Below, one piece after another: positions 1 to 32,129 of a stretch of 32,129 nucleotides of DNA. This DNA is from a virus. Its lineage: Duplodnaviria > Caudoviricetes. Location of the stretch: IMG/VR virus record IMGVR_UViG_3300008007_000006, positions 1-32,129 of that record; one strand, 5' to 3'. Numbering within the stretch: position 1 is the first letter of the stretch; each line of letters begins with the position of its first letter. A program made the position numbers and the translations under genes. The notes below the pieces were generated by a model, which saw only the letters and a list, made by a program, of their open reading frames with translations, was not told the origin of the DNA and ran no database searches.

Positions 1-28
1 AAACTAAAAAATATTTTACGTTTTATAT
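1..28. repeat. 28-bp terminal direct repeat, copy 1 (likely circular assembly overlap)
   Basis: AAACTAAAAAATATTTTACGTTTTATAT at 1-28 is identical to 32102-32129. Confidence 0.9.
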
Positions 29-33
29 AAATA
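26..33 (+). promoter_or_regulatory. T4-late-type promoter motif TATAAATA upstream of the plus-strand operon
   Basis: TTTATATAAATACTAATGTAAA is nearly identical to TTTATATAAATAGTAATGTAAA at 31680-31701; followed by an AC-rich leader and AAGGAG RBS. Confidence 0.65.
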
Positions 34-70
34 CTAATGTAAATACAAAACAACTTAAAGGAGATTTACA

Positions 71-499
71 ATGGTTAAAACACCATATATGAAAAGCAAA
101 TGGTCTTCTGTTAATGATAGACAGAAAGCATATTTGATTCACAGAAAAGCTAAAGACGGTTATTTCAAGAAAGATATTGAAGATAGAATAATTGAACTTG
201 GAAGACAAAAAAAACTTCATGAATTAGTTGGAACCGAATTATGGAAACAACTTAATTCACAAGGTATGTATAACGAATCACACCCTGTAGGTAGACCAAA
301 AATATGGATGAAACTTTCAGACAAAACAAAAGCTTACAATATTGTTGATAAAGCTAAAAACGGTTTTTACAATGAAGAACTTTGTAAAAGGATTCTTGAT
401 ATTGAAAACAAAGGAAGAAGACCAGACCTAGTTGACTTAGACATATGGTCAATACTAACAACGTCTGGAACATACTATGACGACAAGGAAGGAGAATAA
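71..499 (+). CDS. Hypothetical protein made of two copies of a ~57-aa domain shared with the helicase C-terminus
   Basis: AAGGAG RBS; internal duplication W..KAY.I..KAK.G[YF][FY]..RI..LV..[LI]W..L...G. Confidence 0.8.
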   Translation: MVKTPYMKSKWSSVNDRQKAYLIHRKAKDGYFKKDIEDRIIELGRQKKLHELVGTELWKQLNSQGMYNESHPVGRPKIWMKLSDKTKAYNIVDKAKNGFYNEELCKRILDIENKGRRPDLVDLDIWSILTTSGTYYDDKEGE

Positions 500-501
500 C
501 A

Positions 502-729
502 GTGATTGTTAAAACATTAGAGTATGTAATAAACAATAGTCATTATCAGGGTGATGTTGAATATAAAAGCAAATTTCAGATGGAAAAAGAACATAGTTTA
601 GCATCAGACATTATATTGAAATGTTTTTTAAATGACGATAAAGTTGAACAAGAAGCTAGGAAGGTAGGACTGGAAAAAGCAAGAGACTCCGTCATACTCG
701 CCATTAGAGATAACATAGAAATAATTTAA
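502..729 (+). CDS. Hypothetical protein (75 aa)
   Basis: GTG start with GAAGGAG RBS; tightly packed in the operon. Confidence 0.7.
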   Translation: MIVKTLEYVINNSHYQGDVEYKSKFQMEKEHSLASDIILKCFLNDDKVEQEARKVGLEKARDSVILAIRDNIEII

Positions 730-741
730 GGATACTTTATA

Positions 742-1041
742 ATGAACAGAGAGAAATTAAAATTGCAAAGAATACCTACTATGGTTGAAAGTAATTCAGA
801 CGTTCAAACCTGTGTATTGGAAACTTTGAGGGACGCAGTAGTAACTATTGTTACTACTAATGGTGAAATTAGTGGAGTAATACAAACTAGCGATGCTTTC
901 ACAATACTTGTAGAGGTATCATCTGGTTCTAATAGGTTAGTATACAAAAGCCAAATTGTGTATATTTTATTTGAATCTGACGTGAAAAATGTTACTGAAC
1001 GAATAAAAATGAAAAAAATAAACAGAAAGAGTAAAGGTTGA
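742..1041 (+). CDS. hfq: Hfq-like (Sm/LSm fold) RNA chaperone
   Basis: VQTCVLETLRDAVVTIVTTNGEISGVIQTSDAFTILVEVSSGSNRLVYKSQIVYI aligns by eye with the Hfq core [56 protein letters not shown]; AAGGA RBS. Confidence 0.8.
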   Translation: MNREKLKLQRIPTMVESNSDVQTCVLETLRDAVVTIVTTNGEISGVIQTSDAFTILVEVSSGSNRLVYKSQIVYILFESDVKNVTERIKMKKINRKSKG

Positions 1042-1044
1042 AAT

Positions 1045-1560
1045 ATGTCAGATACCGAAAACGAAACACGGGTACCAAGTTGTGCCCGTTATTTTGATCC
1101 TAAAAATTACCCCGTTGTAGGTATTGATACTAAGGTCTCTAGACTTGAATCTATAGAAGTATACGAAATTATGAATATATTACCTGTAACTATAGAAGAG
1201 GCAGAACAGATAGCTACTAAAATATACAAAGTTAAATACCTAGCTTATAATAACTACTACGAAGAAGATTGTCAAGAAATTTTAAACTGTGGTTCTGAAG
1301 AATTAATGAGACATGATGTTATGTATAGAACAGACCAACATGGGAAATACATAGAAAAGATAAAAATACCACAAAATGACCTTAAACACAAAATATATAA
1401 CATACGCAAGTTGGCCGAAGAAGGATATTATGGTCCAAAAACATCAGAAAAGATATTGTGCATGGAAAGCGAAGAAATATATACCATGAAGATGTATGAA
1501 GAACTTAATACACGCGGTAAACGTAGGCTTAAGAAAAAGAAACGAAAGAAAAAGAAATGA
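1045..1560 (+). CDS. Hypothetical protein with two degenerate copies of the shared domain and a poly-Lys/Arg tail
   Basis: KIYNIRKLAEEGYY..KILCM..LNTRG and KIYKVKYLAYNNYY..EIL; ends RGKRRLKKKKRKKKK. Confidence 0.75.
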   Translation: MSDTENETRVPSCARYFDPKNYPVVGIDTKVSRLESIEVYEIMNILPVTIEEAEQIATKIYKVKYLAYNNYYEEDCQEILNCGSEELMRHDVMYRTDQHGKYIEKIKIPQNDLKHKIYNIRKLAEEGYYGPKTSEKILCMESEEIYTMKMYEELNTRGKRRLKKKKRKKKK

Positions 1561-1898
1561 AAGAAAGAATACTTTCAATCGCAGAAATGATTGACGCATA
1601 TAGAATAGCACCAAGAGCCATACTAATAGTGTATGGCTTTTTGGTTTGGGAAATTTATATTTGGTTTAAATCTCTTGAAACCATAGCAAAAATACAGTGT
1701 CAAGAAGATATATTTTTTAAACTAATACAGAATGGTATTGATGTTAACAAAGCATCTGAAATAGCTTGTGTGGTTATAGAAGTTGTTGGTGGACCTACAG
1801 CACAACAGACAACGTTCGTTACGGCCATTGTGGGACTCTCTACCGCTATTATAGGATTGTATCTTAATAGCGGTAGGAGGTGGGAAAAAAAGGGCTGA
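1557..1898 (+). CDS. Two-TM membrane protein (possibly holin-like)
   Basis: Hydrophobic segments AILIVYGFLVWEIYIWF and FVTAIVGLSTAIIGLY; ATGA overlap with the upstream gene. Confidence 0.7.
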   Translation: MKERILSIAEMIDAYRIAPRAILIVYGFLVWEIYIWFKSLETIAKIQCQEDIFFKLIQNGIDVNKASEIACVVIEVVGGPTAQQTTFVTAIVGLSTAIIGLYLNSGRRWEKKG

Positions 1899-1922
1899 GA
1901 ACCTTTTACAGCGCCCAGCCCT
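1885..1922 (-). terminator. Intrinsic terminator ending the minus-strand structural region and/or the sRNA
   Basis: AGGGCTG-N18-CAGCCCT followed by TTTTTT on the minus strand, between convergent operons. Confidence 0.6.
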
Positions 1923-1940
1923 CACACACACACACACACA
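1923..1940 (+). repeat. (CA)9 dinucleotide tract
   Basis: CACACACACACACACACA read directly from the sequence. Confidence 0.95.
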
Positions 1941-1985
1941 TAGTTAGGGCGCTGCCCAACTGTATTTATTGGAAGGTTACTTTAA

Positions 1986-3695
1986 TCAGTAATTTTTCCG
2001 GTGAATAAATCTTCCTAAATTCCCAACTCTCAAACTACCATCAGATGTTCTTCTTATATTAGGAGGATCGTTAACCCCACATCCTACTAAAATTTCAGTG
2101 ACCGAACAAACAGTTGGAAACTCAAAAAGATTCCATTCAAATTCAATATCAAGGTTTCCATCAAAATAGTCTGAAAAAGCTATTGCGGTGAAAAACCCGG
2201 AATCTCCTATTGAACTGTTGTAAACTGCACCAATGTCAGACGCTTCTATAATCGATGGATTACTTTGTGAAGACGTAAATTCTTTAACTTGCAAATTTGT
2301 AATATTTAAATTTGAAAATTTGTATCTGAAAGTGTTAGAACCATCGAAAGATATAATGTAATATCTTACTGCGTTGGCAGTAGGTAATGGTGCAGGTGTA
2401 AACGTAAGAATACTATCGCTTCCTTGATCAAAGTTGTTATAGTTGTTTATAGATAAAATGTTTCCGTTTCTTATAACATTTATTGTTATTCTAACAAAAT
2501 CGGCATTATAATTAACTGCGTCCGGTGTTTGTTGAATAAACATAGACGGTGTCAAAATATCTGTACCAAATTCAGCAGTAAAGACCTGTCTTCTAAATGG
2601 TGAATCATAAGCAACACCTCCCTCTGGAGTAACATCAGTATCATCTATTATTTGCTGATCATAAACTTTAGTAAAACCAGAAATGTCTTCAATACCCAAA
2701 TATGTTTGTGCAGATACAACAATAATGTCTCCATTTTCTGCCATAAGCCCACTAAAGTCAACAGTTTCACTGGCGGTAGTCAATAAAATGTTATCATCAC
2801 CAGAACGGTTGTAAAATCTGTTACCGGTATAACCAAAAAATATAGAACAAGGATCATCACTAGGAACAGATAAACTTGGAGTTGGTGTTGGGGTTACACT
2901 GCTTGTAGGTGTGGGGGTGGGAGTAATAGACGCAGACAAAGAAATTGTTGGCGTAACACTTGGAGTTGGTGTAGGTGTAGGCGTCGGCAAGTTTGGAGCA
3001 AAATCATTGCTGTAAATTTCAAAGTAATTTAATCTAAAATCAACAAGAGTGTCATAAAACATATAAGGTAAACCAGACTCATAGGTTCTAGTTTGAACGT
3101 CTAGTATTAAACTATCACCCTCAGAAATATTTAATGTGTATAGGAAATTCTCTCCGTAGATCTGGTTAAGCAAAATTTCGTTTGTTGGAACCCAAGGTCC
3201 AGAAACACTATCAACCTCAATCCCATTAGAATCCAATTGTATAAACTTTGCTCTAAAGTCGCTAAGTCTGGGAGTGGCATTGGCTATTAAAAGTCTTGTA
3301 TTAAAACCAGTTATGGTGCAATCTTGGTCAAAAGTGTATCTCCATTTCCTCATAGAAGTTTCTACCGTACTAGGGTTAGCAACTTGTATAACACTATAAG
3401 AGTCATCTCCAAGAATAGGATCAAATATAGTTAACAGCCTATCCGGGTTATTAATAGGGTCAATATCACTTAGTAGGAAAAAAGTATAAGGCGTCCCCGG
3501 AGGTGGCGAAGGGGTAGGAGTAGGAGATGGTGTAACACTCGGACTACTACTGGGTGTAGGTGTTGGTGTAGGTGTAGGTGGTATTTGAGATGTTGAAGGT
3601 GTTGGTGTTGGACTAACAGGAATCGCCGACGCTACTGGGTCGGCAAATATTCTTTTGGTGTTAGTCCTTTTTACCGGATTAGTTCTATTTGGCAT
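1986..3695 (-). CDS. Putative virion-associated protein with two Pro/Thr (PT)n linkers separating beta-rich domains
   Basis: PTPTPTPTPSS repeats near aa 28-68 and 235-277; last gene downstream of the tail spike. Confidence 0.7.
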   Translation of the reverse strand: MPNRTNPVKRTNTKRIFADPVASAIPVSPTPTPSTSQIPPTPTPTPTPSSSPSVTPSPTPTPSPPPGTPYTFFLLSDIDPINNPDRLLTIFDPILGDDSYSVIQVANPSTVETSMRKWRYTFDQDCTITGFNTRLLIANATPRLSDFRAKFIQLDSNGIEVDSVSGPWVPTNEILLNQIYGENFLYTLNISEGDSLILDVQTRTYESGLPYMFYDTLVDFRLNYFEIYSNDFAPNLPTPTPTPTPSVTPTISLSASITPTPTPTSSVTPTPTPSLSVPSDDPCSIFFGYTGNRFYNRSGDDNILLTTASETVDFSGLMAENGDIIVVSAQTYLGIEDISGFTKVYDQQIIDDTDVTPEGGVAYDSPFRRQVFTAEFGTDILTPSMFIQQTPDAVNYNADFVRITINVIRNGNILSINNYNNFDQGSDSILTFTPAPLPTANAVRYYIISFDGSNTFRYKFSNLNITNLQVKEFTSSQSNPSIIEASDIGAVYNSSIGDSGFFTAIAFSDYFDGNLDIEFEWNLFEFPTVCSVTEILVGCGVNDPPNIRRTSDGSLRVGNLGRFIHRKNY

Positions 3696-3696
3696 T

Positions 3697-3906
3697 TTAA
3701 GCCCTCAAATACTTAATAGTAGAAGATATGAAAGCTTTGTATTCTTTAAGAATACTTTCATCAACCTCTTCCAAAAATTCTTGGCCATTTTCATTTAATA
3801 CCATAATAGTGTTTGGAAGATTTTCTACATATTCTTGGTATCTCTTTTTCCTTGAGTCTTTATAGTACCTAAGCTCTTTGTTTTCATCATAATAAATTAT
3901 AAACAT
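3697..3906 (-). CDS. Small hypothetical protein (69 aa)
   Basis: TAAGGA RBS followed by CGCACACACAC-ATG; packed between spike and PT-protein genes. Confidence 0.7.
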   Translation of the reverse strand: MFIIYYDENKELRYYKDSRKKRYQEYVENLPNTIMVLNENGQEFLEEVDESILKEYKAFISSTIKYLRA

Positions 3907-3920
3907 GTGTGTGTGCGTCC

Positions 3921-6900
3921 TTATTGTTTGTTATTCAAAATCTGAATTGCGTTAGACAATGGTTGTACATTGACGTTGTTTGTATTTAAGTAATCAACTA
4001 TTGCAGAAAAATCTGTTTCCAACCAGTCTTGACCATCTACCAAAGTAGATACCAAGGTATGAAAATTCAATATAAGCCACTGGTTGTTTGCTACAGCATC
4101 ATCAATCCAACCTTTTACTTGGGCCTGTGTAGTAAACTTGTCAATGGACTGCCTGTTGATGTTGTAAGGAGATATGTAGGTCTGACCATTTGCCCATCCG
4201 TTTATATTAGAAGCGTGAGAAAAGTTTCTTCTAACTTCTTTAATTATATTGTCACTAAATGCACCGTTGGGGTAAGAATAGTGATCCGAACCACGAAAAC
4301 CTCTTTCTAACAAATAGTTTCTTGTAGATCTTAAGTGATCTTCAAGTTCTGATTGAGTAAGGTTGTTAAGGTTACCAATATGATGACCACCAATGTCCCA
4401 TCCCACTTTGTCAAGATCGAACAGCTCTTCTTCTGTTAGGTAACCAGAGTTTCCAATTTCTTCAGGATCGATTAAGGCCGTGCCGGCATACATATATTTG
4501 TCCATATATTCCTTACCGATAATAACATCATCATATCCATCATCAAAAGTGATTGTAACAATGTGTCCCGTGGTGCTGTCAGGTATAGTTGCTATTGAGT
4601 CCAGATGAACCGTTACTCTGTTATTACCATTATCTTGCACCCTTAACAACATTTGTTTTATTGCTGAAAGGTTTGGAGAGCCATCGACAGGAAGATCATC
4701 AACATCTACTACAACTTCTATCCATTCATTGTCTGGTGGGTTTACTAGTCTAGTACCCAAATCAATATTCACAGAATCTGCGAAAGTCCATTCAGAAGAT
4801 GATATTTTCAAAACGACAGCACTTACATCAGCCCAATCATCACATTTAACAAAAAGTCTCAACAAAGATTCACTAATATCCACCGTAGGGCTTAATATTG
4901 GCGTAGAAATACCAGCATTACTGTTTCCAGATTGGGTAGTTACAGTTACTGATCCAGTCTGTGTTACGTGATCATTACTTGTTCCACCATCTCCAGCAGC
5001 GTACCAATCATCCCAACCGCTTTCTGTAGAATATATGTAGCTGCCCCTCGCCCTAGGAAGAGTTACAGTAGGTCTAGAATTTGTATACTTTTGCAGATCA
5101 CTAATATCTTGTTCTACAATTGCCCTGTTTATCCACTCTGAGCCAGTGCCTTCGTAAAAAAAGGCATGGCCGTCAGATGGAGTATTAATGTTAACGTCTG
5201 AAAGTTCATTTATATTTTCTCCTGTAATGTTTGAAATAAAACCAGAAATGCTATTATCGAACAATGATAAGTCATTTTCAACTACAAAGTCAACATTATT
5301 ATTCAAATCATCGTATGTTACTGTAATAAGACTTTGGTTTCCATTCAAAACATTCCAAGCGGCATCTTGTATTTCTTCCTCAGTTTGATCTGCGGTTGAA
5401 CCATCTTCTACGTTAATATGGCTTCTAAGGGAAACAGCATTTATCCCCAAAGATATGTTGCCAGAACTTGTAACAGGCGAACCAGAATCTATTTCTATAC
5501 CGTCACTACCCGAGATTCCAACAGAAGTTACCGTTCCTGTGTTTGTAGTATATCCTTTACTTTCTATATGATCATCTATTGCTGCAGCAGTCATTAGTTG
5601 TGTATCAGAATCTATAAAAGATTCGATACTAGTCAACACAGAACCAGCCTGTATGTCTGAAAAAGACACATCAGTTAAAAATCCAGAAGAGCTATTGTCA
5701 AATAAAGATAGATCGTCGTTTACAATAAAGTCAACGTTTTCGTTAGCATCATCATAAGTTACCGTTATAAGAGTTTGTGTTCCGGTCAAAACATCCCAAG
5801 CAAAATCCTGTACCTCTTCTTTTGTCAAAGAGCCCCCGGAAGTTGCAGCGTCAAATGTTATAGTATCTGAAGAAGCATTAGTGCTTATAGTCATGTTGGT
5901 ACCAGCAACTAATGTCAATGTGTCGGAAGTTGTATCTGCAACAACATCACTCTGTCCAGATACTGATATTGTACCAAAAGCTTGTCCACCACCACCAGAT
6001 GAACTGATTGTAATAGAATCTGTACTCGAATCTGTAGTTAATGTTATATTGCTTCCAGCCACAAGAGTTAAAGTATCATTAGAACTGTCTGCTACGACGT
6101 TGTCCTGCCCGGATATAGATATGGTATTAAAGATGTTTGGGGTGTTTGTGAAATTGTTGTAGTCTAAGAAATATGCTGGTATGTTTCCATCTAACGTTTC
6201 AGAATCTATACCAAGAGCGTCTACAAAAGCTTTGTCCACTCTAATGTCAATGTCAGAATTTGTCCTTGCAGTTGTGTAATATAGGTTAGAAGCTTCTGTA
6301 ACGTCGTCAGTGTCTAAAGTTACAGATCCGGTTTTACCCGATACAGAATCTACGGCGTTAACCTCGGCACCAGCAGAAATACCATCAAGTTTAGTCTTGT
6401 CTGAAGAAGACAATAAACCTGAGTCTGTAGTTGTTGCAGAAGCAATAATAGTGTTACTACCACCAGTGTTGGTTATCTCTATAGTGTCAGGAAGAACGGT
6501 CTGACCCAAATCTACAACAGTCAAATATGATTGTAGATCACTTATTTGTGATTCTGTAATTTCTATTGAAGAATAGACCGAGTTGGATTTGTATCCTGTC
6601 CAGTTGTCTGATCCATGATAAACAAGTTCTATTGACTCTTTCGGGTTAAGAGTAACGTTATTTGCCGTACTATTAGCTTCCGATAAAGTAACACCAGAAG
6701 CGCCTGAAAGCGTCAACACGCCAGTTGAAGATGTATTTCTTATGATGATACTATTAGACGTATCAAACTCGTTGTCTGTGCCCTGAGCAACTGCAACTTG
6801 AGTTGGAATAGTAACAGTGTAATTGTTATCGGTTCTAAGTTCTAGAACTTTGGAAACATCCTGTATTCTAACAGTATATGCTCCGGTAATTTCTCCTATC

Positions 6901-8093
6901 AATCTTTCGTCTGTGTAAATCACTGCACTATCAAAATCTATTTGTACTGTAGGTTGTCTCGGAAAAGAGTTTGAGTATATTACGTTATCTCCGTCACCAA
7001 CAAGATAAATATCATTCTCAATAGCACCGTAGGAGTGAACGCCGTCAATTATAGTATTGGTAACATTGTTAGTCAAAATATTATTGGTGTTATTAAAAAA
7101 TGATCCACTGATTCTCATATTTTTGGAATCAGTTGTAGCATAAAAACCTCTAAAGTTCCCATAACTGATCAAATCCCAAGAAACATCTTCACAACCAAAT
7201 TGAGCAAATCCTCCGTTAAAACCGTTTCCGTATGTTACGGCAGAAACACTACCATATCTTGTATTTGTTAAAATAATACCATGAAAACCATTTTCGTATG
7301 AAATGGTGTTTTGGATTTTAAAATTTGTTGAAGCATCTAGGTGAATACCAGATGCATCACCGAGATACGCAACTTCGGAGTTAAAAGGTCCATTGTCGTG
7401 TGCTAATAGATTGTTAACAAATATATTATCACAAAACCCTAGATATATTCCTTCAATACCACCTTTAATTATCTGTAGATTTTCTAAAAGTATATTTGTG
7501 ACACGTTGCATTTCTATGCATACGGAACCATCATTGGGATCGTTGAATCCAATGTCGTTACCGTCAATAGTCATGTTAGATATTTTTATATTGGAATTAC
7601 CGTTATTAAAGTCAGTGTTTCTGAACATTTTTATAGAAACGTCTGCATCATTTGTAGCTCTAACAATAGAGGTGAACATATTACCACCGAATATTACTAC
7701 ATTGTCAGGCAACGTTACAGAATTTTTTATTGTAACAGTAGTGTTAGCGGGTATAAAAGCAATAAGTTGGTTGTTGGCAGCATAATTTACCCATTGCTGT
7801 ACAGCAGCAGTATCATCCGATACCCCAAGATTATCCTTAAAATCTTTAATGTTAGTAAAAGTACCACTTCTTGGAACCCAATCGGAACCGTCCCATGCGA
7901 TAATATCATCAATATCTGGAGAATCTACGGTGATTCCGTCTGTATTAACACCAGAAAGTATTTCGTCTCTCAACTGACTGAAAGTTATACTATGTGAGTC
8001 TTCGGGTGAAAGTCTTTCAACCTCAAAAACCTCAGCGCCTGTCAATGGAAGATCTATCGATGGTAAATCTTGTATTCTTTTAAATGTTGACAT
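3921..8093 (-). CDS. Tail spike/fibre: N-proximal right-handed beta-helix (pectin-lyase-like), repeated shaft, C-terminal NodB/CE4 polysaccharide deacetylase
   Basis: GVSDDTAAVQ start of a pectate-lyase-3-like region and N/G-rich rungs; C-terminal TITFDDG, GWDIGGHH, YSYPNG, LILNFH motifs; position after gpJ. Confidence 0.8.
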   Translation of the reverse strand: MSTFKRIQDLPSIDLPLTGAEVFEVERLSPEDSHSITFSQLRDEILSGVNTDGITVDSPDIDDIIAWDGSDWVPRSGTFTNIKDFKDNLGVSDDTAAVQQWVNYAANNQLIAFIPANTTVTIKNSVTLPDNVVIFGGNMFTSIVRATNDADVSIKMFRNTDFNNGNSNIKISNMTIDGNDIGFNDPNDGSVCIEMQRVTNILLENLQIIKGGIEGIYLGFCDNIFVNNLLAHDNGPFNSEVAYLGDASGIHLDASTNFKIQNTISYENGFHGIILTNTRYGSVSAVTYGNGFNGGFAQFGCEDVSWDLISYGNFRGFYATTDSKNMRISGSFFNNTNNILTNNVTNTIIDGVHSYGAIENDIYLVGDGDNVIYSNSFPRQPTVQIDFDSAVIYTDERLIGEITGAYTVRIQDVSKVLELRTDNNYTVTIPTQVAVAQGTDNEFDTSNSIIIRNTSSTGVLTLSGASGVTLSEANSTANNVTLNPKESIELVYHGSDNWTGYKSNSVYSSIEITESQISDLQSYLTVVDLGQTVLPDTIEITNTGGSNTIIASATTTDSGLLSSSDKTKLDGISAGAEVNAVDSVSGKTGSVTLDTDDVTEASNLYYTTARTNSDIDIRVDKAFVDALGIDSETLDGNIPAYFLDYNNFTNTPNIFNTISISGQDNVVADSSNDTLTLVAGSNITLTTDSSTDSITISSSGGGGQAFGTISVSGQSDVVADTTSDTLTLVAGTNMTISTNASSDTITFDAATSGGSLTKEEVQDFAWDVLTGTQTLITVTYDDANENVDFIVNDDLSLFDNSSSGFLTDVSFSDIQAGSVLTSIESFIDSDTQLMTAAAIDDHIESKGYTTNTGTVTSVGISGSDGIEIDSGSPVTSSGNISLGINAVSLRSHINVEDGSTADQTEEEIQDAAWNVLNGNQSLITVTYDDLNNNVDFVVENDLSLFDNSISGFISNITGENINELSDVNINTPSDGHAFFYEGTGSEWINRAIVEQDISDLQKYTNSRPTVTLPRARGSYIYSTESGWDDWYAAGDGGTSNDHVTQTGSVTVTTQSGNSNAGISTPILSPTVDISESLLRLFVKCDDWADVSAVVLKISSSEWTFADSVNIDLGTRLVNPPDNEWIEVVVDVDDLPVDGSPNLSAIKQMLLRVQDNGNNRVTVHLDSIATIPDSTTGHIVTITFDDGYDDVIIGKEYMDKYMYAGTALIDPEEIGNSGYLTEEELFDLDKVGWDIGGHHIGNLNNLTQSELEDHLRSTRNYLLERGFRGSDHYSYPNGAFSDNIIKEVRRNFSHASNINGWANGQTYISPYNINRQSIDKFTTQAQVKGWIDDAVANNQWLILNFHTLVSTLVDGQDWLETDFSAIVDYLNTNNVNVQPLSNAIQILNNKQ

Positions 8094-8143
8094 TTTATCT
8101 AATATTTCCTATGTTTTATATATTTATTAAATTTACATGTTTG

Positions 8144-11100
8144 TTAGCTTGAAGTTGTAACAGTAAATTTGTTTTTACTTACTTCAGCATTTGTAAATGG
8201 TGCTGACCAAGAAGTAAACAATACTCTATAGTTATAGGTACCAGAACTTGGATTATCTACAAAAGGCTTAATAACATCAGTACTGTTTCTTACTGTACAT
8301 ATTCCCGGACTTAATGATGGATCACTTTCAGGAATCCATACAACACTACCACCCCCGCTTACCGTAGCCGTGGCAACAGTAGACCAAGAACCTGATGGTG
8401 CTATTCTTCTTTGTAATGATATTGTTCCGTTAATATTTCCGGGACCCGAACATGATGATTGAGGAGTTTGTATATTTTGATCCAAAGCTTCAAATTCGAA
8501 GTTACATTGTAACGATATACCACCAGAGCCAACTTCAATGTTAGAAGATGTTGCAGTCAAAGAGTTTGTTGTAGAACCACCGGTGGCAGTGTTTGTGGCA
8601 GAAAAAGAATCTACAGTAGTACCACCAGTGGGAATACCGAACGTTTCTGTATCTATAGAAGCAGTTCCATCTCTCTTAACCCAAAATATGCCATTTGCAT
8701 CATTAAGTGTATTACCATTACCCGCCCATATCAAATAATCAGGATGGTTGGCTAATATTCTAACATTAGTTAAAGTAGTATTTCCTACAATTACGCTACC
8801 TCTTGCTGTAATCTCGTTAAATTCAGCAGAACCCGTGTTTCTTTCTATCTTCCATCCTGTAGAACCTGCTACATAATTATCTGATTGAATGGTGTTACTA
8901 AACTTAGCACTTGTTATTGCAGCATTTTGGATATTAGCAGTTGCTATAGAAGCTTCTTGCATAGCGGCATTGTTAATAACTGCCGTACCTATGTTCGCTG
9001 AAGTTGTTATAATTTCATTAGCCCCTATCAAAGGAGAGGTAATACTTCCATCTTGAATTTCTGTTTCTGTTATTGTATTCGCTAATATGTTTCTTGGTGT
9101 AACAGAAGAAGAAGTTACCCAAACAGAAGTGTTTCCGGATGTATCAACAGCACGTATTCTATATTGATAAGTAACACCAACAACTACTTGATTATCAAAG
9201 AAGAAACTACTTGTTCCAGCTTGTGTATAGAACACGTTGTATGAACCTATTCCTACTCTTCTTTTTATCTCAAATTCTTTTAAATCAGAATCGCTGGGCC
9301 TGTTCCATGTAAGATAAACAGATTCGTATCCTGCTATTGCATTAAATGCAGTAACTGCCGAAGGTGCTCCGGTGTCTTGTGTTGTTGTATGACGTACTAT
9401 GTTTGTCCATTCCCCGATAACAGAACCAATTCTAGCTCTAACCCTAACAGTATATTGTGTTGAAGGAAGGGCTTCCATAGAATATTGAACAATGTTACCA
9501 GTATCTGGTTGACTCACCGTAGGCAAAGAAACGTTATTAGTAGATGTTTCTACAATCCATAGATCGTATTGATTTGCTCCGGTAACTTTATTCCATTGTA
9601 TGTTAAGACGTACCCTTTCCTGACCATTAGGAAGCTGCTCTAACGAAGAACTGACTACTAGACCAAGAACATTATCTGGATCAGGTTCAGGATCGGGTAC
9701 AGACAGTTCAGGAAGGGTTGTTACTTGTCCAGTAACATAGTTCAATCCGAATTTAGAATAAGAATCGTAAGCCGCAATTGCGTAGGTGTAAGTAGTATCA
9801 GCTACACCCTCAATTTTGTGAATTGTTCCTCTATCATCTTTTTGAAGGTTGTTTATTTTAGGAACAATAGGATCAGTTCCCACTATATGGTGAATGAAAA
9901 CACCCTCTGCATTTTCTTCTTCAAGGTAGGCATCGTGAGTTATTTTGTAATCTTCAAAAATGGGTACTGCTGTTACATTTGTCAATGCAGATGGTGGATC
10001 ATTTGTAAATCCAGTTATTCCTGTACTTGTACTCAATTGGAAAGAGTTGTCCCTAGCAAAAACTGCAAATCTTGGGGTTCTTGGTTTACCATCGAAAGGT
10101 ACGTTGTTCTGTTCAAAATAAAAACGTGCAATATCACCATCGTTAAAAGATACAAAGTTATCTTCTACTGTTAAAGTAGCTATAGTATCATCTGTGGTAA
10201 TATCTATTACATTTACAATGTAATCACGTAGCTGATCAGATTCTGTTCCGGCGACTGGGTCCCACGTTAAGTTTAAAACAGTGCCTTGCCATTTGTCATC
10301 ATCCATAGTAGAACCAGATGGATGGTCTACTCTAAAGTTTTGTGGTGCCAACAAACTAGAGTCTCCGGGCACTCCTACAATGAAAGAGGCTATTATAAAC
10401 CCATCCAGAGGTGCAGATTGTGTACCAAAGACATTGTATGCGTATATAGAATAATCATACACACCTTCATCAACATCGTTTATGACAAATCTAGACTGAG
10501 AAAGGTTGTTAGACCAAAAATATTGATCACCGTTTCTTCTGTATTTTATTCTGTAATAGGCAAGACTTGGGTTTGTAACATCAGACCAGTCAATGGTTAA
10601 ACGTAATTTGGTTTCACCATTAGCACCGGTATAAGATTCAAGAACAGAATTATCTCCGGTCGGAGCTTCAATATCATTTGAACCGAATGTTTGGAACGGA
10701 GAATCGTTGTCCAACTCAACTCCAGTTTCTACAGAAATGAACTTGTTTTCATTGTAATTTGCAGCAACAATCTCATATTCTCCAACACCATCTTCTTTGA
10801 TAGAAATAATTTGGAAAGGTCTAGGAACAACTAGACCTGTTATAACGTATGGTGTGTTTACCAAAGTACTTAAGTCAACACCATTTTCAAGTGTCAATTG
10901 ATTATCGGTAACACTTATAACGTTTCTTGTAACCTCGGTTCCGTCTGGGAGAATATACCTTACCACGTTGGAAGTAGAAAGGTCTTCAGAAGGATCAACG
11001 TTTACTACAAGAACGTTACCACTGGATTCTGCTGTAATAACTCCACCAACTATGGTATTAGCGAAAAAGTTGTCTGCAATCTCTATAACGTCACCAACTT

Positions 11101-12604
11101 CCAAGAATGCATTAGAGAAAGAAACTTTAAAGGTTGCAATTTCTGAGTTTTCCAAACCACTCAGTAGAATCCATCTTGCCAATCTTCTAGCTTGAGATTC
11201 TGTCGTAACTCCCACGGCGTTTACGCTTTTTTTGTTATATCCAAAAGCGTTAATTCTTGCTGAAGTTGTTTCTTCTATGATGGTTCTTGGTAAAAATTGC
11301 TCCTTACTATCATTAAAGGTAACTTCAACGGCAGTGGCCCTAGAAGACATTTCTGTTCCAGAGTATTCAAACTTACCGTCTATGACATTAGAATGAGTTA
11401 AAATAGCTTCTACTTCTTTTGGTCTATCTTGTACTATTTTTATCATGCCGTTAGAGTTTATTACCTGCGATCTAAAAGTAGAAGCAAGAGTCTGAATCAT
11501 TTTAAAATTTTCTTCTTGAGTCATCAAAGAGGCATTAAATCTAAATCTGTTTTCAAATCCACCATCACCGTCAGGTACAATTTCAGTGTTATATTGCGAT
11601 GCATCATAAAAACTGTAAATGTCAATGTCAGATATTTTTACAAACTCTCCCATTCCGTATCTTTCGTTAGTCAGAATGTCAAATAAAATCCAAGCAGGAT
11701 CGTCACACCACTCTCTAGCAGCTTTAAACTGCCCGTCCCATGTCCCACTATAAGATGCGTTAGAAATAACGTTACCTTGTTCGTCAAGAACGGTAGGTGT
11801 ATAGTTGCTAGGGACTAACACTTTAATACCTTTAACTATGTAACTTCTACGTGGAACTTGACCGCCCGTAGATTCTGAATCTAGTAATAGACCAACATGC
11901 GCTGCGTCATCATAAGTCATCTTAATATCTTGTAATTCTACTACAGATGAAAATATAATATCATTAGATAAAAAATCACTATTAGAAATATCATCAAGAC
12001 GCAAAACCCTAAGTTCCCATGCAACACCGGGTTGTGGGGATTCTATCCTGTAACCTTCTTGGTATGGCGTACGTGTTACCCCTGTTATAGTTTTAGAAAA
12101 AACATCTTGGAAAGTTCCACCTACAACACGAGTCTGTATCTTAATAGGAATTTGTGCAGCAGATGTATCACCGGTCTCTTGGTCAACCTCAATAAGCTGT
12201 GGTATCGTGACAATAACTCTAGCTGCGTCAGCGGAAGAACTTATAGAACGGGTTACGCCTCCCGGAGGATTTGGTAATTCTTGATTTACTGCAAAACCGC
12301 TTTCTACGTCTGGGAATCCCGGAATGTAATTCTGTCCCGGTTCACCTAATCTTTCTTCGAATGTTATTGCAGAAAAGTTGTAGTCTCCTGACTGGCTCTG
12401 TACAGGTGTATTATCAAAATAAACACCTTTCAAACCACCCTGAACACCAACGATGGGGCCTTCTGATATAGCTTCTACAACGGCAACTGTAGCGTTGCTC
12501 CTAAGACTATTTGGAGCCTGACGAGGTGGACCAGAACGGCCACCTTTTCCTCCACCACCTGAACCTTCAATTGTATAGTTTTTTATTCTATTATGTTTAC
12601 TCAT
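8144..12604 (-). CDS. Central tail fibre / tip attachment protein (lambda gpJ-like) with FN3 repeats
   Basis: GSGGGGKGG N-terminus, EAISEGPIVG, WDGQFK..WCDDPAWILFDILTNERYGMG, NYVAGSTGWKI motifs; FN3-type YQYRIRAVDTSGN. Confidence 0.93.
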   Translation of the reverse strand: MSKHNRIKNYTIEGSGGGGKGGRSGPPRQAPNSLRSNATVAVVEAISEGPIVGVQGGLKGVYFDNTPVQSQSGDYNFSAITFEERLGEPGQNYIPGFPDVESGFAVNQELPNPPGGVTRSISSSADAARVIVTIPQLIEVDQETGDTSAAQIPIKIQTRVVGGTFQDVFSKTITGVTRTPYQEGYRIESPQPGVAWELRVLRLDDISNSDFLSNDIIFSSVVELQDIKMTYDDAAHVGLLLDSESTGGQVPRRSYIVKGIKVLVPSNYTPTVLDEQGNVISNASYSGTWDGQFKAAREWCDDPAWILFDILTNERYGMGEFVKISDIDIYSFYDASQYNTEIVPDGDGGFENRFRFNASLMTQEENFKMIQTLASTFRSQVINSNGMIKIVQDRPKEVEAILTHSNVIDGKFEYSGTEMSSRATAVEVTFNDSKEQFLPRTIIEETTSARINAFGYNKKSVNAVGVTTESQARRLARWILLSGLENSEIATFKVSFSNAFLEVGDVIEIADNFFANTIVGGVITAESSGNVLVVNVDPSEDLSTSNVVRYILPDGTEVTRNVISVTDNQLTLENGVDLSTLVNTPYVITGLVVPRPFQIISIKEDGVGEYEIVAANYNENKFISVETGVELDNDSPFQTFGSNDIEAPTGDNSVLESYTGANGETKLRLTIDWSDVTNPSLAYYRIKYRRNGDQYFWSNNLSQSRFVINDVDEGVYDYSIYAYNVFGTQSAPLDGFIIASFIVGVPGDSSLLAPQNFRVDHPSGSTMDDDKWQGTVLNLTWDPVAGTESDQLRDYIVNVIDITTDDTIATLTVEDNFVSFNDGDIARFYFEQNNVPFDGKPRTPRFAVFARDNSFQLSTSTGITGFTNDPPSALTNVTAVPIFEDYKITHDAYLEEENAEGVFIHHIVGTDPIVPKINNLQKDDRGTIHKIEGVADTTYTYAIAAYDSYSKFGLNYVTGQVTTLPELSVPDPEPDPDNVLGLVVSSSLEQLPNGQERVRLNIQWNKVTGANQYDLWIVETSTNNVSLPTVSQPDTGNIVQYSMEALPSTQYTVRVRARIGSVIGEWTNIVRHTTTQDTGAPSAVTAFNAIAGYESVYLTWNRPSDSDLKEFEIKRRVGIGSYNVFYTQAGTSSFFFDNQVVVGVTYQYRIRAVDTSGNTSVWVTSSSVTPRNILANTITETEIQDGSITSPLIGANEIITTSANIGTAVINNAAMQEASIATANIQNAAITSAKFSNTIQSDNYVAGSTGWKIERNTGSAEFNEITARGSVIVGNTTLTNVRILANHPDYLIWAGNGNTLNDANGIFWVKRDGTASIDTETFGIPTGGTTVDSFSATNTATGGSTTNSLTATSSNIEVGSGGISLQCNFEFEALDQNIQTPQSSCSGPGNINGTISLQRRIAPSGSWSTVATATVSGGGSVVWIPESDPSLSPGICTVRNSTDVIKPFVDNPSSGTYNYRVLFTSWSAPFTNAEVSKNKFTVTTSS

Positions 12605-12616
12605 TTTAATGAATCC

Positions 12617-13330
12617 TTAATATTGTTCATATATCGGGTTAGGACTGATAGGAGGAGCACTACCACCACCGGGACCACCGGGATCTGGGGGAGAATCGTA
12701 TGTAGATAATTGCTCTATAGTTACCCCAGTACTTAAGACTACAGAACCAGTTCGACAGAAACCGTAACACAGAGGAACTGGATGACCCTGTTCTGTAGTA
12801 TTAACGGCTCTACTAAACAAAAAACTAGGTGTTGAATCTGCTTGTTCTCTTATCTGCGGAGAGGAAGGAGGAAATAATCCACCTATCGTAAGACTTATTC
12901 CTGCTCCTATTAATGCACCACCAACAGCAGAACCAACTGCACCAGTCAAAGCTGCAGAACCGAACAAAAATGCTGCACCGCCTCCGGTAAAGACCGTCAA
13001 GGCAATTCCACCTGCAATTAGAGCTATGCCTCCTATAATCTGTCCAACCCTACCAGATCCTTCTACAGAAGGTATAAGGTGAACTTCATTAGAAGAACCC
13101 ATATTCCAATCTAATGTTTGTTCCGTAAGAAAATGGTCACCGTCTTTTTGTTTTATCTTAACAAGCCATTCATTTTCTCTTATATGTCTTTTAATCTTAT
13201 GACCATAATTGGAAATAAGACCAGAAACCAAAGTTCTAATATCGTTACCAGAAATTACAACTGTATCGTTTCCTCCGCACATTTGCTTTAGTTTGCCATA
13301 GAGATGTATTGTTCTTCTTTTATGTTGCAT
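12617..13330 (-). CDS. Tail assembly protein (lambda gpI-like)
   Basis: TIHLYGKL, VHLIPSVEGSG, Gly/Ala hydrophobic stretch, NTTEQGHPVPLCYG. Confidence 0.9.
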   Translation of the reverse strand: MQHKRRTIHLYGKLKQMCGGNDTVVISGNDIRTLVSGLISNYGHKIKRHIRENEWLVKIKQKDGDHFLTEQTLDWNMGSSNEVHLIPSVEGSGRVGQIIGGIALIAGGIALTVFTGGGAAFLFGSAALTGAVGSAVGGALIGAGISLTIGGLFPPSSPQIREQADSTPSFLFSRAVNTTEQGHPVPLCYGFCRTGSVVLSTGVTIEQLSTYDSPPDPGGPGGGSAPPISPNPIYEQY

Positions 13331-14063
13331 GGTTTTTAACTTCCTTGTGTCTTAAAAATTTTGTCATCGAGTTTCTCCATCTTGAAAAACTATATTCTTG
13401 GGATAGTCTTTTATCCATATGCTGTAATATCTTGTTGTCTCCGATATATACAGCACCATGGTTGTTTTCTGTCGAAGAAATGCTTATCAGTATCATGTCA
13501 CCATACCTAAGTTCATCTTCGGAAACCTCAAAAAACCCTGCCGACTGGTAATATTTATCATATAAGTTAACTCCACCATCGTTCCACCACATGTATTCTC
13601 TTGGAACACTCATAAGTTCTATACCAAATTTCTGCCAATAGAAGGATTGTATTATGGTGTAACAATCATAAACTCCATGAATATAAGGTCTACCAATAAG
13701 TGGATGATCATTGTCAGGAAAAACAACAATATCGCTACAATTCTCACCATCACTACTTAATATACCAAATGGTATTTGTAATGAGTCTTGAGTTTGCATG
13801 TCTTTTAAACTTGGTGTTCTTGGGTCAACATTACTTCTGTATTTCAAAGAAAGTTGATTGGAAGTATGTGAATGTATCAAAATATCCGGAATATTTTGGT
13901 TAAATTTGATGGGGTCAATACGAAAATGTTCTACTGGATTTTCATGAATGTTTTCATAATATATTATATTTTGGTTCTTTATACCAAGAACAGCTTCTTC
14001 AGGATATTTCTTTAAGACGTAAGCACAAATATCTTCTTTTAATACATCTAAATTGTATTTCAT
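13320..14063 (-). CDS. Tail tip assembly protein (lambda gpK-like; Mov34/JAB + NlpC/P60)
   Basis: YPEEA, HSHT..PSLKD JAB motif; GRPYIHGVYDCY..NHGAVYIGD..ILQH NlpC motif. Confidence 0.92.
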   Translation of the reverse strand: MKYNLDVLKEDICAYVLKKYPEEAVLGIKNQNIIYYENIHENPVEHFRIDPIKFNQNIPDILIHSHTSNQLSLKYRSNVDPRTPSLKDMQTQDSLQIPFGILSSDGENCSDIVVFPDNDHPLIGRPYIHGVYDCYTIIQSFYWQKFGIELMSVPREYMWWNDGGVNLYDKYYQSAGFFEVSEDELRYGDMILISISSTENNHGAVYIGDNKILQHMDKRLSQEYSFSRWRNSMTKFLRHKEVKNHAT

Positions 14064-14095
14064 CGTACCTTATGTTTATGTGTGTGTTGTAATAA

Positions 14096-14103
14096 TATTT
14101 ATG
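14096..14103 (-). promoter_or_regulatory. Late-promoter-like motif CATAAATA(TTATT) upstream of gpK
   Basis: Minus strand CATAAATATTATTACAACACACACATAAACATAAGG before the ATG. Confidence 0.55.
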
Positions 14104-14121
14104 TAAATATTGATTTTTTAG

Positions 14122-14658
14122 TTAAAAGTTACGTAATCTAGACACACCCGGAGCATAAAGAGACCTTTCACCAAGATCTTCTCTAAGAATTTGTCTTCTG
14201 GGCAGACGCAAACCCGGTCTGTCCATTTTAGATGACAAAAGAAAAGTTATTATACTTTCGTTCATAAGTTGTTTCTGTATTATAACGTAACTTCTAGTAG
14301 GAAAGTGTTGGTTAGGATCAGCATCTACTTCTCCATCTAGAAAATTCTTATAAGTTCTCCATATAGTTACATTAGCACCCACCAAATCGTCATATTGTGC
14401 TACCTGTTGCATTAAAGTTTTATTCACATTGGATACCGTAAGATTTATTCTAGAAGGGGCACTGTTTTTTTCTTCTACAAACCCTTCTGCCAACACCGGG
14501 AATGGTTGATAAATTTTACCTCTCCAAGATGTTGGTTGTCTTATCGTAGAGGACAGATGAAATACTTGACTAGTGCCCAATGGGGTTAGATCAATTTCAT
14601 AACCTTCAAAAATTTCACCAACATAAGTTTGTTTGGACTGTTCTTTTATATCAGACAT
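14122..14658 (-). CDS. Minor tail protein (lambda gpL-like), short cysteine-free form
   Basis: YEIDLT, WRGKIYQPFPV.AEGF, PSRINLTVSNV, DDLVGANVT.WRT..FLDG, LPRRQI. Confidence 0.9.
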   Translation of the reverse strand: MSDIKEQSKQTYVGEIFEGYEIDLTPLGTSQVFHLSSTIRQPTSWRGKIYQPFPVLAEGFVEEKNSAPSRINLTVSNVNKTLMQQVAQYDDLVGANVTIWRTYKNFLDGEVDADPNQHFPTRSYVIIQKQLMNESIITFLLSSKMDRPGLRLPRRQILREDLGERSLYAPGVSRLRNF

Positions 14659-14999
14659 TATGCATATACCTCTCTAATTCTAAAAGAAACAGTGTATCTG
14701 TTTCCAACATTGGATTCGTTTGGGGCAGAATCTATCACAAACGATCTGGCTGTAGATTCATTAGGCGGAGTCCATGTAAAAGCCTGTACATATCCTACAG
14801 TCTCTATGAAAGATATAACTGTGTTTCTATCTACAAGACTTATATTGTCATAAACTATAGACCATTCATCGGTCATATCATTAATACCCCAAACCGCTCT
14901 CTGTTCTGCCCCGTCTCTAAATCTGACAGTGATAGTGTTTTGGTTTATTGTTCTACTTGAGTTTTGTGATATTTTTTCTGGTAATGGTAGTGCGCTCAT
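14658..14999 (-). CDS. Distal tail protein (lambda gpM-like)
   Basis: FRDGAEQR..GIN, AFTWTPP motifs; follows the tape measure gene. Confidence 0.88.
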   Translation of the reverse strand: MSALPLPEKISQNSSRTINQNTITVRFRDGAEQRAVWGINDMTDEWSIVYDNISLVDRNTVISFIETVGYVQAFTWTPPNESTARSFVIDSAPNESNVGNRYTVSFRIREVYA

Positions 15000-15002
15000 T
15001 TA

Positions 15003-17135
15003 TTAAAATCCTCTATTTAAAGAATTACCTGATCTTGTTTCGTTGTATAGTGTTCTTTTTACCGTATTAGTAACTAAGCGATCAATCGCCTTGGCTGTTT
15101 CTTCACCTATAGCTTCCGGTTGATCGGAAGAAGCATTAACTGTAACATTAATGTTTGTCTGAGCCACTATAGAACCAGAACCACCACCAACACTTTTCAC
15201 ACCTAAGTCCCCGTTTGGTGTCCTTGTGAGAGGAAGAATTGCTTCGGGTCCTGCTTCGCCCATGACACCAATCTTATTGTTAGACATTCCAAAGGCCGTG
15301 GTAGCGTTTACCACACCACCCTTGGCAAAGAATTGAGTACCGTCATTCCACGCACCACCCTTGGCTTGTCCACCACCAAAAAGGTTAGCGAAAAAAGATG
15401 CTATAGCGTTTCCAGCACCCTGTGATCCTGAAGATTGTGGATTCAATAGACTTTGTACAACAGAATCTATTCCTGATCGAAGAAGAATTTCAACAACATT
15501 AGCTGCAAACTGTTTAAAGTTAAGTTCTCCTGTACGAAGACCTTCTGCTATTTGATCACCAAGTTCTTGGCCCAATCCAGTAATAAGATTTTCTCTAATA
15601 TCCCTTAACGCTTCAGCCCTTCTTAGAGTCTCTCTGTTGGTGTTTTCTTGCTCTCTCCTGACGTTTACCATTTCTTCGGCTTCTTGTTTTGTAAGTTCTA
15701 TACCAATAGATTTACTTTCGTTTATTAATCGTTGAATTTCTCTCTCATTTTCTAAGAAAGAATTTAATTCTTCTTGAGAACGTATTCTACCAGAAGATAT
15801 TTGTTCGAAGGCCGTTTTCTGTAAATCAATCTCTGTGTTTATTCGTGCGAAAAACTCTTCCTGTCTACTCAGTTCTTCTACATACTTCTTTATATTTTCA
15901 TATGCTTGATCGTTAAGTTCTACAGATCTTTCTAGAGCCTTGTTGTTAGAAATTGTTCTCGCTTCTTGCTCTATCCTAGTATCTGTAATGTTTTGACTAA
16001 CAGTAAGAAATTCTATTTCGTTGGCTGTCTTTTGGTCTGAAATTGTTAAAAGCTCTTGTTCTATAGCAGCCTGTCTCTCACTAAGTTGGGAAATTTCTTT
16101 TCTTCCCTCAATTTGGGCATTTATATTAGATATACCCATATTTCCCGGAATTTCTGCTATCTCGCTTCTTCTGGCCTCCTGCTCTTCCAACTCGTTTAAT
16201 AGTGCCCTCTCTCTGTCTAATATCACAATTCTTTCAGCAGCAAGTTGTAACTGTTTTTCAGATACTTGTTCACCTCTAGACTGTGCCTCTACAAGATCGT
16301 TATACGCTCTTGTTGCACTATCTATTTCTCTTTCTACAAGTTCTATACCAGAAACAGAAGAAATTCTTTCTATGGCGGAAACAATCTTTTCAAATGTTGC
16401 AACTAGAGCTGGACCAAACGACAAAGCAAGTTGTCTACGAACAGCGGCCCAGCCTGCTGTAATCTCGTTTGTGAGTTGATCTAAACGCCTTGCCCTTTCA
16501 ACATCATCTTCTCCAACTATAAATCCGCCTGCTCTAGCTTGTTTTAACTGTTCATTAACTTCAGCCAAAGAACCACCAAGTTTTAGTGCATTAATTTCAG
16601 ACTCACCTATCAATTGTGTTATAGCTCTTGAACGTATAGACGTATCTTCAACATCGTTAATTGCGTTTACAATTTCTTGAAATGCCTGTGCTGGATCGAG
16701 TTGAGACAATCTTTCAACACTAATACCAAGCTTTTCAAATATTTCTGATCCTTCTCCTATCTGTTCTTGCTGTTTTATTATAACTGCTGTAAGATTTTCA
16801 AATTCAAAACCAACTAATTTTGAACGTGCTTCTAAATCTGCCAGTTTATCTACGGCAGCACCAGTAAAGTCAGAAAGATCGTTGATCTGCTGGATATTAG
16901 AAAACTCTTTCCTCACAAAATTTGCTGCGGCAACTGCCGCAGTACCAACAGCAGCCAATCCTATAGCTGCAGTTTTGGCTATTGCAAATACCTTAGACAA
17001 AGAATTTCCTGCACCGGCAGATGATCCTTCAGTTTTGTTAAACTCTGTGTTTGTCTTACTAAGCTCGTTTCTAGCTTCTTTAAGATCAGAAGAGTCAACC
17101 TTGTATTTGATTTTTGTAATAAATTCTGAAGCCAT
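15003..17135 (-). CDS. Tail tape measure protein
   Basis: 710-aa helical/coiled-coil protein with FAKGGVV and GVMGEAGPEAILPLTR C-terminal motif; position. Confidence 0.92.
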   Translation of the reverse strand: MASEFITKIKYKVDSSDLKEARNELSKTNTEFNKTEGSSAGAGNSLSKVFAIAKTAAIGLAAVGTAAVAAANFVRKEFSNIQQINDLSDFTGAAVDKLADLEARSKLVGFEFENLTAVIIKQQEQIGEGSEIFEKLGISVERLSQLDPAQAFQEIVNAINDVEDTSIRSRAITQLIGESEINALKLGGSLAEVNEQLKQARAGGFIVGEDDVERARRLDQLTNEITAGWAAVRRQLALSFGPALVATFEKIVSAIERISSVSGIELVEREIDSATRAYNDLVEAQSRGEQVSEKQLQLAAERIVILDRERALLNELEEQEARRSEIAEIPGNMGISNINAQIEGRKEISQLSERQAAIEQELLTISDQKTANEIEFLTVSQNITDTRIEQEARTISNNKALERSVELNDQAYENIKKYVEELSRQEEFFARINTEIDLQKTAFEQISSGRIRSQEELNSFLENEREIQRLINESKSIGIELTKQEAEEMVNVRREQENTNRETLRRAEALRDIRENLITGLGQELGDQIAEGLRTGELNFKQFAANVVEILLRSGIDSVVQSLLNPQSSGSQGAGNAIASFFANLFGGGQAKGGAWNDGTQFFAKGGVVNATTAFGMSNNKIGVMGEAGPEAILPLTRTPNGDLGVKSVGGGSGSIVAQTNINVTVNASSDQPEAIGEETAKAIDRLVTNTVKRTLYNETRSGNSLNRGF

Positions 17136-17137
17136 TA

Positions 17138-17527
17138 TTAGTTCTCTTTATGTTGTTTGTAACACTTGTAGTAAGTCGCGTCCCATTCTAAAATCTGACG
17201 AACTTCCCATTTATTTATTTGATAGTTCATAAGCTCTTTGTAGCTTCTTATGTCTGTATGATTAATAGGATGTTCCAAAGACTTAGTATTACGTAATTCC
17301 CAAAACGCGTACCAAACGTTTTGCAATATAAATGGTGGGTTAGTCTCCAATTCGGAAAACTCTTTTCTCTTTTGATCTACGATCTTCTTGAAATTTTCAT
17401 CAAGTTTATCATACATCGATTCTAATTTTTTAAAATGGTTGTAGACTGAGGTACTTCCCTCAGTCTTAGCAGCTTTTACCTGTAATTCTATTATTGAAAT
17501 TAGTCTGTCTTTCCATTCAAAAAAAAA
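17138..17527 (-). CDS. Tail assembly chaperone extension (gpT-like), reached by -1 frameshift from the upstream chaperone
   Basis: The -1 frame is open from the T9 run (FEWKDRLISIIELQVK...) into MYDKL...; contains VWYAFWEL..I..TDIRSY. Confidence 0.75.
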   Translation of the reverse strand, partial: FFFEWKDRLISIIELQVKAAKTEGSTSVYNHFKKLESMYDKLDENFKKIVDQKRKEFSELETNPPFILQNVWYAFWELRNTKSLEHPINHTDIRSYKELMNYQINKWEVRQILEWDATYYKCYKQHKEN

Positions 17528-17961
17528 GCACTATCATCCTTCATTTTTTGATAAATGGCCATTTTTATCCAAGAATAGTTGGAATCCATCAACATTTCAA
17601 CCAGTTTTTCTCTATTAAATGGTTCTCCAAACTCTTCTGACCAGTCCTCTACAACTGCCGCAATTTCTCTGGCTTCCCACTTAGTAGTGTTCTTCATAAA
17701 GTCTAACCATTCTTGGTCAGTCATAGATGTAAAATCTTTTACATTATCAGGACCAATCTCTTTTTCAATTTCTTTCTTAAACTGATCCGGAGCTTCACGT
17801 AGTTTTTGAGCATTTATAATTGTCAAACGGTCAACATAGGTCTGACTTGTAGGAGGGATGAGTGTTAATGTAGCACCAGTGTCACCTATAGTAGGATGTA
17901 CTAGTTTCAAAATACAATTAGAAGGTTCTGTAAGATCAAAAAAATTCTTTTTGTTGTTCAT
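17500..17961 (-). CDS. Tail assembly chaperone (gpG-like)
   Basis: Lies between tail tube and TMP; LVHPTIGDTG motif; slippery T9 near the 3' end. Confidence 0.8.
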   Translation of the reverse strand: MNNKKNFFDLTEPSNCILKLVHPTIGDTGATLTLIPPTSQTYVDRLTIINAQKLREAPDQFKKEIEKEIGPDNVKDFTSMTDQEWLDFMKNTTKWEAREIAAVVEDWSEEFGEPFNREKLVEMLMDSNYSWIKMAIYQKMKDDSAFFLNGKTD

Positions 17962-17989
17962 GTGTGTTTTCCTTTTGTGTGTTTGTGTA

Positions 17990-18020
17990 AAGAAGAGAGC
18001 CTTACGGTCTGTAAGGCTCC
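17990..18020 (-). terminator. Weak intrinsic terminator after the major tail gene
   Basis: GAGCCTTAC-AGACC-GTAAGGCTC followed by TCTTCTTT. Confidence 0.65.
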
Positions 18021-18033
18021 CTAAGGGTTTTTA

Positions 18034-18945
18034 TTAAGCAGATCGTGTGATCACCAATGTTGATTCTTCTGAGGCGTCATAGACGGCCCTGAAGGGTAGT
18101 GTGATTATTCTAGGACCACTTCCTTCGTCGATAGGCATATCTGCCCCAGTATAACGAACATTTGGCATGTCGAACTTGATAGTATTTCCATCTCCATCGT
18201 CTAGTTCAAAGTCTATACTAGTGCTGGTATCGTCCATGAACTTATTGTAAAGTGCGGCATCAGAGAATAGAACGCTCATCGTTCCAGTAACATCCACACG
18301 ACCTTCAATAATGTCTGAAGGATCACAATCACCCCAAACGAACTGTGAAGAAAGATTGTTAGAGATAGTAAAATCAATTTCAGTTACAATACCTATCGCG
18401 GTTCCACCCTCATTGATCGTTCCTCCACAGTGGGTCATAGGCTGTCTTACAGCCTGTGCAGTGTATGGAGATGCCGATACAGAAGTTCCTGACATTTCCT
18501 GAGACATACCAAGAAAATCAAAAGAAATAGTGCTCAAACCATCGGCAGGACTTGTTACAGTCATACTGTTTGCTACGACACCTCTGTTGATCTTGTACTG
18601 AGTAATGTCGGATGCATTTTCTTCTACAGTCATAGAAACTAGAGTATCACCCAATTTCAATACATTAGTATCCCATTCGTTGAACATTACACTTTCCAAA
18701 AGAACATCGTAGTTGTTATGAGCTAAAGGACCAGACAAAGATCCATTTACGGTCTTATTTCCAGTCTTAACATACAATTTTTGACGAGTGTTTGCCTTTG
18801 AAGTGTCTTCTAGTTCACTTCTTTCAACTGAAAAGTTTGTACTAGAAAATCTCTGAGATTCTAGTGTAGGAGTAGCAGGGGTAGTTCCCAATACACTTTC
18901 TTTAATGATACCAATTCTGCTTAATGCGTTAGTAGCGTTTGCCAT
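18034..18945 (-). CDS. Major tail tube protein
   Basis: ESVLGTTPATP N-terminus, GRVDVTGTMSVLF, DGDGNTIKFDMPNVRY; position; AAGGA RBS. Confidence 0.88.
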   Translation of the reverse strand: MANATNALSRIGIIKESVLGTTPATPTLESQRFSSTNFSVERSELEDTSKANTRQKLYVKTGNKTVNGSLSGPLAHNNYDVLLESVMFNEWDTNVLKLGDTLVSMTVEENASDITQYKINRGVVANSMTVTSPADGLSTISFDFLGMSQEMSGTSVSASPYTAQAVRQPMTHCGGTINEGGTAIGIVTEIDFTISNNLSSQFVWGDCDPSDIIEGRVDVTGTMSVLFSDAALYNKFMDDTSTSIDFELDDGDGNTIKFDMPNVRYTGADMPIDEGSGPRIITLPFRAVYDASEESTLVITRSA

Positions 18946-18982
18946 AATTATTTTTCCTTTATGTTATTATAAGTTCTTAATC

Positions 18983-18990
18983 TATTTATA
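18983..18990 (-). promoter_or_regulatory. TATAAATA motif upstream of the tail tube gene
   Basis: Minus strand GTATAAATAGATT about 40 nt before the ATG. Confidence 0.65.
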
Positions 18991-19011
18991 CGTTATTTGA
19001 TACAAATACTA

Positions 19012-19425
19012 TCAAATGTCGTCTACACCTACTGAATCAACAAAATAACGGTATCTACAAAGAACCGGACTAACTATCCAATCGTTTTCGTATGTACTAG
19101 AACCCATCCAAGCTCTGTCTATCTGAAGAGCGTTTGGATATTTTCTTTTACCATTAAATCTGTTAACAACAGTATTTATTATGTTAAAGTGTGTTTCTGT
19201 GTTGGCTGGTGTTATTACGTCTACTTGTACTAATCCGCTATGTTCTATCCAACTGTCAATACCCTGTGATATGTTAATTGATTCAGAAGGTAGTACTGTT
19301 ATACGAACATAAGACTGCCTAGTAGTGGGTTTATACGATTCATAAGCCCTGACAACATCTTCAGTCAACACCAAAGACAATTCAGTATCGAATGTATCGT
19401 AAATTGTTTTAAAATCTGTAGTCAT
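19012..19425 (-). CDS. Tail terminator protein
   Basis: Position before the tail tube gene; YVRITVLP..GLVQVDVITP pattern. Confidence 0.7.
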   Translation of the reverse strand: MTTDFKTIYDTFDTELSLVLTEDVVRAYESYKPTTRQSYVRITVLPSESINISQGIDSWIEHSGLVQVDVITPANTETHFNIINTVVNRFNGKRKYPNALQIDRAWMGSSTYENDWIVSPVLCRYRYFVDSVGVDDI

Positions 19426-19428
19426 TAT

Positions 19429-19833
19429 TTATTTCCTGTATTTTTTCAAATTTTTAATCACGTTGGAAACAACAGGGTCCATGTTGTCTAATACTCTACT
19501 GTAAAATCCCGTAGGTGGTACTTTTTGTGTTCCATCATTTACGGATTTTGCATAATCTTCTCCGATCACAACAAAAATGTCATCGTCCAACTCTATTCTA
19601 TCAATCGTAGATTTGTTTTCGGATTTTGTAGACTGACCGCTGGGGTCTTCGTTATTTTGAACAACTTCTTCTTTGTTTATAGACACCTTAACAGAACCTT
19701 TTAATCTACCAGTATCTGCTGGTGCATTATCAATTATGTCTTCCGAACTTTTCTGAACAATACCACGATGCAGAGCTTCTAAATCCTTTTCATGTTCTTC
19801 TATCATTTCATCTATTGTAACAACCTTAACCAT
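19429..19833 (-). CDS. HK97 gp10-like neck/tail completion protein
   Basis: APADTGRLKGS and YAKSVNDGT..PTGF motifs. Confidence 0.8.
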   Translation of the reverse strand: MVKVVTIDEMIEEHEKDLEALHRGIVQKSSEDIIDNAPADTGRLKGSVKVSINKEEVVQNNEDPSGQSTKSENKSTIDRIELDDDIFVVIGEDYAKSVNDGTQKVPPTGFYSRVLDNMDPVVSNVIKNLKKYRK

Positions 19834-19835
19834 CT

Positions 19836-20156
19836 TTAAACTCCCACGAAAAGTTGGTAAACTATACTAGTATCCGTTGGACGTATAAGTTCAAAATCTA
19901 TTATCTTGTATAAAGTTGAATCAAAAATAATATAGTCGTCCTTATTAATACCTATGTTCGAATCACAAAGTATAGTTGAATCTACATCCTCTACAATACT
20001 GGATGGAATAACGTCAACATTCAAGGCAATACGTATTGCCTTGACTTTTCCCCTAGACATTTGAATGTTATCAGAATCGTAAAATACAATTTCTCCATCT
20101 GTTCCATATTTTTCCAATAACTCTTCGGTTTTTAATTTCAATCTATTGTATATCAC
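19836..20156 (-). CDS. Head closure (stopper) protein
   Basis: LLEKYG start, size and position after the adaptor. Confidence 0.65.
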   Translation of the reverse strand: MIYNRLKLKTEELLEKYGTDGEIVFYDSDNIQMSRGKVKAIRIALNVDVIPSSIVEDVDSTILCDSNIGINKDDYIIFDSTLYKIIDFELIRPTDTSIVYQLFVGV

Positions 20157-20162
20157 AATGAA

Positions 20163-20696
20163 TTATCCTCTTGAAACAGAAAACTGTCTAGAAGGAAGTT
20201 TAATTAAAGGAGATATTATAACAGTAACTTCTTCTCGTGTTTTTGTAGTCGAAACTTCTTTATCGTAATATTCAACTGATTCTGAGATTGGTCCAATACT
20301 TACTGATTCTTTCTTGATATTTTCTTTATCAAAATCCGAACTAACCAGATCAATATCAGTTTTGGCATAACCTATAGCGGCACGTGCCGCAGCATCTTTA
20401 AGAGCTTTTGGAATAGTATTAGAAAGAACCAGTCTTCCTAATCCATCCATGAAAGAACCACGTGGGTATAAAAGAGACTGTTGAGCATCCAAAATATCTC
20501 CCCGCATTCTAGAACCATATAGTCTGTCAATAAGATTTGTAGCTCTAATTACATATTTGTTTTTGTTATCTTGACTCGCATCATTCCATTCTATAATACC
20601 TTCAAGTTCTTCAATGTAGTCTACATATGATGTTTCAATATAAGAGTTTGCATCCTCTACACCAGATCCATCTTCAAGTATTACTGTAATAGCCAT
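20163..20696 (-). CDS. Head-tail adaptor (DnaT-like annotated family)
   Basis: VILEDGSGVEDANSY, QSLLYPR, IPKALKDA, SVSIGPISESVEY motifs. Confidence 0.82.
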   Translation of the reverse strand: MAITVILEDGSGVEDANSYIETSYVDYIEELEGIIEWNDASQDNKNKYVIRATNLIDRLYGSRMRGDILDAQQSLLYPRGSFMDGLGRLVLSNTIPKALKDAAARAAIGYAKTDIDLVSSDFDKENIKKESVSIGPISESVEYYDKEVSTTKTREEVTVIISPLIKLPSRQFSVSRG

Positions 20697-20749
20697 AATA
20701 TTTTCCTTATTTTAAAAATTGTAATAAACTTTGTAATAGTTATTTATTG

Positions 20750-21028
20750 TTAGCAATCATCTGATTCTGTATTATTTCTCTTTTTAGAAACTTTCTTTTT
20801 GAGAACTTTCTTCTTTCCCATATCTTTGTTTGGTCTTTCTTCTTCAGAATCAGGTGTGTTTTCTTTAAGATTTGCAAGAGCATTTGCATTTTCCCCCAAA
20901 AACTTTTTCTGTTTAACTAGTTTTTTCTTTCTCTTGGCCTTTTTAAGTTCGTTAGCATACAATGCTCGAAGTTTTATATCTTCAGTCTTTTGAATTAATG
21001 CTTCATAATATCCAGTCATATCGCTCAT
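20750..21028 (-). CDS. Small Lys-rich hypothetical protein after the major capsid gene
   Basis: GAGG RBS; own promoter motif; highly basic segments. Confidence 0.7.
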   Translation of the reverse strand: MSDMTGYYEALIQKTEDIKLRALYANELKKAKRKKKLVKQKKFLGENANALANLKENTPDSEEERPNKDMGKKKVLKKKVSKKRNNTESDDC

Positions 21029-21054
21029 ATTAATATCCTCTGTTGTGTGTTTGT

Positions 21055-21067
21055 AATAGTATTTATA
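21055..21067 (-). promoter_or_regulatory. Extended T4 late promoter consensus TATAAATACTATT
   Basis: Minus strand CCTATAAATACTATTACAAACACAC, directly after the capsid terminator. Confidence 0.7.
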
Positions 21068-21073
21068 GGAAAT

Positions 21074-21102
21074 AAAAAACCCCCGGAAGGCCGAGGGTTT
21101 TT
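21074..21102 (-). terminator. Intrinsic terminator after the major capsid gene
   Basis: AAAAACCCTCGG-CCTT-CCGGGGGTTTTTT. Confidence 0.85.
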
Positions 21103-21123
21103 AAGGTTTGTCTAAGCTATCGC

Positions 21124-22068
21124 TTAAATCTGGTGGGTTAGGACACGAACACCGAAGTGATTCTCGTCTTCTGCTCCAAGACCCCAGTTGCCAGCAGTAG
21201 CCAACTCAGCGTTAGAAGCAGTGTCTCCAGCAGGAGAGCCGTCAAAAGCAGCACCAACAGGATGGATAACGAAACGGCTACGAGTAGCGAATCTGTTGTT
21301 ACCAGTAACAATGTCACGATCCTGCTCAAACATACGTTCTGGACGGTTGTCCATGCCTTCTAGGAAAGATCCCGGACGTACAATCAATGAAGTGTAAACG
21401 TCAGGAGAACCTGCGGCAACAGGAAGAGTGCTTGAAACTATGATAGGCATACCTTGGAAGGTTTCAATCGGCTGCAAATCAGCAGAAGGAACCAAGGTTG
21501 TTAGTTTAGCGACCTGAATTGCTGCATAAGTCTTAGGATGAACAACCATGAATAGCTCATCATCCTGATACTCTCCAAATAGTGAACGTGCTTGTATGAT
21601 TGCAGAAGCACTAATAGCAGCAGAAGAACCGTCTTCAATTACAGAACCAGCGTCTTCAGCATCAATACCACCAGCAGCACCTACAGCGGAGTTGACCAAT
21701 GCACGGTCATATTCTCTAGCCCAGAATGAAGCAAGCTTCTGTGCCAATGCTCCAAAAGGATCAGAACCAGTCATGGTAGCAACTAGATCGTTGTAGCTGT
21801 AAAGCTTACCACGCTCAAGAATTGGAGCAACCTGCGCAGAAGTGGTCAATGCCGTTGGAGTTAGTCCAGCAGTGTCATTCAACACTTCAGCTTCTCCACC
21901 AAGACCGTTCCATGCAGGAACAGTTACAGTTCTACCATAGTTAGGAACAACAATGTCACTTTGAACTACAGCACCGCTCTGGTAAAAACGGCTTCTTTTA
22001 CGAACGTCCGCCTGTACGTAATCACGAAACGTTTGCGGCTCAAATGTTAGATCAGTCAAATCAGTCAT
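21124..22068 (-). CDS. Major capsid protein (HK97 fold, no delta domain)
   Basis: FYQSGAV, GRTVTVPAWNGLGG, TGSDPFGALAQKLASFWAR, MVVHPKTYA motifs; after scaffold; AAGGAG RBS; followed by a terminator. Confidence 0.9.
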   Translation of the reverse strand: MTDLTDLTFEPQTFRDYVQADVRKRSRFYQSGAVVQSDIVVPNYGRTVTVPAWNGLGGEAEVLNDTAGLTPTALTTSAQVAPILERGKLYSYNDLVATMTGSDPFGALAQKLASFWAREYDRALVNSAVGAAGGIDAEDAGSVIEDGSSAAISASAIIQARSLFGEYQDDELFMVVHPKTYAAIQVAKLTTLVPSADLQPIETFQGMPIIVSSTLPVAAGSPDVYTSLIVRPGSFLEGMDNRPERMFEQDRDIVTGNNRFATRSRFVIHPVGAAFDGSPAGDTASNAELATAGNWGLGAEDENHFGVRVLTHQI

Positions 22069-22114
22069 AATATTTCTCCTTTATTTTTGAATATTTTTTA
22101 ATTGACTATGCTTT

Positions 22115-22122
22115 TATTTATA
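22115..22122 (-). promoter_or_regulatory. TATAAATA motif upstream of the major capsid gene, embedded in a palindrome
   Basis: GCTTTTAT-TT-ATAAAAGC at 22110-22127. Confidence 0.6.
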
Positions 22123-22184
22123 AAAGCTGTTATGTATTTTTTAATAATTAAAGTCGCTGACTAAAATTTTAGAACCGCAGGTTC

Positions 22185-22871
22185 TTACTTACGCTTGGCA
22201 GCACGTCTCATGGCTTCTGTCAGACTGTAGTTTGGATCGGTTGGATCAAGACTAAAATCTAACTTACCATTAGTCGGTCTGGTTCCAGAGCCAGAAGCTC
22301 CGGTTCCTTCAAAGCATCGAGAATAAATCTCATCAGCTTTAAGTTCTTTCACCAAGTCTTCAACAGTTGCCTCATTACCGTCAATAAAATAAGGCTTACC
22401 GTCCTTCGAAAGAACTTCAATTTGTACATCACCGTCATCGGTGACTGTGTCTTTCAATCTGTTCCTGATCACAGGCTTTAACAATTCCGAAACACCCTTG
22501 TGTTTTGCTACAGAATCCGTAATCAAAGATTCTATCTTTGATTCTCTGTACTTGTTAACAAAAGAGTTAAGCTTATCTCTTTCTTTTTGTACTTCAGCCT
22601 CCAAGGATTTACGAAGTTCTTCTACCTTTTCGTCTGAAGAATTATCTTTCTTAGCTCTCTCTAGTTCCTGTTTTAGATTTTCAACGCTTGATGCTTTAGA
22701 TCTAAGATCTTCAACGTCAATTCCCTCAAACTTTTTAACAGACTCCTTTAGGGTCTTAAGCTCTCCTAGCAATTCATCACGCTTTGAAACCAAAGGCTGT
22801 TTGTATGACTCTAGTAGTGCTTTACCATCTTCAGTTTCTTCAAGAAACTTCTTTACTTCTTCTAAATTCAT
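22185..22871 (-). CDS. Capsid scaffolding protein
   Basis: Charged coiled coil with FEGTGASGSG C-terminal motif, between portal and capsid; AGGAG RBS. Confidence 0.82.
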   Translation of the reverse strand: MNLEEVKKFLEETEDGKALLESYKQPLVSKRDELLGELKTLKESVKKFEGIDVEDLRSKASSVENLKQELERAKKDNSSDEKVEELRKSLEAEVQKERDKLNSFVNKYRESKIESLITDSVAKHKGVSELLKPVIRNRLKDTVTDDGDVQIEVLSKDGKPYFIDGNEATVEDLVKELKADEIYSRCFEGTGASGSGTRPTNGKLDFSLDPTDPNYSLTEAMRRAAKRK

Positions 22872-22949
22872 TGTTTTCTCCTATATGTGTATATTTGTTG
22901 TTCAGGCGCTGCCTGTATTACTATTTAGCGATTCTAAAAAAAAAAATTA

Positions 22950-24302
22950 TTAGTTTATAGATTCATCGTTTTGTGGATTTGTCAACAACAATCTTCTTTC
23001 GGTAATTTCTTTTAGAGCCTGAGATGGTGTAAGTATTCCAGCTTTGACCATTGCTAATACGTTTTCTATTCCAGCATCTGGTGTAACAGTTAAGGTAGTG
23101 TCTATCGTAACTGTAGCATCAACTTCTTCAGCCATATATTGTCCTGCATACCAAAGTGCTCTTTCTAATGATGATGCAAGATCAATTGTTATAACTTTCA
23201 AAATACTATTCTTAGTATGTTCATCTAAAAGCCTACCTGTTGCTGTTTCATGAATAGCTTTAGGTGTTGTAAGTTCTAATCCTAGAAGAGACATAGACGC
23301 TTTCAATTCATTAATATTTTGCATATAAGTACTAATACCAGAACCGTTAAGCTCTAACCAAGAAACATCACCATCAGAATCAACATGGAAACCAGAGTTG
23401 GGCGAAATTACAATTTCGTTAGTACTTTCACCAGTTGTTGGATCTATCTGGTCTTTCATACCTTTTATTACTAACATTGGCATTGCACCATAATGCAAAG
23501 CAACATCAACATCAGATGTTTTCTGATAATGTTGAATGTTTAAGTATGCAAGATCAAGTAAAGTGGGTTCTCCCAAAAATGGAGATATTTTATTAGCATA
23601 TACAGGAGTAATTGGTATCCTTTTCATGTTTCTTATGATGTTTTTATCATAAAGATACTCATTACCGTTCTTGTCTTCTCTCCATATTGTATAACTCACG
23701 TTACCGGACTCATCAAAAGAAAACTGTTTCACTTGATATTGTGAAACTGTAGTAAAACCATCATATTCTGAAACTTCTTCAAAAAACCTAAAGTTGATCA
23801 ACTGTGCAAGACCGTCGATGTATCCAACACTTAGATCTAATACTTGTGTGGGTTTAATGTTTACGAAATAAGGATATGCACCAGCAAGTCTTTCGTCTGC
23901 TAGTGTAGAATTAGGTTCAATTACTGGAAAGTCTGTTAAAAGGTAAGTTATTCCGTATTTTATGGCATCGTTCAAAATATCCTTTGAAAAGGATTCCAAG
24001 CTTGTGCCCGATTGATCAGCATTGAATATTAAGGGTTCCAAAGAAGATGGAACACCATCAACTTGAATTGGTTTGGTAAAAGCTTTACCGACAGACTGCA
24101 TTATTACACGCTTAAATACTGGTTCCATTACAGAACGATCTAATCTCATTTGATAATTTGCAGAAGTTTCTTTAGGTTCTTTTTGAAGATAAGTATTACC
24201 TTCTCTTCTCATGGCCTCTGTACCTTCCCATACATCATCTACAATAGTGTACTTATCGTGAAGATTTTCAAATGTCTTTGATGCTTTAAAATGTGGATTC
24301 AT
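22950..24302 (-). CDS. Portal protein (SPP1 gp6/DUF4055-like)
   Basis: WEGTEAMR..YLQKEPKE..YQMRLDRS, PTLLDLAYLNIQHYQ, ETAT motifs; follows TerL. Confidence 0.9.
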   Translation of the reverse strand: MNPHFKASKTFENLHDKYTIVDDVWEGTEAMRREGNTYLQKEPKETSANYQMRLDRSVMEPVFKRVIMQSVGKAFTKPIQVDGVPSSLEPLIFNADQSGTSLESFSKDILNDAIKYGITYLLTDFPVIEPNSTLADERLAGAYPYFVNIKPTQVLDLSVGYIDGLAQLINFRFFEEVSEYDGFTTVSQYQVKQFSFDESGNVSYTIWREDKNGNEYLYDKNIIRNMKRIPITPVYANKISPFLGEPTLLDLAYLNIQHYQKTSDVDVALHYGAMPMLVIKGMKDQIDPTTGESTNEIVISPNSGFHVDSDGDVSWLELNGSGISTYMQNINELKASMSLLGLELTTPKAIHETATGRLLDEHTKNSILKVITIDLASSLERALWYAGQYMAEEVDATVTIDTTLTVTPDAGIENVLAMVKAGILTPSQALKEITERRLLLTNPQNDESIN

Positions 24303-24374
24303 TTTTGTTTTATCCTTAAAGTGTTTTTTGTATTTATTATTAGAGTAGTCATCATATTTATTAACTTTTATATA

Positions 24375-25697
24375 TTAATCAAAGAATGGCTTTTGTCTAA
24401 TTCCTTTAGATCTAATTGGATATAACTGATAAACCGTATATGAAGATGAGTCAAAAGGATGATCCAGATTACTGTGTTTATCCATCTTTCCACTCTTGTC
24501 GTATGTCAATCCAAGTAAAGACTCGACCAAATACTTACATTGTGGGTTAACAAAATATCTTCTTGTTCCATCTGCTGCACATACCAAAGCATTGAATGAA
24601 TTTATTCTGTCGTTCTGGGTAGGATTTGAATTATCACAAACGATTTTACCGACGGTTGAAAGTATCTGATGGTCTGTATTTTTAGACGAAGTTTTTCTGG
24701 CAGATCCCGTAGCGTCAGGATAAAAAATTATATTGCCCAGCCATTTTGAGTATTTGTTTTTTACAAGATTTGCCATTTTCTGCGTATTAGTGTTTGCTAC
24801 ATATAGCTCTTCGATAGCATGTAGTTCTTCAACACGACTTTTGAGTCTTCCATTTGGATAAAACTCTTGCTTGACATTTACCTGATGTATTACCATAGTA
24901 TACGGATTTACGTTAAAATCCACTCCTATCAACAATGGTTTAGATGGATCGAGTTTTATATCTGATCTGTTTAGAATTGTATCAAAGTCTGGTACAACTC
25001 TTCCAAATCCAGAATCTGGATCACAAAGAAACTCGGCCTTGTACTGTGAAGGTGACATTGATGATTTTAAAAACGCTATCATTTCTGGATTATTATTTGG
25101 TGTAGGTGAATCATGGACTGTTACTTTCCAAGATCTAAACCCCGGTGTATAATCTGGATGCCCCAATTGACCTTTTTCGTAGTATTTCCAAAGTATGTTG
25201 CTTCTGGTTCTTACGGTTCCTGCTAGTATCATTCTACCATTACGAGTAGAAAGCATTGGCTGTACTTTGTTTATTGAATCTTCGGATAAAGATTGTGCTT
25301 CGTCAAATATAGCTAAATCTGCTGTAGAACCGAGTGTAGCGTCAACATTTTCGAGACCAGAACATCTTATGGTTGAACCGTTTATTAGTTCGACATACAT
25401 ATCAGAACGGTTGATATTTTTTATAAGTGATTGAGGAAAAATAGGATCAGATCCTTCAAACATTACTTTCCATAGGTTGTACTTTACCTGTCTATGAGTA
25501 ACAGCAAAAACAAGTATGTCTTTCTTTTCTTCAAGTGCTTCTTTATAAACAATAGCCCTAAGTACTGTCGTCTTACCAGACTGTCTAGAATTTAGTAAGA
25601 CTCTTACCCTAGCCTTAGATAGTAATACTTCTACCTGATAGCCTGAGAGGTGTCTCAGGGTCTCTGTGGGGCTTAATAGTACGTTGTACCCATTCAT
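24375..25697 (-). CDS. terL: Terminase large subunit
   Basis: Walker A SRQSGKT, Walker B AIFDEA, nuclease IGVDFNVNP and DHPFDS. Confidence 0.93.
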   Translation of the reverse strand: MNGYNVLLSPTETLRHLSGYQVEVLLSKARVRVLLNSRQSGKTTVLRAIVYKEALEEKKDILVFAVTHRQVKYNLWKVMFEGSDPIFPQSLIKNINRSDMYVELINGSTIRCSGLENVDATLGSTADLAIFDEAQSLSEDSINKVQPMLSTRNGRMILAGTVRTRSNILWKYYEKGQLGHPDYTPGFRSWKVTVHDSPTPNNNPEMIAFLKSSMSPSQYKAEFLCDPDSGFGRVVPDFDTILNRSDIKLDPSKPLLIGVDFNVNPYTMVIHQVNVKQEFYPNGRLKSRVEELHAIEELYVANTNTQKMANLVKNKYSKWLGNIIFYPDATGSARKTSSKNTDHQILSTVGKIVCDNSNPTQNDRINSFNALVCAADGTRRYFVNPQCKYLVESLLGLTYDKSGKMDKHSNLDHPFDSSSYTVYQLYPIRSKGIRQKPFFD

Positions 25698-26152
25698 TAT
25701 CCAGAGTTTCCTGAATCCTCGGACTGTTCTAGATACTGTTTGTCAAGTTCTTCCGCCCTATCGAAAGCTTCTTTTGTAATAATAATTCTAGGTATATCAC
25801 TAGGTGTTTCAGAAATATCCTGTATCTGTTTTGGCATAGATTGTTCCGCTAAAAACTTCACTATAGATACAAGATCTTTTGCAGATAGTTCTTTGTTAGA
25901 CAATTCTTTTATTATTCTAGGCAGACCTTTATTCTCCAATGCATCTAGACACATTGAGCGTACTCTAAGAATCTGTTGAGCATGATTAGAAGAAACTCCT
26001 CCTTTATTACCGGAGTATCCTTTTACAAACTTACCGTTTTTGTAACGTACTTGTCCAGATTCATTTTTGTATGCTATCTTTCCTTCATGAATAAAAGCGT
26101 CTACGGCCCATTGGGGCCATTCTTCTTCTAATGGTATTTGTATTTCTGGCAT
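25697..26152 (-). CDS. terS: Terminase small subunit (probable ATG start at 26152)
   Basis: GKFVKGYSGNKGG motif; directly upstream of and overlapping terL; GAGG 7 nt before the ATG. Confidence 0.72.
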   Translation of the reverse strand: MPEIQIPLEEEWPQWAVDAFIHEGKIAYKNESGQVRYKNGKFVKGYSGNKGGVSSNHAQQILRVRSMCLDALENKGLPRIIKELSNKELSAKDLVSIVKFLAEQSMPKQIQDISETPSDIPRIIITKEAFDRAEELDKQYLEQSEDSGNSG

Positions 26153-26205
26153 TTTCAATCCTCTAGTCGCTGACTGTTAGGGTTTTGTGTATGTGTGTAA
26201 TCTAT

Positions 26206-26553
26206 TTATCTGTTATTAAATTCAATAAGAATGTTATAGATGTTATCGATCTTTTTTGATATATCGTTAGCATCTTGAGAAGTTTTGTCTAAATATTTTT
26301 CTAGCGCATCTTGTTTTTGTTTGATGATGGCGGTTTCTTTTTGTATTTCAAAATGTTGTTTCTCTAGGGATGTAAGAGAAGTTGCTGTTGTTTTTAAAGA
26401 GTTAGCGATTTGCGCATCTAACAATATAATCAGATAACTTGATATTGAATTTTTTATTTTTTTCCACGCCATTCCTATTAAACTGGACATTCCTACTAGT
26501 ATTCCTATTACAAGGTATATTAAATGTGCAGTGTCACTATTCAAAATATCCAT
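26206..26553 (-). CDS. Membrane protein with one N-terminal TM helix and a coiled coil (possibly holin-like)
   Basis: LIYLVIGILVGMSSLIGMAW followed by a heptad-rich C-terminus. Confidence 0.65.
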   Translation of the reverse strand: MDILNSDTAHLIYLVIGILVGMSSLIGMAWKKIKNSISSYLIILLDAQIANSLKTTATSLTSLEKQHFEIQKETAIIKQKQDALEKYLDKTSQDANDISKKIDNIYNILIEFNNR

Positions 26554-26777
26554 TATCCAAATTTTTCCTTAACAAGTTTTTCCAGTTCTGTTGTTTTTTG
26601 TAAAATTAATTCGTATCTGTTGCAGTTATTTTTATTAATTTTTTGTGATCTTAATACTCTGTTGTGTAAACGACGTATATTTTTAGCGTATACACTAGTT
26701 TTGTCGTTAAGGACACAAATATGGTTTATTTGGTCATTAAGAACCGCTTCTACGTGTGTTGGATTTTGTGTTAACAT
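26553..26777 (-). CDS. Hypothetical protein (74 aa)
   Basis: TAATG overlap with the next gene; no clear RBS. Confidence 0.5.
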   Translation of the reverse strand: MLTQNPTHVEAVLNDQINHICVLNDKTSVYAKNIRRLHNRVLRSQKINKNNCNRYELILQKTTELEKLVKEKFG

Positions 26778-26823
26778 CTTGTTTTCGTCTAATGTCTTAT
26801 TATTTATTATAAGTCGAATAGAA

Positions 26824-26850
26824 AAAAAGAAGTGCTTGGCACTTCTTTTT
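26824..26850. terminator. Bidirectional-type intrinsic terminator
   Basis: AAAAAGAAGTGC-TTG-GCACTTCTTTTT perfect inverted repeat. Confidence 0.8.
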
Positions 26851-26884
26851 GTTTTACATGTTTATTTATGCAATTGTATTGTTT

Positions 26885-27358
26885 TTAAAAAGATATTATG
26901 TCTTCCGTAAAACTTTTTCTAGACTCAATAAGAACTTCTTTTTTATCAAAATCAGACTTTAGTTTTCTCTTTTTGTCCATTATCTTTTTCATCTTTGACG
27001 GTTCAGAAAATTTTTCTTCAGCATCTAGTTCTGCCCAATCTATAAAGTTTCCATCTATACCGGGTATTTTTTTCAGCATCCTATCAAGCTTCTTGGTTTG
27101 TGTTAATGTTGGGTCCAACATCATACAATCCTTTCTCTTGGAATGATAATTGAACATCTTTGGTATAAACTCAATCATTTCATCATCGTAACTGTTCCAA
27201 TTCAATGGGAAGCCATTGTTTATGATATGACTTATCAGTTGTATGTATTTCTTTTTAATTCGGTCTCTTTCTTCTTCGTTTAACACCAAGAACACATTCA
27301 TGTTATCTTGTTTTTTATTTTGTTTGCTGTAATATGCCTTGCTAATGTAAAGTTGCAT
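26885..27358 (-). CDS. Hypothetical protein in its own promoter-terminator unit (probable start MQLYI at 27358)
   Basis: GGAGAG RBS precedes the second ATG; TATAAATA at 27389-27396; terminator at 26824-26850. Confidence 0.7.
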   Translation of the reverse strand: MQLYISKAYYSKQNKKQDNMNVFLVLNEEERDRIKKKYIQLISHIINNGFPLNWNSYDDEMIEFIPKMFNYHSKRKDCMMLDPTLTQTKKLDRMLKKIPGIDGNFIDWAELDAEEKFSEPSKMKKIMDKKRKLKSDFDKKEVLIESRKSFTEDIISF

Positions 27359-27477
27359 CGTGTTTCTCTCCATTGTAAATTACCATATTATTTATAGTAA
27401 TTGTAATTTTTTACTAATAAATTTTTATTATTAAAAAAGAGAACTAAACTAGTTAGGTATTAGAAATTCAGAAACAT

Positions 27478-28986
27478 TTAAACAACCTCTGTGGTTGTTA
27501 ATACACCGTTATCATCTATTGTTATTTCCCATGTTTTGGTAGGGCTGTCCATTATAAGTTTTCCGTTTTGGATGTATATGTTTCCTGAAACGTGTATTTT
27601 TTCTGTAGGAGTTATTACACCTAAACCTATGTTACCACTGTCTACAATATTGAATATTTCTGCATTTGTACTATCAGTAACATGCATTATTTTAGAATTT
27701 TCTCCAAGGTTATTGTCTAGTTGGAACAGTGAATAGCTGGAGTTTTTGCTGTTTACATCTTGTGTGAATTTGAACGCTCCTTCTGTAGACAAAAGTCCAA
27801 TGGTGCCAGCAGAATTAAAAGTATGACCACCACTATTAATATAACGACTCGCACTTCTTCCATCTAAAGAAACAGCCAAGGCCACCGTAGAAGCTCCTCT
27901 ACTTATTCTAATACCAGTGGTACCGGGTCCAGAGTTTATAATATCGATACCATATGTATTGGTTAAATTACCCCCATCTATTTTTAAAGCGCTTTGACCT
28001 GCTGTATTGTTTACAATATGCATTTTAGATGTAGGTGATGATATTCCAACACCCAATTTACCAAGTGGGTCGAATGTCATCAATTTTGTAGAATCCGAAT
28101 TTTGTATTTCTAATAAATTTGCTGTTTGAGATGGTAAGCCTTTTATAAACACACCGACCTTTCCAGTCCAATTGGGTGTGACGTTTAAAACACCATTAGT
28201 TAACAAATTATTACCGACATTGACTATAGGTGTTCTATTTTCGTGCCTCCAAATTTTTAAACCTTCTGCGTTTTGTACACTATAACTTAAAAAGCCTCCA
28301 CCAGAGTAGGTGGGGGTAAAAACAAATCCGGAATTAACAGAAAAATTGTTTGTACCGTCAAAAAAGTTACCGGTTAGAAACATGTTTGGGCTTTTGAGTG
28401 TAGATCCTGTATGGGATTGGGCAAAATTGACAGTAGCATCTTGATACAAATTAAACCTAACCTGATTCCCTTGTAAAAGAGTTTTATCAGGATTAAACTC
28501 GAATGACGTATTGTTTTGTACAAAGTTTCGTATTGCTAAAGTTCTTTTACCATCTAGTCTTCCAAAATCTGCTATTGGCGTGTCTGCTAGATTATCTTCA
28601 GAATAAACAGACAACTTTGATGGACTGTTTTGTGTTCCAATCTTAACACTTTCTACAAAACTCCAATTTCCTGTTATACTTTGGTTGCTATTAGGATCAA
28701 ATCCTGCATCATCTACCCAGTTAACATCGTAATCGGTTTCTGAAATTTTGCCTAAAATCTGACCCGCTGATCCCCCAGTAGGAATACCTATACCTTGTTC
28801 GCCTTGGGGACCTTGGGGGCCTATAGGACCGGGTTCACCTTGAGGCCCAATTGGACCCTTTTCACCAGTTAATTCTAGTGTAATGTCCTGATTGATAGAC
28901 TCGTCAGAAAGACAAATCTCTTCAGAAACACCACTTTCTTCTAATATTACTGTTATACTGTTACCCTCTTCCGTTAAAATAGACAT
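27478..28986 (-). CDS. Fibre protein with a collagen-like GXY segment and beta-rich trimeric fibre repeats
   Basis: GEKGPIGPQGEPGPIGPQGPQGEQG, GIPTGGSAGQILGK..DYDVNW, GKLGVGISSPTSKMHI and GNIGLGVITPTEKIHVSGNI; GAGG RBS supports ATG at 28986. Confidence 0.8.
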   Translation of the reverse strand: MSILTEEGNSITVILEESGVSEEICLSDESINQDITLELTGEKGPIGPQGEPGPIGPQGPQGEQGIGIPTGGSAGQILGKISETDYDVNWVDDAGFDPNSNQSITGNWSFVESVKIGTQNSPSKLSVYSEDNLADTPIADFGRLDGKRTLAIRNFVQNNTSFEFNPDKTLLQGNQVRFNLYQDATVNFAQSHTGSTLKSPNMFLTGNFFDGTNNFSVNSGFVFTPTYSGGGFLSYSVQNAEGLKIWRHENRTPIVNVGNNLLTNGVLNVTPNWTGKVGVFIKGLPSQTANLLEIQNSDSTKLMTFDPLGKLGVGISSPTSKMHIVNNTAGQSALKIDGGNLTNTYGIDIINSGPGTTGIRISRGASTVALAVSLDGRSASRYINSGGHTFNSAGTIGLLSTEGAFKFTQDVNSKNSSYSLFQLDNNLGENSKIMHVTDSTNAEIFNIVDSGNIGLGVITPTEKIHVSGNIYIQNGKLIMDSPTKTWEITIDDNGVLTTTEVV

Positions 28987-28988
28987 AA

Positions 28989-29351
28989 TCAATCCTCTTT
29001 TGTAACTTCTGGTAATATTTCTATATTTCCAACTAGTATCTTGAAAATGTTATCAATGTCTTCGATAACTTCTATGTCGTATACATATCCACCTTCTTTC
29101 ATTACTTGAGTATCTCGACTGCTTAGAAAAACAGTAAATTTACCTTCAAGAGCATCATCTATGGTAATGTCAAATTCTGTATAGTTGTTACCATCAAAAG
29201 TTTTTCTTATCTGGCCCTTTAGAGTAAGTCCGGTAAGATCTAAAGGAACAGGATCTGGTGATTCTGTGGTTTTTGTCTTAATAGAAAAAGATTTTGAAAA
29301 TCTATCACCTTGATAAATTTCTATATTAAGTTTTGCTGGTTTAGTACTCAT
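28989..29351 (-). CDS. Fibre-anchoring/baseplate-type adaptor (BppU N-terminal-like)
   Basis: NIEIYQGDRF, PLDLTGLTLKGQIRK, YVYDIEV..ILVGNIEILPEVT pattern, commonly adjacent to collagen fibres. Confidence 0.7.
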   Translation of the reverse strand: MSTKPAKLNIEIYQGDRFSKSFSIKTKTTESPDPVPLDLTGLTLKGQIRKTFDGNNYTEFDITIDDALEGKFTVFLSSRDTQVMKEGGYVYDIEVIEDIDNIFKILVGNIEILPEVTKED

Positions 29352-29470
29352 AAAACGTCCTTATAGTTATAGTTAACTTTCTTTGATACAAGAAAGTGAT
29401 AAAGCCTATGATTATTTATTAAAATACTTATAATGTTGACCAAAAACACGAGATATTTACTATTATGCTA

Positions 29471-30886
29471 TTATGTTTGTTTAAAGCCACCATTAGTATT
29501 AAGCTTTTCCCATATTGACAATTTTACTATCTCGTGTTTCTTATCGTTCTTTACCATTGACAAAATTTTAGTGTTAACCATTGGCATGTAAAACCCTGCT
29601 TTTGCTTTCTTTATTATGTTGTTGGCCTTTACTCTTTCTGTTGTATTGGACCATAATTTCTTTCTACCTGTTGACTTATTATTTCTTGCTTCAAATTCTA
29701 CTTCTATTTTGTTTAGCTTTACATTGTTAAAAGAGCTAGAAAGCTTGCAGTATAGTAATTCTGCGGTTTTTTGATCTACACAATGTATACTAACAGGGTC
29801 TTTCGATTTTCTATCTCTTAGAGAGCATCTCATTACAGCTTGGTAAAAAACGTTGGCCGATACTCTATTGTCTGCATAACCAACACCGTAGGTATCTTCT
29901 ACATATTTTCTGTATGTTGTTTCAAAGTTTGTTGTTTTGGTAATAACTACATTACTCACATGTTGATAGGTGTTCAGAGAATGAGAATTTACAGGCAATT
30001 CTGTCCAGTTGTGTTCAAACAAACCGTATGACTTGTTGTTCAACAATAAAGTATCTGTATCTCCCGATTTTCTCTTTATGGTTTCTACTATAGTGTTATA
30101 GTCGTTATTGTATTTTTCCTTGAAGTACCTACTATTGTTCTCTTCCATATAGAAAGAAATTGTGACTGGTCTATCAGAAGTTTCAGTTTCTATATTGTCT
30201 ACCTTAACCTTCGGGCAGTGTAAAACTACAAACTCATGTATGTCTGCATCTTCACCTAACAATATTGCGTCAGATGGGAAATATGTGTTAGATGGTTCTA
30301 TAGCACAACTGTAAGATACTATACCAGTATTAGAACTAGTGTCCTTCTTGACCAATTTCAATTTCAATTTTCCAGATTCTATTCTAAGCATCACATCTAA
30401 AATACCTGAAACATAGGTCTTAATATTAGAAGTAGAATTTCTTGAAAGCTTTTTCAACAAATTAAGGTTTTTTGGTAAAAGGTAGCCTTCATTATTTTCA
30501 AAATAAGTGTTGATGAGGTTTAATTCATTGCTGTCAACTAGAGTTATTCCTGATACTAAAGGCAATGGGTCGTCTACTACAACCTGATGTGTCAAATACC
30601 TATTTGGTGGTATTTGTTCGAACATCTGTATTGTACAAACCACAACGTTCTTGGTTTCATCTTTTAGGTATCTCTGTAAAGTCTCTTTTACATTTGCCCC
30701 ACAATGATCACTGTCTATTGCAATAACAGATTTTTCTGTGTGTTTTTGTATTAAATCATGTATTTCTTTTACTGCTGGTTTAGAGGGACATACGTAAAGA
30801 ACAGGTCTTTCGATAAACCCAAGTCTGTTTTTTATGAACGATGTAGTTTTTCCAGAACCACATGAACCCTTGATTATCTGTATCAT
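29471..30886 (-). CDS. SF2-like P-loop helicase / putative replication initiator with C-terminal shared domain
   Basis: Walker A GSCGSGKT, motif Ia LYVCPS, Walker-B-like VVVDD, motif VI-like YQAVMRCSLR; adjacent to the putative origin. Confidence 0.72.
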   Translation of the reverse strand: MIQIIKGSCGSGKTTSFIKNRLGFIERPVLYVCPSKPAVKEIHDLIQKHTEKSVIAIDSDHCGANVKETLQRYLKDETKNVVVCTIQMFEQIPPNRYLTHQVVVDDPLPLVSGITLVDSNELNLINTYFENNEGYLLPKNLNLLKKLSRNSTSNIKTYVSGILDVMLRIESGKLKLKLVKKDTSSNTGIVSYSCAIEPSNTYFPSDAILLGEDADIHEFVVLHCPKVKVDNIETETSDRPVTISFYMEENNSRYFKEKYNNDYNTIVETIKRKSGDTDTLLLNNKSYGLFEHNWTELPVNSHSLNTYQHVSNVVITKTTNFETTYRKYVEDTYGVGYADNRVSANVFYQAVMRCSLRDRKSKDPVSIHCVDQKTAELLYCKLSSSFNNVKLNKIEVEFEARNNKSTGRKKLWSNTTERVKANNIIKKAKAGFYMPMVNTKILSMVKNDKKHEIVKLSIWEKLNTNGGFKQT

Positions 30887-30952
30887 AACAATTTCCTTTT
30901 GGTTTTTTCAATTTAGTCTAGCAATCCCCACGATTACATTCGACTGCAATCT

Positions 30953-30960
30953 TATTTATA
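30953..30960 (-). promoter_or_regulatory. TATAAATA motif upstream of the helicase gene
   Basis: Minus strand GTATAAATAAGATT about 65 nt before the ATG. Confidence 0.6.
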
Positions 30961-30987
30961 CAAATTGACGAAAAGTAATATATAAAA

Positions 30988-31337
30988 TTTTACGGCATCT
31001 ATATTTTGATATTTGAGCAGTGGTCGCTTCGCTCCCTATTTGGTATAGCGACAATACCTGCGGTGCTATGGTTCTATATGTCGAAAGAAATAAAGAATCA
31101 ATTTTCCACTGAAGCGACAGCGAAGTGGAGTGACCGAAGGGAACCAGTTACTACATATTTGCTGGCTACGTATCCGGGTTTAAACCTCGTCTACTAAAGC
31201 CAGAGTGATCCGTCTCCAAGGAGCCGAATCACTTCTTTTTCTCTTTGTTTTTTGTTGCATGTAAAATTCTGTAAGTCATTGAAAATACTGGAAATATTAT
31301 TTTACGTTTTGATCTTAATAGTATAGATGCCGTAAAA
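30988..31337. other. Putative replication origin bracketed by 16-bp perfect inverted repeats
   Basis: TTTTACGGCATCTATA (30988-31003) / TATAGATGCCGTAAAA (31322-31337); internal CGCTTCGCT/GAAGCG motifs, hairpins and an IHF-like site at 31272-31284. Confidence 0.55.
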
Positions 31338-31352
31338 CCCCAATTTTGATAC

Positions 31353-31478
31353 AAAAAAAGCCCTACTTATGTAGGGCTTCGTTATACCAAAAGGCAACAT
31401 TCAAACGACTGTAGTCTCATAGGGCATGGGGTACCTCAACTACAGCTATTAAACGCAGGTCGAAAATTATCATTCAAC
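31353..31478 (-). ncRNA. Putative ~126-nt small RNA
   Basis: TATAAATA at 31484-31491 (-); 9-bp internal stem 31438-31446/31408-31416; terminator AAGCCCTAC-ATAA-GTAGGGCTT-T5; no RBS-led ORF. Confidence 0.6.
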
Positions 31479-31521
31479 ACTACTATTTATATCAATTTGA
31501 AATTAATAGAAAACTATTTGT

Positions 31522-31622
31522 AAAAAAAAAGCCCCGGATAAACCGGGGCGGATTTGCTTGGAGTTAATGTCTAAATGTCTATAGTAGTCTTTAGAAGACC
31601 GGCGTAGAACATTGCGTTCTAC
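31522..31622 (-). ncRNA. Putative ~101-nt small RNA
   Basis: TATAAATA at 31628-31635 (-); 5' hairpin GTAGAAC/GTTCTAC at the predicted +1; terminator GCCCCGG-TTTAT-CCGGGGC-T9. Confidence 0.65.
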
Positions 31623-31651
31623 ATTTCTATTTATACAGTTTGACAAAAAAC

Positions 31652-31680
31652 TTGACAAAAAACATTTTTTACTTTATACT
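31652..31680 (+). promoter_or_regulatory. Sigma70-type promoter TTGACA-N17-TATACT
   Basis: TTGACA 31652-31657 and TATACT 31675-31680; second TTGACA at 31640-31645; TATAAATA at 31684-31691. Confidence 0.8.
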
Positions 31681-31729
31681 TTATATAAATAGTAATGTAA
31701 ACAAACACACACAATAAAGGAGTTTAACA

Positions 31730-32101
31730 ATGAAAATAAAACATATTAGAAACACAATAGTTCCTCTGCTTACTATCGCTGTAATGGGCTGTGCCGGCGT
31801 TGATATGGAAAAGGCACCTGCGTATCAGGTTGAAGTTAAAAAGTCCGTACAAGAGCTTGTGGAGTGCTACAACAACCAATACGCTCTTCACCAGATGCAG
31901 AACAACGGTTTAAAAAGATTTGAAAGTTTTATTACTGCTAATACAGATTATGGTGTAATTATAAGGTTCCAATTACAGATAACAACCGGATTCATAAGAA
32001 TGTATGATCACGGGCATTCTACTGAAATAGAAATGATTCAACGCTGGGATTCAAATAAAGCAGTAAAGGTAGTAGTAGAAATGGTCAAAGATTGTCACTA
32101 A
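31730..32101 (+). CDS. Predicted lipoprotein (possible superinfection exclusion)
   Basis: MKIKHIR basic N-region, hydrophobic core, lipobox-like AVMG-C; AAGGAG RBS. Confidence 0.7.
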   Translation: MKIKHIRNTIVPLLTIAVMGCAGVDMEKAPAYQVEVKKSVQELVECYNNQYALHQMQNNGLKRFESFITANTDYGVIIRFQLQITTGFIRMYDHGHSTEIEMIQRWDSNKAVKVVVEMVKDCH

Positions 32102-32129
32102 AAACTAAAAAATATTTTACGTTTTATAT
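32102..32129. repeat. 28-bp terminal direct repeat, copy 2
   Basis: Identical to 1-28. Confidence 0.9.

Follow-up and report, generated by a model that had tools for sequence, protein, structure and literature searches.

The circular siphovirus genome IMGVR_UViG_3300008007_000006, a complete genome from aquifer (groundwater) metagenomes (32,129 nt, ~32.1 kb, the whole of which is the window analysed here), raises the question of which factor reads its promoters. Boxes of the type used by phage T4 for late transcription front nearly every gene cluster, yet no gp55 (the T4 late sigma factor) was detected, so the sigma factor is likely borrowed from a T4-like phage. We lean slightly towards regarding the phage as a self-encapsidating satellite whose transcription relies on a late sigma of gp55 type that a co-infecting T4-like helper provides.

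The 32,101 unique bases include 2,195 intergenic ones (6.8%, within the earlier estimate of under about 10%), and this intergenic DNA is 70% AT; run X1 contains a circular contig without a joint to other DNA. Family searches covered 34 ORFs, 17 of which were also compared with NCBIfam. The matches bear out the proposal that the phage builds its own head and lambda-type tail: it carries genes for its capsid and for packaging, and the set of head, neck, and tail genes is complete (Table 1). The closest relatives of gpJ are found in Proteobacteria phages (~30–34%). No family match among the 34 ORFs was obtained for gp33, gp45, lysin (endolysin), integrase, polymerase, or primase, and no other sigma factor was detected there; the helicase is the sole replication-type gene found. 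A search for gp55 (phrog_234) gave 0 candidates, the phage having no recognisable gp55, and the best pairwise comparisons of gp55 with the phage reached a non-significant E of about 0.05–0.08. Searches of the genome for tRNAs and Rfam families gave no match. The 34 ORFs thus lack matches to polymerase, primase, sigma, and lysin genes for independent propagation, although some ORFs are orphans and reliance on host replication is widespread among autonomous phages.

All nine exact TATAAATA sites of the original prediction are found where it put them, at 26 and 31684 on the plus strand and with 5′ ends at 18990, 21067, 22122, 27396, 30960, 31491, and 31635 on the minus strand (for which it had listed the low coordinates), and all (9/9) are intergenic, as it had said. 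The enrichment over AT-rich intergenic background for which it had proposed a check is present; when the intergenic DNA was dinucleotide-shuffled 1,000 times, TATAAATA occurred 1.3 times on average and never (0/1,000) reached nine. Among 56 words of identical composition it ranks first; TATAAT shows no enrichment in intergenic DNA. Another word, TTTATATA, is likewise intergenic (7/7), with four of these counts being the 26 and 31684 sites themselves. Either NATAAATA or NCTAAATA precedes 15 of the 17 genes whose upstream gap is 40 nt or longer (mean 2.2 and maximum 7 in 500 shuffles) and one of the 17 genes with a gap below 40 nt. The variant boxes named earlier are all present, together with one that had been missed (CATAAATA, minus strand, 26870); the most frequent variant here, AATAAATA, has A at −13, as in T4. 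Two further claims need qualification. The variants, the one at 1963 included, were said to precede most remaining units, and orientation is indeed strict, but the variant at 1963–1970 faces no gene; the boxes were said to share no −35 element, and no common column pattern is found across sites, but one near-consensus sigma-70 site overlaps the 31684 box.

Table 1. Boxes, predicted RNAs, and genes of the window (coordinates in nt; box-to-gene assignments are predictions)
Feature	Coordinates	Strand	Remarks
Exact TATAAATA	26..33	+	Predicted start 39; would drive ORFs 71–1898
Variant box	1963..1970	-	Faces short hairpin; antisense to end of rightward operon
Variant box	8121..8128	-	Precedes predicted virion/fibre proteins of 1,390 aa (3921–8093) and 569 aa (1986–3695)
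Lambda-type tail tip module gpM, gpL, gpK (NlpC/P60), gpI, gpJ	8144..14999	-	
Variant CATAAATA	14096..14103	-	Precedes gpK, gpI, gpJ genes
Exact box	18983..18990	-	Precedes tail tube (18034–18945), chaperones, tape measure (15003–17135)
Variant box	20741..20748	-	Precedes head-tail adaptor, closure, neck, terminator genes (19012–20696)
Exact box (TATAAATACTATT)	21060..21067	-	Immediately behind capsid terminator 21102–21075
Exact box	22115..22122	-	Precedes major capsid gene (21124–22068)
Variant GCTAAATA	22922..22929	-	Precedes scaffold gene (22185–22871)
Two variant boxes	24331..24362	-	Precede portal gene (22950–24302)
Variant GATAAATA	26203..26210	-	Precedes terminase genes: small (25697–26158, assigned by gene position), large (24375–25697)
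Two variant boxes	26863–26870, 26801–26808	-	Flank terminator hairpin 26850–26824; precede ORFs 26553 and 26206 (putatively holin-like)
157-aa orphan (ORF 26885)	26885..27358	-	Kept in 73% relative (47% identity)
Exact box	27389..27396	-	Precedes orphan ORF 26885
Variant AATAAATA	29413..29420	-	Precedes BppU-like gene (28989–29351) and tail-fibre gene (27478–28992)
SF2 helicase, phrog_2467	29471..30886	-	Profile search; XPD/DinG-like predicted fold; C-terminal domain of ~65 aa
Exact box	30953..30960	-	Precedes helicase gene
Non-coding stretch	30988..31337		Perfect 16-bp inverted repeat at edges (30988–31003 / 31322–31337)
Predicted ncRNA 2, ~130 nt	31350..31478	-	Hairpin from predicted +1, z −5.7; terminator 31380–31357
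Exact box	31484..31491	-	Precedes predicted ncRNA 2
Predicted ncRNA 1, ~100 nt	31520..31622	-	Hairpin from predicted +1, z −4.8; intrinsic terminator 31549–31531
Exact box	31628..31635	-	Precedes predicted ncRNA 1
Candidate host sigma-70 promoter TTGACA-17-TATACT	31652..31680	+	Overlaps 31684 box; heads rightward operon
Exact box	31684..31691	+	Predicted start 31697; would drive ORF 31730 and rightward operon
phrog_914 protein	31730..32101	+	First gene of rightward operon; lipoprotein-like N-terminus (by eye)
Orphan with two copies of helicase C-terminal domain	71..499	+	E 2.4e-20
Hfq-like protein	742..1041	+	PF17209, E 1.5e-7; under NCBIfam Hfq cut-off
Orphan with one further helicase C-terminal domain copy	1045..1560	+	Sequence comparison

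In the available text on T4, the late box extends from −13, where either T or A occurs, as far as −6 (PMC1524935; PMC2988020). Placed in this way, the predicted +1 base is a purine at all nine exact sites (P 0.007) and at 18/20 sites overall (P 0.002), and a pyrimidine–purine step occurs at the predicted start of 12/20 sites (P 0.001); in the T4 control the +1 column holds a purine at 10 of 13 sites. This signature fits a start 6 nt beyond the box. The first hairpin of both predicted noncoding RNAs opens exactly at the predicted +1 base, and Rfam gives no match to ncRNA 1. The neighbouring non-coding stretch, bordered by an inverted repeat, is a candidate replication origin.

Boxes are kept at orthologous places in relatives with 73% and 57% capsid identity. 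An exact box fronts the portal gene at the corresponding position in loci L086 and L009, the scaffold-gene box corresponds to ACTAAATA in L086 and TATAAATA in L011, and the boxes at 22115 and 21060 are both conserved in L086 and L011; A occupies +1 of the intergenic sites in L086/L009 (6/6) and in L011 (3/3). A total of one oriented intergenic exact site was found in 35 outgroup portal loci. Because of the box sequence, the A-13 variant, the start-site spacing, and the conservation within the clade, the identification of these sequences as T4-late-type promoters is well supported. The AT-rich distant capsid loci L053, L060, and L070 contain three intergenic exact sites each (counted regardless of orientation), which counts against the reading by a helper sigma.

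The helicase profile matches RB49ORF044c (E 1.5e-37) and Aeh1p034 (E 8.1e-35), both of which immediately precede gene 55 in their genomes, and gp55 is present in four of the five helicase carriers tested. In the fifth, PH357, gp55 was not detected and boxes are weakly enriched (6/25 intergenic at 14% intergenic DNA; three point into a gene); this occurrence of the family outside gp55 phages counts against the reading by a helper sigma. The phrog_2467 proteins of RB49 (ORF044c), Aeh1 (p034), Atu_ph07 (gp191), and PH357 have an SF2 core homologous to the window helicase, but share ~23% identity with it and form a separate clade. RB49 and Aeh1 fall outside the 17-row clade that contains the window helicase, which argues against recent capture. 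A C-terminal domain is typical of the window clade; among the best 40 matches of the repeat profile it was not listed for the five cultured-phage proteins. Helicase loci in IMG/VR were confined to the phage's own contigs.

Apart from the candidate sigma-70 promoter, no match of 11/12 or better lies within 130 nt upstream of any of the 34 genes. Taken alone, this promoter falls short of significance (P 0.12); the opposite-strand boxes at 31635 and 30960 share a repeat that includes its TTGAC, and across the genome sigma-70 matches are about as frequent as chance would give (68 vs 63; 54 vs 52). The site could nevertheless drive an early operon holding orphan genes, so a phage-encoded reader of the boxes is possible. 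Short orphans without assigned function are ORFs 71, 502, 1045, 26553, and 26885. The atlas gave no usable match to ORF 71, queries with the Hfq-like protein and ORF 31730 found no cultured phage, and a PDB search gave no match to the Hfq-like protein. The best candidate for an unrecognised regulator is ORF 26885. It has no sigma match and is the top tblastn match to gp55 (E 0.08, non-significant); its homologues form one cluster besides itself, with atlas matches at 0.75 only. The predicted model is mixed alpha/beta, sigma domain 2 being all-helical, but is of low confidence (pLDDT 56.5); with this query neither BFVD nor the PDB representatives gave a fold match at E 0.001 or Z 5.

Several searches were directed at the host and the helper. 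None of 32 candidate stretches in GTDB genomes held a capsid relative (0/32), and a portal scan of GTDB genomes gave two distant loci (28–31%). Among the matches listed between the genome and the contigs of seven runs none joined the phage to other DNA, and no short match had repeat-like flanks. A scan for helpers with the 15-base origin repeat gave 115 loci; beyond the pattern only the phage's own contig aligned, plus one 19-base match. The capsid, portal, and run-contig searches identified no helper and no host, which counts against the reading by a helper sigma.

Dependence on a helper is favoured because searches failed to detect a lysin, polymerase, primase, or integrase, because the helicase family is shared with T4-like phages, and because the helicase gene adjoins gene 55 in RB49 and Aeh1. 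On this reading the virion would enter a Gram-negative host, probably a proteobacterium, in which host sigma-70 would read at most the rightward operon, from 31652–31680. The boxes would fire once a T4-like helper supplies gp55 and gp33, with transcription by host RNA polymerase carrying the helper late sigma. The helicase may act at the neighbouring non-coding region, leading the helper replisome to copy the satellite; such replication would also load on satellite DNA the gp45 clamp, which is needed for full late activation. Satellite genes would supply head and tail, and the helper lysis. T4 degrades unmodified DNA, which would restrict the helper to T4 relatives that do not. The two small RNAs and the Hfq-like protein, timed to the helper late phase, could act against the helper. 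Tentatively, and at slightly less than an even chance, the phage is the first of a clade of ~30-kb fully tailed phages that act as bacterial virophages, with nearly the entire programme run on the late sigma of a T4-like helper, replication by way of a helicase of the type encoded next to gene 55, and lysis by the helper.

Three further points count against a helper sigma: with no integrase detected, the persistence of the element has to be explained; phage rV5, in the available text, lacks gp55 but has a late motif resembling this one (PMC3606486); and the sigma-70-like promoter heading the orphan-gene operon permits an autonomous two-step cascade. In such a phage host sigma-70 would read the rightward operon, and an orphan product (or ORF 26885) would then direct the polymerase to TATAAATA. 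The near-consensus site at the operon head, the presence of several orphans (74–171 aa), the conservation of ORF 26885 and its rank in the gp55 comparison, and the rV5 precedent all speak for this explanation. It nonetheless appears unlikely, since the sigma-70 site is not significant and shares its TTGAC with the opposite-strand promoter repeat, ORFs 71 and 1045 hold copies of the helicase C-terminal domain, an exact box precedes ORF 26885 as well, and there are no gp55-family candidates and no detected lysin; moreover, an unrelated factor would need to have converged on the exact T4 box, its variant, and its spacing. A slightly smaller probability attaches to an alternative or lineage-specific sigma of the uncultured host that reads TATAAATA without a −35 element, the phage having adapted to its host. 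A host promoter predicts the single promoter class seen for nearly all units, helicase included, but we know of no characterised bacterial sigma with TATAAATA specificity, the gp55 profile was found in 0/14 control genomes at E 0.001, and the missing lysin and the link between helicase and gene 55 are left unexplained.

Two other explanations carry far less weight. The 70% AT content of the intergenic DNA invites the view that the boxes are AT-rich by-products or binding sites for proteins unrelated to promoters; the shuffles, the strict orientation, the purine at +1, and the conserved orthologous positions make this very improbable, as do the AT-rich outgroup loci L239, L240, L248–L250, L254, and L255, which have 0 oriented exact sites. 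It is barely credible that the virus is archaeal and TATAAATA a TATA box for TBP and TFB. The word is TATA-like, the habitat is an aquifer, and TTTATATA is also enriched, but the start signal lies 6 nt past the box and not ~25, the start codon itself occupies the +6 base at two sites in locus L012, and the lambda-type tail tip is nearest to those of Proteobacteria phages.

The T4 late system, in the available text of PMC2988020 and PMC1524935, has the identical 8-base box, the same main variant (A-13), no shared −35 element, a spacer rich in AT, and a purine at 6 nt beyond the box. T4-like phages encode gp55, gp33, and gp45 themselves and have the boxes ahead of late-gene orthologues; in the window phage the boxes also precede the helicase gene, two ncRNAs, and a non-structural operon, and gp55, gp33, gp45, and the T4 core virion and replication genes were not detected in what is a complete genome of a 32-kb siphovirus. 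The helicase adjoining gene 55 in RB49 and Aeh1 is uncharacterised, and the link proposed here would give it a first functional handle. T4 late boxes combined with the absence of gp55 offer an inexpensive sequence criterion by which parasites of T4-like and jumbo phages could be sought. Should the box be read by a phage or host factor instead, that factor would itself be new among readers of the T4 late promoter.

A search of mainly non-subscription literature found no report of a tailed phage or satellite that uses T4 late promoters in trans. In P4, PICI, PLE, and PICMI, activation depends on the helper, as proposed for the window phage. P4 late promoters respond to the P2 late activator Ogr. 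The available text on PLE describes induction that tracks the transcriptional progress of ICP1 (PMC13595925). P4, PICI, PLE, and PICMI are integrating elements that rely on helper capsids and/or helper tails, whereas the window phage encodes a complete structural set for head, packaging, and tail, with no integrase match and no close relative in GTDB genomes. The original contrast with known satellites was overstated, in view of the P4 response to Ogr and since the Streptomyces Mulch/Flayer satellites encode their own encapsidation according to the portions available of PMC10690885. MiniFlayer, MulchRoom, and Ando have encapsidation genes and lack key replication genes, and MiniFlayer lacks an integrase, as far as the accessible text goes (PMC10690885; PMC13587820); by the same partial accounts Ando has no tail genes and MiniFlayer short fibres, in contrast to the complete long lambda-type tail found here, and these accounts make no mention of helper late-promoter use. 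Most familiar satellites live on stolen structural components, and a small number with heads of their own are recognised by the replication genes they lack; current satellite finders would miss parasites of the kind proposed, because their gene content looks autonomous.

A parallel may lie with the virophages, in which the helper late promoter precedes all Mavirus, 12 Sputnik, and 10 Guarani genes, replication genes included, and which, like the window phage, have their own virion genes (available text of PMC6723459). Virophages infect eukaryotes and are served by the giant virus's own RNA polymerase, whereas the tailed bacteriophage described here is predicted to use host polymerase with a helper sigma, on which its dependence is proposed from sequence. 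If this is true, a virophage strategy would have been carried over to bacteria by a tailed phage that depends on the sigma factor of another phage.

A complete circular phage genome makes up the window, with 32,101 unique bases (36% GC) and a 28-base terminal overlap; CheckV completeness is 100%, with terminal repeats, and it is present as one circular contig in one metagenome run. The 24 holder runs listed, metagenomes of aquifers, groundwater, and hot springs, come from 22 studies, mostly of one year, and may represent a single campaign. A scan of 34 ORFs for family matches revealed the full head, neck, and tail set that had been predicted: a leftward block encodes terminase, portal, scaffold, major capsid, and neck proteins, followed by tail tube, tape measure, a lambda-type tip (gpM, L, K, I, and J), and fibre-like proteins, and also contains an SF2 helicase gene. 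The rightward block encodes a phrog_914 protein, three orphans, an Hfq-like protein, and a membrane protein. No match to integrase, repressor, polymerase, primase, sigma, gp33, gp45, or endolysin families was found in these ORFs. The closest gpJ relatives belong to Proteobacteria phages (about 30-34%), which suggests a Gram-negative host. The largest of three fibre-like genes encodes a 1,390-aa protein with a C-terminal polysaccharide-deacetylase domain (its best matches in cultured phages are minor tail proteins of Gordonia phages, at about 25%). A short polymorphic spot inside this gene is suggested by several tiny variant contigs in X1, a metagenome run. Two predicted structured, terminator-ended ncRNAs share this small genome with the Hfq-like gene and have no Rfam match.

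The promoter system of the window is well supported. All nine exact boxes (the T4 late consensus) listed in the original prediction are present, as are the listed variants, and the exact boxes are intergenic in 9/9 cases, with intergenic DNA making up 6.8% of the genome. Enrichment over a shuffled background was borne out (1,000 dinucleotide shuffles; mean 1.3, none at nine), and the exact word ranks first among 56 words of equal composition. A box or variant lies upstream of 15 of the 17 genes preceded by a gap of at least 40 nt and of 1/17 with a shorter gap (shuffle control for the gapped genes, 2.2, maximum 7 in 500 shuffles); the wider pattern used here takes in NCTAAATA from the predicted list, so that its choice was not blind. 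Both gapped genes that lack a box code for tail chaperones and lie downstream of the promoter of the tube gene. Where the gene blocks converge, the gap between them contains a variant box together with a hairpin and a TG-dinucleotide run; a transcript from this box would run antisense to ORF 1557 (ORFs are named by start coordinate). Over 74 bases the two rightward promoter regions share 76% identity, which suggests acquisition or duplication of ORF 31730 as a promoter-gene cassette.

T4 late promoters are described as carrying TATAAATA at positions -13 to -6 and lacking a -35 element, the commonest variant having A in place of T at -13 (PMC1524935, PMC2988020). The chief variant in the window is AATAAATA, and its boxes have no common column at -35, as anticipated. 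The sixth base past the box is a purine in 9/9 exact sites (P 0.007) and in 18 of 20 exact and variant sites (P 0.002), this +1 position being given by T4 geometry but the column table having been viewed before the purine test; a pyrimidine-purine step occurs at the predicted start in 12 of 20 (P 0.001). In a T4 control (50-kb late region), 10 of 13 intergenic sites have a purine in this column. Downstream of boxes 31635 and 31491 (numbered by 5' end) lie non-coding units, each opening with a hairpin whose first base is the predicted +1 and closing with an intrinsic terminator (z -4.8 and -5.7, respectively). Judged by their anatomy, the boxes are predicted to behave as T4 late promoters.

Relatives L007-L009 and L086-L088 form one lineage (72-73% capsid identity) and L011 another (57%); in the portal tree all group with the window in one clade (support 99). 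As far as each contig reaches, boxes are kept in both lineages before terminase, portal, scaffold, capsid, and following genes. The +1 base is A in 6/6 intergenic sites of L086, which has three further core matches inside ORFs, and in 3/3 of L011. L012 and L013, which branch as a sister pair (support 92), carry GATAAATA-type sites that are weaker. The 35 outgroup portal loci, many of them GC-richer, hold one oriented intergenic exact box altogether, and seven at 33-38% GC hold none; among 73 distant capsid loci, the AT-rich L053, L060, and L070 have three intergenic exact sites each, regardless of orientation. In L012, divergent GATAAATA boxes flank a long inverted repeat, and an ATG exactly at the predicted +1 at two sites suggests leaderless mRNAs in this deeper relative. 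Small hairpins sharing a C-N-G-C-G loop motif (loop of three bases, C-G closed) recur in the leaders of terminase, scaffold, and capsid genes, always on the sense strand; their places are orthologous in three lineages, whereas their stems differ (chance not controlled). They may be binding sites of a phage or helper protein.

Coordinates of features in the window and in other loci
Locus	Position	Strand	Feature
Window	6-73, 31659-31732		Rightward promoter regions
Window	71-499		ORF 71, two copies of ~65-aa domain
Window	742-1041		Hfq-like gene
Window	1045-1560		ORF 1045, one copy of ~65-aa domain
Window	1899-1985		Gap between converging blocks
Window	1957, 22162, 22183, 22914, 26175	-	C-N-G-C-G hairpins
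Window	1986-3695, 27478-28992		Fibre-like genes
Window	3921-8093		Large fibre gene
Window	4777-4844		Polymorphic spot
Window	31350-31622		Two predicted ncRNAs
L086	295, 315, 3633, 4371		C-N-G-C-G hairpins
L011	909, 1625		C-N-G-C-G hairpins
L012	12066-12330, 5229		Divergent boxes, inverted repeat; ATG at +1 at two sites
L210 (RB49)	3504-4973		SF2 helicase gene
L213 (Aeh1)	2446-3885		SF2 helicase gene

A search of the genome for the gp55 family gave no candidate, and T4 gp55 searched against the ORFs and six frames gave a best E of only 0.05-0.08. We consider it somewhat probable that the window is a satellite whose boxes fire via the gp55 of a T4-like helper. That an autonomous phage encodes its own reader is doubtful; this reading is kept alive by rV5, for which a similar late motif but no gp55 is described (PMC3606486), and by a near-consensus sigma-70 site, TTGACA-17-TATACT, overlapping the 31684 box at the head of the rightward operon. 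This is the sole such site upstream of any of the 34 genes; however, shuffles yield one 12% of the time, and its TTGAC belongs to a repeat common to two opposite-strand promoters. The orphan of best size for a reader, ORF 26885, is conserved at 47% and has no fold match (low-confidence mixed alpha/beta model, pLDDT 56.5). Recognition by a host sigma factor is unlikely, and it is very improbable that the boxes are not promoters. Least probable is an archaeal TATA box, which is disfavoured by the spacing, with the start signal six bases past the box and hairpins beginning there.

The helicase appears, from sequence comparison, to be an independent link to T4-like phages. Its only direct match among cultured phages is Atu_ph07 gp191, also the best match of its model (pLDDT 81), which resembles XPD/DinG helicases (TM 0.41-0.45). 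Atu_ph07 gp191 and one metagenomic relative match 147 and 118 records; the best 60 of each are, by name, mostly from what we take to be T4-like phages. A profile of the family matches RB49ORF044c (E 1.5e-37) and Aeh1p034 (E 8.1e-35), each encoded directly upstream of gene 55. In RB49 and Aeh1 the gene of this uncharacterised SF2 helicase lies between 55.2 and gene 55, a place where T4 has none. Four of the five helicase carriers tested encode gp55; in the fifth, PH357, none was detected, so the helicase is not exclusive to gp55 phages. PH357 boxes are weakly enriched (6/25 intergenic with 14% intergenic DNA, three pointing into a gene, vs 13/17 in T4), which makes the helicase itself an unlikely reader. 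A quick tree with 76 rows (70 of 134 matches, five cultured proteins, and the window's helicase) places the window's protein in a 17-row clade of its own (support 99). Contigs of 29.5-32.8 kb carry four of the clade's members or their cluster mates, and this size and helicase relationship suggest that similar small phages make up a broader clade. A ~65-aa C-terminal domain marks this clade of 460-520-aa proteins; it occurs four times in the genome, including helicase residues 405-470, and we speculate that it binds the origin, with ORF 71 as competitor or partner.

For the helper-dependent satellite we infer all steps past the promoter anatomy. Host polymerase with the helper's gp55 would fire the boxes; gp55 by itself is described as supporting no more than basal transcription, dependent on supercoiling (PMC2988020). 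A perfect 16-bp inverted repeat bounds the non-coding region next to the helicase gene; the helicase would open this region to the helper's replisome, whose action on satellite DNA would load the gp45 clamp. The satellite would assemble its own virion, and the helper would supply lysis. One of the fibre-like proteins might conceivably mediate attachment to the helper virion; persistence without an integrase could, at a guess, depend on co-entry, as in MiniFlayer (PMC10690885), or on a plasmid-like state. Capsid and portal searches for a host, an origin-repeat scan for a helper, and the metagenome contigs yielded neither, and the holder runs listed gave no transcript.

A new variety of satellite virus is plausible but unproven. 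The literature searched, which was incomplete, contained no account of a tailed phage that relies in trans on late promoters of the T4 type. Mavirus and Sputnik genes are described as carrying their helper's late promoter (PMC6723459); the window, outside their family, would work alike in this respect. The predicted contrast with known satellites holds for P4, PICI, and PLE, and extends to PICMI: as described (PMC10803314, PMC13595925), these are expected to have an integrase and borrow structural parts, whereas the window has no integrase match and encodes structural parts of its own. The contrast is weaker for the self-encapsidating Streptomyces satellites, which are closest in kind, the window differing from them in its full tail.

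Follow-up and report, generated by a model that had tools for sequence, protein, structure and literature searches.

What an Hfq-like protein does for a small tailed phage, and which RNAs it might serve, is the question raised by a gene at 742-1041 (plus strand) of the viral sequence IMGVR_UViG_3300008007_000006. A first-pass annotation had offered two answers, a chaperone dedicated to three U-tailed RNAs encoded nearby or a subunit that interferes with the Hfq rings of the host. The window, by which we mean the whole stretch of 32,129 nucleotides that was analysed, is a complete phage genome: it carries a 28-bp direct terminal repeat, was rated 100% complete, and is 32 kb long with 36% G+C and under 8% intergenic sequence. 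Profile scans identified leftward genes for terminase, portal, scaffold, capsid, connector, and lambda-like tail proteins. A 471-aa helicase-like gene (ORF 29471-30886) is leftward too, and a rightward run of six ORFs (31730, 71, 502, 742, 1045, and 1557) crosses the junction and contains hfq. The capsid and tail-tip proteins had matches of 30-34% identity scattered over many genera. Among the 33 ORFs, at the thresholds used, we recognised no integrase, repressor, sigma factor, DNA polymerase, primase, or endolysin; one weak polymerase-family match in the ORF scan sat on a collagen repeat. A large tail-associated protein (3921-8093) has a polysaccharide deacetylase domain at its end, and the gene after it (1986-3695) encodes a protein rich in Pro/Thr linkers without a family match. 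Thirteen of the 24 listed sequencing runs covered at least half of bases 1-3000, with six possible source runs left out. All thirteen were labelled aquifer or groundwater, 2017, and possibly belong to one campaign; none of those listed was an RNA run. Reads of 8 of the 24 runs contained no variants, in a comparison that covered the sequence outside the repeat at 1912-1951, which includes (UG)9.

The 99-aa product of ORF 742-1041 was identified as a real Hfq-like Sm protein, not a canonical Hfq. The frame is intact and preceded by an AAGGA ribosome-binding site, and it encodes a basic 14-aa N-terminal extension, an acidic Sm core (about 15-78), and a basic C-terminal tail predicted to be helical. 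The Pfam family PF17209 (Hfq) matched at 31.4 bits against a cut-off of 27 (E 1.5e-7), and the equivalog TIGR02383, which describes canonical Hfq, scored 25.1 bits against a cut-off of 61.7. A sequence-only PDB search returned Hfq for 6 of the 10 matches listed, with weak E-values. AlphaFold predicted a helix at 21-28 followed by five strands, with block-mean pLDDT of 87-95 over residues 21-80 and low confidence at both ends; this model is biased because its input, a 78-sequence alignment, was made of canonical Hfq. When the AlphaFold model was searched against the PDB with Foldseek, all 25 matches listed were Hfq (best TM 0.80 by target), and a separate Atlas model of the same sequence matched Hfq clusters at TM 0.68/0.64 and 0.66/0.74. 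The Sm fold, an N-terminal helix and five strands, is thus predicted by two models, of which the AlphaFold one is biased, and in these models it is common to the phage protein and to PDB Hfqs from Listeria (4nl2), Aquifex (5szd), Caulobacter (6gwk), and E. coli (3qhs). The Hfq identity proposed by the first-pass annotation therefore stood, on a PF17209 score over cut-off and on an Hfq fold in both models.

To compare RNA-binding surfaces, we aligned the phage protein with Hfq as encoded in the E. coli K-12 genome record and with 119 of 120 search matches (P0004, a 151-aa outlier, was left out). Identity to E. coli Hfq was about 24%. The five residues said to be retained were all in place (Q8 as Q22, D40 as D51, F42 as F53, Y55 as Y68, and K56 as K69), and R16, N28-G29, G34, and I59 are common to both proteins as well; the roles of D40 and Y55 are mainly structural. 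The three alterations that had been named were also seen in the alignment: the distal Y25 is V37, the NGIK segment (N28-G29-I30-K31) is shorter by one residue, and H57 is replaced by S70, so that the Sm2 motif reads YKSQ for YKHA. H57 and A58 were found in 120 of 120 references, which are mostly close gammaproteobacterial proteins and so not independent.

The broader description of a largely intact proximal face was only partly borne out. According to the accessible text of PMC10628458, the uridine pocket consists of Q8, an amine at position 41, F42, K56, and H57, the distal pocket for A-rich RNA consists of Y25, L26, N28, I30, Q52, and T61, and the annealing rate tracks the rim arginines. Three of the five uridine-pocket residues are kept (Q8, F42, and K56), but the position-41 amine (now A52) and H57 are lost, and D9 is T23. 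In the distal pocket N28 alone of the six residues is left (Y25V, L26T, I30 deleted, Q52R, T61Y), and one of the three rim arginines of the Gram-negative type survives, R16 being kept, R17 replaced by D31, and R19 deleted. The C-terminal tail is basic as claimed (residues 79-99, net +6 vs. -3 in the E. coli tail), but this holds only for the ends of the protein: the N-terminal 14 residues carry +3, and the core (15-78) has a net charge of -5 compared with +3 in E. coli. Neither the rim loss nor the acidic core had appeared in the earlier account. Change has fallen on the distal face and the rim and has spared Q8, F42, and K56, so we take the surviving RNA surface to be the U-binding side. The losses at the rim, at position 41, and at H57 argue against an annealing activity of the E. 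coli type.

These changes bear on the second of the two original proposals, that the protein joins host Hfq rings, spoils their distal face and rim, and either blunts host sRNA control or denies Hfq to a co-infecting T4-like phage. The fold and the strand-4/5 residues Y68, K69, and I72 are kept while the RNA faces have turned acidic, and a sigma-70-type site stands ahead of the hfq gene run, both of which agree with such a role. T4 borrows host Hfq as a neck plug, an interface reported to be absent in lambda and SPP1, and the E. coli Hfq residues that contact gp14 are K31, T49, Q33, S65, and R19 (PMC12929587, accessible text). All five differ in the phage protein (E42, G62, S44, E78, and a gap), although drift alone, at such divergence, would be expected to replace five surface residues. 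Moreover, about 24% identity to E. coli Hfq, which may not be the host's, makes matching subunit interfaces uncertain, and a poison would not need Q8, F42, and K56. We consider this reading unlikely.

The gene run suggests a different kind of function. ORF 71-499 repeats the C-terminal ~63 residues of the helicase-like protein twice in tandem (E 6e-12 and 1e-10) and might compete for, or aid, origin binding. By the helicase-like gene lies a perfect 16-bp inverted repeat (30988-31003 and 31322-31337), its arms 318 nt apart around a GC-richer stretch with small hairpin-like motifs, which is a candidate replication origin. Rather than serve as an sRNA chaperone, the Hfq-like protein could bind nucleic acid or act as a scaffold in replication or some other process of the phage. 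Its place in one gene run with ORF 71-499 and its acidic core with basic tails would suit this, as would the plasmid Hfq-like proteins fused to zinc fingers, which the accessible part of PMC3710371 describes as proposed DNA binders. Such a function seems improbable to us: the helicase-like gene lies on the opposite strand and its transcription leads away from hfq, the protein has retained U-pocket residues, and hfq is flanked by three genes for U-tailed RNAs. Elsewhere in the run, the product of ORF 31730-32101 has a lipobox-like signal (seen by eye) and matches phrog_914; a lipoprotein with an exclusion function is one possibility. Ahead of ORFs 71 and 31730, the promoter and leader segments (6-73 and 31659-31732) are 76% identical over 74 nt and, judged by this similarity, represent a duplicated expression cassette. 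A terminator-like hairpin at 1068-1089, 27 nt past the hfq stop and within ORF 1045, is of a kind expected by chance (1 found vs. 1.1 expected).

The three U-tailed RNA candidates lie where the first-pass annotation had placed them, on the minus strand and about 0.85-1.5 kb from hfq on the circle. RNA1 (31353-31478) is a predicted 126-nt, highly structured RNA with a U7 terminator. RNA2 (31522-31622) is a predicted 101-nt sRNA with a 5' hairpin, an open middle, and a U9 terminator. RNA3 (1885-1957) is a predicted 73-nt sRNA with a weak 5' hairpin, a (UG)9 seed at 1940-1923, a terminator hairpin, and a U7 tail. Each has an [A/T]ATAAATA box on the same strand, namely TATAAATA at 31484-31491 for RNA1, TATAAATA at 31628-31635 for RNA2, and AATAAATA at 1963-1970, the predicted RNA3 promoter, 5 nt before the G at 1957. 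In every case a G six bases on from the box opens a hairpin (31478, 31622, and 1957) and a terminator with 7-9 U closes the unit, so that all three possess their own promoter-like box, intrinsic terminator, and 3' U-tail. Three of the five strong hairpin-plus-U6 terminators of the genome close these RNAs. Fold stability relative to shuffled sequences was greatest for RNA1 (z -5.45, 0 of 200 shuffles as stable), followed by RNA2 (z -3.71, 1 of 200) and RNA3 (z -1.89). The three RNAs look like complete genes. Their closeness to hfq comes partly from layout, because two of them occupy the one large non-coding gap of the genome (843 nt).

An Rfam search gave no match for RNA1-3 at the curated score, and none of its three matches at E up to 1 was to GcvB; a SprX match at 31450-31578 (31 bits vs. 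a cut-off of 80) was rejected. RNA1 and RNA2 had no significant blastn match among deposited phages and no targets found in the genome, each with 0 of 34 leaders above background; duplex energies that ignored accessibility were discarded as uninformative for this search. The open middle of RNA2 is complementary to a Shine-Dalgarno sequence plus an AUG-UCU start, a complementarity that suggests targets outside the genome. The RNA3 terminator would also end the long leftward operon, and its read-through would yield RNA antisense to the rightward run with hfq. RNA3 has an alternative 8-bp helix (-15.5 vs. -26.1 kcal/mol), which overlaps the 5' arm of the terminator and would form first; the seed stays in a loop with either fold. 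A GGC-AGC-GCC hairpin starts RNA3 (1948-1954, minus strand) and recurs in the scaffold-gene leader (22905-22911, minus strand), and CAGCGCC has four copies with both strands counted.

Because the U-binding side of the protein survives and three U-tailed RNA genes are near, our preferred reading is a U-tail-binding chaperone for RNA1-3, to which we give a little less than an even chance. The RNAs could instead use host Hfq or none, with the phage hfq gene an unrelated passenger; no relative of the protein turned up in the collections searched, which left no sign of selection to measure, and we count this for the passenger explanation. In a variant of it, the active molecule would be the sense strand at the 3' end of the gene run, whose CA-rich sequence would act as a decoy for a host RNA like GcvB or for a protein that binds CA. 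A rightward transcript would cross (CA)9 at 1923-1940 and then a hairpin and U-rich stretch at about 1943-1969 (seen by eye), and the prophage anti-sRNA AgvB is a precedent for interference with host sRNAs (PMC12197685, accessible text). AgvB mimics GcvB targets. Taken jointly, the passenger explanation and its variant strike us as quite unlikely. The promoter box, start G, and U7 tail all put RNA3 on the minus strand, and the intact frame, the ribosome-binding site, and the selective retention of U-pocket and fold residues argue against a passenger.

RNA3 offered candidate targets that bear on the chaperone reading. Its (UG)9 middle is unpaired or weakly paired in the best folds, with an opening cost of about 1.4 kcal/mol for 16 nt. 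Outside RNA3, ACACACA has eight copies in the genome, seven of them in sense leaders no more than 45 nt before a start codon, and four of these seven end 15-17 nt before it. Such leaders make up 2.5% of the two strands; one copy lies in the leader of a 69-aa ORF (3697-3906) that was below the first length cut-off and was added once the motif was seen there, and without this ORF six of the eight copies are in leaders. The motif occurs in 6 of 34 leaders, whereas 5000 composition-preserving shuffles put it in 0.14 leaders on average and never in more than 3, and 11 other alternating heptamers have a single leader copy among them, apart from the overlapping CACACAC (3/3). When pairing with RNA3 was scored with the opening cost counted on the sRNA side, 6 of 34 leaders scored above every one of 90 coding windows. 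The strongest candidate target is a CA-repeat between the Shine-Dalgarno sequence and the start of the 69-aa ORF (3906-3915, minus strand). Further candidates are CA-repeats in the leaders of the predicted lipoprotein ORF 31730-32101 (31705-31713, plus strand), of ORF 25697-26158, a small terminase subunit by position (26192-26198, minus strand), and of the NlpC/P60 tail-tip gene 13320-14063 (14079-14087, minus strand). Two CA-repeats stand in the leader of ORF 17500-17961, a tail assembly chaperone by position (17961-17982, minus strand), and a CA/UA-rich stretch without an exact ACACACA precedes the Shine-Dalgarno sequence of the scaffold gene 22185-22871 (22880-22895, limits approximate, minus strand). 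A CA-repeat in the leader of ORF 20750-21028 (21044-21050, minus strand) is a weaker candidate.

This arrangement recalls GcvB, which silences ACA enhancers just upstream of Shine-Dalgarno sequences (PMC3879156, accessible text). RNA3 likewise has an open seed of G and U, complementary to the CA elements that shortly precede several Shine-Dalgarno sequences; unlike GcvB, it is 73 nt long with a pure (UG)9, has no Rfam match, and finds its candidate targets among the phage's own assembly genes. By analogy, RNA3 would work like GcvB without being a family member. The CA-rich leaders may also be plain translation enhancers, the (UG)9 may have arisen by slippage, and the 14-15-bp duplexes of RNA3 may need no chaperone. 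In fragments of a sister phage the promoter boxes are kept and ACACACA is absent from the leaders covered.

The boxes ahead of the RNAs belong to a genome-wide set. [T/A/C]ATAAATA boxes stand before many transcription units (e.g., at 26, 18983, 21060, 22115, 27389, 30953, and 31684), and of 24 ATAAATA sites 23 are in the sense of local genes or RNAs and 18 are intergenic. All nine copies of TATAAATA lie between genes and point into a gene or RNA; the evidence rests on this placement because the bare count is marginal (9 vs. 4.3 expected, with 3 of 100 shuffles reaching 9). The accessible parts of PMC1524935 and PMC2984593 place the same consensus at -13 to -6 of T4 late promoters and report that relatives have A or T at -13; these T4-type promoters (TATAAATA / NATAAATA) are read by gp55 with gp33 and gp45. 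The phage boxes share both consensus and spacing with this system: a NATAAATA box was found at -13 to -6 before genes, and with the T4 spacing applied a purine falls at +1 in 9 of 9 TATAAATA sites. The nearest predicted hfq promoter is the TATAAATA box before ORF 71-499 (26-33, plus strand). Farther upstream, a sigma-70-type site (TTGACA-17-TATACT, 11/12) followed by a TATAAATA box (31652-31691, plus strand) provides predicted promoters for the whole hfq-containing rightward run; sigma-70-like sites were at chance level both overall (5 found vs. 5.6 expected) and near hfq (8 vs. 10.6 expected).

Unlike T4, the phage has lambda-like tail genes, and gp55, gp33, clamp, and polymerase were not recognised in the 33 ORFs scanned. 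The gp55 profiles phrog_234 and phrog_12791 gave no match at E up to 10 in six frames of the genome. ORF 26885-27373, the best candidate and common to the sister phage, did not align with T4 gp55 (probability 0.8%), and its model was too poor to judge (mean pLDDT 51, no fold match); ORF 1045-1560, considered as an own sigma factor, gave no usable Atlas match. A very diverged sigma factor of the phage's own is possible, and the boxes would be read by the gp55 of a helper, by a factor of the phage that escaped recognition, or by a host sigma that shares their consensus. With promoters of the T4-late type but no gp55, polymerase, or endolysin among its recognised genes, the phage may depend on a helper. 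ORF 1557, the last gene of the hfq run, has its best relatives in jumbo phages (45% to XacN1), its relative on a 41-kb IMG/VR fragment (rated 12% complete) is preceded by TATAAATA, and the helicase-like gene has a weak match to jumbo phage Atu_ph07. The phage has all its own particle genes, and our literature search on T4-like helpers with satellites returned no relevant paper. An extended scenario, in which the phage parasitises a T4-like jumbo phage, is a long shot in our view: the helper's gp55 would fire the promoters, the phage's own Hfq-like ring would carry the three sRNAs, one of these would set assembly-protein dosage via the CA leaders and two would hit helper or host messages, and the acidic distal face could not serve as a neck plug. 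If a helper's sigma does read the T4-late promoters, T4-like phages would have in this tailed phage a parasite.

The chaperone reading can be assembled into a circuit. RNA1-3 would be transcribed from their own boxes; the Hfq-like protein, which likely forms a ring, would likely bind their U-rich 3' tails and so stabilise them. It might also help RNA3 pair with CA-repeats in the leaders of six or seven of the phage's genes, whose translation would fall as a result. RNA1 and RNA2 would target host or co-infecting-phage messages. As the rim arginines and distal pocket are gone, the role would be nearer that of a tail-binding stabiliser than of an E. coli-type matchmaker, with the basic ends of the protein perhaps replacing the missing rim charge. 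The original idea of a dedicated chaperone thus gains Hfq homology and fold, promoter boxes, terminators, and candidate targets for RNA3; the chaperone role itself we infer. Residue by residue, the loss of two of five uridine-pocket residues, including H57, argues against it, as do the survival of one rim arginine among three, the net -5 of the core, and a TIGR02383 score below cut-off. The protein is a natural test of whether Q8, F42, K56, and basic tails are enough to bind sRNA when rim arginines, H57, and the distal pocket are missing. The chaperone, candidate RNAs, and candidate targets share one complete 32-kb genome, so short parts would be enough to rebuild the circuit in a laboratory strain of E. 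coli.

The Hfq-like protein itself stood alone in the collections searched. Searches found only the query among 5.8 billion sequences (lengths 54-174 aa) and no relatives among deposited phages or GTDB genomes; one other match among 1.84 billion representatives was an 18-repeat low-complexity protein and was rejected. In IMG/VR it matched one contig of the same phage only. Queries with the helicase, terminase, ORF 1557, and ORF 71 recovered same-phage assemblies, one sister phage (69% terminase, in fragments of 5-9 kb that end before the hfq region), and distant terminases (44 of 50 loci, 25-31% identity), and no related contig found by these queries reached the hfq-RNA region. An Hfq profile run over six frames of the collected loci recovered known Hfq loci only, PF17209 found nothing in three fragmentary related records, and matches of 18-38 nt from other contigs were treated as chance. 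The statement that Hfq is uncommon in small phages held among deposited genomes, where 7 of 50,697 records match E. coli Hfq, two of them being Salmonella contigs and two more looking host-derived by their size; in IMG/VR, more canonical Hfqs do occur among phage genes. Eleven IMG/VR loci match E. coli Hfq, and the two that were checked both lie among phage genes; one Atlas Hfq cluster is 60% viral, and BFVD has mycobacteriophage 'Hfq-like' entries. Phage Hfq as such is not rare.

Comparison with known systems places the protein at some distance from each. Bacterial Hfq differs from it at the motif that reads YKSQ here, in the position-41 amine, the distal pocket, and the rim arginines lost here, in lacking its acidic core and basic N- and C-terminal extensions, and in the equivalog cut-off, below which this protein, encoded by a 32-kb phage, falls. 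The near-canonical IMG/VR Hfqs (L015 and the L016-L022 family) are located between phage genes as here (HNH, Erf, and exonuclease genes; terminase), but they keep YKHAI, score 72-86 bits on PF17209 (three scanned), and were missed with the phage protein as query. One of these is a 68-aa Hfq (L015:5995-6201, 85.5 bits) between HNH endonuclease genes on a 77-kb contig; in L016-L022 (e.g., L016:3032-3250) hfq is near a terminase gene, with YKHAI intact, Y25 changed to Ile/Phe, and the rim altered.

Hfq-like proteins of mobile elements are already known (PMC5348863; PMC3710371, both from the accessible text), and they share with the phage gene the status of an extra copy on a mobile element. The toxicity of overexpressed Hfq3, as described there, needs the distal face, which the phage protein has lost, and the zinc finger of the plasmid Hfq-like proteins is absent from it. 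The plasmid pXO1 also encodes sRNAs (PMC7843513, accessible text); in the accessible portions of these sources we found no mobile-element Hfq described with candidate sRNA clients aimed at the element's own genes. Our search, which left most subscription journals outside its scope, found no paper on a phage-encoded Hfq gene acting with phage sRNAs. The phage sRNAs VpdS (VP882) and PreS (lambda) bind Hfq, with no phage copy of Hfq mentioned in the accessible text of PMC12197685. They are trans-acting and phage-encoded, as RNA1-3 are predicted to be, and by our reading they probably use host Hfq, whereas here the phage brings an Hfq-like gene. What we did not find elsewhere is the combination of an Hfq-like gene, candidate sRNAs, and candidate targets in one complete phage genome.

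Follow-up and report, generated by a model that had tools for sequence, protein, structure and literature searches.

The 32,129-nucleotide stretch of DNA analyzed here, from an uncultured groundwater phage (the window; IMG/VR record IMGVR_UViG_3300008007_000006) may well encode a helper-switched, GcvB-like small RNA of 73 nt that damps the phage's own assembly genes. We assign this reading, which we draw from sequence, a probability of about 0.55. It appears quite likely that a discrete RNA is made from the locus and, with similar likelihood, that such an RNA, once made, would act on the CA-rich leaders described below.

The locus was singled out in a first-pass annotation, which quoted the minus strand between positions 1885 and 1970 and read it as a small RNA with a (UG)9 seed. 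The quoted sequence is exact. On this strand, a putative promoter of the T4 late type (AATAAATA, 1963..1970) would occupy positions -13 to -6 with respect to a predicted transcription start at G1957. This assignment follows the consensus and spacing described for T4 late promoters (PMC1524935), where TATAAATA spans -13 to -6, A is common at -13, and the phage sigma factor gp55 is the reader. The site shares its motif class with 18 intergenic ATAAATA sites, and no gene lies downstream of it on the minus strand. The predicted +1 is the first base of a hairpin (GGGC-AGC-GCCC, 1947..1957, minus strand) that belongs to a set of five C(A/U)GCG triloop hairpins genome-wide. It is followed by the largely unpaired seed UAACUA(UG)9 (1923..1946, minus strand), which contains the sole TG/CA tract longer than 10 nt in the genome, and by a predicted intrinsic terminator with a U7 tail (1885..1923, minus strand; stem pair probabilities 0.98–1.0) that also terminates the tail-fibre transcript. 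At the sequence level, the element has the own promoter and the U-tailed intrinsic terminator of an Hfq-dependent trans-acting sRNA. Two features of this layout were counted against an sRNA: read on the plus strand, the promoter is the U-rich tail of the plus-strand hairpin, and the terminator is required for the tail-fibre transcript regardless of any sRNA.

The terminator folds with -19.6 kcal/mol on the minus strand versus -11.8 kcal/mol on the plus strand, with four G-U pairs in the stem, and by this calculation it favours the minus strand. The region 1880-1975 folds modestly better than shuffled sequences (z -2.07; 5 of 200 were as good). In the free RNA the 5'-hairpin has a pair probability of about 0.25, and it is formed in 7/7 predicted RNA-target co-folds. 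Both hairpins are retained with all seven leaders, at gains of -15 to -24 kcal/mol. We can also exclude that the tract is an assembly slip, since a contig from run X7 (905 nt, 1601-2505) is identical and one IMG/VR contig carries the element unchanged. Most of the source runs that contain the sequence are aquifer metagenomes from a single year, possibly from one campaign; no RNA dataset is listed among them. A coding role of the tract was considered and rejected, because the 71-aa GTG reading frame on the minus strand (1722-1937) begins within the repeat itself and shares its DNA with a conserved gene encoded on the opposite strand. A SCARNA7 match over the locus was also discarded (20.8 bits versus a cut-off of 65). 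The Rfam search over the window returned four weak matches, none of which reached the gathering score and none of which was to GcvB.

Two further promoters that have no gene close by (near 31628-31634 and near 31484-31490) place +1 at the first base of a hairpin, which supports the promoter register at G1957. Both match TATAAATA and lead to U-tailed terminators. The first would produce a second candidate sRNA of ~101 nt (31522-31622, minus strand; U9 terminator, z -3.8), divergent from a lipoprotein-like gene, for which no clear target was found in our search. The other would produce a third, highly structured candidate of ~126 nt (31353-31478, minus strand; z -6.0). A weak Rfam match to SprX at 31450-31578 (31 bits versus 80) overlaps both. 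When the three candidate RNAs were compared with XacN1 and G001 by short-word BLAST, all matches stayed at chance level. At 26822-26862 (minus strand), a promoter (CATAAATA) is followed at once by a 12-bp hairpin with a U tail (z -5.2), which could either yield a terminated transcript of ~36 nt or act as an attenuator ahead of the following promoter.

The window carries a 28-nt terminal repeat and is classed as a complete genome of ~32 kb. Its genes account for a complete siphophage particle, with terminase, portal, scaffold, capsid, connectors, tube and tape measure as well as a tail tip of the lambda-like M-L-K-I-J type. One of its tail proteins (1390 aa) carries a polysaccharide deacetylase domain; near the end of its gene, a 2-nt deletion allele at 4093-4094 (contig L001, run X7) alters the C-terminal frame. 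At the thresholds used, the complete genome yielded no call for a sigma factor, an RNA or DNA polymerase, or an integrase. Predicted T4-late-type promoters nevertheless precede most of the genes. Over the whole genome, ATAAATA occurs 24 times, of which 18 sites are intergenic, five lie in sense orientation within genes, and one is antisense to a gene. Intergenic DNA accounts for only 2188 of 32101 bases (6.8%), so that the motif is distributed like a promoter (p 9e-17 for the intergenic excess). The late sigma family phrog_234 is absent from the complete phage genome, and the same search was positive in 4/4 controls, namely the jumbo phages XacN1, Xoo-sp13, RAS14 and Atu_ph07, all of which carry a late sigma factor. 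The phage therefore lacks a function that its promoters appear to require, as expected of a helper-dependent satellite, and this sigma factor is likely borrowed from a larger helper phage. TAAATA sites are retained at the same places in a sister lineage (contigs L096-L098; capsid 72–73% and terL 69% identical). The relatives of terL from sister lineages lie at 68–76%. The combination of T4-late-type promoters that are kept in both lineages with a missing late sigma gene likely marks a clade of helper-dependent siphophages. The phage itself is likely a virion-autonomous satellite that borrows late transcription from a jumbo myophage, although an own activator among the unassigned ORFs is conceivable.

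Two proteins connect the phage to jumbo phages. The gene for a 113-aa predicted membrane protein (1557..1898, plus strand), the stop of which overlaps the terminator, adjoins the predicted RNA and is common to XacN1-like jumbo phages. Its product is 43–45% identical to the products of genes in XacN1, Xoo-sp13, CM1 and RAS14, and is also matched in L003, a fragment with the gene order of XacN1. A 471-aa helicase-like protein (29471-30886) matches only Atu_ph07 among cultured phages. A 142-aa ORF (71-499) is paralogous, at 30%, to the C-terminal ~110 residues of this helicase-like protein and possibly represents a stand-alone DNA-binding regulator of replication.

The seven perfect complements of the seed that the first-pass annotation had reported are all present. 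They comprise an 11-nt match over the ribosome-binding site (RBS) spacer and start codon of a 69-aa ORF (3905..3915, minus strand; -21.5 kcal/mol), an 11-nt match in the leader of a gpK-like NlpC/P60 tail gene (14077..14087, minus strand; -21.3 kcal/mol), and two tracts in the leader of a gpG-like tail chaperone (17960..17982, minus strand; -18.0 kcal/mol), one of 8 nt over the start codon (17960-17967) and one of 7 nt (17976-17982). An ACACATA tract adjoins the Shine–Dalgarno sequence (SD) in the scaffold leader (22884..22890, minus strand; -19.0 kcal/mol), and 9-nt matches are found at the 5' end of the putative terS leader (26190..26198, minus strand; -19.2 kcal/mol) and in the leader of the lipoprotein-like gene, the first gene of the plus operon (31705..31713, plus strand; -15.0 kcal/mol). 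The 7-nt match in the leader of a 92-aa ORF (21044..21050, minus strand) is a weaker predicted target, since its -11.7 kcal/mol is equalled by 5 of 195 coding windows. The terS tract sits about 34–47 nt upstream of the ATG, off the RBS. The description of the targets as low-copy assembly proteins proved to be a loose label, as the scaffold, the lipoprotein-like gene and two ORFs of no assigned role are among them. The names terS and lipoprotein are assigned from position and sequence and correspond to no named family match. The tail chaperone call is supported by a terminal T9 slippery run in this gene, which leads into an open frame in the PF23812 ORF as in gpG/gpGT-type frameshifting (17138-17545, minus strand).

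The enrichment of alternating CA repeats in leaders over coding sequence is pronounced. ACACAC or CACACA occurs 21 times in 1462 leader positions versus 8 times in 28141 coding positions (Fisher p 9e-22), an excess of about 50-fold. The other 18 hexamers of three A and three C are not enriched (6 in leaders versus 164 in coding sequence). Counted by gene, ACACAC/CACACA is present in 6/34 leaders (dinucleotide-shuffle mean 2.3, p 0.01), as is ACACACA (shuffle mean 1.2, p 0.0003). Outside the element itself, there are eight (AC)n tracts of at least 7 nt; seven of them are found on the coding strand no more than 40 nt from a start codon, consistent with a reading at the level of RNA rather than DNA. 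Extension of the pairing into the nonrepetitive flank of the seed, also proposed earlier, left a weak signal: ACACAT occurs in 5/34 leaders (p 0.035), but CACAT does not stand out (p 0.12), and in two of the five flank matches the AU is the start codon itself. When opening energies were included, five start regions reached -18.0 to -21.5 kcal/mol, all better than 195/195 coding windows. The start region of the 113-aa gene reached -14.6 kcal/mol although it has no CA tract. Those of capsid, portal, terL, tape measure and J remained at -5.3 kcal/mol or weaker, and that of the tube at -7.8 kcal/mol. No tract-length alleles were listed at six leaders between 13000 and 32129 in contigs of four runs, a type of data that drops rare variants. 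A dinucleotide seed cannot prove specificity.

The first-pass annotation had further proposed a self-contained regulon of this RNA and a phage Hfq. A 99-aa Hfq-like Sm-fold protein is predicted at 742..1041 (plus strand), 0.85 kb from the RNA, and matches Pfam PF17209 with 31.4 bits (cut-off 27). It is divergent and falls below the NCBIfam equivalog cut-offs (TIGR02383, 25.1 versus 61.7; NF001602, 23 versus 95). Six of its eight weak PDB matches are Hfq, and an Atlas model aligns to Hfq clusters at TM 0.66–0.68; a single-sequence model was too poor to use (pLDDT 41). The protein retains the residues Q, NG, D, F and YK but has S in place of the H of YKH, and the aromatics around NG are replaced or missing. 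We take the conserved residues to form a proximal face that binds U and a distal face that binds A; with these roles, the protein would keep binding of U tails and have an altered distal face. A search for relatives returned the protein itself and one further candidate, which was rejected as a low-complexity repeat protein; tblastn against cultured phages and a profile search of seven records gave no relative. A literature search, from which subscription journals were mostly absent, gave no phage-encoded Hfq among the matches listed. Of this proposal, a discrete minus-strand sRNA aimed at the phage's own CA leaders agrees with the promoter, the predicted +1, the terminator asymmetry, the target specificity and the lineage-specific tracts described below, whereas the link to Hfq consists of co-location and the Pfam match, by which the RNA possibly depends on this protein.

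The Hfq-like gene is part of an operon on the plus strand that is headed by a near-consensus sigma70 promoter (31652..31680, plus strand; 11/12 by pattern match), and we infer that this protein could be made before the helper arrives. The 3' UTR of the operon (1899..1975, plus strand) is fully antisense to the RNA and folds into a stem whose 23-nt loop exposes (CA)9 (-17.6 kcal/mol). This arrangement raises the strongest alternative, which we nevertheless consider unlikely: the plus-strand 3' UTR could be the working molecule, and its (CA)9 could soak up a CA-reading factor that also binds the leader tracts, such as ribosomal protein S1, a repressor, the phage Sm protein or a host G/U-rich sRNA. 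Such a decoy would suit the plus-strand fold, in which a 9-bp inverted repeat closes an open loop with (CA)9, and the near-consensus promoter match at the head of the operon; it would also suit the CA-rich leaders of XacN1-like phages, which occur without a UG RNA. There is also a precedent for a CA-type sponge from a prophage, AgvB of EHEC prophage Sp5 (PMC4104026), a phage-encoded C/A-rich RNA that sequesters a G/U-rich seed. AgvB, however, is reported as a separate transcript with the consensus CACAACA and a host sRNA as its target, whereas the CA strand discussed here is a 3' UTR without CACAACA and the exact antisense of the phage's own RNA. Because none of the four CACAACA copies in the window falls within 1899-1975, an AgvB-type role against GcvB is not favoured. 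Furthermore, no separate plus-strand promoter was found near the tract, and the decoy leaves the minus-strand promoter and the hairpin at +1 unexplained.

Leaders were compared between the phage and 12 other sequences using one mechanical ORF caller. These sequences are nonrandom matches from earlier searches; Atu_ph07, LP-030-3 and BDU-MI-1 were included in part, and XacN1 without its second terminal repeat. Alternation-specific leader enrichment was 54-fold in the phage, 6.6-fold in XacN1, 6.0-fold in Xoo-sp13 and 0.5- to 2.3-fold in the other 10 of 12. The alternation bias of the phage leaders (73-fold over hexamers of the same composition) is the strongest among the compared sequences, and its longest TG/CA tract measures 18 nt versus 6–9 nt in the 12 others. 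Start regions with pairing energies of -17 kcal/mol or better account for 5/33 in the phage versus 1/2178 in ten of the 12 comparison records (p 3e-9; BDU-MI-1 and L098 left out). In XacN1 (about 11–21 kb) and Xoo-sp13 (about 9–18 kb), CA-repeat leaders lie right behind sigma70-like -10 boxes, and there is no TG tract longer than 8 nt. A long UG tract is therefore no prerequisite for CA-repeat leaders, and some targets could be present in a jumbo helper. ACA is described as a general translation enhancer that is silenced by GcvB (PMC3879156); together with the XacN1 and Xoo-sp13 leaders, this finding implies that such leaders need no sRNA to exist.

These data bear on a second alternative, namely that the RNA is real but serves mainly as a weapon against the helper or the host, with the matches in its own genome being secondary. 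Among the comparison groups, CA-repeat leaders (6–7-fold) are confined to the jumbo family linked to the phage, and SviR of the satellite PLE is induced by the helper and lowers translation of a helper gene (10.1101/2022.04.08.487710). In the energy comparison, -17 kcal/mol was reached by 5/33 start regions of the phage itself versus 1/808 of XacN1 and Xoo-sp13, the jumbo phages that stand in for the helper, and 0/44 of G001. Moreover, many of the jumbo CA leaders look early from their position directly behind -10 boxes, whereas the RNA would be late. This alternative seems distinctly improbable to us.

The sister lineage allows a comparison of three target leaders. The (AC)n tracts are absent from the scaffold, terS and 92-aa-like leaders of L096-L098 (3/3 orthologous leaders). 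Accordingly, the duplex energies of these leaders are -9.1, -11.2 and -4.6 kcal/mol in the sister lineage versus -21.3, -21.2 and -15.5 kcal/mol in the phage, while the capsid leader, which is not a target, hardly differs between the two (-9.2 and -8.8 kcal/mol). The three sister contigs are near-identical and count as one comparison. They are also short and do not extend to the RNA locus, and therefore provide no seed-target covariation. The comparison suggests that the CA tracts are a coordinated, lineage-specific gain or loss. Homologues of the RNA itself were confined to the same strain: in two IMG/VR pattern scans, the full layout occurred in 1/88 and 1/4 stretches, and the remaining 87/88 and 3/4 were rejected as unrelated repeats without the order promoter, hairpin, seed and terminator. 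Protein-anchored IMG/VR scans found same-strain contigs, the one sister lineage and distant terminases. A metagenome scan (20/64 parts) found at least 20 distant terminases, none of which, among the matches listed, belongs to the clade of the phage; both GTDB scans were empty for homologues. Many unrelated viral contigs (L014, L017, L018, L026, L042, L062 and others) contain (CA)n runs of variable length; on the opposite strand, an RBS and a start codon precede these runs by no more than about 30 nt. These runs look like phase-variable coding repeats, a different phenomenon.

We regard it as very unlikely that there is no regulatory RNA at all, and that the locus consists of back-to-back terminators of convergent operons with a microsatellite grown by slippage, while the leader tracts act as independent ACA enhancers. 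Both hairpins do have a terminator role, and such tracts slip, as indicated by a +TG allele at 3905 that was seen in one contig of low depth (depth 2, run X23). A neutral repeat, however, would need the 18-nt tract, the strongest leader alternation bias and a promoter in register to coincide.

The triloop hairpins suggest a role for structure. All five are intergenic and on the coding strand: one in the terS leader (near 26171), one in the scaffold leader (22903..22915, minus strand), two behind the scaffold stop (near 22179 and 22158, minus strand) and one at the 5' end of the RNA. Copies occur at the same places in the sister lineage (L096 558, 1183, 1296 and 1318; L098 1215 and 1235), where the arms differ yet remain complementary (AGGC/GCCT versus GGGTC/GACCC; one with G-U pairs), and at the terS leader the hairpin replaces the CA tract. 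The motif has a shuffle mean of 0.04, but some core with at least five copies arises in 58/300 shuffles. In the scaffold leader, the count of preserved pairs was matched by 122/500 shuffles, in an alignment that is gapped within the stem and has three near-identical rows out of four. P22 scaffold is reported to autoregulate its translation (10.1101/2022.12.13.520362), which is a lead for a triloop-binding protein and not evidence. In the nascent RNA at 49–64 nt, the best fold pairs nt 3–11 with the 5' arm of the terminator (a 9-bp inverted repeat), and the full-length RNA prefers the terminator fold over this 5'-end pairing by 4.4 kcal/mol. An RNA that acts via structure, either with its 5' C-AGC-G triloop as a decoy or recruiter of a protein that also binds the terS and scaffold hairpins, or with its 5' stem switching the terminator off during transcription, is the least likely of the readings considered, because only two lineages are available, the frequency of the motif is tempered by the look-elsewhere shuffles, the terminator fold wins at full length, and the match between seed and leaders is left unexplained; it may add to the other readings instead of competing with them.

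Returning to the GcvB-like sRNA, we propose the following mechanism. The T4-type late sigma factor of the helper would switch on the RNA from G1957 together with the late genes. The unpaired (UG)9 seed would then pair with (AC)n tracts at the starts of about seven own mRNAs and lower their translation. As with GcvB, pairing would cover the start codon (in the 69-aa ORF and the tail chaperone), the SD-proximal leader (in the scaffold, gpK, lipoprotein-like and 92-aa genes) or an upstream ACA enhancer (in terS). The U7 tail could be bound by the Hfq of the phage or of the host. Since a separate late-type promoter of this class precedes most of the target genes, the RNA would brake them jointly and so balance the output of selected assembly genes with that of capsid, portal, tube and tape measure, all of which are without a site. 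By titrating the first RNA made, the antisense 3' UTR at the end of the plus operon would set a threshold. A more elaborate version, which we find doubtful but possible, describes a virion-autonomous satellite that runs all of its late expression on a jumbo sigma factor and tunes its protein ratios by a private Hfq, a microsatellite-seeded sRNA, slippable (AC)n tags and an antisense threshold. In such a system the helper sigma would fire all promoters together, and ratios would therefore be set post-transcriptionally.

The RNA would work like GcvB but is not a member of this family. Its unpaired G/U-rich seed is complementary, in silico, to C/A-rich initiation regions. Whereas the phage RNA has 73 nt, a pure (UG)9 seed, a T4-late-type promoter and predicted targets among its own assembly genes, GcvB is about 200 nt long. 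GcvB is also chromosomal and controls amino-acid uptake and metabolism, while the phage RNA resides in a complete phage genome. The likeness lies in the unpaired G/U-rich seed and in many C/A-rich targets that include upstream ACA enhancers and are positioned at variable distance from the SD (PMC3879156). SviR of the Vibrio cholerae satellite PLE resembles the phage RNA as a trans-acting sRNA of a satellite with a helper-induced promoter and targets in its own genome (10.1101/2022.04.08.487710). As described there, its main form differs in having 210 nt, two seeds and no need for Hfq or ProQ, and PLE borrows helper virion parts. By contrast, the phage discussed here has genes for an entire virion and for an Hfq-like protein, and the stand-in jumbo phages gave no support for helper targets. 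The Streptomyces satellites MiniFlayer and Mulch are reported to carry encapsidation machinery, to lack key replication genes and to depend on a helper (PMC10690885), whereas the dependence proposed here would concern a T4-type late sigma factor. VpdS and PreS (PMC12197685) parallel the predicted RNA as phage-encoded trans-acting sRNAs; they bind Hfq, but they use the bacterial chaperone, and no phage-encoded Hfq or repeat seed is described in the part of this source considered here. Satellites with T4-type late promoters did not appear in the literature among the matches listed.

The strongest added value of the present analysis is this setting, a single small genome that combines apparent borrowing of a late sigma factor with a gene for an Hfq-like protein and three candidate sRNAs. 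If our reading is true, the phage would contain an sRNA regulon with its own Hfq-like chaperone, and a small siphophage would depend on the T4-type late transcription of a jumbo phage. It would also mean that a multitarget regulon can arise quickly, with a dinucleotide repeat as the seed and with leaders that join by gaining (AC)n, a mode of fast recruitment that the sister-lineage comparison suggests.
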